This document shows, piece after piece, positions 1-64,000 of a DNA stretch of 64,000 nt (position 1 is the first letter of the stretch; every line of letters begins with the position of its first letter). This DNA is from Chiloscyllium plagiosum. Taxonomy: Eukaryota. Location of the stretch: assembly GCF_004010195.1 (NCBI RefSeq), contig NC_057719.1, positions 10,907,974 to 10,971,973 of the forward strand, read 5' to 3'. The position numbers were made by a program, and so were the translations under genes. The notes beneath the pieces were generated by a model, which did no database searches, was not told where the DNA came from, and saw nothing but the letters and a program-made list of their open reading frames with translations.

Positions 1-429
1 CTCCTATCTCTGTGATCATTTCTCCATGTTAAAAATCACTGCATGTGAGCAGGTAGGAAGGGCCAAAGCTGACACAGAATTTGCTCATTCAAAAAGTAAC
101 ATCAAGATCACAATGCTCAACTAAAACATGCACATTATTAGTGAGAAATAGTGATTCTCTTTTGTGTAACATCTCAGAATCATTTCCATTTCCAATGTCT
201 AGAGAGTTTAAATACAATGCATTCTGCACGAGATGCAGCTTCACCCGAGTGTGACGGCCTGTCAATAATGCTCCTTCACTTTCTGCTTCTCCCCTCAGCC
301 AAGCTAACCCTTGTTTAAAAGATTAAAAATTAAACATTAACATGTTCCTTCTCAGTGTAAATCACCGTGCTAGAACCAGCTCCTCACTTCGATCCTCCCT
401 CTAGTGCATGCCACTAAAATATATAATTC

Positions 430-640
430 CTAACCTGGCCAAGTAAACTCAACAGGGGATTCGGGAGAATGCTCTTCACCCAGACAGTGGTTAGAACTTG
501 GAACCCTCTCGCACAAAAAGTGACTGGGTGAACAGTTTGATACAAATACAGGGGTATGGGGAGAAAACAGGGGATATGCACTGGGTAACAAGGCTTGTTT
601 GAACGCATGACTCCTTCTGCACTGTAACACCTCTGTATCA
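430..640 (+). mobile_element. CR1-type LINE 3' fragment (degenerate)
   Basis: ctcttcacccagacagtggttagaacttggaac resembles the CR1 ORF2 C-terminal FFTQRVV..WN motif, followed by a 3' UTR-like tail. Confidence 0.65.
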
Positions 641-1380
641 CAGTCTCAAAGTAAGGGGTAAACCGTAGGACTGAGATGAGAAAGAATTTCTTAACTTATA
701 GGAAAGACGTGGAAGCTTTAGAGAGAGTGCAGAGGAGATTTACCAGGATGCTTATGAAGGGAGCTAGGGCTTTTCTCACTTGAACAAAGAAGGACGAAAG
801 GTGACTTGTTAGAGGTGGACAAGCTGTTGAGAGGCATAGATAGAGTGGATAATCAGTGACTTTTCCGAAGGGCAGAAATGTCTATCACGAGGGGGCATAG
901 CTTTAAGGTGATTGGAGGAAGGTTTAAGGGAGATGTCAGAGGGAGGATCTTTCTCAAAGAGAGGTTGATGCGTTGAATACACTGCCAAAAGTGGTAGTAG
1001 AGTCACATATATTAGGGACATTTAAACATTTCTTGGATAGACACATGGAAGATAGTACAATGAAGGGTATGTAGATTAGTCTGATCTTAGAGTAAGATAA
1101 AAGGCTGGCACAACATCAAGGCCGAAGGGCCTGTACTGTGCTGTAATGTTCTATGTTCACTCAGAGAATTGCGAACCTGTTGCATTCTCTATCACAGAAA
1201 GCTGCTGGGGCCAGGTCATTAGATATACTTAAGAGGGAGCTGGGCATGGCCCTTGCAGTCAAAAGAATCAAGGGGTATGGAGAGAGCGTGGGAGTGGGAT
1301 ACTGAAAATGCATGATCAGCCATGATCACATTGAATGGTGGTGCAGGCAGGACGGGCCGAATGGACCTATTGTCTATGTG
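640..1380 (+). mobile_element. Nested CR1/HER1 3' ends: a copy at ~693-1158 inserted into an older copy (640-692 + 1159-1380)
   Basis: The inner copy encodes ..LERVQRRFTRML.. and ends ggccgaagggcctgtactgtgctgtaatgttctatgttc; the outer copy reads gagaaagaatttctt / actcagaga.. across the insertion. Confidence 0.75.
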
Positions 1381-2224
1381 ATTCTGTGAATAGTACAGAT
1401 GACTTAAAAGGAAAATGAGACAAACCACATGCGGATAAAAGAAGTAGAACAGAATGCTGCCAATATGAAATGAAGAGAAGGTGGGGGAGGCTCAGTGGAG
1501 ACTAAATCCTCTGTGATAAGACTTGACCGTCGCAGCAACTGTTACCAGCCCCTGAGAAAACGTGCTGATTCAGATTTGTTTGAAACGGGATTTTCTGATT
1601 CTCTTCACCCTCTCGGACATGAGTGGTGCTTTTGTCCTGACAGCCTGCCTGCGCTGTACTCGAAAAAAAATAGGTGCCATCTGTTGTCAAATGAAACCAG
1701 TTTTCACTTCAGTGCCTTCTTCAGCTGAGACACATCTTCCCGAGCAGAGTCACTGATGACCCACGTTTCCACACAACAAAACCACAAAACAAAATGCACT
1801 GCCTCCACACTATAATGTGACAATTGCTTGTGCAGATATTTTTTTTAAGTGAGAAATCGGAAGTAAAACCCAAAGAAACACAGTATCAGGCAATATGAGG
1901 AAGGACATGCAAACTAAAATGGAGTTTAGTGAACAGATGTACTATAGCAGAAGACAAATATTACTCTGTCCTTTCTCCTCCAGGAGAATATGTTACCTTA
2001 ACTTGTCCAAATACCGCTTCCACTTCAAACTCCAAACAGTAAAATGTCACTAACTGTTTTTTGTTTCACATGTATCAGAGAGCTCACAAGGTGCTGGATA
2101 AGCAGCCACAATAGAGATGACAGAGTTTACTAGGGGCAGACTCAGAGAAAATACAGCACAAGGTCCACAGCAAATACCTGAGAAATATATCAGATTAGTC
2201 TCCCAAGAGACATGTCAGACTCAG

Positions 2225-5065
2225 GAGATACTCAGGGACAGGAGATACCTGAGAGAGATTACAAAGGGACAGGAGATACCTGAGAGAGATTACACAGGGA
2301 CAGGAGATACCTGAGAGAGACTAAACAGGGACAAGAGATACCTGAAAGAGATTAAACAGGGCAGGAGATACCCGAGAGAGATTAAACAGGGACAAGAGAT
2401 ACCTGAGAGAGATTACACAGGGGCAGGAGATACCTGAGAGAGATTACACAGGGCAGGAGATACCGGAGAGAGATTACACAGGCACAGGAGATACCTGAGA
2501 GAGATTACACAGGGCAGGAGATACCTGAGAGAGATTACAAAGGGCAGGAGATACCTGAGAGAGATTACACAGTGCAGGAGATACCTGAGAGAGATTACAC
2601 AGGCACAGGAGATACCTGAGAGAGATTATACAGGGCAGGAGATACCTGAGAGAGATTACAAAGCGCAGAGATACCTGAGAGAGATTACACAGGGACAGGA
2701 GATACCTGAGAGAGATTAAACAGGGACAAGAGATACCTGACAGAGATTACACAGGGACAGGAGATACCTGAGAGAGATTATACAGGGGCAGGAGATACCT
2801 GAGAGAGATTACACGGGGACAGGAGATACCTGAGAGAGATTACACAGGGTCAGGAGATACCTGAGAGAGATTATATAGGGGCAGGAGATACCTGAGAGAG
2901 ATTATACAGGGACAGGAGATACCTGAGAGCGATTACACAGGGACAGGAGATACCTGTGAGCGGTTGCACAGGGACAGAAGATACCTGTGAGAGATTACAC
3001 AGGGACAGGAGATACCTGAGAGAGATTATACAGGGTCAGGAGATACCTGAGAGAGATTACACAGGGTCAGGAGATACCTGAGAGAGATTATACAGGGGCA
3101 GGAGATACCTGAGAGAGATTACACAGGGACAGGAGATACCTGTGAGAGATTACACAGGGACAGAAGATACCTGTGAGAGATTACACAGGGACAGGAGATA
3201 GCTGTGAGCAGTTACACCGGGATAAGAGATACCTGAGAGAGATTACACAGGAATTGGAGATTCCGGAGAGAGATCACACCGGGGCAGGAGATACCTGAGA
3301 GATTACCCAGGGTCAGGAGATACCTGAGAGCGATTATACAGGTACAGGAAATACCTGAGAGAGATTACACAGGGACAGGGTATACCTGAGAGAGATTATA
3401 CAGGGACAGGGTATACCTGAGAGAGATTACACAGGGTCAGGAGATACCTGAGAGAGATTACACAGGGACAGGAGTTACCTGAGAGAGATTATACAGGGTC
3501 AGGAGATACCTGAGAGAGATTATACAGGGTCAGGAGATACCTGAGAGAGATTACACAGGGACAGGGTATACCTGAGAGAGATTATACAGGGACAGGGTAT
3601 ACCTGAGAGCGATTACACAGGGACAGGGTATACCTGAGAGAGATTATACAGGGACAGGGTATACCTGAGAGATTACGCAGGGACAGAGTTACCTGAGAGA
3701 GATTACACAGGGACAGGGTATACCTGAGAGATATTATACAGGGACAGGAGATACCTGAGAGATTACACAGGGACAGAGGATACCTGAGAGAGATTACACA
3801 GGGGCAGGAGATACTGAGAGAGATTACACAGGGACAGGAGATACCTATGAGAGATTACACAGGGACAGGAGATACCTGTGAGCGGTTGGACAGGGACAGA
3901 AGATACCTGAGAGAGATTACATAGGGACAGGAGATACATGTGAGAGATTACACAGGGAGAGCAGATACCTGAGAGAGATTACACAGGGACAGGAGATACC
4001 TGTGAGCAGTTACACCGGGATAAGAGATACCTGAGAGAGATTACACAGGAATTGGAGATACCGGAGAGAGATGACACAGGGGCAGGAGATACCTGAGAGA
4101 TTACCCAGGAGCAGGAAATACCTGAGAGATTATACAGGGGCAGGAGATAGCTGAGAGAGATTACACAGGGACAGAGAATACCTGAGAGAGATTACACAGG
4201 GACAGGAGATACCTGAGAGAGATTACACAGGGACAGGAGATACCTGAGAGAGATTACACAGGGACAGGAAATACCTGAGAGAGATTACATAGGGTCAGGA
4301 GATACCTGAGAGAGATTATACAGGGACAGGAAATACCTGAGAGAGATTACACTGGGACAGAAGATACCTGTGAGAGATTACACAGGGACAGGAGATAACT
4401 GTGAGCAGTTACACCGGGATAAGAGATACCTGAGAGAGATTACACAGGAATTGGAGATACCGGAGAGATATCACATCGGGGCAGGAGATACCTGAGAGAT
4501 TACACAGGAGCAGGAGATACCTGAGAGAGATTACACAGGGACAGGAGATACCTGAGAGAGATTACACAGGGACAGGGTATACCTGAGAGAGATTACACAG
4601 GGACAGGAGATACCTGAGAGGTTACACAGGGACAGAGGATAGCTGAGAGAGATTACACAGGGACAGAGGATACCTGAGAGAGATTACACAGGGACAGGAG
4701 ATACCTGAGAGATTACACAGGGACAGAGGATACGTGAGAGAGATTACACAGGGGCAGAAGATACCTGAGAGAGATTACACAGGGACAGGAGATACCTGAG
4801 AGAGATTGCACGGGGACAGGAGATACCTGAGAGAGATTATACAGGGGACAGGAGATACCTGAGAGAGATTACACAGGGCAGGAGATACCTGAGAGATATT
4901 ACACAGGGACAGGAGATACCTGAGAGAGATTGCACGGGGACAGGAGATACCTGAGAGAGATTAAACAGGGAGAGGAGATACCTGAGATATTTTACAGGGT
5001 CAGGAGATGCCTGAGAGATTACGCAAGGACAAGAGATACCTGAGTGATTACGCAAGGACAGGAGA
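2225..5065 (+). repeat. Minisatellite, ~31-bp unit GGAGATACCTGAGAGAGATTACACAGGGACA, roughly 90 copies
   Basis: Directly visible tandem array with 29-32 bp variant units. Confidence 0.98.
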
Positions 5066-5172
5066 TTAGATTAGATTAGATTAGTTACCTTGTGGAAACA
5101 GGCCTTTCAGCCCTACAAGTCCACACCGATCCGCTGAAGCGCAACCCTCCCATACCCCTACATTTACCCCTT
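5065..5172 (-). mobile_element. HE1-like SINE 3' tail with (ATTAG)n
   Basis: Reverse complement of the SINE tail at 18180-18260 (..ggcctgtatccacactgtagggaatctaatctaat). Confidence 0.8.
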
Positions 5173-6057
5173 CACAGATAGCTGATAGTGATTACACTGA
5201 GTAGGATATCTGAGTGACAGGAATTAGAATAGGAGTACATGACATCACTTTGACATTTCCTTGTAAGTTATCCAACATCCCAAATTAAATGTGTATTGGT
5301 ATTCTTTCACTGCGACTGGTCCGATATTCTGGAAGCACCTACCTAACAGCTCCTTTGGAGCATGAGATGACAATTACCCAGAAAACAAGTGTTCAAAGAG
5401 GTTGTCCATGTTCACTGTCCCAAAGTAACCAGAATTGGGCTATAAATTCTGCCTTTTTTTACTGAAGCTGATGTTGCACCAATTACTTTAATGGAAAGAT
5501 AAGGAGTGGCATTATCTGAAAGGCACCAGAGCAATAATGGGAGACATGGAAAGAGAATGGGAATGGGATACTGAGATTGCATGACCAGCCATGATCGTAT
5601 TGAATGGTGGTGCGGGCTCAAAAGACCGAATGGCCTCCCCCTGCACCTATACTCTATGTTTCTTTGTCTATGTTGCAAATCTGAGATGCTCAAGATCCCC
5701 AAATTGGAAGAACACAGAAATCTCAGTGGGTTGTAGAGCTGGAGAAAGTTAAATAGATGGGTGAGGTGAGGCAATGGAGGGGTTTGAAGACAAGATGAGA
5801 AAATGACACGATGAGAATGGAAAATTGCAGTTTTGCTTGACCAGTAGCCAATGTATATCAGTAAAGCTGAGATGATGTTTAAAGATGGGAGTAAAACCAG
5901 AAAGACATGAAATAGGCAATCCTCAAAATAACCAAGACATCTTTACAGGATTCAGCAACAGATGCACTGATACCAGGTCAATATTGGGTATCACTATCGT
6001 GGTGTGAACAGGTATCCCTCATGACATATTCAAAGCCTCATAGGTATTTATCTGCCA

Positions 6058-6410
6058 TATTCATTCATGGGAAATGGGCGTCATTGGCTAGGTCAGCATT
6101 TAGCGCCCATTACTAATTTCCCAGAGGGCAATTAACATTGCTGTGGGTCTAGAGTCACATGTAGGCCAGACTGGATAAGGATGGCAGATTTCCTTCCCCA
6201 AAGTACTTTCGTGAATCAGATTAGTTTTTACGATTCTTGTTATGAGATCACTGTTAGATTAATTTATTTTAAAAATTATTTACCAAATTATTTTTATTGA
6301 ATTTACATTTCACCAGCAGCCATGGTGGGATTTGAACCCATATCCCCAAAACATTAGCCTGCGCTGCTGGATTATTAGTTCAGTGACATTACCACTACAT
6401 CACCACACCA
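6058..6410 (-). mobile_element. tRNA-derived SINE sharing head and tail with LINE family 2
   Basis: Minus strand carries a B-box-like GGTTCAAATCC and a tail similar to gggcaataaatgctggcc; same family as 23975-24385, 30850-31145 and 55735-56070. Confidence 0.75.
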
Positions 6411-6594
6411 GAGAAATATAGGAGATGAAAGCAGGAATATTTCATAAAATTTTCAACTGCACTGTTGTGATAGATTCTATGTGGGAGTGATTATACATAA
6501 TATAAAAACTAGTCAGTGACAATTATAAAGGTTTAATTACTTGCTATCCTAACTTGGAACTACATTGCTGTTTCTTCAGTGTCACTGGAACCCC

Positions 6595-7120
6595 TTCCTC
6601 ATGTACATATGATTGACAGCAAGAGTACATCATTTGGCCCTTTGAACTCAACGACCTCAACTCCACATTCCTGCCTGTACCTCAAAATTTTCATTCCCTT
6701 GTTGACCAGAAATGTATCCACCTCTACTTTAAAGATATTCAAGGACTCTGCTTCCAACACGTTTTGAGGAACAGAGCTCCAACAAAGCACCACCCTCAGA
6801 GAGAGGATTTCTTGTCATCTCTGTCTTAAATGGGTTGAACCTGATTTTTTTAAACTGTGATCTCTAGTTCTAGATTCTTCCACAATCCTTTCCATTTTCA
6901 CTCTGCGCAGACCCCTCAGGATTTTGTATGTTTCATTCAAAACATGTCTTATTCTTCAAAACTCAAATGAATACAGGCAGTCCCTGGGTGATGAACGCAT
7001 GAGTCCATTCATAAGTTACTATGTTTCATCCTCAAAATTAAGAGCATTGTGAGATCTTGCCCGTTTGTACCAGTATTTGTAAGTTGGAGATTGTCCAATG
7101 TTTCCTCATAAGACAACCTA
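6595..7120 (-). mobile_element. CR1 LINE 3' fragment
   Basis: ORF 6599-6793 W.SVPQNVLEAESLNIFKVEVDTFL resembles the CR1 ORF2 C-terminus. Confidence 0.75.
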
Positions 7121-7799
7121 TTCTAACAGCACTGTGGGGCCACCCGCCCACTACAATGATGCATTGCTCAACAAGGTGGCTATCTCAATCCTTCTCAAGG
7201 GTTCTGAGGGACGGGCAATAATTGCTGGCCTCATCTGAAATGTTCACGTCCTGGAATGGATATTTTTCAATAATGAACTATTGTACTTTTGTTTTACATG
7301 TTAGGTTAGTAAGAATTCTACTCCGGAAATAATGCTATCACTTGGCGTAATGACCAAGGAATAGTATACCAGTAAGGCCAGGGAAAAGGAGGACAGATTC
7401 TGGATGAAAATGAACAACATCCCATTCAGGACAGATGACGATTGAGAAGACAGTGAACTTGAAATCAACTGCAGAGCAGAGTTTATAAACATTAAACTTG
7501 TATAAAAGTAGTAATACTGGACTCTACAAATTGAGTTCAATGTCAATAAATTTAATGAGTTTATATCTGAGGCACTTTTATTCGAAATTTCTGTTCGGTG
7601 CTTTTTTTGCTGTATATCAAAGTAAAGAAAACAATTGAGAATAAATAATTTTCTAATTTTTCAGCATGAGGCTCCTCAGCTTTAAGGATAATACTCTGGT
7701 CTCCTGCTACAATGCTATCCACAGAACATCATTCCCTTCCTGTGATAGTGAGAATTTCATTTCTTTGGGAATTGTTATGCTGCAGTCAAGCCAAATAGG

Positions 7800-7880
7800 A
7801 TGAGAGAGAGGGAGGGAGAGAGAGAGAAAGAGAAACAGAGGAAGATAGAGCAAACGAGAGACAAACATAGATAGAGACAA
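7800..7880 (+). repeat. GA-rich low-complexity tract
   Basis: gagagagagggagggagagagagagaaagagaaacagag. Confidence 0.85.
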
Positions 7881-7949
7881 GACTCTCTTTCTATCAGTCA
7901 GAGGCTTAGAGATTATCAAACCTCCAAAGGACTTTAAGGATGGATTAAA

Positions 7950-8042
7950 AAAAAATGCAAACTGCTGAAAATCCATAGCACAACTGACAGCATCAGTAGA
8001 GAGAAAAGATGAGTTTAGGATTTCAGCTGTGGGCCCTTCAAG
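7950..8042 (-). mobile_element. Penelope-derived short repeat, family B (degenerate single arm)
   Basis: ctgctgaaaatccatagcacaactgacagcatcagtagagagaaaagatgagttt..ttcagc..cccttca is similar to 28260-28362. Confidence 0.5.
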
Positions 8043-8429
8043 AGAGTTGCTTAAAGCAGTAACTTGGAATTTTCAACTGCAGTAATCTTCCAGTTATAAG
8101 GAGTTTCACAATGTTCTGTTTGACAAAGCTCCTGTTTTCATGTCTTCTCCTGAAAAATTGGCTCCTAAATGCAGGGAGATTGGACAAGGAGATAAATTCC
8201 AATTAAAATCATGGGTGAACAGAAAGACCATTACTAGTAAGGCTTGTGCTCCTTTGTGTCTCATAGTGCTGTGCTACACTGGCTGCTCCTGCATACAAGT
8301 TGCCCTTGATAATAGCAGCAGGTTGAATGGGCCCTCAGGCAGCACTGGGCATTTGCCCAACAACAAAACAAAAATTAATCCGTTCCAATAAAATTAGTTT
8401 AAGCAAAAAAAAATCTGACAGGAGAGAAA

Positions 8430-8473
8430 GGGGGCGAGGAATGGGGGCGAGGAATGGGGGCGAGGAATGGGGG
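8430..8473 (+). repeat. 13-bp tandem repeat (GGGGGCGAGGAAT)x3 + GGGGG
   Basis: Direct reading. Confidence 0.95.
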
Positions 8474-8829
8474 AATAACGGCTTTCTTGCTGCCCCTGCA
8501 GCTTATTCCCGCCATAGCAAGCACCCATTCCGTCCAAAAGTATTCTCACGATGAAGGATGGGGTCTCTATCAGGTGTGGTATGATCACAAAACCTGGCAT
8601 TGAGAACCTAAAGAGCACCATATTCAGCAGGGCAATAGAACCATTAACTCCTTACGTCCTGCGGAGGTTAAAACTGGTCTGACCAAGAAACAGGCCCCCA
8701 TGTTGCTAGTGTTGTTGAAAGTATATTTCCATTCGCACTGCTGTTTCTGAAAGGCTCACTGTGAATGGAGGTAATATCATTTGATGCTAGCGTGTGGGTG
8801 GAAGGGGGGAAACAGGCACATAATGTGTC

Positions 8830-11570
8830 CCACTGATGGACTACATGGAGAATTAAAGATATTAAAGCATGAGGATTGTAATGTTGCCAAAAAGAGCTGA
8901 GAGCCGGAGGATCGAGTAGATTTTAGAATTCAGTAGAGGATAAGAAATTGGTAAAGTGAGAGAATATGAGAGTACTAAGAGAGACATGAGAACAGATTAT
9001 AGACTATTCCATTGGTATTGCAACAGGAAGAGACAGCTGAAAGTAATCACAAGCCCCTCGGAGGCAGGGACAAGTGAATGGGGATTAATGGGAAAGTAGG
9101 ACATGGGAGAGATTTTAAACAAACACTTCATGGCAGAAGATACAAAAGACATTATGAAAATGCAGAATTAAGGTTCTAAGAAGAATGAGGAATGAAAGCT
9201 GATAAATCCCCATGGCCTGATAACCCACATCTCGGAGGACTAAAGGAGGTGCCCATGGAAATAGTGGAAACGTTGGTTGCACCTTACAAAATTCTGAAGA
9301 TTCTGGAACCATCCTGGCAGATTGGAGGTTAGAAAATAAAACATCTCTATTTAAAAAAAGGAGAGAGAGAGAAAACTGGAAATTATAGACTGGATTAGCT
9401 TAACATCAGCAGCAGGGAAATTGCTGATGACTTTTATTAAATAAAGGTGATAAGCCACAACTGACTGGGCTAGCACGAGAAATCAAGTCACAAAAGTGAA
9501 ATATTTTGAAATAAGTATACAAGATTCCCTAATTTACCTGATTTTCAGACTCAGGTAGAAAGAAATCTTGGACCAGATTTGTGTACAACTTATTCCAAAT
9601 AATTAGAGTCTAGCTACAGGTAAATAGTTACAAACCATCAGCATACAACAGTACAAATGAAAATTCTAATCTTCTTATAAATTCTCCCTTACACACCCAC
9701 ACAAATAGACAAATAGACAGGGAAGCTAAGTGACAGGAAGAGAAAATCTGGGAGGCAGATCAGTGACTTCTGTTCATAGGTTAGCAAAGTGATCCTTATG
9801 ATTCTTATTCTAATCAGCACATTGCTTTCTGGTCATCTTTCTCCCAATGTTCTTACTGGTTTGCAAAAGACACATAAAGTACTTCTGACTTATCTGTTAA
9901 ATGTCACAGCTTGCAACAACTGCTGAAGGGCAGATAAACTGGTTTTCCTCAGACTTGAAGTGGGTTTTGGCTGCAGAGAACAGACGGACAGCTCCTGATC
10001 TGGTGGAGATCAAAAATCACTTCTCTTTGAATCTTGTTCCCAGCCCCAAGCTGTTCAGCTGTCAGTGAATCAATCACATGGTTGTGAGCAGGCAAAAAGC
10101 TTTTGTCATCAGTAAATGGTTGCTAATCTATGAACCAATCAACCTCTTGATGCCGCCCAACAGCATCAGTACGCAACCCCTCAGTTCCAGTTCAGCTATT
10201 ATAAATCTTCATATACTGCTTGTTTAAACAGCTGCGCAAACAGCATGCTTTCCACAAGTGTCAGGTCACTTGTTTTTTGAACCATACAGCAAATCTTTCA
10301 AACATTGGTTTTAAATGAATTCTACCTCGTTTTGCCTTATAATTTTGAAAAGCATAAAAATGATACCAGGACACTTAGAAAGTACTAACAGGATTACACA
10401 AAGGCAACATGGATTTATGAAACAGAAACTGAATTTGACATACCTACTGGAATTGATTGAGGACATTTCTCACAGAATAGATGGGGGAGAACCAGTGGAT
10501 GTCGTATATTTGGATTTACAGAAAATGTTTGACAAAGCGCCATGTTAAGAGATTAGTATGCAAAATCAATGGGATTAATAGTAATTAACTGGCATGGAGC
10601 CATATTTGGATAGCAGTCAGGATGCAGAAAATAGGAATAAATGGAAGGTGTTAGTGAGTGGGATACCACAGGAATCAGTCCTTGATATTCAGAATACATA
10701 TTAACAACTTGAATGACAGAATCAAACATAATATTTCCAAATTTTCTTATGACATAAAACTAGGTGGGATTGTCAGTAGTGAGGTGGATGTAAAGAGCTG
10801 TTTAGACAAGTTCAAAAAGTGGCAGATGCAGCATAAGAAAAATAAGTGTGAAGTTGTCTGCTCAGTAAAATAAACAGAATGGCAAAGCAACAGTTATATG
10901 ATGATAGGTTGGGAAATATTGATGTACAAAGGGTGTCCTTACACACTAGCCCCTAAAAGCAAGTATGTACGTGCAGGAAGCAGCTAGGAAGGCAAAAGAT
11001 ATATGAGCCTTCATTGCAAGACAGTTTGAGTTGTAGGAGCAAGAAAGTCTTACTGCAGCTGTATAGGGCCTTGCTAAGACTACATCAAGAGTACTGTGTG
11101 TACATTTGATTTTCTTACCTAAGAAGCTAGTCATAGAGGTAGCTGTAATGGTTCACCAGTCTGATTCCTGGGATGAAATGTTTGTCATATAGAGAGGTTG
11201 GGTTGATTGGGTCTGTGCTCACTGACTCTGAGAAAAATAAGCGATCCAATTGAAACATTTAATAGTTGAAAATTCTTCAGGGACTTAGGTAAGCTGTTGT
11301 GAAAAAATATTTTCATTCCTAGCTGTGGAGTTTTAATTTAGGGGTTGGCGGAGGGTTTGGTTGCTGAGGTGTGGAAAAATTTCTGTTTTTTCAATCTCTG
11401 GACCTTGCTATCGCAGAGGTCTGTGGATGGTCAGCCCTTGAGTGCGTTGAAGGGAGAAGCTGGTCAATTTTTGGGCATGAAGGGAATTATGGGAGATTGT
11501 TGGGTGGAACTGAAATAGAAGATCAGCCAACTGCTAAACAGTGGAGCCATCCTGAGAGAGCAAAGGGCTC
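8830..11570 (+). mobile_element. Decayed CR1 LINE ORF2 (RT region), interrupted by an insertion at ~9445-10350
   Basis: GNYRLDSLTS-like at ~9380; QRQHGFMK..LTYLLELIEDI..GEPVDVVYLDLQKMFDK (ORF 10315-10548); INNLND..ISKFSYDIKLGG (ORF 10658-10873). Confidence 0.85.
9445..10350. mobile_element. ~0.9-kb unclassified insertion within CR1, possibly a solo LTR
   Basis: CR1 coding sequence stops near attaaa..gtgata and resumes at atgataccaggacacttagaa; the intervening DNA is unrelated to CR1. Confidence 0.45.
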
Positions 11571-11871
11571 CCCCAGCCTCCCTCACTAGCCTCCATGTAT
11601 ATATGTGGCACGGTGTGTGTGAATTATACCAAGCCATTAAGGTCAGGAAATCTAGATATTCCAGGGAACTCAGATGGGGCTGTGGAACAGCAATGGAGAT
11701 AGTTGTCCCTAGTCTGGAGTAGGGAAATTATGTCAATTATTATTCTGAACACTGTGTAGATGGTGCATTGAGTATTCGGACTCACCTCTGAAGATTTCCT
11801 ACATAACCTGCCAAAGTTGTTCACACTCAGTGACAGCGTGGTGAGAAAGGTATCCTCATGGACATGATCAT

Positions 11872-11962
11872 TGAAGAGTGTGGTGCTGGAAAAGCACAGC
11901 CAGCCAAGCAACATCCGAGGAGCAGGAGATTCGATGTTTCGGGCATAAGCCCTTCATCAGAT
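11872..11962 (-). mobile_element. Penelope-derived repeat, family A single arm with hammerhead-like motif
   Basis: Minus strand reads CTGATGA-AGGGCTTATGCCC-GAAACATC. Confidence 0.75.
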
Positions 11963-12667
11963 CTTAAATCACTTAATGCAAGCGCAATTAGAAATGGGCA
12001 AAAATGCATGCCTTGCTGATGACACCCATTTTCCCTGAAAGAATATTTTTAAAAAGAAGTGGCTTTACAGGTAGCTCTCTGAGCATCTGCAATAGGATTG
12101 GTTTTCAGCCTGAAATGCTGTAGGAATAATATAATCTCACCACTGGCTAACTTGAAGAATGTTACCCTGATGTACAATATTTTCCAATTTTCTCTTATGA
12201 AAGCTTCAGAACTGACCTTGAAGTCTTTTTTTAAAGTATTTCATGAGATATGAGTATTATCAACAAGGCAGTATTTACAAAATGCAGGATTGGAGCCAAG
12301 TGTAAACAGTGTGGGATAGGCTACACAATGTCCTCGCTGAAGGATATTGATAATACCAGTTGGTCTGTTTATGACTCTTTCAGATGGCAGTTAAGACTAG
12401 TCGGTCTGTAGTTTCATTGTCATTGTTACTGGCATTAACGCTGAACTCCAGATTTTGTTGAATAGGTTTACACACCACCAGCTGCCATGGTGGGATCTGA
12501 ACTGCTGGCCCCTGCGTATTAGCCTGGGCCTCTGGGTTAGGACATTACCACAGTGCCACCTTCTCTGTATGCAAGTTCTGAGTGAGTATCAAATCAGGTT
12601 CAGCTCTCTGATGGCTTGACTCAATTGGAAAGAGAACATTCCAACAGGCTCATTCTCTGTGGAGAGA

Positions 12668-12880
12668 CTAGAGTCATAAAGTCATATGGCCTTTGGTCCA
12701 ACCAGTCCGTGCTGAGTATAATGCCAAACTAAACTAGTCCCACCTGCTTGGCCCATATCCCTCCAAACATTTCCTATTCATGTATCTATCGAAATATCAT
12801 TTAAACATTGTAACTGCAGCCACATCCACCACTTCCTCTGGAAGTTCATTCCACACAAAAACCACACTATGTAAAAAAAC
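12668..12880 (-). mobile_element. HER1/CR1 LINE 3' end
   Basis: ggcccatatccctccaaacatttcctattcatgta.. matches the other HER1-like tails in the window. Confidence 0.8.
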
Positions 12881-14817
12881 TGCCAAGGGAAAAAGCACTT
12901 GCCATTCACTAATTGACTAACACCAATTGTAGGGAAACCTACCATGGTACCATGAAATCTCTTATGGATTTATGTCCACAAAGCGAGATGGACCTTTGTC
13001 AGACAGATCTTATGCTCTACCCAGTCAAAGGTGTACTCATAACAAAGAGCTTAACACTGGGGGCATGTTTATGGTGGAATAACCCCTGAACTGCGATCAT
13101 GGTGGAAAAAAGGATTATATCCATTGCTAGCTTTCACTGGCTAGAGCTAATACACTGTTCACTAAAAGTGTACAAGCAATCGATTGCAGCCTGAAAAGTG
13201 ACTTCATTATTATTCTTCCATCATTACAAAACAATTGAAAGTCAAAAAAATGACAGAAGTGAAAATAGCAGCTTTCAGGCTTGAGTGATGACATTAACTT
13301 CTCCGCATGAAGTGGATTAATTGACTATCCCAATTGAGAGAACTCTATTCAATCTCTGAGGGAAGAGCTCTGGTGTTTCGGTCCATTAGCTTTCATTCCG
13401 CTGTGTAATACTGTGTGAGGAGGGGGATAACATCTCAGCTTCAGGTTTTGCAAGTTCTTTACTGTTCTCAGAAATGGCTTTATTCTTCTCTGATATTCTC
13501 ACAAGATATTGGAATACAGTCAGGCATGAATAGATGATTTGTGGATTTTATGAAATTATTTTTAAAATGAAATAAGGTTTCATGACAGAAAAAATGAACA
13601 TCCCTCTTCCAATTTAATGATAATGATGAACTCATTATTCACTTCTTTATGAATATGAAAATTATTTCAAATATAGTAGAGGCAAAGAGACAACACTGGA
13701 AAATTCCCAAGCCTAGAAAACAAATGAAAGTTCTTCATGAAGTCATGAATGGCACTAGTTATAACATTTGCAGAGTGGCAGATGATGGTGTGTTGAGGAT
13801 TCAGCTCCATGAAACAATAGAATGACTCAAAACGATGGTCAGAAGCTTCCAGGAATAAGGTAGGGCTCGTAGGCACTTTCTGTAGAGGCCTACTTGAGGT
13901 CCTCAATGATCAGAGAGATTACAGGGGCTGAGTGAGGGAGAGATACAAGATTTGTCCAGAGATCGAGACTAAGTGAAGACATAAATCTCACAATGGAACC
14001 ATTGCTGGAGTAAAACGCCAAACCGAAAAGAAAAAGGACACAGCTGAATTCGAGGAGCTATGCAGAAGTAGAGTGACAAGACTGAGAAAGTAGTTTGGCC
14101 AGACCATTCCCACTCTCTTTCCTTCCCTCATCTATCTAACAGCCCAGCATTGAACATGGTCTGCTTCAAAAATTGGCGTCACATTTTCTGGATTGACAAG
14201 ATGTACAAAAAGATCTAATGTCTATTCAAAACTTACAATTAGTCTCATTTTGGTATTCCTTTGTTTGCTCAACCCCTGTTTTCATCTACTCTGTCCCATC
14301 CTTCATAACTTGAAAGTTTTTCATTAAATCCCAGCATAATCTTCTCTGCTATAATGAAACAGCTGCAACTTTATCTTCATTTTGAGTTCCTTTGTATCAA
14401 GCAACATCCTTGATGTATTTGCGCTGTGTTCTCTCAAAGGCCTTGACATCTAATCATGCGGAGCATAAGACTGCACACGATGTGTGTTTTTAATAAAATT
14501 TTACATAAATTCACAATTCCCCTTCTCCACTTTGATGCTCTTTGTCTCTTATTCAATCTGGTATTCTATTTGCTTTGATCTGATCTAATTCATATGCTGC
14601 ATTTCATTTCTTACAAACCCAAATGCCCCAAGTCCCTCTGTTCTTTCACATCATCCCAGTCTTCCCCTGATATATTTAAAATCTAATTACAAAGCATTTT
14701 AACCAAAATGTGCTACCTCAGATGCACTGACACAGAATTCCATCTGACTGATTCCCCATTTCACCATCTTATCTGCTTGGACCTTAAAATTATCCATTGT
14801 GCCTCATATTTAAGTAT

Positions 14818-15046
14818 GGAGAAAGTATGGATGTAGATGCAGGAGATCAAGGGAAAGGTAGTTGAGAATGTATTAGGTCGGTGGATGTGGGGGTAAAGGT
14901 GACAGCTCCACCCCCTTCCATTATCTCTCAGGAGCCCCCAGCCCACACACCTCATTCCTGATGAAGGGCTTATGCCCAAAACGTCGACTCTCCTGCTCCT
15001 CGGATGCTGCCTGATCTGCTGTGTTTTCCCAGCAACACACTCTCAA
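14818..15046 (+). mobile_element. 5'-truncated Penelope-like insertion (family A) with short inverted 5' piece and hammerhead-like motif
   Basis: 15-bp TSD ctcatatttaagtat (14803-14817 / 15047-15061); CTGATGAAGGGCTTATGCCCAAAACGTC at ~14958, with GAAA mutated to AAAA. Confidence 0.8.
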
Positions 15047-15489
15047 CTCATATTTAAGTATATCAACAAGTTGAACATCCTTATATCCAAATAAGTTAGG
15101 GTGCCAGTTAGCTAGAAGAACAGTTTGTGGTTCACAAGAACACCAATGGTGCAAATTCGATGTATGTTCCTGCCTCCTTGTCCTGCCCCAACTCGTGGAA
15201 ACCCTCACTAACAGAAAATGGGTCAGGATGAAACAAAGCAGATAATGAGGTAAAGACCTGTCTTTCGACAAAGCATACACCACTTTAAACATGAATGTAC
15301 ACAGTGAAATGGTCCCAGCCACCTGAATACAAGCTGAACAAAGGTTTCACGTGAAAGTATTCAAGAAAAGATGAGCAGAAAGCGAGAACTGAAGGAACCT
15401 ATCCACTGCTGAATAAGGCCAATCCATCAATAATATTTGGAAGAAAACGAAATTCAAGATTCAATTTCCTAAGTATTAGGTGTACCATC

Positions 15490-16605
15490 TAGGACAAAGC
15501 AATCTGCTTTTCACATCCATCAACTTCAACATTCACTCCCTCCACTGTTACATTGGCAGCAGTCTGTGCTATCTACATGATGCACTGTTGTCACTTAATA
15601 AGGCTCTTGAATGGCACACTTGAAACCTTTGACCCTCACTAACGTGGAGGACAGGGGCAACAGGTGCAGAAGAAAGCTGCCACCTGCAAATTCGACTCCA
15701 AGCCACACACTATCATGATATGAATTACATTGCCACTCTTTCACCATTTTTAAAAATTCTCTTGTGGGACATGGGCATCACTGGCTGGGCCAGCATTTAT
15801 CACCCATCCCTAGTTGCCTTTGAGAAAGTGGTGGTGAGTTGCAATCTATGTGTTGTAGGTAGACCCACAATGCCCTAAGGGAGGGAGTTCCAGGATTTTG
15901 ATCCAGCGACAGTGAAGGATCAGCGATATGTTTCCAAGTCAATGCTGTGAATGACTTGGAGAGGAACTTCCAGATGGTGGTGTTCCCATATGTCTGCTGC
16001 CCTTGTCCTTCTGGATGGAAGTGGTCATGAGTTTGAAAAGTGTTATCTAAGGATCTTGGGTGAAGTTTTGCAATGTATCTTGTAGATAATACACACTGCA
16101 GCTACTGAGGTCGATGGTAAAGTGAGTGGATGTTTGTGCGTGTGGTGCTAATCAAGCAGGCCGCTTTGTCAGGCTTCTGAGTGCTGTTGGGGCTGCACCC
16201 ATCCAGACAAGTGGGGACGATTCCACCGCACTCCTGACTTGTGCTTTGTAAATGAAGGACATGCTTTCAGGAGTTGAGGAAGTGAGTTACTGGCTGCAAT
16301 ATTCCTAGCCTCTGACCTGCTGGAGCCACTGCGTTTATATGGTGAGTCCAGTTAAGTTCTGATAAACACCGAGGATGCGGGGATGCAGTGATGGTAACAG
16401 CATTGAATGTCAAGTGGCCCTGACTAGCTTGACTCTTATTGGGTTAAATCCCTGAACTTGCTCCCTAACAGAACTTTGAGTAAAACTACAACACATGGAC
16501 TGCAGCTGTTCAATAAGGTAGATTATCACCACACTCAATACCCATCAGCAATTACAGATTGCCAATGCAAAACTTGCCCATGATGCTCATAGCCTATAAA
16601 AAAAA
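15490..16605. mobile_element. LINE family 2: a + strand 3' end (15490-15745, 16440-16605) interrupted by a - strand copy (15765-16440)
   Basis: Both parts match the 3' region of the 19360-21010 copy. Confidence 0.7.
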
Positions 16606-16933
16606 ATAAACATGTTTAAAGCTGTTAGAACAGCAAACTGAAACTCTTGGCATTGCTTCCTTATGATAAACCATTATTTTTACATCCATCATAAGTACAA
16701 TCTGCTGGGCTTATTGTTGGCCATGATGCTGTCCTTTTAACCTGATATTTCCATTATTCCTGTGTCTCTCTTGGAAACTGTTTTCTTGGCTTTTACTCAA
16801 GTTGTAAATGATCAAAGTCCAAAATTTATCCAATTGCATCTCTTCAATGAATGAACGATCAGAATTTCGGGGTGGCTTCTCTCTTCATGGAATGAAATGC
16901 TTAGCTCACTTTGGATGGCTAATCAAATCAGAA

Positions 16934-17149
16934 GGCAAAAATGAGGACTGCAGATGCTGGAGGTTAGAGTCAAGATTAAGGTGGTGCTGGAAAAGCACAG
17001 CTGGTCAGGCAGCATCCGAGGAGCAGGAAAATCGATGTTTCGGGCAGGAATCTGATGAAGGGCTCCTGCCCGAAACGTTGATTTTTCGGCTCCTCGGATA
17101 CTGCCTGACCTGCTGTGCTTTTCCAGCACCACCTTAATCTTGACTCTAA
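16934..17149. mobile_element. Palindromic Penelope-derived insertion (family A) with hammerhead core
   Basis: Inverted arms ~16963-17049 / 17065-17149; TSD ctaatcaaatcagaa (16919-16933 / 17146-17160); CTGATGAAGGGCTCCTGCCCGAAACGTT at 17052. Confidence 0.85.
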
Positions 17150-17995
17150 TCAAATCAGAAACAGAGTCAAAGGTGCGCATATGTGCAATGACCTATTTAA
17201 CACACCACTGAGTGCATTTATGAGTGTCAGATGTTTGGCTCCTGTTCTGCAATACTGCAACACTACTAGATGAACAAACTTAGAGAACCAGCATTTGATA
17301 GACTCATTCTCAAACCCGTTATTACCAGAAATAACCATGTATTCAGGAGGACATTTTCCCGAGCTAGCACAGCTTGTTCTAACCCACCATCTACCCCCGC
17401 TATCCCTTAAGAACACTCCTACACACAAGTTCCCACTGCAGTACACATGGTTTCAAGGCTTTTTTTTAAAACATTGAGTACTTTTTTGTTGTTATGACTG
17501 AAATGAAGACAGAAGTGAGACACAACTAGAGGTAGGAAAATAAAATCAGCCATCATCCAGATTGCTATCAAGTGACCCTTGACACGCTTTAGCCACCTTC
17601 CTCTCCTCCTTTAAGGCACTCTTTAAAACCCAGCGCTTTGACAGTGTTTTTGATCACCCAATCCTAGTAGGTCCTTTGGCTTGCCATCCATTTTTTATGA
17701 CAACTGTAAAATTCCTCGAGGCTATTTCCTACACCAATAACTTGTTGTTTAATGAGTCCCACTTCAGTTGAGCAGAACGTGCAAGTTAAACACTCGGCAG
17801 ACTCTCTCTGGAAGAGCTGATCCTGCCCAATTCCGATTGCATGGACTCTCACATTAAGGCAGGTCCATTCGGAAACTTCCCTGGGGTCCAGTAAAACAGC
17901 CCCTTACGGAAAGAAAGACATAAAGAGGAAAAATTAAAAAGAAAACAAAAAATATTGGCAGAGCCAAGTGGGGACACTGTGGCAACATGTTACCA

Positions 17996-18261
17996 CGGCA
18001 CGGTGACTCAGTGGTTAGCACTGCTGCCTCACAGCACCAGGGTCCCAGGTTTGATTTCTGCCTTGGGCAACTGTCTGTGTGGAGTTTGCACATTCTCCCT
18101 GTGTCTGCATGAGTTTCCTCTGGGCCATGCTAAATTGCCCGTAGTGTGAGGTGCATTAGTCAGAGGGAAATGGGTCTGGGTGGGTTACTTTTCAAAGGGT
18201 CGGTGTGGACTTGTTGGGTCAAAGGGCCTGTATCCACACTGTAGGGAATCTAATCTAATCT
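17996..18261 (+). mobile_element. HE1-like V-SINE
   Basis: tRNA-like head ggcacggtgactcagtggttagcactgctgcctcacag, V-domain tgtgtggagtttgcacattctccc, (AATCT)n tail. Confidence 0.85.
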
Positions 18262-18597
18262 TACCAGCTTTTTTTAAAATTGCATTCTCCTCTGTATTTA
18301 ACTATCTCTCCAAAGGTTTCCCTGTAATAACACTGATTGAGGAGAGCATTTTCACCTATCAGGGCAGACATGTAGATTTTGTGAATTGTCATACCTGAAA
18401 ATTTCTACCTTAAAGATTGGCAGCAACAGATGAAGATACTTGCAAACAGAGTCGGTATGCCTCTTAAAAACCAAAAAGATTTACAGGGCTATGTGGCACA
18501 AAGGGTTAATGTTAAGGCTGAACAAGATTATTTATATCATCAGTGATAGAAAATCCCCTGATGACCAGAATTGCTGGGAGATGGCTTTGCATAAAAG

Positions 18598-18863
18598 CTT
18601 ACAGTGTGGAAACAGGCCCTTCAGCCCAACAAGTCCACACTGATCTGCCGAAGCACAACCCACCCATTCCCCTACATTTACCCCTTCACCTAACACTACG
18701 GGCAATTTAGCATGGCCAATCCACCTAACCTGCACATCTTTGGACTGTGGGAGGAAACCAGAGCACCCAGAGGAAACCCACGCAGACACAGGGAGAATGT
18801 GCAATTGAACCCGGGTCTCTGGCGCTGTGAGGCAGCAGTGCTAACCACTGTGCCACCGTGCCG
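18598..18863 (-). mobile_element. HE1-like V-SINE
   Basis: Reverse complement of the same head, V-domain and tail. Confidence 0.85.
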
Positions 18864-19084
18864 TCCACAAGTTAGAACACAACATGAAATAAAAGGTTCT
18901 ATTTACAGATAGCCTCCCATAATCGCTATCATGATCTTAAAACGTAGGGAATGTCACTGGCACAGCTTCGAGGGCCGAAGGGCCTGTAATGTGCTGTACT
19001 GTTCTATGTTTTATGTTAATTCATAAGTAACTTACAATCATTGATAAAAGAGACTCTAGGATAAAAATAGTGGAAAGAATAGTG

Positions 19085-19335
19085 GAACACCACCACCTTC
19101 AAGTTCCCCTCCAAGCCACTCACCATCCTCACTTGGAAATATATTACTGTTCATTCACTGTTGCTGGGTCAACATCCTGGAATTTCCTCTTCAAGGGCAT
19201 TGTGGGTCAACTTAAGCAGGTGGACCGCAGTGGTTGAAGAGGGCAGCTCACTACCACCTTCTCAAGGGCAACTAGGGAGAAACAATAAATGCTGGCCCCA
19301 CCAGTGTTGCCCATACCCCACAAATTAAAAAAAAA
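19085..19335 (+). mobile_element. LINE family 2 3' tail
   Basis: caccaccttcaagttcccctccaagccactcaccatcc..caagggcaactaggg..aataaatgctggcc. Confidence 0.8.
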
Positions 19336-19359
19336 ACCTTCTTCTGTGCTCTTTGTTTT

Positions 19360-21010
19360 ATTGTGGGACTTGGGCATCACTGGCTGGCCAGCATTGATAG
19401 CCCATCCCTATTTGCCCTTGAGAAAGTGGTGGTGAGCTGCCTTTGTGAATCGCTGCAGTCCGCTTGCTGTGGGTTGACCCACAATGCCACTGGGGAGGGA
19501 ATTCCAGGATTTAGACATGATGACTGTGAAGGAATGGTGGTATATTTCCAAGGCAGGGTGGTGAGTGGCTTGGAGGGGAACTTGCAGGTAGTGGTGTTCA
19601 CAAGTACCTGCTGCCCTTGTCCTAGATTGAAATGGTCGTGGGTTTGGAAGGTGCTGTCTAAGGATCTTTGGCAGGAATTTGGCAGTGCATCTTGTAGATT
19701 GTACACACTGCTGCTACTGAGTGCCGGTGGTGGGGGGAATTGAATGTTTGCGGTTGTGGTGCCAATAAAGCAGGTTGCTTTGTACTGGATGGTGCCAAGC
19801 TTCTTGAGTGTTGTTGGAGCTGCACCCATCCAGACAAGTGGGGAGCATTCCATCACACTCCTGACTTATGCCTTGGAGATGGTGGAAAGATTTTGGGGTG
19901 TCAGGAGGTGAGTTACTTGCCACAGTATCCCTAGTCTCTGACCTGCTCTTGTAACCACTGAGTTGAGTTTCTGGTCAATGGCAACCCCAAGGATGTTGAC
20001 AGTGGGGCATTCCGTGATGGTAATACTGTTGAATATCAAGGAGCAATGGTTAGAGTGTCACTTATTGGTGATGGTCATTGTCTGGCATTTGTGTGGTACA
20101 AATGTTACTTGTCACTTGTTGACCGAAGCCTGGATATTGTCCAGATCTTGTTGCATTTGAGCATGGACTACTTCAGTATCTGCTGAATACTGTGTAATGA
20201 TCAGCGAACATCCCCACTTCTGACCTTATGACAGAGGGAAGGTCATTGATGAAGTAGCTGAAAATTGTTGGGCCTAAGACACTACACTGAGGGATTTCTG
20301 CAGGGATGTCCAGGATCTGAGATGACTGTCCCTCCACAACCACAACCACCTTCCTTTGTGCCAGGTGTGACTCTAACCAGTGGAGTGTTTGCCTCCTGAT
20401 CCCCATTGATTCCAGTTTTGCCAGGGCTCCTTGATGCCATACTTGTTGCTGAGCAGGTGCTGCTGGATAGCACTGTTGATGACCCCTTCCATCACTTTAC
20501 TGATGATGAAGAGTAGACTGGGCGGTAATTGGCCAGGTTGCATTTGTCCTGCTTTTTGTGTATAGCCCATACCTGGGCGATTTTCCACGTTGTCAGGTAG
20601 ATGCCAGTGTTGTAATTGTACTGGAAGAGCTTGGCTAGGGAAGCGGCAAGTCCTGGAGCACATGTCTGCAGTACTACTTCCGGATTGATATCAGGGCCCA
20701 TTACCTTTGCAGTATCCAGTCCCCCCAGCCATTTCTTGATATCACGTGGAGTGAATCAAATTGGCTGGAGACTGGTATCTGTGATGCTGGGGACCACTGA
20801 AGGAGCCTGAGATGGATCATCCACTCGGCACTTCTGACTGAAGGTTGTTGCGAATGCATCATCCTTATCCTTTGCACTGATGTGCTGGGCTCCTCCATCG
20901 TTGAGGATGGGGATATTTATGGAGCCTTCACTTCCAGTGAGTTGCTTAATTGTCCACTACCATTCATGACTGGATGTGGAAGGACTGCAGAGCTTAGATC
21001 AGATCCATTT
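19360..21010 (-). mobile_element. LINE family 2 (CR1/L2-group) RT region and 3' end, pseudogenised
   Basis: GPDINPEVVLQTCAPGLA..WKIAQVWAIHKKQDK.NLANYRPV; EIPQCSVLGPTIFSYFINDLP..MFADH, which are RT motifs. Confidence 0.9.
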
Positions 21011-21641
21011 CACTGTTTCACTCCATGATCAAAGGCATCAAAACTCTGGACTGATCCACACAAAAAAAAAGACATGTTCATTGTGAGGGATCATACAGCT
21101 TCCTGTGTTTAGAGTTTAAATAAAATTCCTGCTGATTGTAAATGGGTTGAAAAAGCACAGATAAAAAGTGAAGGAGAACATATTCAATCTGCTTAAAACA
21201 AACAATGTGTGGAGAAAGTTAAACCTTTTAGTAAAATCCAGCAACTGGTCTTCAAGATTAATTTTTAAATGCATTGTTAACCATCTTACTTTTTTTGAAC
21301 ATGTTTCTGTGTCCTCCTCCTTTCGGTTTAACCAGGTCATTTTCTGGAAACAGTATTGGTAACAGCCAGTTTGGGAACTCTACGAAGGCTAACCTGTGTG
21401 GTGTGTGAGGAATTTGTGCCTCTAGTTTTATTCTTTGTGGAGGAATTACTAGAGAAAAGAAAAACCTAAACTTATCTCATCCATAACCTCACATCCTGGA
21501 CACTGGACAATACAATAATGGATTGTTAACTTATCATGGCAAGGAACTTTCATCACTTACTCTACAATCAGGTTTAGATGAGAAAAGTTCATGAAGAGTT
21601 TTGGAAATCCACACAAGCATGCTGCACACGCCAAACGCCAT

Positions 21642-22236
21642 GGGCAGGATTTTCAGATGAATGTGTCTCCCCACTGATTAAAACAATCCCACAGCAATTT
21701 TATGTTCGAAGGAGGGTTAGTTATCAGAGACTACCTGAGGGAGGGGTGGAGGTCCTCCCTTCGAGAGCTGTTGAACACGTCATTGTCAGCAGTGGTCAGG
21801 ACTGGGAATGCAAGCACTCCTCAGATTCTAAACGTTACTGTCTGAGGAACAGGAAAATGTGTGTGGGTGTAGGGAGAGAAAGAGGAGTGTGGTGTCATGG
21901 GTGTGGGGATGGAGATGGGGAGAGGAGAGATAGGGATCTTGATGAAGAAAGACCGGTGGTGGGGGCCCCTGATGTATAAAGGGAGCCCTCAAGAGAGACA
22001 TCCGTCTCATTCCCCTCCTCCCCAACGCCCAAGGAAAGTTAGCCATTTGACTGTGCCCTGAACTCCTCCCCTTGCCTCAGAGTTAATTAAAGCTGGTGGA
22101 AAGTAAGGCTTGTCAATAAACGTCATCTGAAAATTCAGCTGAGGAATTTCACATCCCCTCACTACCCTAGCTCACCACTGACCCCCGAGTTGCTGACCAA
22201 CCCAACAGCAGGAAGGATGCTGTAAAAAATTGTCCT
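21642..22236. mobile_element. Putative MITE-like DNA transposon remnant
   Basis: Imperfect terminal inverted repeats gggcaggatttt..aaaaattgtcct; GC-richer interior. Confidence 0.35.
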
Positions 22237-22464
22237 ATGACTCAAAATCATCTTACACCAGATCTCCAATACATTATAATCTCTCCAATCTGAAATAAAT
22301 GGGAGTGCATACTTACTGAATTTTGGAATTTTCTGGATTATATAATCATATCAGAATACCCAACAACAAGTGTTTGAACCCTAAAACAGGGTATTATTAC
22401 AAGGTATTACGTATAAAACAATATACATAATAAAAATAGTTTTGCTTGCACTATATCTTTCAAA

Positions 22465-23260
22465 GAGTTGCAGTCATGCAGCATGGAAACACAACCTTCC
22501 GTCTAACCAATCCATGTCAATCATGTTCCCAAACTAAATTGGTCTCATCTGCCTGCATTTGCCGCATATCCCTCCAAACCTTTCCTATTCATCAACTTAT
22601 CTGAATCTTTTAAATGTTATAACTGTACCTGTACCCACCATGTTCTCTGGAGGTTCTTTCCACACACAAACCACTCTCTGTGTAAAAAAGTTGGCTGTCA
22701 TGGCTTTTTAAAATCTTTCTCCTCTCACCTTAAAAATAGTCTTGAACTTCTCCACCTGAGGGAAAAGACCTCTGTCATTTACCTTATCTGTGCCCCTCAT
22801 GTTTTGATAACCCTCTATAAGATCACCCCTCAACCTCATATGCCCCAAAAAAGCCCCAGGCTTTCCAACCTATTTTTATATCTCAAACCTTCCATTCCCA
22901 ACAACACCCTGATAAATCTTTTCTGAACCCTCTCCAGTTTAATAATATCCTTCCTGTAACAGGGCGACACCCACGCAGTACTACCAAAGAGGCCTCACCA
23001 ACTAGCTTTACAACCTCAACATGATGCCCCAACTCCTATACACAAAGGTCTGAGCAATGAAGGCAACATGCTAAACACCTTAACCCATGCTGTCGACCTG
23101 TCACATAAAGTTTCAAAGAACTATGTACCTGAACCCTAGGTCTCTCTGATCTACAACAATAACTAGGGCTGTACTATTAATTGAATAAGTTCTGTCCTTG
23201 TTTGTATTACCAAAATGCAAACCTCACATTTATCCAAATCAAAATCCATCTGCCACTCTG
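22465..23260 (-). mobile_element. HER1/CR1 LINE 3' ~0.8 kb
   Basis: Minus strand has W.M.F..DKCEV.HFG-like and KLERVQKRF motifs plus the HER1-like tail. Confidence 0.85.
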
Positions 23261-23547
23261 CTCCAAGGGTATTTGACTAAAATAATGCCTGAGTCTTCTT
23301 AAAACAATTTCAGACAACTGGTGTATTCGAACAATGAGTTTTCAGAGTGGAGAAGTTACAATCTATGTTATTTTCTATTGGTTAGTGATAAGCTCCCATT
23401 TAGCATCTTCATCATTGGAATGTGGAACTGTGCACTTGAAACTGTGCACCTCTCAGAAGATAAACAAAAAATATTGGCAAAAATAATTCTCTCTACTGGA
23501 TTTCTGCCTCTTTCCCCAATCTTGTCATGACACAAATATGAACATGG

Positions 23548-23779
23548 TAAAAACAATGACTGCAGATGCTGGAAACCAGATTCTGGATTAGAGTGGTGCT
23601 GGAAAAGCACAGAAGTTCAGGCGGCATCCAAGGAGCAGGAGAATCGACATTTCGAGCAAAAGCCTTTCATCAGGAATACAGCTGTCTTCCTGATGAAAGG
23701 CTTTTGCCTGAAACGTCGATTTTCCTGCTCTTTGGATGCTGTCTGAACTGCTGTGCTTTTCCAGCACCACTCTAATCCA
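23548..23779. mobile_element. Palindromic Penelope-derived insertion (family A variant) with hammerhead motifs on both strands
   Basis: 17-bp TSD cacaaatatgaacatgg (23531-23547 / 23778-23794); + strand CTGATGA-AAGGCTTTTGCCT-GAAACGTC at 23690-23717; degenerate - strand copy at ~23646-23673. Confidence 0.88.
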
Positions 23780-23974
23780 CAAATATGAACATGGAAATGA
23801 CCTAAATACTAACAGAGCGTTTTAACTGTACAGGAGAACTCAGATCTTCTCACGAGTACCACCTGCAAACACTGGGTCCACCCTGTCCATGTGCAGCAAG
23901 AACTGGACAAGATTCAGGTTTCGGACTGATCAGTGCTAAATAACATGCAAGGTACGCAAACATCTTTGAGAATT

Positions 23975-24385
23975 CATTTGCAGGATGTGGACATCACAAG
24001 CAAGGTAGCATTTATTTTCCATCCCTAATTTCCCAGAAGACAGTTAAGTGTCAATCTAATTGCTTTAGGCCTGGAGTCACCAGACCAGAAAAGGATGGCA
24101 GGTTTCCTTCCCTAAAGGACATCAGTGAACCAGATGCATTTTCCCGGACAATCAGCAATGGCTTCACGGTCATCAGTGGCCTCACAATTCGAGACTTTTA
24201 CTGCATTCAACTTCCACAAATCCAGGTCCCCAGGACATTAATTGGGTCTCTCCTCAGATGCTGCCTGAATTGCTGTGCTCTTCCAGCACCACTAATCCAG
24301 AATCTGGTTTCCAGCATCTGCAGTCATTGTTTTTACCTCTCTGGATTAACAGCCTAGTGATATTCCCACGAGACTATCGCCTTCC
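23975..24385 (-). mobile_element. tRNA-derived SINE (LINE-family-2 partner) containing a family A arm at ~24248-24337
   Basis: Matches 30850-31145; inserted ctcctcagatgctgcctg..cagcatctgcagtcattgtttttacc. Confidence 0.75.
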
Positions 24386-24419
24386 CCAAGAAGAGAGAAT
24401 TTAACCAACACCCCATGAC

Positions 24420-26155
24420 ATCTTCAACCATCTTCAGCTACTTCAACAATGGCCTTCTCTCCATCATAAAGTAAATAGCGGGGATGTTTGCTGATTATTG
24501 AACATTGTTCAGCATCATTCATGGCTCCTCAGATACTAAAGCAGTCTATTTGCAAATGCAACAAGATCTGGACAATATCCCAGCTTGGGCTGACAAGTGG
24601 CAAGGAACATTCACACCACACAAATGCAAGGCACTGACTATCTCTAATAAGAGACAAACTAACCACTGTCCTTTGACATTCAATGATGTGGCCATCACTA
24701 AATCACTCACTAACGACATCCTACATGATACTAATGACCAGAAATTCAACTGGACTCACCATATAAGTAGGGTGGCTACAAGAACTGGTCAGAGGCTAGA
24801 AATTCTGTGGTCACCTCCAAACTGCCCAAAGCCTGTTTATTATTTACAAGGCACAAGTTATGTGTATGATGGATTAGGAGAAAGTGAGGACTGCAGATGC
24901 TGGAGATCAGAGCTGAAAATGTGTTGCTGGAAAAGCGCAGCATCCAAGAAGCAGGAGAATCGACCTTTCTGGCATCAGCCCTTCTTCAGGAAGCCCTTCT
25001 TCGGGCTCATGCCCGAAATGTCGATTCTCCTGCTCCTTGGATGCTGCCTGATCTGCTGCGCTTTTCCAGCAACACAATTTCAGCCTACGATGGATTAGGC
25101 CCTACTTACCTGGATGAGTGCACTCCAATAACACTCATGAAGCTTGACACCATCCAGGACAAACAGCCCACTTTATTGGCGGCACATTCACAAGCATCCT
25201 TTTCCTCCACCACCAATGCTCAGTAGCAGCAGTGTGTACTATCTACAAAATGGACTGCAGAAACTCTCCCAAGATCCTTAGATAACTCCTTCCAAGTCCA
25301 TGACCACTTCCATCCATCAAGGGCAGCAGATACACAGGAACACCACCACCTTATGTTCCCCTCCAAGCCATTCACCAGCCTGACTTGGAAATATACCACT
25401 GTTCCTTTACTATCACTGGGTTAAAATCCTGGGTCTACCTACATGACATAGACTCCAGCAATTCAAGAAGGCAGCTCACCACCACATGCTCATGGGCAGA
25501 GATGGGCAATAAATGCTGGCCCAGCTAGCGACATCCATGCCTCAACAGAGAATTTCTTTTTTAAAAGCAGATCATGTTCTGCAATGAGTAACTCACCTCC
25601 TTTGAGTAACTCCTCAAAGTCTGTCCACCATCTACAAGGCACAAGTCAGGAGTGTGATGGAGTACTCTCCACTTGCCTGGGTGAGTGCGTCTCCAACAAC
25701 ACTCAAGAAGGTTCATACAATAGGAGAGGATAAAACAGTTGTTTGATTGGAACCCCATCTATTACCTTTAACATTCACGCCCTTCGTCATTGATGGGCAG
25801 GAGAAATAATATGTATCGTCCATTGGATGCACTTCAAAGTTCCTTCAATGTATCTTCAAAATCATTACAAGCGATCTCTACCACTAGAAGGACAAGGGCA
25901 GTAGATATATATAAACATCTCCATCTGCAAGTTCCCCTTCAAGTCACAGACCATCCTGGTTTGGAACTATATCACTGTTCTCTCATTGTTGCTTGGTTAA
26001 AATCCTGGAACTCTGTCCTAACAGCTTTGCGGGTGTCCTTACAACCCATAGACTGCGGTGGGTCAAAACAGCGGCTCCCCTTCACCTTCTCGAGGGCAAT
26101 TAAAGATCAGCTGTCAGTTCCAGCCTAGCCAGCAACCCCCACAACCCATGAATAA
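24420..26155 (+). mobile_element. Two tandem LINE family 2 3' fragments (24420-25555, 25590-26155)
   Basis: MQQDLDNIPAWADKWQGTFTPHKC (ORF 24505) and two copies of the family 3' tail. Confidence 0.8.
24879..25085. mobile_element. Palindromic family A Penelope-derived insertion inside LINE
   Basis: TSD tatgatggattagg (24865-24878) / tacgatggattagg (25086-25099); inverted arms gctgaaaatgtgttgctggaaaagcgcagca / tgctgcgcttttccagcaacacaatttcagc. Confidence 0.85.
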
Positions 26156-27767
26156 ACTTCCAGTGAATTGACAAATAGGGGGCCACCGGGCGACTTCATG
26201 TCATAAAACAATGACAAAAGTTCAAAATGACAAAACTGGTGAAACTGAACAAGTATAAACAGCCTAAATGTCAATTCTGTGTGATTTTCACTCTGCTGGG
26301 AACTTCTGACCTCCAGTGGAATGAGATGAGTGGCGTGGGCACTGACAGACTCTGGTCCACTTGGCACTGAATGCCTTTGATAAAATGTGAACATTTTTAA
26401 CGACGGCGGCACAACATTTAACAAATGAGTGCGGCCATGCTGAGGAGGATTTCTGTCAGTGCATGAGAAAATTCTCTGAGGTTACAATGAAAGTGACCAC
26501 TCTGTTCCTTCTACTGGGAGCTCCTGGAGAAGAATTGGCTGTAGGTTGCCAAGCATGACCAAGGGCGGAACATTTGCACAGCGCTGCGGTCAAAGATCAT
26601 TCCTTCACCATCCCCAGCGTCACATTGGCACAATGCGGAAAAAACATGCTCATTTAATCCCTTTCTCTTGGGCTGTTTGACATCTGAAGGAAATGCAGTT
26701 ACAAAAAAAAAGGCTGACATTCAGAAGTCATCAGCTACAGAGGCTCCCCAACACTGACCTAGTGCTGGAGAATAGAATCAGACTACCACTGCAGTTCAAA
26801 TCACCTGATAGCAATCATCATTACCCTCTCTGCAGAAGGCAAGGCTGAGAGGAAGCAGGAACTGGAGTGTAAAATAAATAATAGGCTATCAGAATGGTGA
26901 ACCATGCAAGCTGTTTTACTTGGACTACAAGCACAGGGCTACACAAGCGCAGTATTCAAACGCAATTTAAAGCAAGGTTGGAGGTTAAATAAAATGTTGC
27001 CTCTCACAGGGCATTGGAGATGAAACACAATTCTGGAGAAGTAGCTGGTTTGGAATAAAGGGACTTTTCAAATGGAGCCAAAGAAAATGCTGATGATCAC
27101 TCGAAGAATTTGAGCTGCAGTGATAATCAGATTTCATTTCACAACACACTGTGGGGCAATTGCTGTGCTTCCACACATTCCGGATTCATCATGTTGGCTG
27201 GTGCGTCATCACATTGCCTCAATCTATTGAGCTGAGGTTTTATGGGATTTGTAGCACAAAAGAAGGCTATTTGACCCATCTATTTAATGCCAGCCCTCAT
27301 CCGCCACCCAAATCTCCTCCCATCCTTGCTCATCAATCAGCATAACTCACTATTTCCTCTCTCCCATTAACAACATATTTATCGTTTGCCCAGCTATTAG
27401 CTGTGCTAGTGCATTCTCAGTCTTTGGGTAAAGACATTTCTTTGGATTCCCGATGAGATTTCTCGGCCAGTAACACATTGTGAGAAACGTATTGCTCCCA
27501 TGGGGAGTGGGTGATGAGTGTGTTTAATTGTTTGGGAAGGAATGAGGTGGACAGCCTTTCATCTTTCCGATGCTCCAGCCCACCACCACAGCCACTAATA
27601 AAGTCCAGACTGGGGAGGTCAGCATTGTCACCCTGAAACAAGTTGTGGCCCTATCATTAATGGTCATTTAAGGATATCATCCCACAGACTCAATAGGCTG
27701 AATAGCCTCTTTTGATGATTCCATACATCTGTGGCTAGGGTATGGGACTATACAACTACTTTGAGAA

Positions 27768-27862
27768 ATGATGAAGAGTCTTCTAGACTTGAAACGTTAG
27801 CTTGCTCTCTCTCCACGGATGCTGCCTGACCTACTGTGATTTCCAGCATTTTTTATTTTCAG
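27768..27862 (+). mobile_element. Penelope-derived family B arm with degenerate hammerhead
   Basis: atgatgaagagtcttctagacttgaaacgtt..ggatgctgcctgacc. Confidence 0.6.
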
Positions 27863-28259
27863 TACTTTAGAGGTAACAGAGTAGACCCCGCAATATTACC
27901 GATGAAAGTTGTTGTAACTACAGTGAAAATAGACCATGTTATACTTTCATCAATTGACTTTAATACCTGAGATGTTCATAACCTAAAAGAAATTCTAAAA
28001 ATGACATGAAGTGTCTGCTACGATCACCTTACCAGGCAAAACCATGTTCATGTAATCATCAGTAAATCAGGATCAGTCTAAGCTGAAATTAACATTGTTA
28101 TAAAGGGAACTGAAACACTGATCTTATCTCTTGGTTGATTCGTACCTTCCTACAAGATACTTTGAGGTGAAAGGTTGCCCTGAGACATATAAAGGGCGGA
28201 AACATAATGAAGTGACACAGGAATATGCAAGTGGACCTTTATGAACAGCAGCTTCAAAG

Positions 28260-28362
28260 ATGAGGAGTAAAAACAGAAATTGCTGGAGAAGCTCAGCAGA
28301 TCTGGCATTTTGTAGGGAAAAATCAGAGTTAACGTTTCGGGTCGAGTGGCCCTTCCTCAGAG
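28260..28362 (-). mobile_element. Penelope-derived family B arm with hammerhead core
   Basis: Minus strand reads CTGAGGA-AGGGCCACTCGACCC-GAAACGTT-aactctg. Confidence 0.75.
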
Positions 28363-29739
28363 ATGACGAGAATAGATTTACAAGCAAGAACTGGAAGGCA
28401 CTCTCTCTGCCAGGCTGTCTGTCTGTCTCTCTCTGTCTTATCAAGCTAAAACATCAGTGCATGGTAAAATAGCAACTTGAAGCATGAATTCATTACCAAG
28501 AACAAAGATATTTGTAAGTCTCACTGCTACTAAGGAAATAAGACAACAGCGAAACAGTTAGGACACTAGCTTCACTCTCAAAATTCAAGGACACTAAGAA
28601 CATTAAACTGGGATTGCCTTTACCTTCCTGCAAAGATGCTGAAACCCCATCTTTTCTTGTAAGCTTATGCCCTGTGTTTGTGTGTGTGTTTGATGTTGCA
28701 CTTTCATATTTTTCAGGGTGATCGGTGATAAAACCCCTCTTTCATTCACTCAAGAAAACCTTCTGATTGGCTTATTTATTCAGATCTAATTATTCAAATC
28801 TTTAATTGACATGTGACGTAAATGTGTGCTGAACAGAAATAAAAATATTTGTTACAACAGGCCGAGAAATGGCATAAAAAGAGAGAAATCACGAACCCGC
28901 CTTATCTGGAGGAACAAAGCCATGACATTATCATACAATTGTTCAAAACCACAATAACATGCTGTTCTCTATCACCACCTAAAAGAGCCACAGGAGTGTT
29001 ACAAAGAGGAAAATGGACACTGTGCCTGATAAGGACTTGGTGAAAGCAGTAGACTTTAAGGAATGTCTTAAAAATAGGACAAAGAGAAAGGAGGGAGAGA
29101 CGTTTAAAGAGACCTCCAGAGTTTAAGGCCAAGAAGAATGAAGGCAAAGATGCCAACATTCCAGCAATGAAAACTGGGCATGCATGAGAGAATAGACTCG
29201 AAAGTGCACAATTATCTCTGAATGCTGCAGAGCAGGAGGGCCAAGGAAGTTTTGAAACCAAGTAAGTGATTGCTCAGATTTGCAGGCCTACAAACCTGGT
29301 GTGGGAAGGTGACAGGAAGCTTTTTCCATTGACAGCAATGATGGGACAAATGACCTCTGTCTGTTTATAAAGTTTCTAGATTCTGTCATCTGGCCATCAC
29401 CTTTTCTATTGCTGAAGTCTCATTGCTCCTGGGCAGGTGATGGGGAGCCACCTTCCTGAAATCCTCCAGGAGAGGACGGGATTACTCCAGGGACGGACAA
29501 AGCTAGATTGCTCCTTTATACTGTCAGTGGAGCCCATTCCATTCAACAGTTACAATATACAAGCAGAAATTAAGATCATAGAATGAGACAGCAAAGACGA
29601 ATGCCAGTCAGTACGCTGTGCTTGTGCTAATTCCCTAATATCGAGGCACACTCACTGCTCTTTCCCTATCCTGTAACTTGTATGTTCCAGTTTACTCATG
29701 GTTGGTGTAAATCATTGGGGCAGCGTATACTTTTCACCT

Positions 29740-30000
29740 AAAAGCAAAATATTGCAGATGTTGGAAATCCAAAATAAAGACAGAAAGCACTGGCAAAATT
29801 CAGCAGGTCCGGTGATATAAGTAGAGAGAGAAGAACAGAGTTAATGTTTTGAATCCCATATGACTCTCTTTCAGAACTTGTTCTCAGTAAAGGCTTGTTG
29901 TTTCAAGTTGCTTTTTTACCTCTCGGAGAATACGATTCTGAAGAAATCTGTTTCTGTTCTCACTGATACTGCCAGACCTGCTGAGTTTCTCTGGGTTTTT
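29740..30000. mobile_element. Old palindromic family B insertion
   Basis: ttcagcaggtccgg..cagagttaatgtttt and inverted tgccagacctgctgagtttctc. Confidence 0.6.
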
Positions 30001-30849
30001 TTATATATAAGTAGGATTTTTACCTCTATGTTCTAGCAGGGTCCAAATTTCTCTTCATCACATGGCTCAATCTCTAAGTTTTAGAAGGTGGTGCAGTTTG
30101 ATAAATTGGGTGCCAAGTCATGCATTGAGACTTGAACCCAGTGCTCCAGGTTCAGAGGCAAGGACACTCATTACCACGCCACAAGACCTCTTTCATCTCC
30201 TGTGGCCCAGATAATCTTCCCTTCTGTTAACGATTATCTTTTAGAAAGTTAATGCTCCAACTGAGCCCGTTTCCACAATTCTTTCAGCCAATGCAGATTG
30301 CAGATCATAAGTCACTGAGTGAAAACTAAACCATGGCAAATAATATAGAATTTCCCATCCTTCTTTGACTATCTCTTCCCCTGACACTCAGGTCCTCAAT
30401 GAGAATTACAATCAGGGCTTTAAAGTCAGGGTCACGTTTCAGCTATCATCCACACAATGCAGTCAAGAAAGACAAAGGCTGAGTAATGAGACTCGCAGAC
30501 ATTCCAGGCACAGCACGCTCTTGTTGGCATGAAATGTAAACTCCTGTACACTTTAGTTTTTAAAAAGATAAACAAAAAGAAGAATTATAAAAATTAAATG
30601 CATGCTTTGTGATCATTGTAAATGCTGCGCTCATGTGGGAATGTGTCAAGAGCCTTCCACCAGCTGCTCAGCACAGCAGGCAAACCAGAGAGATCAGGAA
30701 CAAGGGGAAGGCAGTAATTAAAGCTGTCAGCTTCTCTTATCTGTATTCATCAGAAGCAGAGGGTGTATGGCTCCTGGAAACTGCCCATCCATCAGCACAA
30801 ATGTGACAATCTGTTTATCTCATGGCCACAGCCTGTCTCTCCATATTAT

Positions 30850-31145
30850 CTTATTCAGTCATAGGATGTGAGCATTGCTGTCTGGCCAACATTTATTGCC
30901 CATCCCTAATTGCCCAGAGAGCAGTTAAGAGTCAACCACAATGCTGTGGTTCTGGAGTCATGTGTAAGCCAGATAAGGTAAGGATGGCAGCATTCTTCCT
31001 GAAGGACGTTAGTGAACCAGGGGTGTATTTTTCAGACAATTGACAATGGTCGTCATTAGATTCTTTATTTCACTATCGGCCATGGCGGGATTCGAACCTG
31101 CGACTCTGGATTAATAGTCTCACGAAAACACAACTACGCTATTGA
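30850..31145 (-). mobile_element. tRNA-derived SINE (LINE-family-2 partner)
   Basis: Minus strand has a perfect B box GGTTCGAATCC (~31088-31098) and the tail gggcaattagggatgggcaataaatgttggcc. Confidence 0.8.
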
Positions 31146-31167
31146 TTCCCACATAGAAAATTTTTAT

Positions 31168-31935
31168 AGAGTCAGAGAGTCATAGAGATGTACAGTACGG
31201 AAACAGACCCTTCGGTCCAACACATCCATGCCAACCAGATGTCCCAACCCAACCTAGTCCCACCTGCCAGCATCCAGCCCATATCCCTCCAAACCCTTCC
31301 TATTCATATACCCATCCAGGTGCCTTTTAAATGTTGCAATTGTACCAGCCTCCACCATTTCCTCTGGCAGCTCAATCCATACACATACCACCCTCTGAGT
31401 GAAAAAGTTGCCTCTTAGGTCTCTTTTATATCTTTCCCCTTTTACCCTAAACCTATGTCCTCTAATTCTGGACTTCCCCACCCCAGGGAAAAGACTTTGT
31501 CTATTTATCCTATCCATGACCCTCATGATTTTATAAACCTCTATAAGGTCATCCCTCAGCCTCCGATGCTTCAGGGAAAATAGCCCCAGCCTGTTCAGCC
31601 TCTCCCTGTAGCTCAAATCCTCCAACCCTGGCAACATCCTTGTAAATCTTTTCTGAACCCTTTCGGACCTTACCATTAAGTGTATAAGTCCTGCTAAGAT
31701 TTGCTTTCCCAAAATGCAGCACCTCACATTTATCTAAATTAAACTCCATCTGCTACTTCTCAGCCCACTGACCCATCTGATCAAGATCCCATTGTAATCT
31801 GAGGTAACCTTCTTCGCTGTCCACAATACCTCCAATTTTGGTGTCATCAGCAAACTTACTAACTATACCTCTTATGCTCACACCCAAATCATTTATATAA
31901 ATGATGAAAAGTAGTGGACCCAGTACCGATCCTTT
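31168..31935 (-). mobile_element. HER1/CR1 LINE 3' part with internal deletion
   Basis: GSVLGPLLFIIYINDL..SKFADDTKIGG; MEFNLDKCEVLHFG; ERVQKRFTRMLPG..GNFFTQRVV. Confidence 0.92.
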
Positions 31936-33394
31936 TCGGATCGGGATCTCCAGAGGAAGGAAAAAAAACTTCTTCATTCTAATTATGCTGTTTGTGGAGT
32001 AAAGGGTTTATTTTATCTTTACTGTAATAATAGTGATTGAGCACATGTGTAAGGAGTACTATCATGATGACACCAGATCATATGGGACAAGGAACCCAAG
32101 AGTATAGGGATTTCACAAGTCTCTTCTCTTACCATTCCTTGTGTATCATTATAGTTAATAAAGGCTGCTGATGTTCAGTGATGTGGATGTGGACTACCTT
32201 CTCTCAACAATGTAGAGGTGATCTTTCTGCGTGGTGGGAAACAATGAACCACAGAACCGGGGTGGGAGAAAAGTAAGGGAGGGCCCAAGGGAATCCTAGC
32301 AGCAGAACTGTCATACGGGTGAAGGACAAGAGCATCCCAATGGATTTGACCATTGAGGATGTGAAGAAACCAGAAATGAAGTCCGGAGAACAGTGGGTGA
32401 AGATCTTTAAGATTAACCAAGCCACCAGATCACAGAGAGGAAAAACTGTCGCAGAGTGGAAATTCTGAAAAAAAATGCCATGAAATTAAAAATCATCAGC
32501 CATTTAATACTCACCTGTTTAAAACCCCCAATGGTGGAAAAGGCCTTGCTTTTACCAGAATCTTTGGATCATGTAGGCGGCCCTGACCAGACTGTGTACT
32601 GAATTAACTGGCACCAATGTTTCACCAGACACCCGCACAGCCTCAGGACTTGATCAAAAACCAGCCACAGACCATGTCAGTGTAAAGTTACATTCGATCG
32701 CAACAGTGTCCCACCATTCTCATCAGACAAGACACAAAGGAAGAGACTGCTCAGTACAAGGATGTAATTAAACCCTTCAACTACCACTTTAGGCAAAGAT
32801 TCCATAAAATTTAATCAGTGTGACCAGGAGCCAGGAGATGTCATATTGTTGAGTTGTGCTACTTAATATAGAATTACTACTCCCATGTTAGATTGGCAAG
32901 TAATGTAGGTTTAATTTACAGAAAATCTCAAACAGCTTTACTTAACCGACAAGCTGATAACTGGCAGCTACAGAGCAACTTATGTACACATCCTTAGACT
33001 AGCATCCTCCTGCTCAGAGTCCTCATGGCTGCTGGTTATGTGGTGTCATTCTGGACCTTGGCTTATTAGCGTTTTCAGTTCTTAAATCAGTAACATAACA
33101 GGGGAAATTATTAATTATTTTAAGAATGATTTGAATCATCTTGCAGGTAATTAAGAGGCGAGATTATCAGGGAGTGCATCATAGTGGGAATGCAAGATGA
33201 AGTTCTGTCAGAAGGTTTACAGACTACAGAAAACTTCACTTTATTAGAAACAGTGCAGTTCCTCAAATAGGTTTTACTGCACAAGAAAAACAGACTTCTT
33301 ACCTAAAGGGATCGCGGATCTAACTCTTATTTTCAAACAATAACCCATAGTTTTCAATTCTCTCATAAGAAGAAACATTCTTTCTAGGGCTTGA

Positions 33395-33785
33395 GCTCTC
33401 CCATGTCCTTAAACCAAACTCTACACACCAGGCCTTGTTATCACATGGTCTGCTATTACACAAACCCACTGTTCGCCCCTAACAGTCCTCATTAATAGCT
33501 ATTCACTCTCCTAGCCAGATTGTTATCCACTTCTTTGTCTGTCCAACTGTTCTCTTTCTTTGGGTTCTGTCCCCACTTATCATTTAGTCCTTATCCTGTT
33601 CCCCACTCTATCTTCTGCATATAAACTGACTTCTTCCCAGCTAACACTAGTTCTGAGGAAGGGTCACTCAACCCGAGCCGTTCACTCTGATTTCTCTGCA
33701 CAGATGCTGCCAGACCTGTGGAGCTTTTCTTGCAATTTCTGTTTTTGTTTCTGATTTCCAGCATCCGCAGTTCTTTCAGTTTTTT
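33395..33785 (+). mobile_element. Penelope-like 3' region ending in a family B repeat (degenerate hammerhead)
   Basis: ctagttctgaggaagggtcactcaacccgagccgtt..gatgctgccagacctg..ccagcatccgcagttcttt. Confidence 0.6.
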
Positions 33786-33805
33786 ATTTAACATGTTTCC
33801 CAGAT

Positions 33806-33916
33806 CCGAAAAGTCGATTTTCCTGCTCCTCAGATGCTGCCTGACCTACTGTGCTTTTCCAGCACCACTCTAATCTAAACTCTGGTTTCCAGCATCTGCA
33901 GTCCTCACTTTTGCCT
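33806..33916 (+). mobile_element. Family A arm
   Basis: gtcgattttcctgctcctcagatgctgcctgacc..cagcatctgcagtcctcacttttgcc. Confidence 0.75.
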
Positions 33917-33919
33917 ATT

Positions 33920-34470
33920 CTTTCCAGATCCATCCTATCAAGACCCCGCAGGATTTTATAAATTTCAATCAAATCACCTCTTACTCTTCTGGACTCCAGT
34001 GGACACAAGCCATGCCTGTCCAACCATTCCTCCTAAAGCATTCCACCCATTTCATTAGTCTAGTAAACCTTCGCTGGGACATTGGTGCCCTGTATGTTGA
34101 AAAATAACCTCCCCATTTTTGTACTCAGTTCCCCTTGCAATAAATGATAACATTCTATGAGCTTTCCTAATTACTTGCTATGCATGCCTACCAGCCTTTT
34201 GCGATTCAAGTACCAGTACACCCAGATCCCTTTGCATGTCAGAACTCTGCAAATTCTCACCATTCAGATAATTTGTTAGTTCCTTCCTCTTCCTGACAAA
34301 CTTGAAAATTCCACACTTTCTCAGATTGTACTTCATTTGCCAGATCTCTACCCATTCCCTTAACTGATGTTTGTACTTTAATTATCTCCTTATGTCATCT
34401 CACCAACTTGCGTGCCGACCAATCTTTCTGTCAACAATAAACTGAGCAACAATACCTTCAGTCCCTTCTT
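33920..34470 (-). mobile_element. Old CR1 fragment
   Basis: LESRRVRGDLIEIYKILRGLDR (ORF 33784-34023). Confidence 0.7.
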
Positions 34471-34549
34471 CTGTCATTTATAAAAACCTCTGTGAATCTA
34501 AGGAACTTTTAAAAATCTAAACCAATGTATCAGCCATTGCACTAGCTAC

Positions 34550-35065
34550 TCATAGAGGCATTGAGATGTACGGAAATAGACCCTTTGGTCCAACTTGTCC
34601 ATGCCGATCAGATATCCTAAACCAATCTAGTCCCATTTGCCAGCATTTGGCCCATATCCCTCTAAACCCTTCCTATTCATATACCCTTCCAATTGCCTTT
34701 TAAATCTTGTTGCTGTACCAGCCTCCACCACTTCCTCTGGCAGCTCATTCCGTACACATACCACCCTCTGCATAAAAACATTGCCCCTTAGGTCTCTTTT
34801 AAATTTTTCTCCTCTCACCTTACGCCCTCTATTTCTGGACTCCCCCACCCCAGGGAGAAGACTTTGTCTGTTTATCCTATCCATGCCCCTCATGAACCTC
34901 TATAAGGTCACCCCTCAGTTTCCGACGCTCCAGGGAAAACAACCCCAAACTATTCAACCGCTCCCTATAACTCAAATCTTCCAACCCTGGCAACATCCTT
35001 GTAAATCTTTTCTGAACCCTTTCAAGTTTCATAATATCCTTCTGATAGGAGGGAAACCAGAATTG
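34550..35065 (-). mobile_element. HER1/CR1 LINE 3' end
   Basis: ORF 34627-34893 MRGMDRINRQSL..EVVEAGT. Confidence 0.88.
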
Positions 35066-35244
35066 CTACTGAAAGATCCTAAAAGCTTTCCAAGAGAAAC
35101 AAGAATATTGTTGGATATTGTGAGATGACAGGGACTGTGGGGGTGGGTTGAGGTCAAGGAATAGGAAATGGATACCAACTGTGAATGGATTGTGAGGTTA
35201 ATAGTTTGAGGGAAGAGTAAACAGGAGTGAGATATGGAGGATTC

Positions 35245-35890
35245 ATGCAGATATAGACAGGGCAGTTAAGATGGCATTTAGCATGCTTGCCTTTACTGCT
35301 CAGACCTTTGAGTAAGGGAGTTGGAACATTATGCTGAGGTTGGACAGAACATTGGTGGGGCTTCTAATGGAGTACTGTGCCCAGTTCTGATTGCCCAGTT
35401 ATAGAAGGGAGATTATTAAGCAGGAGAGGGTACGGAAGAGATTTACCAGAATGTTGCCGGATATGGAGTTGTAAAGAAAGTCTGAATAGGCTGTGACTTA
35501 TTTCATTGGAACGTAGGAGATTGAGAGGTGATCTTATAAAGTTTTATAAAATCACGAGGGGTCTAGATAGGGTTAATGGTAGGTGTCTTTTCCCTAGTAT
35601 GAGCGGTTTCAAAAGTAGGGGGCACATTTATAAGGTGAGATGAGAGCGATTTAAAAAAGACACGAGGGGCTAATTATTTTACATGAAGGGTGTTCACGTA
35701 TGGAATGAACTTTCTCAGAGCAGGGGCACACTTAACAATATTTAAAAGTCACTTACATGAGTACATGAATAGGAAAGGTTTGGAGGGATATGGGCTAAGA
35801 GCAGGCAAATGGGACTAGCTTAGTTTGGGATTATGTTCAGCATGGACTGGTTGGACCAAACAGTCTGTTTCCATGCTGTATGATTGTATG
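35245..35890 (+). mobile_element. HER1/CR1 LINE 3' end
   Basis: EYCAQF..ERVRKRFTRMLP-like sequence plus the HER1-like tail. Confidence 0.85.
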
Positions 35891-36404
35891 GCTCCTAAAA
35901 TGTCACAGCATATGCAGCCAGGGCTTGAGTATCTTACCAGCTCCTCTGTGAAGCTATAGTGAATGAAAGCTATTGACATTCACGAACACGACTGTTAACC
36001 ATTCCAGTCTTTTTAATTCCCATCAACACAACATTACTGGCTTTGATGAAGACCCTGTCACATCATGTGCCCCTCTTCTTCTGGTTACTGTGGTCATCTG
36101 TCCCTCCCAGTCACACTTCCCTTTCCTCTTTCTTTCATTTAATCACAATGAGAAAGACAGCCAGAGTGCATTATGTGACGATCACCAGTTCTCATAGTGT
36201 CTCAGCTTTTAATCCATCACAGTAACAGACTGCGTTTACTGTGTGACAGTTTTCCTAGCAACATCATTGTGCAGACTTGTCACCCTCTCTATTCTCTCCC
36301 TATATCTGAGCAGGGCAAAGCGGAAAATAATTTTGTTATTGAAAGCCCCTATCTAAGCTTTACTGCTGGAAAGCTCCTCCTGGCGAATACTCTAACTATA
36401 AGAA

Positions 36405-36705
36405 AGATTTGCATTTTGATGACACCTTGAAGAACCTTGAGATGTCCCAAAATGCTTTACAACCAATGATGTATTTTCAAAAACTATTCATTGTTGTAAC
36501 ATTGGAACCTCAGGACCCAATTTGGCAAGCTCCTTCAAACAGCAGTGTGATAATGACCATAATCTGCATCTTTAATTGAAATTGGTTGAGGATGAAATGT
36601 TGGCTAAGGAATTATAAAGAGTTCTACTTTCCTTTGAAATTGTTCAATGGGATCTTATATATCTCTGCTGAAAGAGCAGATAGAGCTTTATTTTAACCTC
36701 TCACC
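36405..36705 (-). mobile_element. Deu-domain SINE (SacSINE1/AmnSINE1-like)
   Basis: Minus strand ggtcattatcacactgctgtttg..cattggttgtaaagcattttgggacatc resembles the Deu-SINE body and tail. Related copies at ~38960-39440, 53200-53520, 54735-54990, 56200-56450, 57420-57625 and 61320-61600; head at 58850-58960. Confidence 0.6.
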
Positions 36706-37131
36706 CAGGACAGAAGGTGAGGGTGGATGGGAATAACTGTCTATCTGGATTCTGAAAGTTTTGAAAGGAATGAATGGGTACCCAAGTTGGAATATGAGCA
36801 CAAAAAGGCAAAGAGGTCTAATGAACAGAAATAGTGTTACATTGCCATTGCATGGCCTGCAGATGTTACCATTGTTAATTGCTGTAAAAACCCATCTTGT
36901 TCACTGTTGCCCTTCATGGAAAGAAATCTCCCAATCTTACCCGTTCTGGTCTATGCATGACTCTAGACCTCTAGCAATTTGGCTGACTCTCAACTGCCCG
37001 CTGGACAATTAGGGATGAGTGATGACAGGGCCTAGCCAATGAGGCCCAGGCCCTCTGCAATGGTGTTGAGAATCAATCCGTTCTAGGGCAAACCCCTTGG
37101 CACTGCACTGAAAGTGCCAACCTCGATTTTT

Positions 37132-37720
37132 GTTAGCGAGGTTTGAGAAGATCATTCCGATGCCTTGGCATCATGATAGCCCACAAACCCACCAACACAC
37201 TAAAATAGCACTAATGAACTTGAAAGACCCTATACAGACAACAAGCAAAACTAATGTTATTTACAAAATACCGTGCAAGGACTGTAACAAACACTACATT
37301 GACAAACAGGCAGAAAACTAGCCACTAGGATACATGAACATCAACTAGCCACAAAATGACATGACCCTCTCTCACTGGTACCCTTACATACAGATAAGGA
37401 AGGACACCACTTTGACTGGGACAACACACCCATCCTAGGACAACCCAAACAGAGACACGCACGAGAATTCCTAGAAGCATGGCATTCCAACCAGAACTCT
37501 ATCAACAAACATATCGAGTTGGACCCAATCTACCACCTCCTGAGAAAAAGAACAGGAAATGACATTGCCACCAGAAATGACATCACCAACCCAAAGAAAC
37601 CCAAACATATAAATAGAAAGCAAAATTATCAACAATGCTTCGCCCGGAAGATGTTATCTAGTAGGGTGACTAAATGTCTGGAAATGATTCTTCCAGCTCA
37701 GTGAGCAAATCTACATCCAC
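37132..37720 (+). mobile_element. Penelope-like retroelement 3' part: GIY-YIG endonuclease pseudogene plus terminal repeat
   Basis: NLKDPIQTTSKTNVIYKIPCKDCNKHYI, then after a frameshift RKLATRIHEHQLA..GHHFDWDNTPILG..REFLEAWHS..INKHIELDPIY; downstream decayed hammerhead-like ggaagatgttatctagtagggtgactaaatgtc. Confidence 0.9.
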
Positions 37721-38364
37721 ATCCTGGATGTTTGAGGTTATATCCCTGGAGTGGGACTTGTGCTTATAACCTTCTGATTCCAGAGAGGATAGGGCAATCA
37801 ACTGACTCAGAACAAACACAAAATAAATAGAAACTGCTCATAATAATGACAGAATGATTGAAAATGAATCTGCGCTATCATGTTCTGTGGTACAGTGGTA
37901 GTGTCCCTACCTCTGGGTGAGAAGGTTCAAGTTCCAACTGCCACAGAGATGCAGCACAATATGTTTTAACATATTAACATAGGATTACATCACCGCCTAC
38001 TAAATTGCTATTGTTTCCTGTCCTGACTCAACCATCAGACTACTTACTTCATAAGACCTAACCCATCCAATTCTACTCATATATTTGGGCTTCTTTAATA
38101 AAACACAGTGATCACATTATGCTACTAGTAAAACCAGCTGTCCCAATAATTTGTTTTTTTCCAGATGTTTCAGTGATTTAGAGACTGTCTAGAGTCTACC
38201 TGCATCTCCCCACTTATGCAGATTCTTTGTGTACACTGAAGCACACTATGGCAGAAAATAGTTTTCATTTATTTAACCCATTTAATGCTGTAAAATAAGC
38301 CGCATGCAAAGGTAAGCAGACAGAGACTGATACCAAACAAAATGGGAAAACATCAATACCAAAA

Positions 38365-38490
38365 CACAGAAAAACTACGGGTGTGAAAATCTGAAACAAA
38401 AACAGAAATTGTTGGAGAAACTCTGCAGGTCTGGCAGCATTTGTGGAGAGAAAGCAGAGTCAAGATTTTGGGTCCAGTGACCCTTCACTA
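38365..38490 (-). mobile_element. Family B arm
   Basis: aacagaaattgttggagaaactctgcaggtctggcagcatttgtggagagaaagcagagt. Confidence 0.7.
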
Positions 38491-38719
38491 TTTGTGAACC
38501 AGATGAGTTTTTACAACAAACACCTTTGGTTATGTTGTTCATCAACTGGAAAAGCATTGTTACTTCCATTTACTGGAAATCTTCCTCTCAGGGATCAGAA
38601 TCCAGTTTGATCACTGATTCTTTCCTCTCAACACTTTTGGAACTGAGATACACCTCCATTCTCACTAGTATCTCTCTCCCCTTTCCAGTTATTATAAACA
38701 GAAAGAGAACTGGGAGCTA

Positions 38720-38910
38720 ATAAAAACAGAAAGTGCTGGAAATACTGGAAGGTCTGGCAGCATCTGAGGAATGAGAAAACAAAGTTAACATTTCACATTG
38801 AATATGAAGTGTCATATTCGATTTGGAACATTAACTCCGCATCTCTTTCTCCATGGAGGCTGTCAGACCTGCTGAGTATTTCCGGCATCCACAATATTTT
38901 ATTTTTGTTC
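38720..38910. mobile_element. Palindromic family B insertion (old)
   Basis: tgctggaaatactggaaggtctggcagc..gctgtcagacctgctgagtatttccggca. Confidence 0.65.
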
Positions 38911-39504
38911 TGAAGCATAATTATTGTTTTAAATTTGCAAGTGTGGCATCTAATTCTGTACAGTAAGAACCCACATACAACAACACCATAATGATCAGAT
39001 AATATATTTCAGTAATTGAGTTGGTTGAGAAGAAAAAATTGTTATTCAGGGCACCCAGGGAGAATTCACCATCTCCTTTTCAAACCATAAGATCTTTAAC
39101 ATCCTTTGCAGAGAAGAGATAAAATGATAGGTTAGGTGTAACTCATCATTCAAAAGGTAGCAGAATAACTGAACAGGATGCTCACTGAAGTCAGCAGCAG
39201 AGGCAATTTCAATGTGTAATTGGTTTGCTCTGTGGGAAGGGAACAGGTTGAAGAAGATAGAGAAATTTAAAGGAATAACCTGCATTTTGGTAGAGCCTTC
39301 TGTGACTCAGGATGTCCCAAACTGCCTCACTGCCAATGAGATACTTTTAAAATAGAGGCACTGTACTAATGTAAGAAATTAAGGCAGTTCATTAAGGCAA
39401 GTTTTTGTCAAAATATTGGGAGAACTCTGCTGCTCTTCAGCAGAGAATGTTGAACCTGGACTACCATGTTTGATTTTGGTCTTCTTATCAAAGAAAGAAA
39501 AAGA

Positions 39505-40920
39505 TGGTCTGGATTATTAATCCAAAAATCTCCCACCTGGGCACCTAATTTTGAATCCTGTCACAGCAGATGATCAAATCTGAATTCAACAAAACTATCT
39601 GGAATTAAGAATCTATTGATGATTGAAGCCTTCGTTGATTGTTGAAAAGAACCCATCTGACTCAATAATGCCCTTTAGGGAAAGAAATTTGCCATCCTTA
39701 TTTAGTCTGGCCTTTCTGTGACTCCAGACCCACAGCAATGTGGTTGACTCTCAACTGCCTTTTGAAATGGCCTAGCAAGCCACTCAGTTGTATCAATTGC
39801 TACAAAATCTCAATAAAAAAATGAAACTGATAGACCACTTGGCATCAACCTAAACACCAGAAAAGACAATAGCAGGAACAGCGCTGTCCACTTTGCAAAG
39901 ACCTCCGCACTAACACTTGGGGGGCTACTACCAAACTTGAAAGAGCTGTCTCACAGACTGGTCAAGGAACAGCCTGACATAGTCATACTTGTTGAATCAC
40001 ACCTTCAAGCCAACACCATCATTTTCCCTGGATATGTTCCATCCCATGGGCAGGACAGACCCAGCAGTAGGACACAGTTGGGAGGGAGTTGCGTTGGGAG
40101 TCCTCAACATTGACTCTGGACCCCATCAAGTCTTACGACATCAGGTTAAATATGGGCAAGGAAACTTCCTGCTGATTATAATGCAGGATCTTCCATCGAT
40201 TGATGAAACAATACTCCGCCACATTGAACAACGCTTGGAGGAAGCGCTGAAGGAGGCAAGGGTATAAAATGTACTCAATGTCCACCTTCAAGAGTAGCTC
40301 GGCAGTAGCACTACTAATCAAGCTGGTCGGGACCTAAAAGACATAGCTGCTAGACTGGGCAGGTAGTGAGGGAACCAACAAGAGGGAAAAACATACTTGA
40401 TTTCATCCTTATCAATCTACTGGCTGCAGATGCAGATACCATCTATGACATCATAAGTAAGAATGACCACCAACAGTCCTTGTGGAGGTGAAGTCCTGCC
40501 TTCACGTTGAGAATACCCCCCATCATGTTGGCACTATCACCATTCTAAATGGAACAGTCTTGAAACAGATCTAGAAACTCAAAACCAGATGTCCATGAGG
40601 TGCTGTAGGCCATCAATAGCAGCAGAATCTGCAACCTCATGGCCTGGTATATCCCCAGTTCAACCATTACCATCAAGCCAGAGATCAACCCTGATTCAAT
40701 GGAGAGTGCAAGAGGACATGCCAGGAACAGTACCTGGCATACCTAAAAATGAGGTGGCAACCTGGTGAAACTACCAAATAGAATTATGTGCATGCCAAAA
40801 CAGCATAAGGAGCAGTTGATCAACAGAGCTAGGTGATCCCACAACCAACAAATCATTTCTAAGCTCTGCAGTCCTGTCATGTCCAGTCATGAAGCAAACA
40901 ACTCAGTGGAGGAGAAGGTT
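39505..40920 (+). mobile_element. LINE family 2 5' region: SINE-like head/UTR plus APE endonuclease pseudogene
   Basis: From ~39922: GLLPNLKELSHRLVKEQPDIVILVESHL..IIFPGY..GQDRP; VREPTRGKNILDFIL at ~40367; NDH at ~40462. These are APE motifs. Confidence 0.85.
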
Positions 40921-40959
40921 CAGCAGGTTTCTTCCTTGGATGTTGGCACTGCCTTATGG

Positions 40960-41378
40960 GAAGCGATTGAAGAAACTGGGCCTGCATTTCTTTGAGTTTT
41001 GAAGAATAAGACATGATCTCATTGAAACAAACACAATTCTGGCAGGTTGTGACAGGATAGGTGTGGATAGGATGCTTCCCATGGTTGGTAAGGCTAGAAC
41101 CAAGAGACAGAACCTCAGACAAGGAGCAAGCTATTTGGGACAGAGTTTAGGAGGAATTTCTTCATTCAGAGAATGACAAATTCCCTCTAAAAGAGGGCTG
41201 CAGTAGCTCAATCATTGATTTCACCATCAAAATCAATAGACTCCTGGAGAGTAATAACATCAAAGGATTTGGAGATAGTGTAGGTAATAAGCAGTCAGGT
41301 AAATCATCAGCCATGACCTAACTCATAGCAAACCAGGATTGACGGGCTGAATGGCCTACTCCTGTTCTTATTTCCTAA
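40960..41378 (+). mobile_element. CR1 3' fragment
   Basis: gatctcattgaaac..aggaatttcttcattcagaga..gggctgaatggcctactcctg. Confidence 0.7.
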
Positions 41379-41524
41379 GTTTATATATCATGAAATGTTA
41401 CATATTTATCCAAGAGGACAGGCATGAGTTTGATGTAATGCTTCATTCAACTGACAGTACCACGGCTCTACAGCACTCACTCAATGCCATACTGGGAGTG
41501 TCAGCTTAAATTAGGTGCTCAGGA

Positions 41525-41850
41525 CTAAAGCAGTCCATGTCCAAACACAACAAGATCTGGACAATATCCAGGCTTGGGCTGTCAAGTGACAAGTAACATT
41601 GGTGCCACACAAATGTCAGGCTAGGACCATCACCAATACAAGACAATCTAACCACCACCCCTGGACATGTAATGGGTGTTACCATCATAGAATTGTCCAC
41701 TGTCAACATCCTGGAGGATTTTAATTGACCAGAAACTCAACTGGACTGATCACATAAACACAGTGGCTACAAGAGAAGGTCAGAGATGAGGAATACTGAG
41801 GCAAGGAACTCACCTCCTGACTCTTCAAACCCCATCAATCATCTACACAA
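41525..41850 (+). mobile_element. LINE family 2 post-RT fragment
   Basis: caacaagatctggacaatatccaggcttgggct (QQDLDNIQAWA). Confidence 0.75.
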
Positions 41851-42867
41851 ATGAATTTTAAAAATGTTTCTGGGATAAATTTTTAAATCAACAACTTCAG
41901 ATTCAGAAGCAAAAATGCTAGCCACTGGTTCAAGGTTTTGTTTTTGGAAGATAGGCAACCTTAAATATATCAGAAAGAAAGAGGTTTGCTAAGCACGATG
42001 TACTTTTGTTAAACTAAGACATTTATTTGCTTAAATATATATCATAAGCTGTGCCTCACAAAAGTGTCTTACTGCATACTGAATGGAGCACAGAGCTCAA
42101 GAGAAAAAATAATCTTTTCTAACCCTCATACTTGTTGATGTTCGAGCAGTTTAACATATTTTAAATTGAAACATCAATCTTTGTGAAAAGGGATATTTTA
42201 GCTGAGCCGCTGGCACATAAATTATTGAATTTGAATTAATATTAAAATGAAAAAGCAATTATCCAATTCACACAAAAGGATAATGTATTTTTAATTTTCC
42301 AACTCTTTCAAATGCACCTTTGGAACGAAGTGGCTGGGGCTGGTAAAACAAAATGATTTACCCTTCGAGTGATGATTGAATAACAGGAGCCTGGTGGGTT
42401 GCCCCTCTGAGTCTAAAATTCTAATTCTAGTCAGGCTAGAGGGATAGAACTCTCTCAAAAACAACAATGTATGTTTGTACAACTCACCTAATGAAGAAAA
42501 CCTCTAAATAGGAGTGATAGCATTGGAAAAGAAACAAATTAAAGGAAAAGATATTAGGAAAGATGACCTAATGCTTGGTCAAAGATGTCAGTCTTAAGGA
42601 GTGTGGTAAAAGAAAAACAGAGAGATAGGGAGCTTATGGCTAAGGGCAGTGGAAACATCTGGGAAAATCTGTATGAGAGACAAGGGGTATGGAAGAAACA
42701 GCAGAGGCAGCTGAATGGATCATCTCCAACTTTGTGATGAGTAGTTTGTCAACTCCTCAAGGATGTGAGGATGGACAGTGGGTTTAGGAAGACAGGTGGA
42801 GAAGAGGAACTGGAGGTTAATCTTTGATTCCTCCTTGAGTTTTGAATGTTTAGCAGCTTTACCAATG

Positions 42868-43040
42868 CAGTCATAGAGATGTACAGAACGGAAACAGACC
42901 CTTCGGTCCAACCCGTCCATGCCGACCAGATATCCCAACCCAATCTAGTCCCACCTGCCAGGACCCGGCCCATATCCCTCCAAACTCTTCCTATTCATAT
43001 ACCTATCCAAATGCCTTTTAAATGTTGCAATTGTACCAGC
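42868..43040 (-). mobile_element. Young HER1 LINE 3' end, inside an older L2-like fragment
   Basis: gtcatagagatgtacagaacggaaacagacccttcggtccaacccgtccatgccgacc, with CpGs retained. Confidence 0.85.
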
Positions 43041-44186
43041 CTCCACCACTTCCTCTGGCAGCTCATTCCATACACGTACCTCCCTCTGCGTGAAAAAGTT
43101 GGGTGGCTGCAGTCATAATCTAACAATATATTAAGTGGTATAGCCAGATCACCAGATGGCGAAATCATTGCCATGGTCATTCGAATCCATACCCCTAGGG
43201 CTATGTGATTGGCGATAGACCAGGGTAAACTATTAGGAGGAGGGAGAGTAAACATTTGAATGAGGATTCCAGCTTTGAAGGTAGCGGAGATGTGATTTAG
43301 TAACTGAGTAGCCGCAAACATGTCATGATTTGTTGGCTAGATGGTCGAGATTTGAAAACACAGTAGTGAATTGCAGGAGAGAATTTCAGAGGAGCGAGTC
43401 CAAAAATGAAGTGGGGTTGGGGAGTCGGGGGGGAGATGGGGAATACAGTAGAACATGACACACGAAAATGATCTCAGATTATCTGATCAATAACAGGAGC
43501 AGCAAGGCCAAGTGAAATGGCAAGACCCAGTTTCTTTTTGTCTACAAGATGACAGCAGAGTAAGGCTCCTGAGCAGGAGCTCATCTGCTCCATCCATTTC
43601 TTTTCTTTTTTCTCTCTCTTTTCTTGTTTTTTTTTTTGCCTTTTGATTTACCTCTTGTCCTTGACAGAGTTGGTGGCGATGAGTGAAGCCAGTGTAGACT
43701 CAATGTGAAGTTCAGCACAGACTCAAATCAAAGCCCCACCCTGGACCTGTGTGCTCCATCTGCTTTTCCTTTTTTTCTTACCCTAACCTTCCTGACCTTC
43801 TGTGGAGAATACCTGTCAGCTTCAGAGGTGGGTGCATTGCCGAGTTTGGCTAACCTGGTCTCACGCCAGCAATACCGTCGGTAAAGGCAAGATGGCGCTG
43901 AAGAATGGCGACATGATTCTGTGGTGGTGGCATTGCAAGGGGACTCGTGTTGGTCGGCGTGGAAAAGTCCTGAATCCAGGCCCACAGCTAAGCACTTAAG
44001 ATTGACTGTAATGCTAAACTTCTAACTTTATTTGTTTAGTTTCTACTTTATACCTCAGACTTTGTACCTAAGATGGTGCCATGAATGGGGCCATTGTACA
44101 CCTTTCACCATACTTGCTGTACGTGAGTACACATGGCAATAAAACATCTTTCTAATTATAATTCTTATGTGAGTGGGAGAGATAAT

Positions 44187-45145
44187 ATAGAGTCATGGAG
44201 TCCTACAGCACAGAGACAGGCCCTTTGGCCCAAACTGGTCCTTCCTGACCAAAATGACCGCCCACGCTAACCCCATTTTCCTGCACTTGGCCCATTTCCT
44301 TCTCGTCCTTTCCTAACCATGTATTTGTCCAAATGCCCAGTAAATGTTGTTAGTGTACTCCCCTCAAACACTTCTACTGGCAGCTCATTGCATATGCCTA
44401 CCACTCTCTGTGTAAAGATGTTGCCCCTCAGGTTCACATTTATTCTTTCCCCTCTAACCTTAAACTGATGCCCTCACCTCCTCGATTCCACAACTCCGGG
44501 AAAAAAACTGAGTGCATTCACCCCATCCATGCCTCTCATGATCTTAGACATTCTTGTCATAGGCCTCAACGTCCTAGCTTGTCCAATCTCTCCCTATAAC
44601 TCAGACTACTGAGTACAGGAAAAGTGCTTGTAAATTTCTTCTGCACTCTTACCAGTTTAATAACAACCTTCTTATAACAAGTTGACCAAAACTGAACACA
44701 ATACTCGCCAATGTCCAGTATAACTGCAACATAACTTCCCAACTTCTATACTCAATGCCCTGACTCATGAAGGCCAGTATGCCAAAAGCCTTCTTCACTG
44801 CCCTGTCTATCTGTGACTCCACTTTCAGAGAACTGTGAACCTGAACTTCAAGATCCTTCTGTTCCACTACTCTCCTTAAGGCCCTAGTATTCACCATGTA
44901 ACTCCTACCTTGATTTGACTTTCCAAAATGCAAGACCGCACACTTATCTATATTAAACTCCATTTGCCATTTCTAGGTCCACTTCCCCAGCTGATCAAGG
45001 TCCTGCTGCAATTTCTGATAACCTTTCCCACTGTCCAGGATACCGCCTACTTTAGTGTCATCAGCAAACTTGCCAATCGTGCCTTTTACATTTTCATCCA
45101 AATCATTGATACAGATAACAAACAGCAATGGATCCAGCACCGACT
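44187..45145 (-). mobile_element. CR1 LINE RT/3' region
   Basis: QESVLDPLLFVICINDLD..GKFADDTKVGG; MEFNIDKCAVLHFG. Confidence 0.9.
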
Positions 45146-46964
45146 CCTGTGTATAAAAAGGTTTCATGAAGAGAGGAGCACAGTAAATGGTGAGCAAGTG
45201 TAGCTGAGTTTGAGATTGAAATCAGTGAAATCAGTCATTCAGTCCAGCAGATGAGAGAAGACAGCAGAGAAGACATATTGCCTGATAGTAGGGAGATGGA
45301 CCAAGGTATGATTTAAAGGTAAGGTTTCCACCACCATATGATGATGAGAGGCTGGTCAGTGGTAGACAGCAGCGTCTGGCAAAGAAGCCTTGTTTCAGGG
45401 AATTAATTAATTAATTCAACTGTATTGTGCATCTCTATCTTCACTCTGATCGTGTGAATGTGCAGGTTTCTTGATAAACTGCTGGGAGTTCATACAACTG
45501 AATGGTTTCAGTGAGCAGTAAGGAGTTAACCACATTGCCGTGGACTGGAGTCACATGTAGTCCAGTGAGAAAATCCACTAAATGAAATTGGTGAATTCCA
45601 AACTGACAGAGCTTTGTAGAAGTTCATTTTTATTGACACCGGATTTTTTTTTAAATTTCCATATGTTTAGGAAAACCTGAGTTCAGATTCTCAAAACTGA
45701 TGTGGTAGCATTTGATCTCAACCCATGAAGTGGTTCAAGTGATGATCTATTAGCAGCAAGGACCTGGCCTGAAATAAGTTTGGGGATCGCTCACTTTCAT
45801 TTCTGTCCCTGTCCTAAAGTGCAAAGCTGACCCTTAATTAACCAGTATGTCGTCTCCTCAATCCGAGGGGCGACAGGATAATTCTGGAATGGGTCTCCTC
45901 TGAGCTTTAACTTGACAGAGTAGCCTCTCATTGAGCTATAGCTAGCCTGGCAATACATGAGCCTAAAACAGAAAGTGTTCCCTTCCAAGGACCTTAGTGA
46001 CAGAGAAAAATGAGCAATAGTTAAAAAGGGAATGTGTTATATCATATGCATTTCCATTGCCCAGTTAAAATACACACTGTGCACGATCCAGGTTCCAGCT
46101 CCAACATAGACATCACTCATCATCTTTCATCTACGTTATGTCACCTTTGTTGCACTTTTCAAACTATACACACAATGGCAGTGCCAGCTGTGTATTGTAT
46201 GGGAGAACCTCGAACCTGATATGGGATTACAGCTAAAGTCGTAATTCAACACTGGGACTCAGAATAAGTCACAGACGCACAAGAGACAGGTTTTGAGTAC
46301 TGAAAATACATTATTTAAGGTTGTGATTAGGTTACTGTGATAAATTTACTGAATGGTGTCAGGTACACCTGAGCAAAGTATTGTTCCATGACTGTTATAT
46401 ACAATGATGCATCTTACTTCCAAATCTTTGACGTATTGAAGTGGCAGTGTTGACGTTAAGTTGGTTCACATGCTGTTTTGTGAGACCATGTCAGACATGA
46501 TGGAGTAATTTTAATCTGATGTGTTGGATGGAAATGCCAGATAATTAGATCGAGGTTGGTGTTACACTATGCCCAAAATTATAGTCCCATTTATTTCAAT
46601 GACAGTTGAAATGGAGGATTACTCTGCATTGCTCCCAACCTTGTTAGTTTCCTGACAGGCGGGTTCACTAAAAAATATCCCCCATGCTTTATTTTGCTGC
46701 ATAAGTATATAACTGGTGAGTCCCTTTGAGGCCACAGGCTCGATTGCAACAGTCACAGTTCATTACACTTGACAGTTTTATGAATAGCAAATTGTAAGTA
46801 GATCTGATCCTAGGCCATAACACAAGAGGTGCAATGTTCAAAGTGAAGCAGGAAGGACAACAGATGTCACATGCAGACTAGGATGATCATCGCTAATCTC
46901 TTGAGGCCTATGACATGAAGGGGGGATTGTTGGTCAGGAAGTGAATTGAGTACGAGATCAAGCA

Positions 46965-47290
46965 CAGTAACTCAGTGGTTAGCACGGCTGCCTCATAATG
47001 CAAGGTACCCAGGTTCAAGTCTAGCCTCAGGCAATTGGCTGTGTGAAGTTTGATTTGGAGATGCTGGTGTTGGGCTGGGGTGTACAAAGTTAAAAATCAC
47101 ACAACACCAGGTTATAGTCCAACAGGTTTAATTGGAAGCACACTAGCTTTCGGAGCACAACTCCTTCATCAGGTGATTGTCCTGTGTGATTTTTAACGGT
47201 GTGAAGTTTGCATACTCTCCCTGCATCTGATCAAGAGATGTGCAAGTTAGGTGGATTGGCTATGCTAAATTGTCCATCGTATTCATAGTG
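46965..47290 (+). mobile_element. HE1-like SINE interrupted by a family C element
   Basis: Head ctcagtggttagcacggctgcctca; V-domain split at gtgtgaagtttg. Confidence 0.75.
47053..47198 (-). mobile_element. Penelope-derived family C insertion with hammerhead motif
   Basis: 12-bp TSD gtgtgaagtttg (47041-47052 / 47199-47210); minus strand CAC-CTGATGA-AGGAGTTGTGCTCC-GAAAGCTA-GTG; 15-bp inverted repeat gttaaaaatcacaca / tgtgtgatttttaac. Confidence 0.8.
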
Positions 47291-48023
47291 TGGTAGACAC
47301 TAGGACACTGAGTAAATTTAAGACTTTTAATGAGTAATGGGTTGAAGGGTTATGGACAGTGGTGTTGAAGTTGAGATGAGTGCAGCCATGATCGTATAAA
47401 ATGGAGGAACAGGATTGAGGGGCTGAATGGCTTACTCCTGCTCCTAGTTCTTATGTTTAACCTTCTATTAATTAGCAATCAGTCTATCTCATCTGTAAAT
47501 TTACTCAGTATCCTGGTAAATACTGCACTCTGGAGCAGGGAATTCCATATGTGCTGCCAGATCTGCTGTGTTTCTCCAGCATTTCTTCATTTTTATTTCA
47601 AATTTCCAGCATTGGCACTAATTTGCCTTTATTCCCTGCCCAATATTGTGTTGTTTGGAGAGCTGACCACTGCTAAAGGGATCAAAGATTCTGTGAAGAC
47701 TGCCTTTCTGAGTATTACAATGATCACTACCATAGGGAAATAAGGCCATAGCTTGTAACACATGGAGATACTTTTGAGTCTGAGTGAAGAACTAGCATGA
47801 AGGAGAATAGGAAGAGATTGAGAGGTTCAATTTTCCTAAGCAGTGACTATACCTACAGCTGCACCCGCTGTTGAAAAATCTGCCAATTACAAATAGGCCT
47901 GACTAACTAGCAGCAGGCCTTAAACCAATGAGTACAACCTCCCCAAAATCTCTGTCAGCAAAGAAATGCACAACATCAGGAAGGACCAGGGAGTGCATGG
48001 TGTCAGGTTTGTTATTTATATAA

Positions 48024-49300
48024 TCATAGAGTCATAGAGATGTACAGCACGGAAACAGACCACTCAGTCCAATTCGTCCATACCAACCAGATATCCTAAA
48101 TTAATTTAGTCTCATTTGCCAGCACCTGGCCCATATCCCTCTAAACCCCTTCCTATTCATATACCTATCCATATGCCTTTTAAATTCTGTAATTGTACCA
48201 GCTTCCACCACTTCTTCTGGCAGCTCATTTTATACAATCACCACCCTCTGCGTGAAAATGTTGCCCCTTATGTTCCTTTTAAATCTTCCCCCTCACACCT
48301 TAAGCCTGTGCTCTCTAGTTCTGGACTCCCCCACCCCTGCTACTCACCCTTTCCATGCTCCTCATGATTTTATAAATCTCTATAAGGTTACCCGGCAGCC
48401 TCTGATGATCCAGGGAAAACAGCCCCAGCCTGTTCAGCCTCTCTCTGTAGCTCCAACCCTCCAACCCTGACAACATCCTTGTAAATCTTTTTTGAACCCT
48501 TTCAAGTTTCACAACATTCTTCCGACAGCAGGGAGACCAGAATTGGACACAGTATTCCAAAAATGGCCGAACTAAGGTCTTGTACAGCCACAACATGACT
48601 TCCCAACTCCTATACTCAATGTACTGACCAATAAAGGCAAGCATACCAAACGCCTTCTTCACTATCCTTTCAAGGAACTATGAACCAGCACTCCAAGGTC
48701 TTTTTGTTCAGCAACACTCCCCAGGATCTTACCATTAACTGTATAAATCCTGTCCTAATTTACCTTCCCAAAATGTAGCACATCACTTTTATCTAAATTA
48801 AACTCCATCTTCCACTCCTCAGCCCAGTGGCCCATCTGATCATGATCCCATTGTACTCTGAGGTAAGCTCCTTCGCTGTCCACTACACCTCCAATTTTGG
48901 AGTCATCTGCAAACTTACTAACCATATCTCCTAAGTTCAAATCCAAATCAATTATATAAATGACGAAAAGCAGTGTATCCAGCACCAATCCTTGTGGCAC
49001 TCCACAGGTCACAGACCTCCAGTCTGAAAAGCAACTCTCCAACATCCCCCTCTGTCTTCTACCTTTGAGCCAGTTCTGTATCCAAATGGCTAGTTCTCCC
49101 TATATTCATGAGACCTAACCTTGCTAACCAGTCTCCCATGGGGAGACTTGTCGAACGACTTACAAAGTCCATATAAGTATAGATCATGTCCACCGCTCTG
49201 CCCTCATCAATCCTCTTTGTCACCTCTTCAAAAAATTCAATCAAATTAGTGAGACATGATTTCCCATGGATAAAGCCGTGTTGACTATCCCGAATCAGTC
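48024..49300 (-). mobile_element. HER1/CR1 LINE RT and 3' end (~1.3 kb)
   Basis: IEFFEEVTKRIDEGRAVD; GVPQGLVLDTLLFVIYI..SKFADDSKIGG; LEYCVQFWSP..KLERVQKRFTRM. Confidence 0.93.
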
Positions 49301-49344
49301 CTACTCAGTGGGATGTCAAGCAGCCAAGGTCATGCTTCAAAGTA

Positions 49345-49740
49345 AAGGCAAAATACTGAGGATGCTGGAAATCTGAAATAAACATAGAATGCTGGAGGAA
49401 CTCAACAGATCTGGAAGCATCAGTGCAGAGAGAAACAGTGTTAACATTTCAAGTCCAGTATCACTCTTCAGAACTGAGTGCGAGTTAAAAGGCTGGGCTA
49501 CTATGTAAATTCAAGATGTGTATGCAGTTTAGTACGCATATTCTTTTAAATAAATGGGAACTTGTTCTATAAATTGTTCCACTTCTTGTTTTTGGGTTAC
49601 ATTTCCTGCCTTAACATTGGCAGAGGGGCCAAAATAAATCCTTTGGAAGACATGTCACACTGGATTTCTCTCTCCTCAGATACAGCCAGATCTGCTGGGT
49701 TTCTCCAGCATTCTCTACGTTTGTTTCACACTTCAGACTA
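49345..49740. mobile_element. Family B arms (49345-49475 and inverted 49660-49740)
   Basis: gctggaggaactcaacagatctggaagc / gccagatctgctgggtttctccagc. Confidence 0.6.
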
Positions 49741-51049
49741 TCTGATACCCCACACTACCCTAGCTGAATGTTGCTGTGGGGTGGGAAGTGGGGAGAGGAG
49801 ATGGTAATTAAGATTCTTCAGGGTTTCACTGCATCACTAACATAGCAGAGAGGATCCTATCAAAATTTCAAACACGGTGTGAGAAAAGATTAATATCTTC
49901 CATTGGAAAAGTCAAAGAAAACTTCTGTATCACTGGCCATGCTGTATGCACATAGCGAGTGGGGGGAACCTTCCAGCTTCCAGTCAGAGTTAAGAGAAAC
50001 ACACTATCTTATGAAGACAAAGCCTGTTAAATGAATCTGCAGCTCTGAACAACTGATAGGGTGCAGTAGGGCTGGGAAGTACAGGGATGAACAGTTTAGG
50101 GGTTGATCTCTGTGCGTTGTATTTTCACTACTCCCTGGTCAAATTTGACAGTTTCAATCAGAGTGTAAGGATATGGTAACTGATCCACCAACAGCATCTG
50201 GCACATAAAGATGTGGGAAAGGCCAAACAAAGGCTAGATTTTTTTTTGTCGTTGTTGCTGATCCACAACAGACTGCCTGGTATTTTCTTGTGGTTCTGAA
50301 AGGTCTCTAGTATAGTTCGCAAGGAGTTTCAGTTTGCACTTTGAAAGTGGAGTGCTGTCTCACCTGGAGCAATATAGTAATTAAACTTACAAGAGATGGC
50401 GACGGGCTGCTCTGCGGATTACACAGCCAGCAGTTGGAAGTGTCAATCACGGAGATTGGGAACTGAACTGAAGATTTGAAGTGGTTTGTGGACTGAGGGA
50501 GGATTTAAGGTGATGAACTGGTTCAAGACTTGTGTGCGATCAATGCAAATGCGAAGTCCTAAGTTTAGCCATGTGTGAAGAACTCACAAATGGGAGTTTT
50601 AGAGTGGGGAACAAATTGTGAGCAAATTGGTTTTAATTTCTGTGACATGAATGCATACATACATGCAAGTGAAATCATCCTGTTAACGGTATAAACATGG
50701 AACTCTTCTGCCCATATATTAACTAGCAACTATTCAATCACCCACCCTGTCTTTCTTGCCTGACAATAACTCGCAATCTTTGTATGCTTCCATTTTAAAA
50801 TTCTGATCGAGTTGAAATCCGTCCGTGCCCCTGTAATCTGCTCCATCCCACTGCTCTTCTCATCACCGAGTTCCTCAAACTCTGATAGTTACCTCTCCAT
50901 TCAGATCGTTACAATATTGGTAGCTATGCCCCACCTGCCTATGTTTCTGTACTAAGCACTGGAATCTGCCTCTTCGCCTTTCCAGCACTGCCTAAAACCT
51001 ATTTCTGTGACCAAGATTTCAGTCACCCCTACAAATGATTCACTCAAAT

Positions 51050-51275
51050 AAAAGCAAAATACAATGGATACTGGAAATCTGAACCAAACACAGAGAATAC
51101 TGGAGAAACTCAGCAGGTCTGGCAGCATCGGTGAAGAAACAAAATTAACATTTCGCTTCTGATACATCTCTTCACCAGAACACTAAGTTCCGCAGAAAAA
51201 TCATACCAGACTCGATGCGTTAACTCTGTTTCTATTTTCACAAATGCAACGTTTCTCCAGCATTCTTTGTACTTG
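51050..51275. mobile_element. Palindromic family B insertion
   Basis: ctggagaaactcagcaggtctggcagcatc..gttaactctgtttc..gtttctccagcattct. Confidence 0.65.
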
Positions 51276-52059
51276 ATTCCACCTAAATTTTTCTTCCACG
51301 TGCTATCATTTTTCTTCATGTGAAATGTTCCACTATGTTTTTCTGTGTCAAAGGTGTGATAGATAATCGCAAGATATATTTTTTTAAAAATCTTTTCACA
51401 TTGGGTTCATACTGGATTTGATTGTTTGCATCCCACTCTTAGGCCTCTGGGGAACACAGAAGAGCAATGTGACCATTACAGATAACCAAAGACTGAACTT
51501 ACAGAGTGCAATTTGGAAAAGCAAAGGAAGAGTACAGCCTTTGAACTTCCTCTGAAGTTTAGTGGGAGCCCTGAGGCCACATGGAAACGTTATGTGGCAC
51601 TCTTCACAGCTGCTCTAATAACAACAGTATCCAACAACGATATCTTGTGGTTAGTCATTCAGATGGTTCGAAAACAGAAGAGGCACAACAGCCAAGAGGG
51701 ATTTGTGATGTACCCAAGGCTGACAAACAGTGGGCACAAATTCCAAATACAGTCCCAGACAATTTTAAAATAAAAAACGAATGAAAATGAACTGATTTTT
51801 TTTTCTTTGAGTAACAGATCATCAGGCAGAAAGATGCTTTGAAGCGGAAGGAAAAAAAATGAATTCTCAAATGGCGCAAAAGAGTGAGTTTCAACAAAAT
51901 TGGAAGCAAAAATGTTTGTGATTAAAACCGAATGCAAGACCCAAGTTTATTGTAAATTTCAAAATACTGCAAGTGGATGAAATGCAGTGTTATTGGAAAT
52001 GATGTGGCTGCCTACAGACCCTTACTCCACCAGTAAATAAACACTGACCCTTCAACATA

Positions 52060-52780
52060 GGTAACTCTCCTCGCTCATCTCGGAGCAAGTCAAAGGTCAG
52101 AAATTCTGTGCCAAGTAATTCACCTCTTGCATCTGCAAAGCCCATTTACCATCCACGTTGGGGGTAGGATGGAATACTTTCTCTTGTCCGGATGGATGCA
52201 ACTCCAAGAAGAAACTCAATGCCATCCAGGGCAAAGCAGCCCACTTGATTGGCACGACATTCAACATTCACTTCCTTGTGGGCGGCACGGTGGCACAGTG
52301 GTTAGCACTGCTGCCTCACAGCGCCAGAGACCCGGGTTCAATTCCCGCCTCAGGCGACTGACTGTGTGGAGTTTGCTCGGAGCAAGTCAAAGGTCAGAAA
52401 TCTGTGCCAAGTAATTCACCTCTTGCATCTGCAAAGCCCATTTACCATCCACGTTGGCGGTAGGATGGAATACTTTCTCTTGTCCGGATGGATGCAACTC
52501 CAAGAAGAAGCTCAATGCCATCTAGGGCAAAGCAGCCCACTTGATTGGCACGACATTCAACATTCACTTCCTTCAACACCGATGCACAGTGGCAGCAAAG
52601 TATACCATCTACAAGATACACTGCTACAGTTCAGCCAGACCCCTTCCACAGCACCTTTGGAATCTCCAATCTCTACTATTTAGAAGGACAAAAGCAGCAA
52701 ATACACAGAAACATCACCACCTGCAAGTTCCCCTCAAGTCACATGATGCTGACTAGGCACGATTCTGTAACTCCTTCACA
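52060..52780 (+). mobile_element. LINE family 2 3' fragment carrying a 199-bp tandem duplication
   Basis: KKLNAIQGKAAHLIGT; catcaccacctgcaagttcccctc. Confidence 0.75.
52278..52375 (+). mobile_element. HE1-like SINE 5' head only (98 bp)
   Basis: A box tggcacagtgg, B box ggttcaattcc; ends within the V-domain. Confidence 0.85.
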
Positions 52781-53039
52781 GTATACTGCAAATGGGCCAA
52801 ATGGAGAGTGTGTGTGTGTGTGTGTGTCTCATGGGTGTGGTGACAGAATTATTTTTCCGGTTAATTAGCGTTCACTTGGTAAAGAGAAGGAGGAGTGAAG
52901 TGAATAGGTTTCTTCTTGCTCAAGAACAAGAGTGACAAGTTCTGAAGCCCAATGGATTACACAGATAGAAAGATAACTCCAGGAAAAATCCTTACATTGA
53001 GCAAGAGTGAAGTCAGCCATAACTGTTACAACCACTCTG

Positions 53040-53190
53040 ACTTCTGAAATTAAAACCAAATACTGGAAATACTCAGTAGGTCTGGCGGGTGAGAGATAAA
53101 GAGTTAATCTTTCAGGATGGTGGCACATGAGTAGAGCTGATGAGTATTCTCAGCATTTTCTCTCCAGTCCTGTATTCTGATTTCTGAATA
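53040..53190. mobile_element. Old palindromic family B insertion
   Basis: ctggaaatactcagtaggtctggc..tgagtattctcagcattttc..ctgatttc. Confidence 0.55.
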
Positions 53191-53902
53191 GAGGATTTAA
53201 GGCTCACTGCAGACACTTGGTACAATCTAGGCTAACACTGCAGTACAGTTCTTGAGAGGCTACTGTATGTTTGGAGGTTACCTGCTGTTAAGTCCAGATT
53301 TGAATGTGTTTATTGGCAGATGAGATGTTAACCTGAGACTCTGAGTACCTTCTAAGGTAGCCATTAAAGATTCAATAGTACTCCTGCTTGAGGGAAAGTC
53401 GGGCAGCTCTCTCTGGTGTTCTGGCCAGTTATTTGCCCCTGAGATTATCCAGATATTATCGCATTGCTATTTGTGGGAACTTATTGCACTCAAATTGGCT
53501 GCAGCCATGCCCAGCATGACACCACCTGTCTTAACATGGAAATCAAAACGCTTCCCGGAGTAAGTTAGTTTCCGGTCCAGAAGTGAAGGTGAGCGACAAG
53601 CCTGAATCACTGTTCACTGTGTTCAATTACTCTTCATTCATTAGGGAACAGGTAATTATACAGGCGATTTCAATCATATTATTGTTTCTCTGTGTGTGTG
53701 CAGTTTAAGCTGGATTGGAACTTGACAGTAGTGTCAATATTTGCACAGCTCTGTAAACATCAAAATGAATTACAAGACGGCATTAACATAATCTACCCGG
53801 TGAAACATTTAACTTAAAGTTTCAAAAATGCTGTCACAATCCATTTGCATTTCTTATTGGACTACGATGTGAGGGCTGAATAAGTAGTAACAACTACTAC
53901 TG

Positions 53903-54200
53903 GGGCAGCATGGTGGCTCAGTGGTTTGCACTGCTGTTTCACAGTGTTGCTTCACCCCTTGGGCAACTGTCTGTGTGGAGTTTGCACATTCTCCCTGCGT
54001 CTGCGTGGGTTTCCTCCAGGTGATCCTGTTTCCTCCCATAGTCCAAAGATGTGCAAGTTAGGTACATTGGCCATGAGAAATGCAGGGTTACAAGGATAGG
54101 GGGTGGGGGAGAGGGGTGAGTCTGGGTGGGATGCTCTCCGGAGATTCGGTGCAGACTTGTTGAGCTGAATGGCCTGTTTTCGCACTGTAGAGATTCTATG
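53903..54200 (+). mobile_element. HE1-like V-SINE
   Basis: Head, V-domain and tail as in 17996-18261. Confidence 0.85.
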
Positions 54201-54693
54201 AACAATAATTTTCTATTTTTCCAGCACAAGCAAAACCAAACTTTGTTTTGTTTGGAAATAGTTGTGAATTATTAAAGGCTTCTGATTCAGAAAGACTGCT
54301 GTATGTCTCACATACAGCAAAGCCTTCTTGAACCTGAGGTACATCTGACCAGCAATACTTAGCAAAGCACACAACGTGTGGCAGAGTGACACAGCACAAG
54401 GCCTCATCTGAATGATGGCTCTGCAGCAGAGCACCTGATTTTTCTAGTACTCCTGATCTGAACTGAGCAACCTAAACCACCAACCTTACACTTATCGTTT
54501 CAATAGAAATCATACAACAGTATTAGAAAAAAGGTACATTTCATGGAGGCTTTTTGTCTTGCAGTCATCAGGACATTTTTGCAATAATACACCGGTGTAA
54601 ATGATAGTTTCCCACTTTAATTTGCATTCGCCACGGTGAGTGCGGGACAAAAAACTTCCACAAAATGTGCCTTTTTTCAGCAATTCTGTACTA

Positions 54694-55139
54694 CCAAACG
54701 ATGGTTAAAGTTAGAAAAGTTCAGCCTAACAGAAGAAAAGAACTTGCCTTTATATAGCACCCTTCACAACACTGGGATGCCCAAACCTTTTTCTCGTCAA
54801 ATCAATTATGGTCACTGTTCTGATGTAGCCACTGTTGTGATATAGGAAATTCAGAAAGCCAATGTGTGCACAGTAAGCTCCCACAAATGGCAATGGAGAT
54901 AAACAGCCGCCTACTTTAGGTGCTTCCTGAAGGATAATATATTTTGCCAGAAAACTGAGAGAAATCTTATGCTCTTCTCTGAAAAGTGCAAAGGAAAACT
55001 GGAAGGGATATCAGACTCCTGTGACGTTGGACTCTCATAACACAGGAAGGACTTTTCTGAATACATCATGTGGCTCCTCTAACTCTCCCACCATGAAAAT
55101 ACACTGTGCTTAACATAATTTTATGATATACAACACATA
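54694..55139 (+). repeat. Left copy of a local inverted duplication (partner 57262-57670)
   Basis: Direct reverse-complement match. Confidence 0.93.
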
Positions 55140-55319
55140 TGTCTGCTTTGCTGTAATGCAATTGCTAACAAATTTGCAGGATTGTAGAGAGTTCAGAGCA
55201 TGGTTTTAATGAACAAGCAGTTTTATGCAAATAAAGAGAAAATAATGTTCCTGTAATAAGAAACAAAGACTGTATTGTGCTTTTCTCAACTTGAGGACAT
55301 CCCAAAGCAGCTTCATATA

Positions 55320-55657
55320 GTCCCTACAGTGTGGAAACAAACCATTCAGCCCATCACATCCACACTGACTCTCCGAAGAGCATTACACCCAGATTCACTG
55401 CCCCCCCCTCCCAACCCCCTTACTCTATCCTGGAACCTTGTGTTTCCCATGGCTAAACTATACATCCCTGGACACATTGAGCAATTTAATATGACCTATC
55501 CAGCTAACCTGTACATCTTTGGACTATGGGAGGAAACCAGAGCACCAAGCAGAATCTCATGTGGACACGAGAACAATGTGCAAACTCCACACAGACAGTT
55601 GCCCGAGGCTGGAATTCAACCCTAGCACGGTGCTAACTACTGAGCCACTGTGCCACC
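55320..55657 (-). mobile_element. HE1-like V-SINE
   Basis: tgcaaactccacacagacagttgcccgagg..gctaactactgagccactgtgcc. Confidence 0.8.
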
Positions 55658-55734
55658 AAGGTTACAGCCTATTATATCATGTCATGTTCACCCATTGTTG
55701 CAATGTGGGAAACTCATTAAGTCCATTCCTTCCT

Positions 55735-56070
55735 TCATTTATTCATGGGAATGGGTATCACTGCCTATTGCTAATTGTCCATTGATCGTAGTAGCTTGCT
55801 AGGGCTGCTTCAGAGGGCAGTTAAGAGTCAACCAGATTGCTGTGAGTCTGGAGTTACCTGTAGGCCACACCAGCAGATTTCCTTCCCTAAAGGACATCAG
55901 TGACCCAAACTGCTTTTACAACAAGTGATGATAATTGTCATGGCACCATCACTGATGCAAGGTTTATCTTCCAGATGTTTTGTTGAATTTGAATCTCACC
56001 AGCTGCTCTGGCGTGAACCAATGTCCAAATCTCCAAATTATTTGCCCAGTGACATTACTATCACACTACC
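55735..56070 (-). mobile_element. tRNA-derived SINE (LINE-family-2 partner), longer junction variant
   Basis: gcttgctagggctgcttcagagggcagttaagagtcaacc. Confidence 0.7.
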
Positions 56071-56743
56071 AGCAAAATTAAAATGACAAAGTTATGCAAA
56101 ATTATTGATATAACAGTGAACACTTACAAAGTGCTGTAAAGCCAATGATGGACTAAATAAATTGTAATCAATGCTGTAATATACGACATGCAAACAGTCA
56201 ATTTGCTCAAAGCAAGCTCTGTCAACAGAACTGAAATAATAGACCAGATTAACTGTCTTCTTGATGTCAGTTGAGGGATGAATATTGACTACCACAACAA
56301 AGAGTACTGCCCTTCTTCACACAGTGCCATAAGATCTTTTACATTCACCAGAGAGAGAAAATGGCCCCTTGGTTTAAAGTGTCATACAAAAAGTATTCCT
56401 CTCACACTGCAATGCTGCATTGATGGAATAATCTAGATCAGGAGCTCAAGTTCTCTCCTGTAGAATTTGATTCACAGGGAAAAAGAGACTGAAGGGTCCA
56501 AATTATACTGTCTGAGTCCTCAGTGCTTTTTGTAAAAACACCATCTCATCCTTCATTGATTTTGTGCATCACCTGTTCTGGAATATGGGAGCAGAAGCAC
56601 TGCACAGTGTCCTAAGGGTCTAACCAAGTTTCTATGCAAGTTTAACATTTCAATTCTATTCCTCAAGAGGGGGAAACTCGAAGGAACATTGAGAACAAAG
56701 CAAACAAAAGCAAGTAGAGAATATAAGGAATGTATTAATGTTA

Positions 56744-57176
56744 AAGAGTCATACAGCACAGAAACAGACTCTTTGGTCCAACCAGTCCATTCTGAACATA
56801 ATCCCAAACTAAGCCAGTCTTACCTGCCTGCTCCTGGCTTATATCCCTCTAAACCTTTCCTATTCATGTATTTCTCCAAATGTTTTTTTTAAACATTGTA
56901 ATTGTGCCTGCATCCACCACTTCCTCAGGAAGTTCATTCCACATGTGAACTACCCTCTGTGTAAAATAAATTGCCCCTCATGTCTTATTTAAATTTCTCT
57001 ACTCTCACCTGGAAAATGCGCCCCTACTCTTGAAATCCTCCATCTTGGGGGAAAAAAAACACCTCCCATTAACCCTATCTATACCCCTCATGATTTTATA
57101 TAAGGCCATCTCTCAATCTCCAGTGAACCAAGTCCCAGCCTATCCAGCCTTTCTTTGTTACTCAAACCTTCCATAC
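56744..57176 (-). mobile_element. HER1/CR1 LINE 3' end
   Basis: gagtcatacagcacagaaacagactctttggtccaacc.. Confidence 0.82.
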
Positions 57177-57261
57177 CTTTCTTTGGGCAGAGAAAAAGTA
57201 AAAAATATTGTCCTAAGCTGCGCTGAATCTTCAGCCCTGATTGTACTTTGTGGGTGAGTTT

Positions 57262-57670
57262 TATGTGTTGTATATCATAAAATTATGTTAAGCACAGTGT
57301 ATTTTCATGGAGAGAGAGTTAGAGGAGCCACATGATGTATTCAGAAAAATCCTTCCTGTGTTATGAGAGTCCATCGTCACAGGAGTCTGATATCCCTTCC
57401 AGTTTTTCTTTGCACTTTTCAGAGAAGAGCATAAGATTTCTCTCAGTTTTCTGGCAAAAAATATCATCCTTCAGGAAGCACCTAAAGTAGACGGCTGTTT
57501 ATCTCCATTGCCATTTGTTGGAGCTTACTGTGCACACATTGGCTACATCAGAACATAATTGATTTGACAAGAAAAAAGCTTGGGCATCCCAATGTTGTGA
57601 AGGGTGCTATATAAAGGCAAGTTATTTTCTTCTGTTAGGCTGAACTTTTCTAACTTTAACCATCGTTTGG
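57262..57670 (-). repeat. Right (inverted) copy of 54694-55139
   Basis: Reverse-complement match with 7-bp and 30-bp deletions. Confidence 0.93.
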
Positions 57671-58852
57671 GGTGGGCAGGGTTGGAGTGAAACTAGTGAT
57701 CAGCTTGTAAGCCCACAGTGGAGTGAAGCCAGCTTTAATATCTGGGTGTCATTGCCATCTCCTGTATGAATCACCCACCTAATCTCACAGGTAGTGAGGA
57801 AGCAGCAGGACTTCAAGATATCTTGACTCGATACTGTAATAATACAGTAATGTAGCAGTCAGGGCAGGCTGAGGTGAGGAGGAAGAGTAGGTCCTGACTC
57901 CATTGTCAGGCCAAGAGCACACTTCCTCCTCCCAGTCCAATGACGGAAGCCTTTTGGAAAACAAAAGGTGGGAAATTGGCCATCCCAAGTCCTTAGCAGG
58001 TTGGTTTCCCTGAAGAAACCCACAATAGGTGACGACCAAATGGGAAGCTGCACCTTGCTATCCAAGTGCCATCATCAGAACTTGAACATTTTGGGGATTC
58101 TTATGCATTCCAAAAACCTGCTACAGAAATGGTGTGGGTCAAAGGAAAGAATGCCCCCTCCATTTTGGCCACGCACACGTCCCATTCACCTCAGGCTCTG
58201 ATGGGCATAGACCAAACCTTTCAACTACACGTTCAGCAAATTAAACATCAGGGGACTGTTTCAGATTGCAGTGCGAGGTGTTGGGGCTGTATGTTAAACT
58301 AAAGAGATCATCAATCATTAATGCTAGTACAACTCCCATTAATGACCTTAGCTGACTGAATCCAATGATTTGAATTAATTTGTGAATACATTTTCAAAAC
58401 TTCACAACAGCTTTTGTTTCATAGTGGGACAGCAGAAATAGCGATGCATGTTTTTTTTCCTTGCTTCAGTTTGTTTTTCAATTCTAACAATTGCTCTAAA
58501 ATAGCTGAGATCATCAGTCAGCCGCAGTATCAAGAGACTGCCCGCGTCACCAGTTTGTTAATGATGGCTTAATGTGATAGAAAAAACATTCTGCCCTTTC
58601 GACTTCAAAGTCAGTCAAGTACATGGACTCAAATAACAAAAAAAACCCAAAGCCCCAGGGTACAGACTTTACAGTTTTTAAGGGGCTAGATCCTGATTTC
58701 TTTGTGGTTTCTTTTTTGGTAGACCGGGATTAAATTTTGTTAAGTATTATTACTTATAGGAAATGGTGATTATTCTAACTTTCATGAATTTCTCTCCCCC
58801 GCTTTTATATAATAATCTATCAGAATGGCTGATGACTGATCTTCTGTACTCT

Positions 58853-58886
<34 letters not shown>

Positions 58887-59859
58887 GTGGGTCATCTCCC
58901 ACATCAGGAGCACATAATTTCTGCTTGAAGTGCTTAACAGAAGGAGTGCGACACTGCCAGTAAAGTTGCTAGTGAAGCAACAGGCACAACACTTTGACAA
59001 AAGCCTGATGCTCAAGGACCAGTTGTGTTTCTCATTTTGCTTCAGGTACCAACACCCTTCAACTCTGGTGCCTGCTACCTTCAACTTACTCCTGATGCAC
59101 TACCACTGCCAAAGTAGAATTGTCATCCTTGTGTTTAAATTCCATAATGACATTTCCTCATTCAATCTTTTATCTCCAAAGATCTACAACTCCACTCGAA
59201 TCCTCTGGTCTTCTGAGGCCAGTCTCTTTTACACCCTGCCCTTCCAGTGCCCCACCATTAACTGCTGCCAAGACTGGGTCCCAAGACTGGGAATGTCCTC
59301 CACAATACCTCTCCATCTCTACTTTAGATCTTTCAGACCTTCTTTAAAACCCAACTCATTGACCAATCCTTTGGTGTGACATTTATATCTTCCTTTATGT
59401 TTATGCAAAGTCCCCAGGGATATCTCTCTCCATTAAATGTGTTTTAGAAACACTTTGCTGTTGTTGCATCCGCTCAAAAGGGTTCTGGAATTTTGACAAA
59501 ATCAAGAAAGGGGAAAAACTGGGTGAGTTTGGGGTCTGTGTGCTGATGGCCACACCTTTCTGGGTCCCTAAGATTTCCAAACGGCAGTGATTTTCCTCAG
59601 AGCTGTACTGACCCCACTGGTGGAAATGACCATTAATGTCCATTAATGTGTAATTCCAGGGATTTGATACTAAATGGATTCAAGGTGGCACAGACGCAGA
59701 CAACTTTTTGCAAGCTCTCTACAGCAGATCTTATTCTCACATTTCTTAAAATCATTCTGCACATTTAAATCTCAGTTCTAAGTCTGTAAGAATTACTAAC
59801 AATATTCACCTTCTTTGCAGCCGCAACTTTCCATTCTTCCCTCTGTCCAATCACCCTAT

Positions 59860-59952
59860 GATCTTTGTATGATATGATCTGCCTGTACTGCATGCAAAAC
59901 AAAACTTCGCACTGTACTTAGGTACATGTGACAATAATAAATCAAATCAAAT
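59860..59952 (+). mobile_element. LINE 3' tail with (TCAAA)n end, possibly Rex1/Babar-like
   Basis: cactgtacttaggtacatgtgacaataataaatcaaatcaaat; a similar end occurs at ~44100-44145. Confidence 0.45.
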
Positions 59953-60117
59953 TCTCTCTTTGCAAGTGTGCAAGGGGCCCAGTGGTAGAAAGCGATTTCC
60001 TCCAATTTACTTTAGATTGGCTTGTTTCTTAATATTTTTCAGGTCAACAGTTTTGACGATGGTTGTCCCTTCATTGCCAGTTATATGACAGTTGGTTTCC
60101 CCCATTGGAAAATAACA

Positions 60118-60960
60118 GCACAGTGGTAACATTAATGGTTCAGCAATTCAGAGGCACGATTACTGCTCTGGGAATACAAGTTCAAACCCCATCATGGCAG
60201 CTGAGGTGATGTCATTTGACAAATCTAGAGTGAAAAACTCAAGTCAGAGTGACCATGAAACAATCAGGAATGTGGTTGACTCTTAACTTCCCTCTGGATA
60301 GGCCTAGCATGTCACAAAGCTGGATCAACTGCCCCAGAAGAATCAAGAAGGAATTAAGTTAGATAGATCACTGGCATTGGCTCAGGCACCAGAAATGGTG
60401 GCAGCATACCCTCCCCAGTCCACGCTGTGAAGTCTTCCTCGTTTTTATCCGGGACCTTTGGCTAAAATTGGGCAAGCTGTCCCACAGTCTGGTGAAGCAA
60501 CAGCCTGACATAGTCACGCTCACCAAATCATACCTTACAATGTCTGAAACTGCACCAGCACCTGGCAAAAAAACGCATAACGTACAGAATGTTTTTGAGA
60601 TATAGTTGTTAGGGCTAAAGGGATCCAAAAAGAATGTGGAGGAAGTAAGAACAGGGTGCAGAGTTGAATGATCAGCCATGATCATATTGAATGATGAAGC
60701 AGGCTCAAAAGGCCAAATGGCCTACTTCTGTTCCTATTTTCTATGTTTCTATGCTTTGGCAGCAAAACAGTCTGGCATTAATACTGAAGATTAAGCCAGA
60801 CATAGCTGGACCTCTAACCAAGCTGTTTGAGTCGAGTTCCAACACTGGTATCTACTTGCCAATGTGGTGAATTTCCAAGTATGAATTGCCTCTGGAAAGC
60901 AGGGCAAATCCAACCAGCCTATTACTGCCACATCAGTCAATTATCAATCATTAGCAAAGT
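60118..60960 (+). mobile_element. LINE family 2 with tRNA-like head, APE start and RT-proximal piece; CR1 tail inserted at ~60590-60752
   Basis: cacagtggtaa..agttcaaacccc head; KLGKLSHSLVKQQPDIVTLTKSYL; ILKIKPDIAGPLTKLFE. Confidence 0.75.
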
Positions 60961-61008
60961 CTTCCTATTGCCATAAATGTAAAATCTTGCACTTATTCAG
61001 CACATTAT

Positions 61009-61238
61009 TGAAATAACTCCACAGAGTCTGATACCCCATCACCAAATCACACTTTATTTACACATGGAGAGGCCTTGACACTAATCCAGTTCCCTCAGAG
61101 CGAGCTCTCAGAGTGAAGAGGATGTCTGGCACTCCTTTACTATCAGCCAGGGCTTCTCGAGTGGATCAGATTAACAGCCCCAATAAAGGAACTCATATTC
61201 TATGAGGTCCATCTGGCTGACCTTATTATAATCACAAC
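61009..61238 (-). mobile_element. Putative short solo LTR
   Basis: Minus strand gttgtgattataat..gtgtaAATAAAgtg..ggagttatttCA; ~230 bp; no clear TSD. Confidence 0.4.
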
Positions 61239-61954
61239 TCTTTTATTACTGAATGTCCTCTTTATTGCCAATTAGGTGTGGTCCCAGAAATAACATAGGA
61301 AACACAGTGAGCTTTCTCACACAGCAATGTGATTCGATCAGATAATATGTTTTAATGTTTGATTGAGGGATAAATGTTAGCCAGGACAATGGGTGTAGCT
61401 ACTCTGTTCATCTTCAAAATAGTGCCTGAGGATTCCTTTCCATCCACCCAGAACAGCAGAAAGGGTCTCATTTCAAATTTCATCTGAAACCTTTTGGCAC
61501 TTCAGACTGTGCAGCACTCCTTCAATACCGCATTGGAGTGTCAGCCTTGATTTTGCGCTCAAATCCAGCTGAGAAACTTTACCTTTCTCACTCAGAAGCA
61601 ATAACACTGCCCAATAGCTAAGGCTGACACAAGTCCAAATTTGACTATTTGCTCTTTTCTTAATTTATCTCTAACTGAATCCAATCCTTTGTCTGCAATA
61701 CTTCCAGCCTTACATTCCAGTATGCACCTATCTTCCACTATTCCTGCTCTTTCAATTATCAGTGTCTAATCTTTACGCAAATACAGAAGGAGGCATCTTA
61801 ATTTCAGGAAACATCTCACCATCAACACTGTTGGTTAGCTCAGAAATCAACAAAACCTCTTTTCTTAAAAGGTCACTGCCCATGGAGTTGGCTCCAGTGT
61901 CTTTCTAACATTTGCTTGAAGGAAATGTGTGAATGGTCATCACAGTCGTATGTG

Positions 61955-62297
61955 GGGTGGTACGGTGGCTCAGTGGTTAGCACTGCTACCTCACAGTGCC
62001 AGGGACCCGGGTTCAATTCCAGCCTCGAGTGACTGCCTGTGTGGCATTTGCACGTGCTCCCTGTGTCTGCATGGGTTTCCTCTGGGTGCTCCGGTTTCCT
62101 CCCACAGTCTAAAGATGTGTAAGTTAGGTGGATTGGCCATGTTAAATTACCCACAGTGTTCAGAGATGTTTAGGTGAAGTGCATTAGCCATGGGGAATGC
62201 AGAGTTAAAGGGATAGAGTAGGGGGATGGGTCTGGGTGGGATGCTCTTCGGTGGGTTGGTGTGGACTTGTTGGGTCGAATGGTCTGTGGGGATTCTA
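61955..62297 (+). mobile_element. HE1-like V-SINE, near full length
   Basis: A box tggctcagtgg, B box ggttcaattcc, V-domain and tail. Confidence 0.88.
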
Positions 62298-62356
62298 TAT
62301 AAAAAATATTGAACCATGCAGATGTGCTATTCATAAATAAAACCAGACTGTAAATT

Positions 62357-62589
62357 TGCCTATGCAAAGTGGAATCATGTGAATATTTCAGTCAAGATGA
62401 GAGTGGTGCTGGAAAAGCACAGCAGGTCAGGCAGCATCCGAGGAGCAGGAAAATCCATGTTTCTGATGAAGGGCTCCTGCCCGAAACGTCGACTTTCCTG
62501 CTCTTCTGATGTTGCCTGACCTGCTGTGCTTTTCCAGCACCACTCTCATCTTGACTGAAATATTCACATGATTCCACTTTGCATAGGCA
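62357..62589. mobile_element. Palindromic family A insertion whose inverted repeat extends into flanking DNA
   Basis: tgcctatgcaaagtggaatcatgtgaatatttcagtcaagatgagagtggtgctgg has its exact reverse complement ending at 62589; CTGATGAAGGGCTCCTGCCCGAAACGTC at 62463-62490. Confidence 0.9.
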
Positions 62590-62810
62590 GATTGGAAAAG
62601 TTACAGCTTTAAATGGTTGATCATAGCCCGTACCATACAACCTGTCACACTTGGGCACTATTTGAAGTGGACAACTTGACAGAGGTGGAAGATGTAGGAG
62701 GTGTGGTCTAGTCCAACATTTTTGGTGCAACGTACAGTCCAGCATTATTTGCAGCAACTTTTACATCAATGCACAGCAACAGGGCAACAACAATACAACT
62801 TGCCATCATT

Positions 62811-62943
62811 CAGGAATCCTGAAGAAGGGCTTATGCCCGAAACGTCGATTCTCCTGCTCCTCAGATGCTGCCTGGCCTGCTGTGTTTTTCCGGCATCATA
62901 TTTTTCAACTCTGGTCTCCAACATCTGCAGTCCTCACTTTCTC
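62811..62943 (+). mobile_element. Family A single-arm insertion
   Basis: TSD caacttgccatcatt (62796-62810) / caacttgccattatt (62944-62958); intact 3' end ..catctgcagtcctcactttctcc. Confidence 0.85.
62814..62851 (+). ncRNA. Minimal type I hammerhead ribozyme motif (Penelope-associated)
   Basis: GAATC [stem I] CTGAAGA A GGGC-TTAT-GCCC [stem II] GAA-ACGT-C / GATTC [stem I']; predicted cleavage after C62846. Confidence 0.75.
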
Positions 62944-64000
62944 CAACTTGCCATTATTGTAAGGATTAACAACAACCCATCATACATGCAATGCAATGTT
63001 GGTGCTTTCTTTCACTGGACACTTTATCTAAAGAGGACCTGGGTTGCACTGGTCATGTAGGGTTACAGAATTATGTAGATAAAGGCCATTCAGGCCACTG
63101 TATGTTCATTAACATTTTGAAAATGATATCCCTTGCGTCTCACCCCTTGTTCATAAACCCCTGGACGTTTCCCTCACCATCTATTTATCCATCTGGAAGT
63201 GATTACTGAACCAGCTTGCTTTGTCTCTTAGACAATGCATAATAATTAACTTTAATCATCATGATACCTCTTTATTGTTCTTTGGCATTAATAGTTACTC
63301 TGTTGCTTTAACTTCAGCATAGCCATCATTCTGTAATAATTTCATGTCTGCTTTGCTCTCTCTGCAAATAAAGAGTTACTTCATGAATATTCATTTACTT
63401 TTTAGTGATAAATTCCGTACAGACAGGACAGTCACCATCATGCTCTTTGCTGTCTTTTCAAAGAGTCAACAATCCAATGAGCAGGTATAACTCTCATCCA
63501 TTGTGGAGTGCTGGCTGATGTGAAGTGACTGTATGAAAATCCTGATTTATTGAAAGTGATCCTTCTGGCCCCTAAAGGAGATTGTGTTCCCTTGCCTTGA
63601 AAACATAATGTTCCTTGGGCAGCACTTAAAATCCACTTATCAATCAGTGAAAAACATCAGGAGAGGCAGGCATCCCCATTTTTTAATAACCTCAAATCCA
63701 TAGCAAATGCAAAAGGTTTACTATTAATGATAACAAGGTGTTTGAGCTGATGATCTCAGGAGATTGATTACAGTAGGAAGAATACAAGTTGCTATGTGAT
63801 CCAAAATTCTCATAGAAATCAAATTGCGCTTCACCTGGAGTGTTTACATAACAGAGAGAATCACAAACTCTAATGAAAGGCTGAAAACACAAGCTTGAGA
63901 AACCAGGGTGACAGAATAACCTGCCGCTTGATCCTGGAGGGAACAGTGGTCGCTACCCTGCACTTTCAAACTGTTGAGCTTTCTCCTCTCATCACAAGTA

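Follow-up and report, generated by a model that had tools for sequence, protein, structure and literature searches.

The hammerhead-bearing repeats scattered through a 64,000-nt stretch of Chiloscyllium plagiosum DNA (GCF_004010195.1, NC_057719.1, forward strand 10,907,974-10,971,973; hereafter the window) are, judged by their sequence, pLTR stubs of three EN+ Penelope-like elements (PLEs), each reaching from hammerhead to tail. The initial annotation of the window had proposed a separate ribozyme-derived repeat class, a view that we do not uphold. Sites were called with nhmmer (E<=1e-3) using family profiles made from genome copies, that of family C being built from long copies; the reversed window gave 0 matches. 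All 21 sites listed earlier match these profiles, the least secure being those at 7950 (E 5e-4) and 53040 (E 2e-4). In profile comparisons families A and B cross-match and represent sister families; C is separate. An unbiased genome sample (80 x 10 kb, 767 kb in all) contains 200 insertions, one per 3.8 kb, and the very high abundance first claimed from the window (about one per 3 kb) therefore holds outside it. Extrapolation from this sample likely puts the genome-wide total at about 0.9 million insertions. Exact matches to 49-50-mers number 18,067, 14,920 and 8,831, with 0 for the reversed controls.

Family A forms head-to-head pairs with one long and one short arm at 16934..17151 (15-bp TSD), 23548..23777 (17-bp TSD, right-arm motif intact) and 24879..25085 (14-bp TSD with one mismatch), a head-to-head insertion at 14818..15050 (15-bp TSD), the right arm of which begins 47 nt upstream of the core, and a pair of two short arms without TSD at 62386..62561 (right-arm motif intact). 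The left arm at 14818..15050, as read by eye, carries an internal deletion; the right-arm motif of 16934..17151, at 17052, looks intact; and the inversion at 62386..62561 extends about 35 nt into flanking DNA. Single A arms lie at 11859..11960 (minus strand, short 3' end, palindrome changed to ACAT), 33806..33915 (plus, beginning within stem II, possible 11-bp TSD) and 62812..62944 (plus, long 3' end, motif intact, 15-bp TSD with one mismatch). The stub without hammerhead at 24247..24336 (plus) is A-type in sequence, although the profile assigned it to B by a narrow margin. Family B is represented by old head-to-head pairs at 29739..30008, 38720..38908 and 51046..51279, a decayed single arm at 27769..27872 (plus), a single arm with long 3' end at 38365..38487 (minus) and a stub without hammerhead at 47546..47631 (plus), all called by profile match. 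Other B insertions are an old stub with decayed hammerhead core at 7951..8080 (minus, E 5e-4), single arms at 28259..28367 (minus, core and palindrome intact, 4/5 stem II pairs) and 49345..49490 (minus, core retained, stems decayed), a copy at 33383..33790 (plus) that begins 287 nt before the core, within the element 3' UTR, and a stub at 53043..53175 that is probably a decayed head-to-head pair (possible 13-bp TSD). A B-type stub at 49667..49734 (plus, E 6e-10) is a 22nd insertion, absent from the earlier list. Family C contributes a single arm with long 3' end at 47052..47181 (minus, motif intact, 8-bp direct repeat), which sits within a tRNA-like SINE.

Does the proposed minimal, dimer-type hammerhead scaffold stand? 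At the level of family majorities it does: all three show the CUGANGA and GAAA core, a G10.1-C11.1 pair in stem II, palindromic 15.1-16.1 and an NUH triplet. The majority motif is GGGC/GCCC in stem II, palindrome ACGT and triplet GUC in A; GGGTC/GACCC, ACGT and GUU in B; and GGAGC/GCTCC, AGCT and CUA in C. The B stem, formerly described as near-paired, pairs fully. The statement that stem III stays palindromic wherever the motif is retained goes too far, as the site at 11872 has ACAT and core, stem II and palindrome all pass in 5/14 full-motif window arms. AGGC/GCCT at 23690 had been counted as covariation; it probably is not, because the sister arm shows A opposite C at that place, and of 97 A arms sampled 1 has A8-T19, as compared with 15 that have G-T and 7 that have A-C. 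Among sampled arms that span the motif, 33/74 in A, 0/33 in B and 14/39 in C are intact, about 47 in the 767 kb, from which we estimate about 2 x 10^5 intact motifs. Stem I is weak: most A motifs have 2 contiguous pairs, C has 3 and B has 4. In folding predictions a hammerhead dimer is possible but is not the minimum-energy fold in 4/4 copies. An Rfam search returned no hammerhead family, only 5 sub-threshold hairpin matches lying over palindromes.

The attribution to Penelope, proposed earlier, is borne out: all three families join RT/GIY-YIG coding sequence upstream, the part read in B being GIY-YIG only. Extending the flanks, as had been suggested, brought all three families up against such frames, none of them an intact full-length ORF among the loci examined. 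Long A copies contain RT, a Cys linker and GIY-YIG (Pfam E 4e-4, under the curated cut-off); the RT pieces had no match in Pfam RVT_1 or PDB. Family C has an open frame of 394 aa with YIDD, CX4CxxC and GIY-YIG, and the atlas clusters nearest to it carry GIY-YIG and RVT_1. In both A and C the linker between RT and endonuclease is of the Neptune type, CX2-5CxxC, which Nematis has as well. The B GIY-YIG frame lies about 500 nt upstream and is 41% identical to its A counterpart; the B copy examined was too decayed, and no B copy had a readable RT or Cys linker. One A locus, L221, consists of an inverted copy, a pLTR, a 3.5 kb unit and a second pLTR, with TSD, and thus holds a partial pLTR-ORF-pLTR tandem, its ATG about 157 nt past the core. 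The loci retrieved for B and C contained no such tandem.

The ends of the arms are strikingly regular. Of the 200 sampled insertions, 145 consist of a single arm and 55 have inverted arms; same-family neighbours stand head-to-head in 55/62 cases and head-to-tail in 6. One arm is long and the other short in 49/55 head-to-head pairs (27.5 expected, p=9e-10), and these pairs have the tail on one arm only. The 3' ends fall into two classes in all families, near +80-100 and +118-122. The 5' ends pile up close to the hammerhead core and mostly a little before it, at -5 to +5: 124/255 arms begin no more than 10 nt from the core, a density of 5.9 per nt compared with 0.37 per nt directly upstream. When 90 young arms were scored against natural copies matched by subfamily, 44 started at -10..0, 18 at +1..+10, 4 at -49..-11 and 17 at -50 or beyond. 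We considered that the pile-up might be a profile artefact of a different 3' UTR in young A subfamilies, and rejected this: 0/75 sampled arms near the core had the upstream sequence of those subfamilies, and the pile-up persisted with subfamily-matched references. The cut site is spanned by 218/255 arms and shows no peak of 5' ends (21 in 10 nt vs 25 in about 15 nt, 255 arms). More than 110 nt upstream of the hammerhead is present in 32/255 arms. TSD scores of >=9 were obtained for 56/189 insertions and 0.2% of shuffled flank pairs; lengths range from 9 to 18 bp and peak at 14-15 bp. The junctions vary between copies. An initiator-like motif lies at -4 in A (TCATTC) and B (TCAGTT) and is absent there in C; it is short and common. 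By hand count, a G that might derive from a cap precedes 11 of the 24 A arms whose start is -4 or -5; a TSD or partner arm explains 4 of these.

How would such stubs be made? For PAc, the Poseidon element from Anolis carolinensis, Frangieh et al. 2024 (PMC11167929) describe nicking and extension of both target strands, RT initiation at two internal sites, with starts 111-118 nt past stem II, and a template that is mainly uncut RNA. The shark stubs are probably the pLTR ends of three EN+ PLEs, produced from internal RT starts on uncut RNA with 5' run-off. Reverse transcription would start about 90 or 120 nt into the uncut element RNA and run off its 5' end, which may lie about 4 nt before the core and is probably the transcription start. 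Each of two nicks would prime one cDNA, one per start site; the cDNA ends would be joined through microhomology, and long copies would arise if copying runs on to a tandem or circular template. In the master elements the hammerhead is under constraint and probably functions as a weak dimer with help from protein; in the stubs it is a passenger. A point against pairs from two primed cDNAs is that non-nested arms could also result from asymmetric palindrome-centre deletion after insertion. We put forward, as a doubtful proposal, a two-template, two-start cycle: transcription would begin at the first stem I bases, two uncut RNAs would be paired by their stem III palindromes, and a PLE protein acting as a dimer would prime one per nicked strand, always from one outer and one inner start. 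If so, the hammerhead would act chiefly as a signal for RNA dimerisation, and strong-stop products would account for nearly a million repeats in the shark.

Could the second arm instead be made by fold-back, the cDNA self-priming at a hairpin near the hammerhead, copying itself and halting before the tail? This shares the same origin, and we regard it as possible, though clearly not the favoured route. Private variants are common to both arms of a pair, and the distance between arms of one pair is 0.10 vs 0.17 to other pairs. Moreover, 20/49 long and short pairs have starts <=5 nt apart, the short arm is nested in the long in 10, and self-priming has been suggested for rotifer elements (PMC3846280). 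The 23548 pair shares non-element bases at a perfect palindromic centre, which, together with a flank duplication at 62391, fits DNA fold-back. Yet in 19/49 pairs each arm has sequence absent from its partner, the short arm extending farther upstream than the long, which simple fold-back cannot yield; the 5' pile-up recurs in single arms, of which 17/37 in A have a TSD at their junction; and the anole protein extends both strands (PMC11167929). As to the pile-up itself, a splice acceptor or RT stall at the ribozyme, rather than a transcription start, is an unlikely cause. An AG follows a pyrimidine run at -10 in one A subfamily and at -4 in B, and a D. virilis intron ends at helix I (PMC4209133), but that AG is missing from young A subfamilies, no common exon-like sequence precedes the starts, and a structural stall would be expected 3' of the fold.

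That the stubs form an independent, ribozyme-dependent non-autonomous class, retrozyme- or SINE-like and selected for cleavage, is largely refuted and most improbable, despite the huge numbers of near-identical young copies and the intact motifs counted above. Such a class sits badly with the prevalence of head-to-head over head-to-tail neighbours, with junctions that differ between copies, with palindrome decay at the CpG background rate and with lengths that grade into the ORF. RNA reads over the module, from poly(A) single-cell data, come from both strands, and 99% of them run into unlike sequence, which also speaks against it. In 4 RNA runs, molecule ends at one old copy showed no pile-up; most reads were <90% alike, one run had 0 reads and another was sampled to about 2%, so that this result bears on neither starts nor cleavage. 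A DNA-transposon origin of the palindromic copies as MITEs is refuted, and we give it practically no credence. Inverted arms are indeed flanked by direct repeats in 55/200 insertions, but the arms are unequal by about 30 nt rather than equal terminal inverted repeats, most insertions consist of one arm, and the sequence runs without a break into RT and GIY-YIG frames. The initial annotation had named terminal inverted repeats with fixed 2-9 bp TSDs and no Penelope ORF as evidence against its reading; the TSDs found are 9-18 bp, not fixed and short, and Penelope frames adjoin.

Earlier publications already describe inverted pLTRs, tails on one side and minimal PLE hammerheads in dispersed positions. 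The EN+ PLE insertion unit described in PMC3846280 and PMC8557442 comprises a pLTR, an adjoining inverted 5'-truncated copy and a 30-40 bp tail at one end. Like these units, L221 is a pLTR-ORF-pLTR with inverted copy and TSD, the shark arms are tailed on one side only and heavily 5'-truncated, and families A and C carry the Neptune/Nematis-type linker; the one-tail rule is here quantified (49/55). Unlike them, 223/255 shark arms have <=110 nt upstream of the hammerhead, and the TSD peak of 14-15 bp lies above the 8-10 bp of the rotifer examples. Like the minimal PLE hammerheads of Cervera and de la Pena 2014 (PMC4209133), the shark motifs have a type I core, a loopless palindromic four-base stem III, an extra base before stem II, the G10.1-C11.1 pair and a short helix I; they are mostly dispersed single motifs tied to truncated PLEs, and some form opposite-strand pairs spaced by 100-700 bp. 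The shark stem II has 4-5 bp, unlike the 7-8 bp given there, and the intact shark motifs compare with about 4,000 in coelacanth and about 9,000 in Xenopus, counted with a different descriptor. That account names no shark in the portion we draw on. Similar to PAc as described in PMC11167929, the shark repeats point to two RT starts that define the tail (about 120 and 85-90 nt from the hammerhead) and to an uncut RNA template, RNA ends at the cut site not being seen. Unlike in PAc, the linker of A and C is Neptune-type and the A ORF begins downstream of the tail rather than at stem II. The PAc account, in the portion we draw on, leaves aside the 5' ends of short copies and the assignment of strands to starts. 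Non-LTR retrozymes (bioRxiv 10.64898/2026.07.22.740005), reported from one cartilaginous fish, share the PLE pLTR origin and type I hammerheads, but are head-to-tail tandem units; the shark repeats are single or head-to-head stubs, with 6 same-direction neighbours vs 55 head-to-head. We found no description of shark PLE stubs in the literature searched, although the supplements of this preprint and one of PMC4209133 may name a shark.

As first described, the repeats are nothing unusual, being Penelope-like copies that are truncated and carry a hammerhead already known; what is useful is their scale and regularity: copy number and mechanistic footprint. About 0.9 million stubs, tens of thousands of them young and identical, offer a natural read-out of the transposition cycle. 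The sharp 5' wall at the ribozyme edge and the rule of one long and one short arm allow specific predictions both on how the available in vitro system should behave and on the role of the hammerhead. Caution is called for in such genomes, where dead stubs dominate the counts of hammerheads and the predictions of hairpins or miRNAs.

Selection on the hammerhead fold, inferred earlier from covariation, finds support between active master lineages but not in inserted copies, where the palindrome decays like neighbouring CpGs; as far as sequence comparison can tell, it acts between master lineages, with a compensatory pair in B. Stem II differs among families and still pairs, and in B a true G-C to A-T swap is seen (16 GC and 14 AT of 40; pooled p=1e-5). 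In A, the non-CpG variants that recur spare the 9 non-CpG core positions. The palindrome CpG is intact in 61/103 A arms, against 68/103 and 66/103 at neighbouring CpGs, and in 9/46 B arms against 11/46. A motif kept no better than adjacent sequence had been named as evidence against the earlier reading. In B (p=0.10) and C (p=0.17) the core shows no significant excess of conservation over downstream sequence. In A, core identity is higher, 0.968 vs 0.900 downstream (p=0.002); we do not read this excess as copy selection, because the arms were picked for aligning through the core and the downstream columns include subfamily differences.

Are the short hammerhead-bearing repeats of the window truly of Penelope origin, as the initial annotation proposed? 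Profiles built from genome copies of families A, B and C match all 21 sites listed there and one further site, at window 49667-49730, with no match in the reversed window. Elsewhere in the genome, family A copies run upstream into reverse transcriptase (RT), a CX4CxxC linker and a GIY-YIG domain. One family A locus, L221, is a complete but decayed unit consisting of an inverted truncated copy, a pLTR, 3.5 kb and a second pLTR, plus a target-site duplication (TSD); its frame starts about 157 nt past the hammerhead core. Family C adjoins a 394-aa open frame with YIDD, linker and GIY-YIG, whose closest atlas clusters are eukaryotic GIY-YIG/RT proteins, and family B adjoins a decayed GIY-YIG frame with 41% identity to that of family A. 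Each family is continuous with GIY-YIG coding sequence (with RT too in A, and its motif YIDD in C), which upholds the Penelope origin. Judged by these joined frames, all three are pLTR ends of endonuclease-bearing (EN+) Penelope-like elements (PLEs). DNA-transposon features were sought in the three families and none were found. Families A and C share the linker with Neptune/Nematis, where this type is described (PMC8557442). At another family A locus, L184:724-1500, the low-complexity region ahead of RT in the ORF has grown into a 21-nt coding tandem repeat.

Earlier papers describe inverted pLTRs, one-end tails and TSDs (PMC3846280, PMC8557442); dispersed minimal hammerheads that derive from truncated PLEs are likewise published (PMC4209133), and so is the dimer hypothesis (PMC6765202). 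Our literature search found no description of these shark stubs, and the whale shark paper merely names Penelope among the elements present; the stubs are a further case of a published PLE class.

The majority sequence of each family is a minimal type I hammerhead, with core CUGANGA and GAAA, an additional A ahead of stem II, a stem II of four pairs in A and five in B and C, a four-base palindrome replacing stem III, and an NUH cleavage triplet. Only a minority of window copies keep the motif intact (5 of the 14 arms spanning it); the arm at 17052 is probably another.

How abundant are these insertions? We sampled the large contigs only, in eighty stretches of 10 kb at fixed positions (767,037 non-N bases), and counted 200 insertions (105 in A, 54 in B and 41 in C, numbers affected by truncated arms in which A and B can be swapped). 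The resulting density, one per 3.8 kb, bears out the roughly one per 3 kb noted for the window. Reversed-sequence controls gave 0, 0 and 3 matches. Scaled to the 3.56 Gb assembly, whose contig C10 carries the window, the sample corresponds to ~0.93 million insertions (bootstrap 0.78-1.08 million). For three young subfamilies, exact matches to a 49-50-mer number 18,067, 14,920 and 8,831. The 47 intact motifs of the sample extrapolate to ~2 x 10^5 genome-wide, as against 4,000 in coelacanth and 9,000 in Xenopus, found with another descriptor (PMC4209133).

Counting from the initial C of the core, 3' ends in all three families fall into two classes, near +80-100 or +118-122; the anole element has a corresponding tail and pair of internal RT start sites (PMC11167929). 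The 5' end lies within 10 nt of the core in 124 of 255 sampled arms. Ninety young arms were selected solely because they match exactly downstream of +17; of these, 44 start at -10 to 0 (mode -4), 18 at +1 to +10 and 7 later, with 4 at -49 to -11 and 17 farther upstream. Unrelated host sequence or the partner arm precedes these starts, and a TSD sits at the junction in 17 of 37 single A arms starting near the core. The predicted cut site is spanned by 218 of the 255 arms, which show no 5' end peak there; uncut RNA is therefore the usual template. With 11 insertions set aside because of N or an edge in the flank, 189 remained, and 56 of them scored a TSD; its length in A is mostly 14-15 bp, and it is rarely retained in old B copies (6/54). 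Head-to-head pairs make up 55 of the insertions; in 49 of these one arm is long and the other short, versus 27.5 expected. At L221:4857-5184, one contig of RNA run X2 connects element position ~+323 to position -4. This 328-nt junction, either tandem or circular, falls at the 5' pile-up; seen in a single contig, it may be genomic rather than RNA in origin.

What route could leave such ends? Most likely, the element protein would nick both target strands about 15 nt apart, reverse transcription would begin at one of the two sites, outer or inner, within uncut RNA, and RT would run off the RNA 5' end about 4 nt ahead of the core, where A and B carry an initiator-like hexamer. One RT product would give a single arm, and two a head-to-head pair with ends joined by microhomology. 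The anole protein likewise extends both strands, with two RT starts and an uncut template (PMC11167929). We infer a transcription start near -4, the strand-to-start assignment and independent templating.

Fold-back instead of two primings is a serious alternative for the pairs. Arms within a pair have a common subfamily and private variants. Both arms carry a stretch that the partner lacks in 19 of the 49 long-plus-short pairs, a pattern that favours two primings, yet later deletion of the centre can mimic it. At window 62353-62593, a family A palindrome lacks a TSD and continues on either side for about 35 nt of flanking DNA, which suggests a DNA-level fold-back event. Splicing could also set the RNA 5' end: Penelope of D. 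virilis has an internal promoter and an intron ahead of the hammerhead (PMC2377424), so a splice-defined end is possible too.

Is the ribozyme under selection, as its covariation had been taken to indicate? Stem II differs among the families yet stays paired, a G-C to A-T swap occurs in 14 of 40 family B arms, and recurrent family A variants lie at N7, loop II, stem II and downstream, with none in the non-CpG core. The claim stands between and within master lineages, where the fold is maintained, but not in inserted copies, where the hammerhead decays neutrally. Of 103 family A arms, 61 retain the palindrome CpG, and neighbouring CpGs are retained in 68 and 66; for family B the figures are 9 of 46 in the palindrome versus 11 of 46 at the neighbour. 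Compensatory doubles are not in excess in A (p=0.15) or C (p=0.28). The AGGC/GCCT stem, offered as covariation, is most likely a chance pair of transitions.

The window also contains a 31-bp minisatellite (2225-5066; about 93 copies, 87% matches) and an inverted duplication (54694-55139 and 57262-57670; about 400 nt, 95-97% complementary, 2.1 kb apart) of apparently non-repeat DNA, in which no PLE tail or long ORF was seen. There are many copies of what we take to be tRNA-like SINEs (17997-18124, 46962-47052, 52284-52411, 61959-62086) and presumably CR1/L2-like LINE 3' fragments (31163-31934 and similar); the remaining repeats have, we assume, a shark-like look. Head-to-head pairs at 23628-23734 and 62422-62525 match miRNA precursor models below threshold, and such pairs are likely to give rise to false miRNA calls.

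Follow-up and report, generated by a model that had tools for sequence, protein, structure and literature searches.

A 133-bp insertion in the 64-kb window (the whole stretch of DNA analyzed here) carries a structurally complete minimal hammerhead ribozyme, and this raises two questions: to what kind of mobile element the insertion belongs, and whether the hammerhead of this copy can function where it now lies. The best explanation overall, in which we have high confidence, is that the insert is a short, 5'-truncated terminal module from a retroelement of the Penelope-like type (PLE) that encodes an RT and a GIY-YIG endonuclease. The anatomy of the insert, its homology to coding copies and the end-point distributions of the family support this explanation directly; from these we infer the priming route, the 5' end of the RNA, the dependence on dimers and the inactivity of the focal copy.

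The insert is flanked by 15-bp target site duplications (TSDs; 62796-62810 and 62944-62958, + strand), which are identical at 14 of 15 positions, and the 133-bp length and the TSDs given in the initial annotation are recovered when the sequence is read again. It begins with a 9-nt inverted junction piece (62809-62817, - strand), a reverse-complement match to element positions -3 to +5, which has the last two T's of the left TSD in common with it. This is followed by the terminal module (62818-62944, + strand; element positions 0 to +126), which is a pLTR with the hammerhead plus a tail, and of which C62944 is also the first base of the right TSD. Element positions are counted from C3 of the hammerhead (62819) as +1, which places the cut between +28 and +29. 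The tail (62905-62944, + strand; its 5' limit is approximate) lies between the 3' end points of the family, at about +85 to +97 and at +126. The hammerhead itself, also on the + strand, is composed of the 5' strand of stem I (62814-62818, derived from the junction, the family form being AUUC); the core CUGAAGA (62819-62825), extended to 62826 by an extra A between A9 and G10.1; the 4-bp stem II (62827-62830 pairing with 62835-62838, the whole hairpin being 62827-62838), with a loop of 4 nt that is variable among subfamilies; the segment 62839-62846 with GAAA (62839-62842), the ACGU palindrome (62842-62845), predicted to form an intermolecular helix III, and C17 (62846), after which the cut is predicted; and the 3' strand of stem I (62847-62851). 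These parts are at the places first assigned to them.

The motif is not a chance occurrence. A strict hammerhead descriptor that does not depend on the family finds 22 matches in 632 kb of non-N sequence (the window and 60 genome stretches) versus none in each of five shuffles, and a relaxed descriptor finds 69 matches (the window and 100 genome stretches) versus 0-1 in shuffles. The focal motif has the core of the minimal type I hammerhead of PLEs, with CUGANGA, GAAA and UH and with stem II closed by G10.1-C11.1. Its CUGAAGA and GAAA had been recognized in the initial annotation, but the unpaired A62826 had been missed; an extra base between positions 9 and 10.1 is present in 66 of the 69 relaxed matches. 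With the ACGU remnant of stem III, a double hammerhead is formally possible. The earlier description of a PLE-type minimal hammerhead (type I) that keeps a palindromic remnant of stem III and lies within a TSD-flanked retrotransposed insert, is well supported, and so is the preferential conservation of its core: across the family copies the core is kept in 1202 of 1244 cells (96.6%, C17 being excluded from the core set), compared with 92.8% for stem II, 89.8% for the downstream sequence and 73.7% for N7 and loop II, these figures coming from non-independent copies in which CpG decay affects G12, the palindrome and C17. Within the family stem II hardly varies, and changes that keep its pairs are seen, by inspection, only between related families (L136, L210). 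In the Rfam search of the whole window no family reaches the gathering score, and at E ≤ 10 hammerhead families are absent from 62300-63000; the matches obtained there, of the miRNA type on a neighbouring palindrome and one weak snoRNA, were set aside as hairpin look-alikes.

Other hammerheads were seen beside this family. A second, unrelated family of minimal hammerheads, at 47172 (- strand) and in L106, L142, L209 and L224, combines an AGCU palindrome and a CUA triplet with a stem II of 5 bp and another set of stem I pairs. In a third family (L120:9735, L142:2588, L156:5702 and 7119) the extra A is replaced by an extra U, and stem II is longer. An older relative of the focal family, with the downstream motif in common, is found at 28360 (- strand), and others, as weak matches, at 27811, 33701, 38448, 38770, 38842, 47552, 49672 and 51155; some of these older relatives have a larger loop II and a GUU triplet.

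The identity of the host element follows from the copies that extend beyond the module. Copies that are 95-96% identical to the focal module run upstream into the end of a GIY-YIG domain with a CX4CxxC linker (L007, L033, L039), and among the 30 best loci continuation into this endonuclease end is found for L005, L007, L010, L022 and L024. In the translations of L032-L042 the linker precedes GIY-YIG, and RT motifs are located further upstream. One locus, L058, has a 469-aa RT-to-endonuclease frame that ends about 160 bp before the hammerhead; its Pfam matches are weak (RVT_1, E 0.006; GIY-YIG, E 0.08), while L057 matches RVT_1 with E 2e-10 and L035 and L033 lack Pfam matches at 0.001. When the five top relatives of the L058 frame were scanned, GIY-YIG was detected in all five and RVT_1 in four. 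The weak matches of L058, the match of L057 and the relatives with both domains point to one frame with an RT followed by a C-terminal GIY-YIG. The module is also present directly before the ORF start (L087, L076, L075 and the 30-locus set), so that the same 127-133 bases are found both after and before the ORF, as for a terminal repeat. The pLTR, the inverted 5' copy, the tail at one end and the TSD are likewise those of an endonuclease-positive PLE.

The linker is of the type common to the Neptune and Nematis clades, and by this motif the element is placed with them: a CX2-5CxxC linker before GIY-YIG is described as defining the Neptune clade and as common to Nematis (PMC8557442). Naming of the clade through protein relatives gave no result, as none of the six clusters carries a name. 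Every coding copy seen in the fetched loci is broken or partial, and an intact full-length element with both repeats was not found among the 25 RT-bearing and 60 5'-region loci. In the window, the seven frames of at least 150 aa contain no coding part of the element, apart from one frame that runs through a module copy. The main long frame appears to begin some 40 nt beyond the tail. By analogy with the PAc element of anole, the AUG in loop II was considered as ORF start; it was rejected, as its frame runs for about 53 codons before closing and other subfamilies have lost the AUG. At L087 and L076 the out-of-frame reading from this AUG, about 53 codons long, overlaps what is likely to be the main start, and the tail end at their ORF start resembles a pyrimidine tract followed by AG, which might be read as a splice acceptor.

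The family is very abundant. There are 13 module matches in the window, the focal copy included. A sample of 100 stretches of 10 kb, spaced evenly and amounting to 958,700 non-N bases, gave 147 matches, corresponding to about 118 insertions. Sampled in this way by homology, the 3.56-Gb genome would hold about 400,000-440,000 insertions; one exact 42-base string occurs in 15,999 genomic copies. The 3' ends of 160 matches fall mainly at +126 (48 matches) and in a second cluster at about +80 to +97; further ends at +114 and +122 are points where other subfamilies diverge from the reference. The two clusters match the two internal reverse-transcription start sites reported in vitro for PAc (PMC11167929), an analogy that suggests a similar priming here. 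For the matches with the long end the TSDs are mostly 10-19 bp, and none was found for 19 of the 44. Among the 29 inverted head-to-head pairs in the sampled stretches, a long arm is combined with a short one in 26, and in the other three both arms are long. End points and arm pairs fit the known insertion units of PLEs, which contain a tail and an inverted pLTR (PMC8557442, PMC3846280). Two symmetric palindromes depart from the usual arrangement, in which a long arm is paired with a short one and the TSD is direct. One, at 62353-62593, has 111-nt arms (94%) around another copy of the focal hammerhead, both arms being short-ended, and about 40 nt of host-like flank is duplicated there in inverted orientation; the other (L098) is similar but has two long arms.

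At the 5' side, 58 of the 147 matches start at -8 to +3 and just two at the cut site (+26 to +32); 41 start further upstream, 25 inside the hammerhead, 16 beyond +32, three at -13 to -9 and two at gaps. These are BLAST starts, which are approximate, and the position windows are of unequal width. Where a copy spans the cut site, its template RNA was uncut at that site. This is in agreement with the in vitro data for the anole element, for which uncleaved RNA is described as the dominant substrate (PMC11167929).

These distributions bear on the possibility that the insert is a non-autonomous ribozyme-bearing retroelement, retrozyme- or SINE-like, with its own master copy and spreading via self-cleaved circular RNA. 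Module-only copies do outnumber those extended upstream, and read coverage increases over tenfold at the edge of the hammerhead. Non-LTR retrozymes also have in common with the insert a type I hammerhead, a short non-coding unit and a PLE ancestry (PMC7229834; bioRxiv 10.64898/2026.07.22.740005), and animal retrozymes, which are reported from one chondrichthyan with an average of 363 bp, are described as derived from PLE pLTRs (bioRxiv 10.64898/2026.07.22.740005). However, the units of retrozymes, of about 150-450 bp, are repeated in tandem and give rise to circular RNAs (PMC7229834), whereas the focal copy is solitary and represents the 5'-truncated end of a coding element. Its upstream junction is not found beyond 8 nt in any other of the 30 best loci. 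Head-to-tail arrays of the short unit are absent from the 959 kb sampled, where 11 direct pairs lie 36-886 bp apart, and the two matches starting at the cut site, out of 147, are the only ones with the unit end expected for a cleaved RNA. Neither is a separate non-coding unit seen, the focal module being 95-96% identical to the ends of coding copies. The retrozyme reading is largely refuted for the focal copy, and we regard it as extremely improbable; the retrozyme-like family proposed initially finds no support, as its 127-133 bases terminate RT + GIY-YIG copies and precede the ORF start.

Direct two-hammerhead units nevertheless exist in the family and speak for this alternative. At 12 of the 30 ORF-start loci, a single insertion consists of a module, a 5' piece of the ORF and, joined directly to this, a second module that starts at -3 or -4 and is followed by host DNA. 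In ten of these (L160, L162, L163, L164, L167, L170, L178, L180, L186 and L187) the hammerheads are about 320-580 bp apart, and in L166 and L169 about 1.7 kb. The breakpoints range from +312 to +1522 and are mostly different, three sharing +351, and therefore the units look like separate insertion accidents, which counts against a retrozyme with its own master. An added G is present at the join of ORF and module in L178 and L186. Such units would arise by template jumping from an RNA end at -3, and they are possible precursors of retrozymes. They bear a resemblance to retrozyme dimers, and as mini-tandems they provide a concrete path by which PLEs could give rise to retrozymes.

The second question, whether the focal hammerhead is functional, depends on its stem I. 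The 5-bp stem I of the initial annotation is present in this copy, but it is not the form of the family, in which AUUC pairs with GAUU, with one mismatch in most matches and perfectly in one subfamily. In long copies of all subfamilies AUUC is kept at -3 to 0, and the sequence upstream diverges. The GAAU of the focal stem I is supplied by the inverted junction piece at 62809-62817, which stops exactly at the family 5' boundary (-3); similar inverted junctions are found at L004 and L011. As read from the sequence, the 5-bp stem derives from this 9-nt piece. All six stem I positions are paired in the focal copy only, one of the 69 relaxed-descriptor matches, and its unusually tidy fold is likely to be an accident of how the copy inserted. 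The lesson of this copy is that a 'complete' fold can arise as a by-product of a junction.

It could be argued that the strengthened stem I makes the focal copy catalytically active in host transcripts, its origin being the one described above. The core bases and the CpG-prone positions are all intact, and the excised 38-mer folds as a hammerhead in the energy model, with a stem I probability of 0.95-0.98. The double hammerhead is predicted at -21.5 kcal/mol for the focal copy, compared with -9.3 kcal/mol for the parent type. Furthermore, in run X20, which by its label is from an element-holding species, family RNA is abundant on both strands as passenger sequence, so that partners for pairing in trans may exist; the molecule ends in these reads show no pile-up, the library being a fragmented poly(A) single-cell library that is blind to starts or cuts. 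When the surrounding sequence is included, however, the predicted pair probability of stem I drops to 0.05-0.28 for the construct 62800-62870 and to 0.01-0.03 for 62700-63050. In context, a junction hairpin (62809-62823) is predicted with a probability of 0.87-0.96 to sequester the core, and activity in place is unlikely because this hairpin would occupy the catalytic core. The minimum-energy fold predicted for the dimer, at -25.2 kcal/mol, also differs from the active form, and a loop-loop tertiary partner is not evident. An active focal copy is therefore considered very unlikely. The genomic copy is probably inert in place, being a lone unit whose core would, according to the folding model, be caught in the junction hairpin.

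The 5' boundary at stem I suggests how the RNA of the element begins. Among the exact matches, C precedes AUUC 11,646 times and G 2,609 times, and the counts for A and T are 1,263 and 481; of the first 30 C-preceded matches, read by eye, 22 run on upstream. At +1, the control boundary, non-parental bases were counted 698 times for G, 335 times for A and 721 times for T, so that G makes up 59.9% of the non-parental bases at the -3 boundary and 39.8% at the control, with G:T ratios of 5.4 and 0.97. An extra G at the 5' junctions of full-length L1 insertions is reported to reflect the mRNA cap (PMC11702581). The G excess fits a capped, uncleaved RNA that starts at the first base of stem I, although it is partly confounded: of the first 30 G-preceded loci, also read by eye, nine are simple TSD copies, three with a G that is absent from the target and six in which the TSD itself ends in this G; the remaining 21 contain filler or an inverted arm, and in about eight of them this accounts for the G. 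On this sequence pattern, the hammerhead's first base is probably where the element RNA, capped and uncut, has its start.

The pile-up of 5' ends at stem I may instead reflect stalling of the RT, joins at microhomologies or a splice junction, with no capped start, and this we take to be a possible, though somewhat doubtful, alternative. It would account for starts that are spread over -8 to +25, for a control boundary that is itself G-rich (40%), and for the G's of the first 30 loci that come from the inverted arm or the last TSD base; moreover, an intron of D. virilis Penelope extends just up to the 5' end of helix I (PMC4209133). It does not account for the difference in G:T ratio between the two boundaries, nor for the added G that is directly visible in L235, L241, L256, L030, L167, L178 and L186. 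The joins at -3 lead to host DNA or to varied ORF positions and not to a single upstream exon, and an initiator-like sequence is located at -3. We take this sequence to read as an initiator, with the consensus YYANWYY.

When a capped start is combined with the other end points, a joint life cycle can be proposed, whose prospects of being correct we consider evenly balanced. The cap would be placed at the first base of stem I, at the -3 initiator; reverse transcription would start about 90 and 126 nt into the RNA, one site for each DNA strand; run-off would copy the cap as an extra G, with an occasional jump into the ORF of another RNA; and the ribozyme would be a cap-proximal switch. If this is true, the ribozyme cut removes a 31-nt capped leader and does not make the template for retrotransposition, and the two-hammerhead products of template jumping are ready-made seeds of the animal non-LTR retrozymes. 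The uncut template, likely capped at stem I, that the copies suggest matches the in vitro results obtained with a different clade, and the approximately 16,000 exact 42-base copies together with the approximately 400,000 insertions give statistical access to the in vivo role of the PLE hammerhead.

For the focal insertion, the element protein would have nicked the target site, and reverse transcription would have begun inside the RNA at +126. About 130 bases would have been copied up to the likely 5' end of the RNA, after which a second priming event or a fold-back at the top strand probably added the 9-nt inverted piece, a route suggested by a 2-nt (TT) microhomology. Repair would then have left the 15-bp duplication. 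The hammerhead is the element's own minimal type I motif, predicted to cleave in the element only as a double hammerhead, through ACGU pairing, or with the help of protein. The RNA copied at this site was uncut there, since the copy includes both sides of the cut.

A hammerhead of this kind is ordinary for Penelope-like elements and has been known since 2014, when minimal hammerheads were described in the pLTRs of metazoan PLEs by Cervera and De la Peña (PMC4209133). With those motifs the focal one has in common the type I core without a real helix III, the palindromic 15.2-16.2 positions, the extra base between 9 and 10.1, the G10.1-C11.1 pair, the short helix I and the occurrence of thousands of dispersed single copies from truncated elements (PMC4209133). 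Unlike the Schistosoma motif, with a stem II of 7-8 bp, the stem II is 4 bp here, and the present estimate of copy number, obtained by homology rather than with a descriptor, greatly exceeds the 4,000-9,000 given for coelacanth and Xenopus (PMC4209133). The same account mentions minimal hammerheads in fish Xena, Poseidon and Neptune elements, sharks not being named in its accessible part, and reports for the minimal PLE hammerhead in vitro no cleavage of monomers and low cleavage of multimers (PMC4209133). Cleavage by the anole hammerhead is described as requiring protein (PMC11167929).

One frame that carries an RT and, behind a CX2-5CxxC linker, a C-terminal GIY-YIG is as in the endonuclease-positive PLE units of Neptune and Nematis, and the 5' truncation, adjacent inverted pLTR, 30-40-bp tail at one end and TSD are also preserved, whereas the focal inverted arm, of just 9 nt, is unlike the usual units (PMC8557442, PMC3846280). 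When compared with PAc, the Poseidon element of Anolis carolinensis (Frangieh et al. 2024, PMC11167929), the similarities are the hammerhead in the pLTR, the internal RT starts at two sites that bound the tail, the extension of both strands and the uncleaved RNA substrate. The clade is different, as the linker motif is present here; and whereas the ORF of PAc starts in stem II, the long frame here appears to begin about 40 nt after the tail, and the loop II AUG lies out of frame and is retained by only some subfamilies (PMC11167929). A literature search, with most subscription journals outside its range, gave no report of the shark family or of a capped start at stem I, and the supplements of PMC4209133 and bioRxiv 10.64898/2026.07.22.740005 may list chondrichthyan motifs. 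PMC6155905 was rejected as a report of the shark family, since in its accessible text 'shark' denotes shape only.

Several other repeats are present in the window. A 2.8-kb purine-skewed tandem array (2225-5066) has a period of about 31 bp, with copies that are about 86% alike. A direct duplication of about 199 bp (98%) is found at 52079 and 52376 (52079-52573), and an inverted pair of 446 bp (89%) at 54694 and 57262 (54694-57670). A tRNA-headed SINE-like repeat at 61953-62300, presumably of the shark HE1 type and taken as the sign of a shark genome, has further copies near 5085, 17996, 18600, 46962, 52280, 53901 and 55337.
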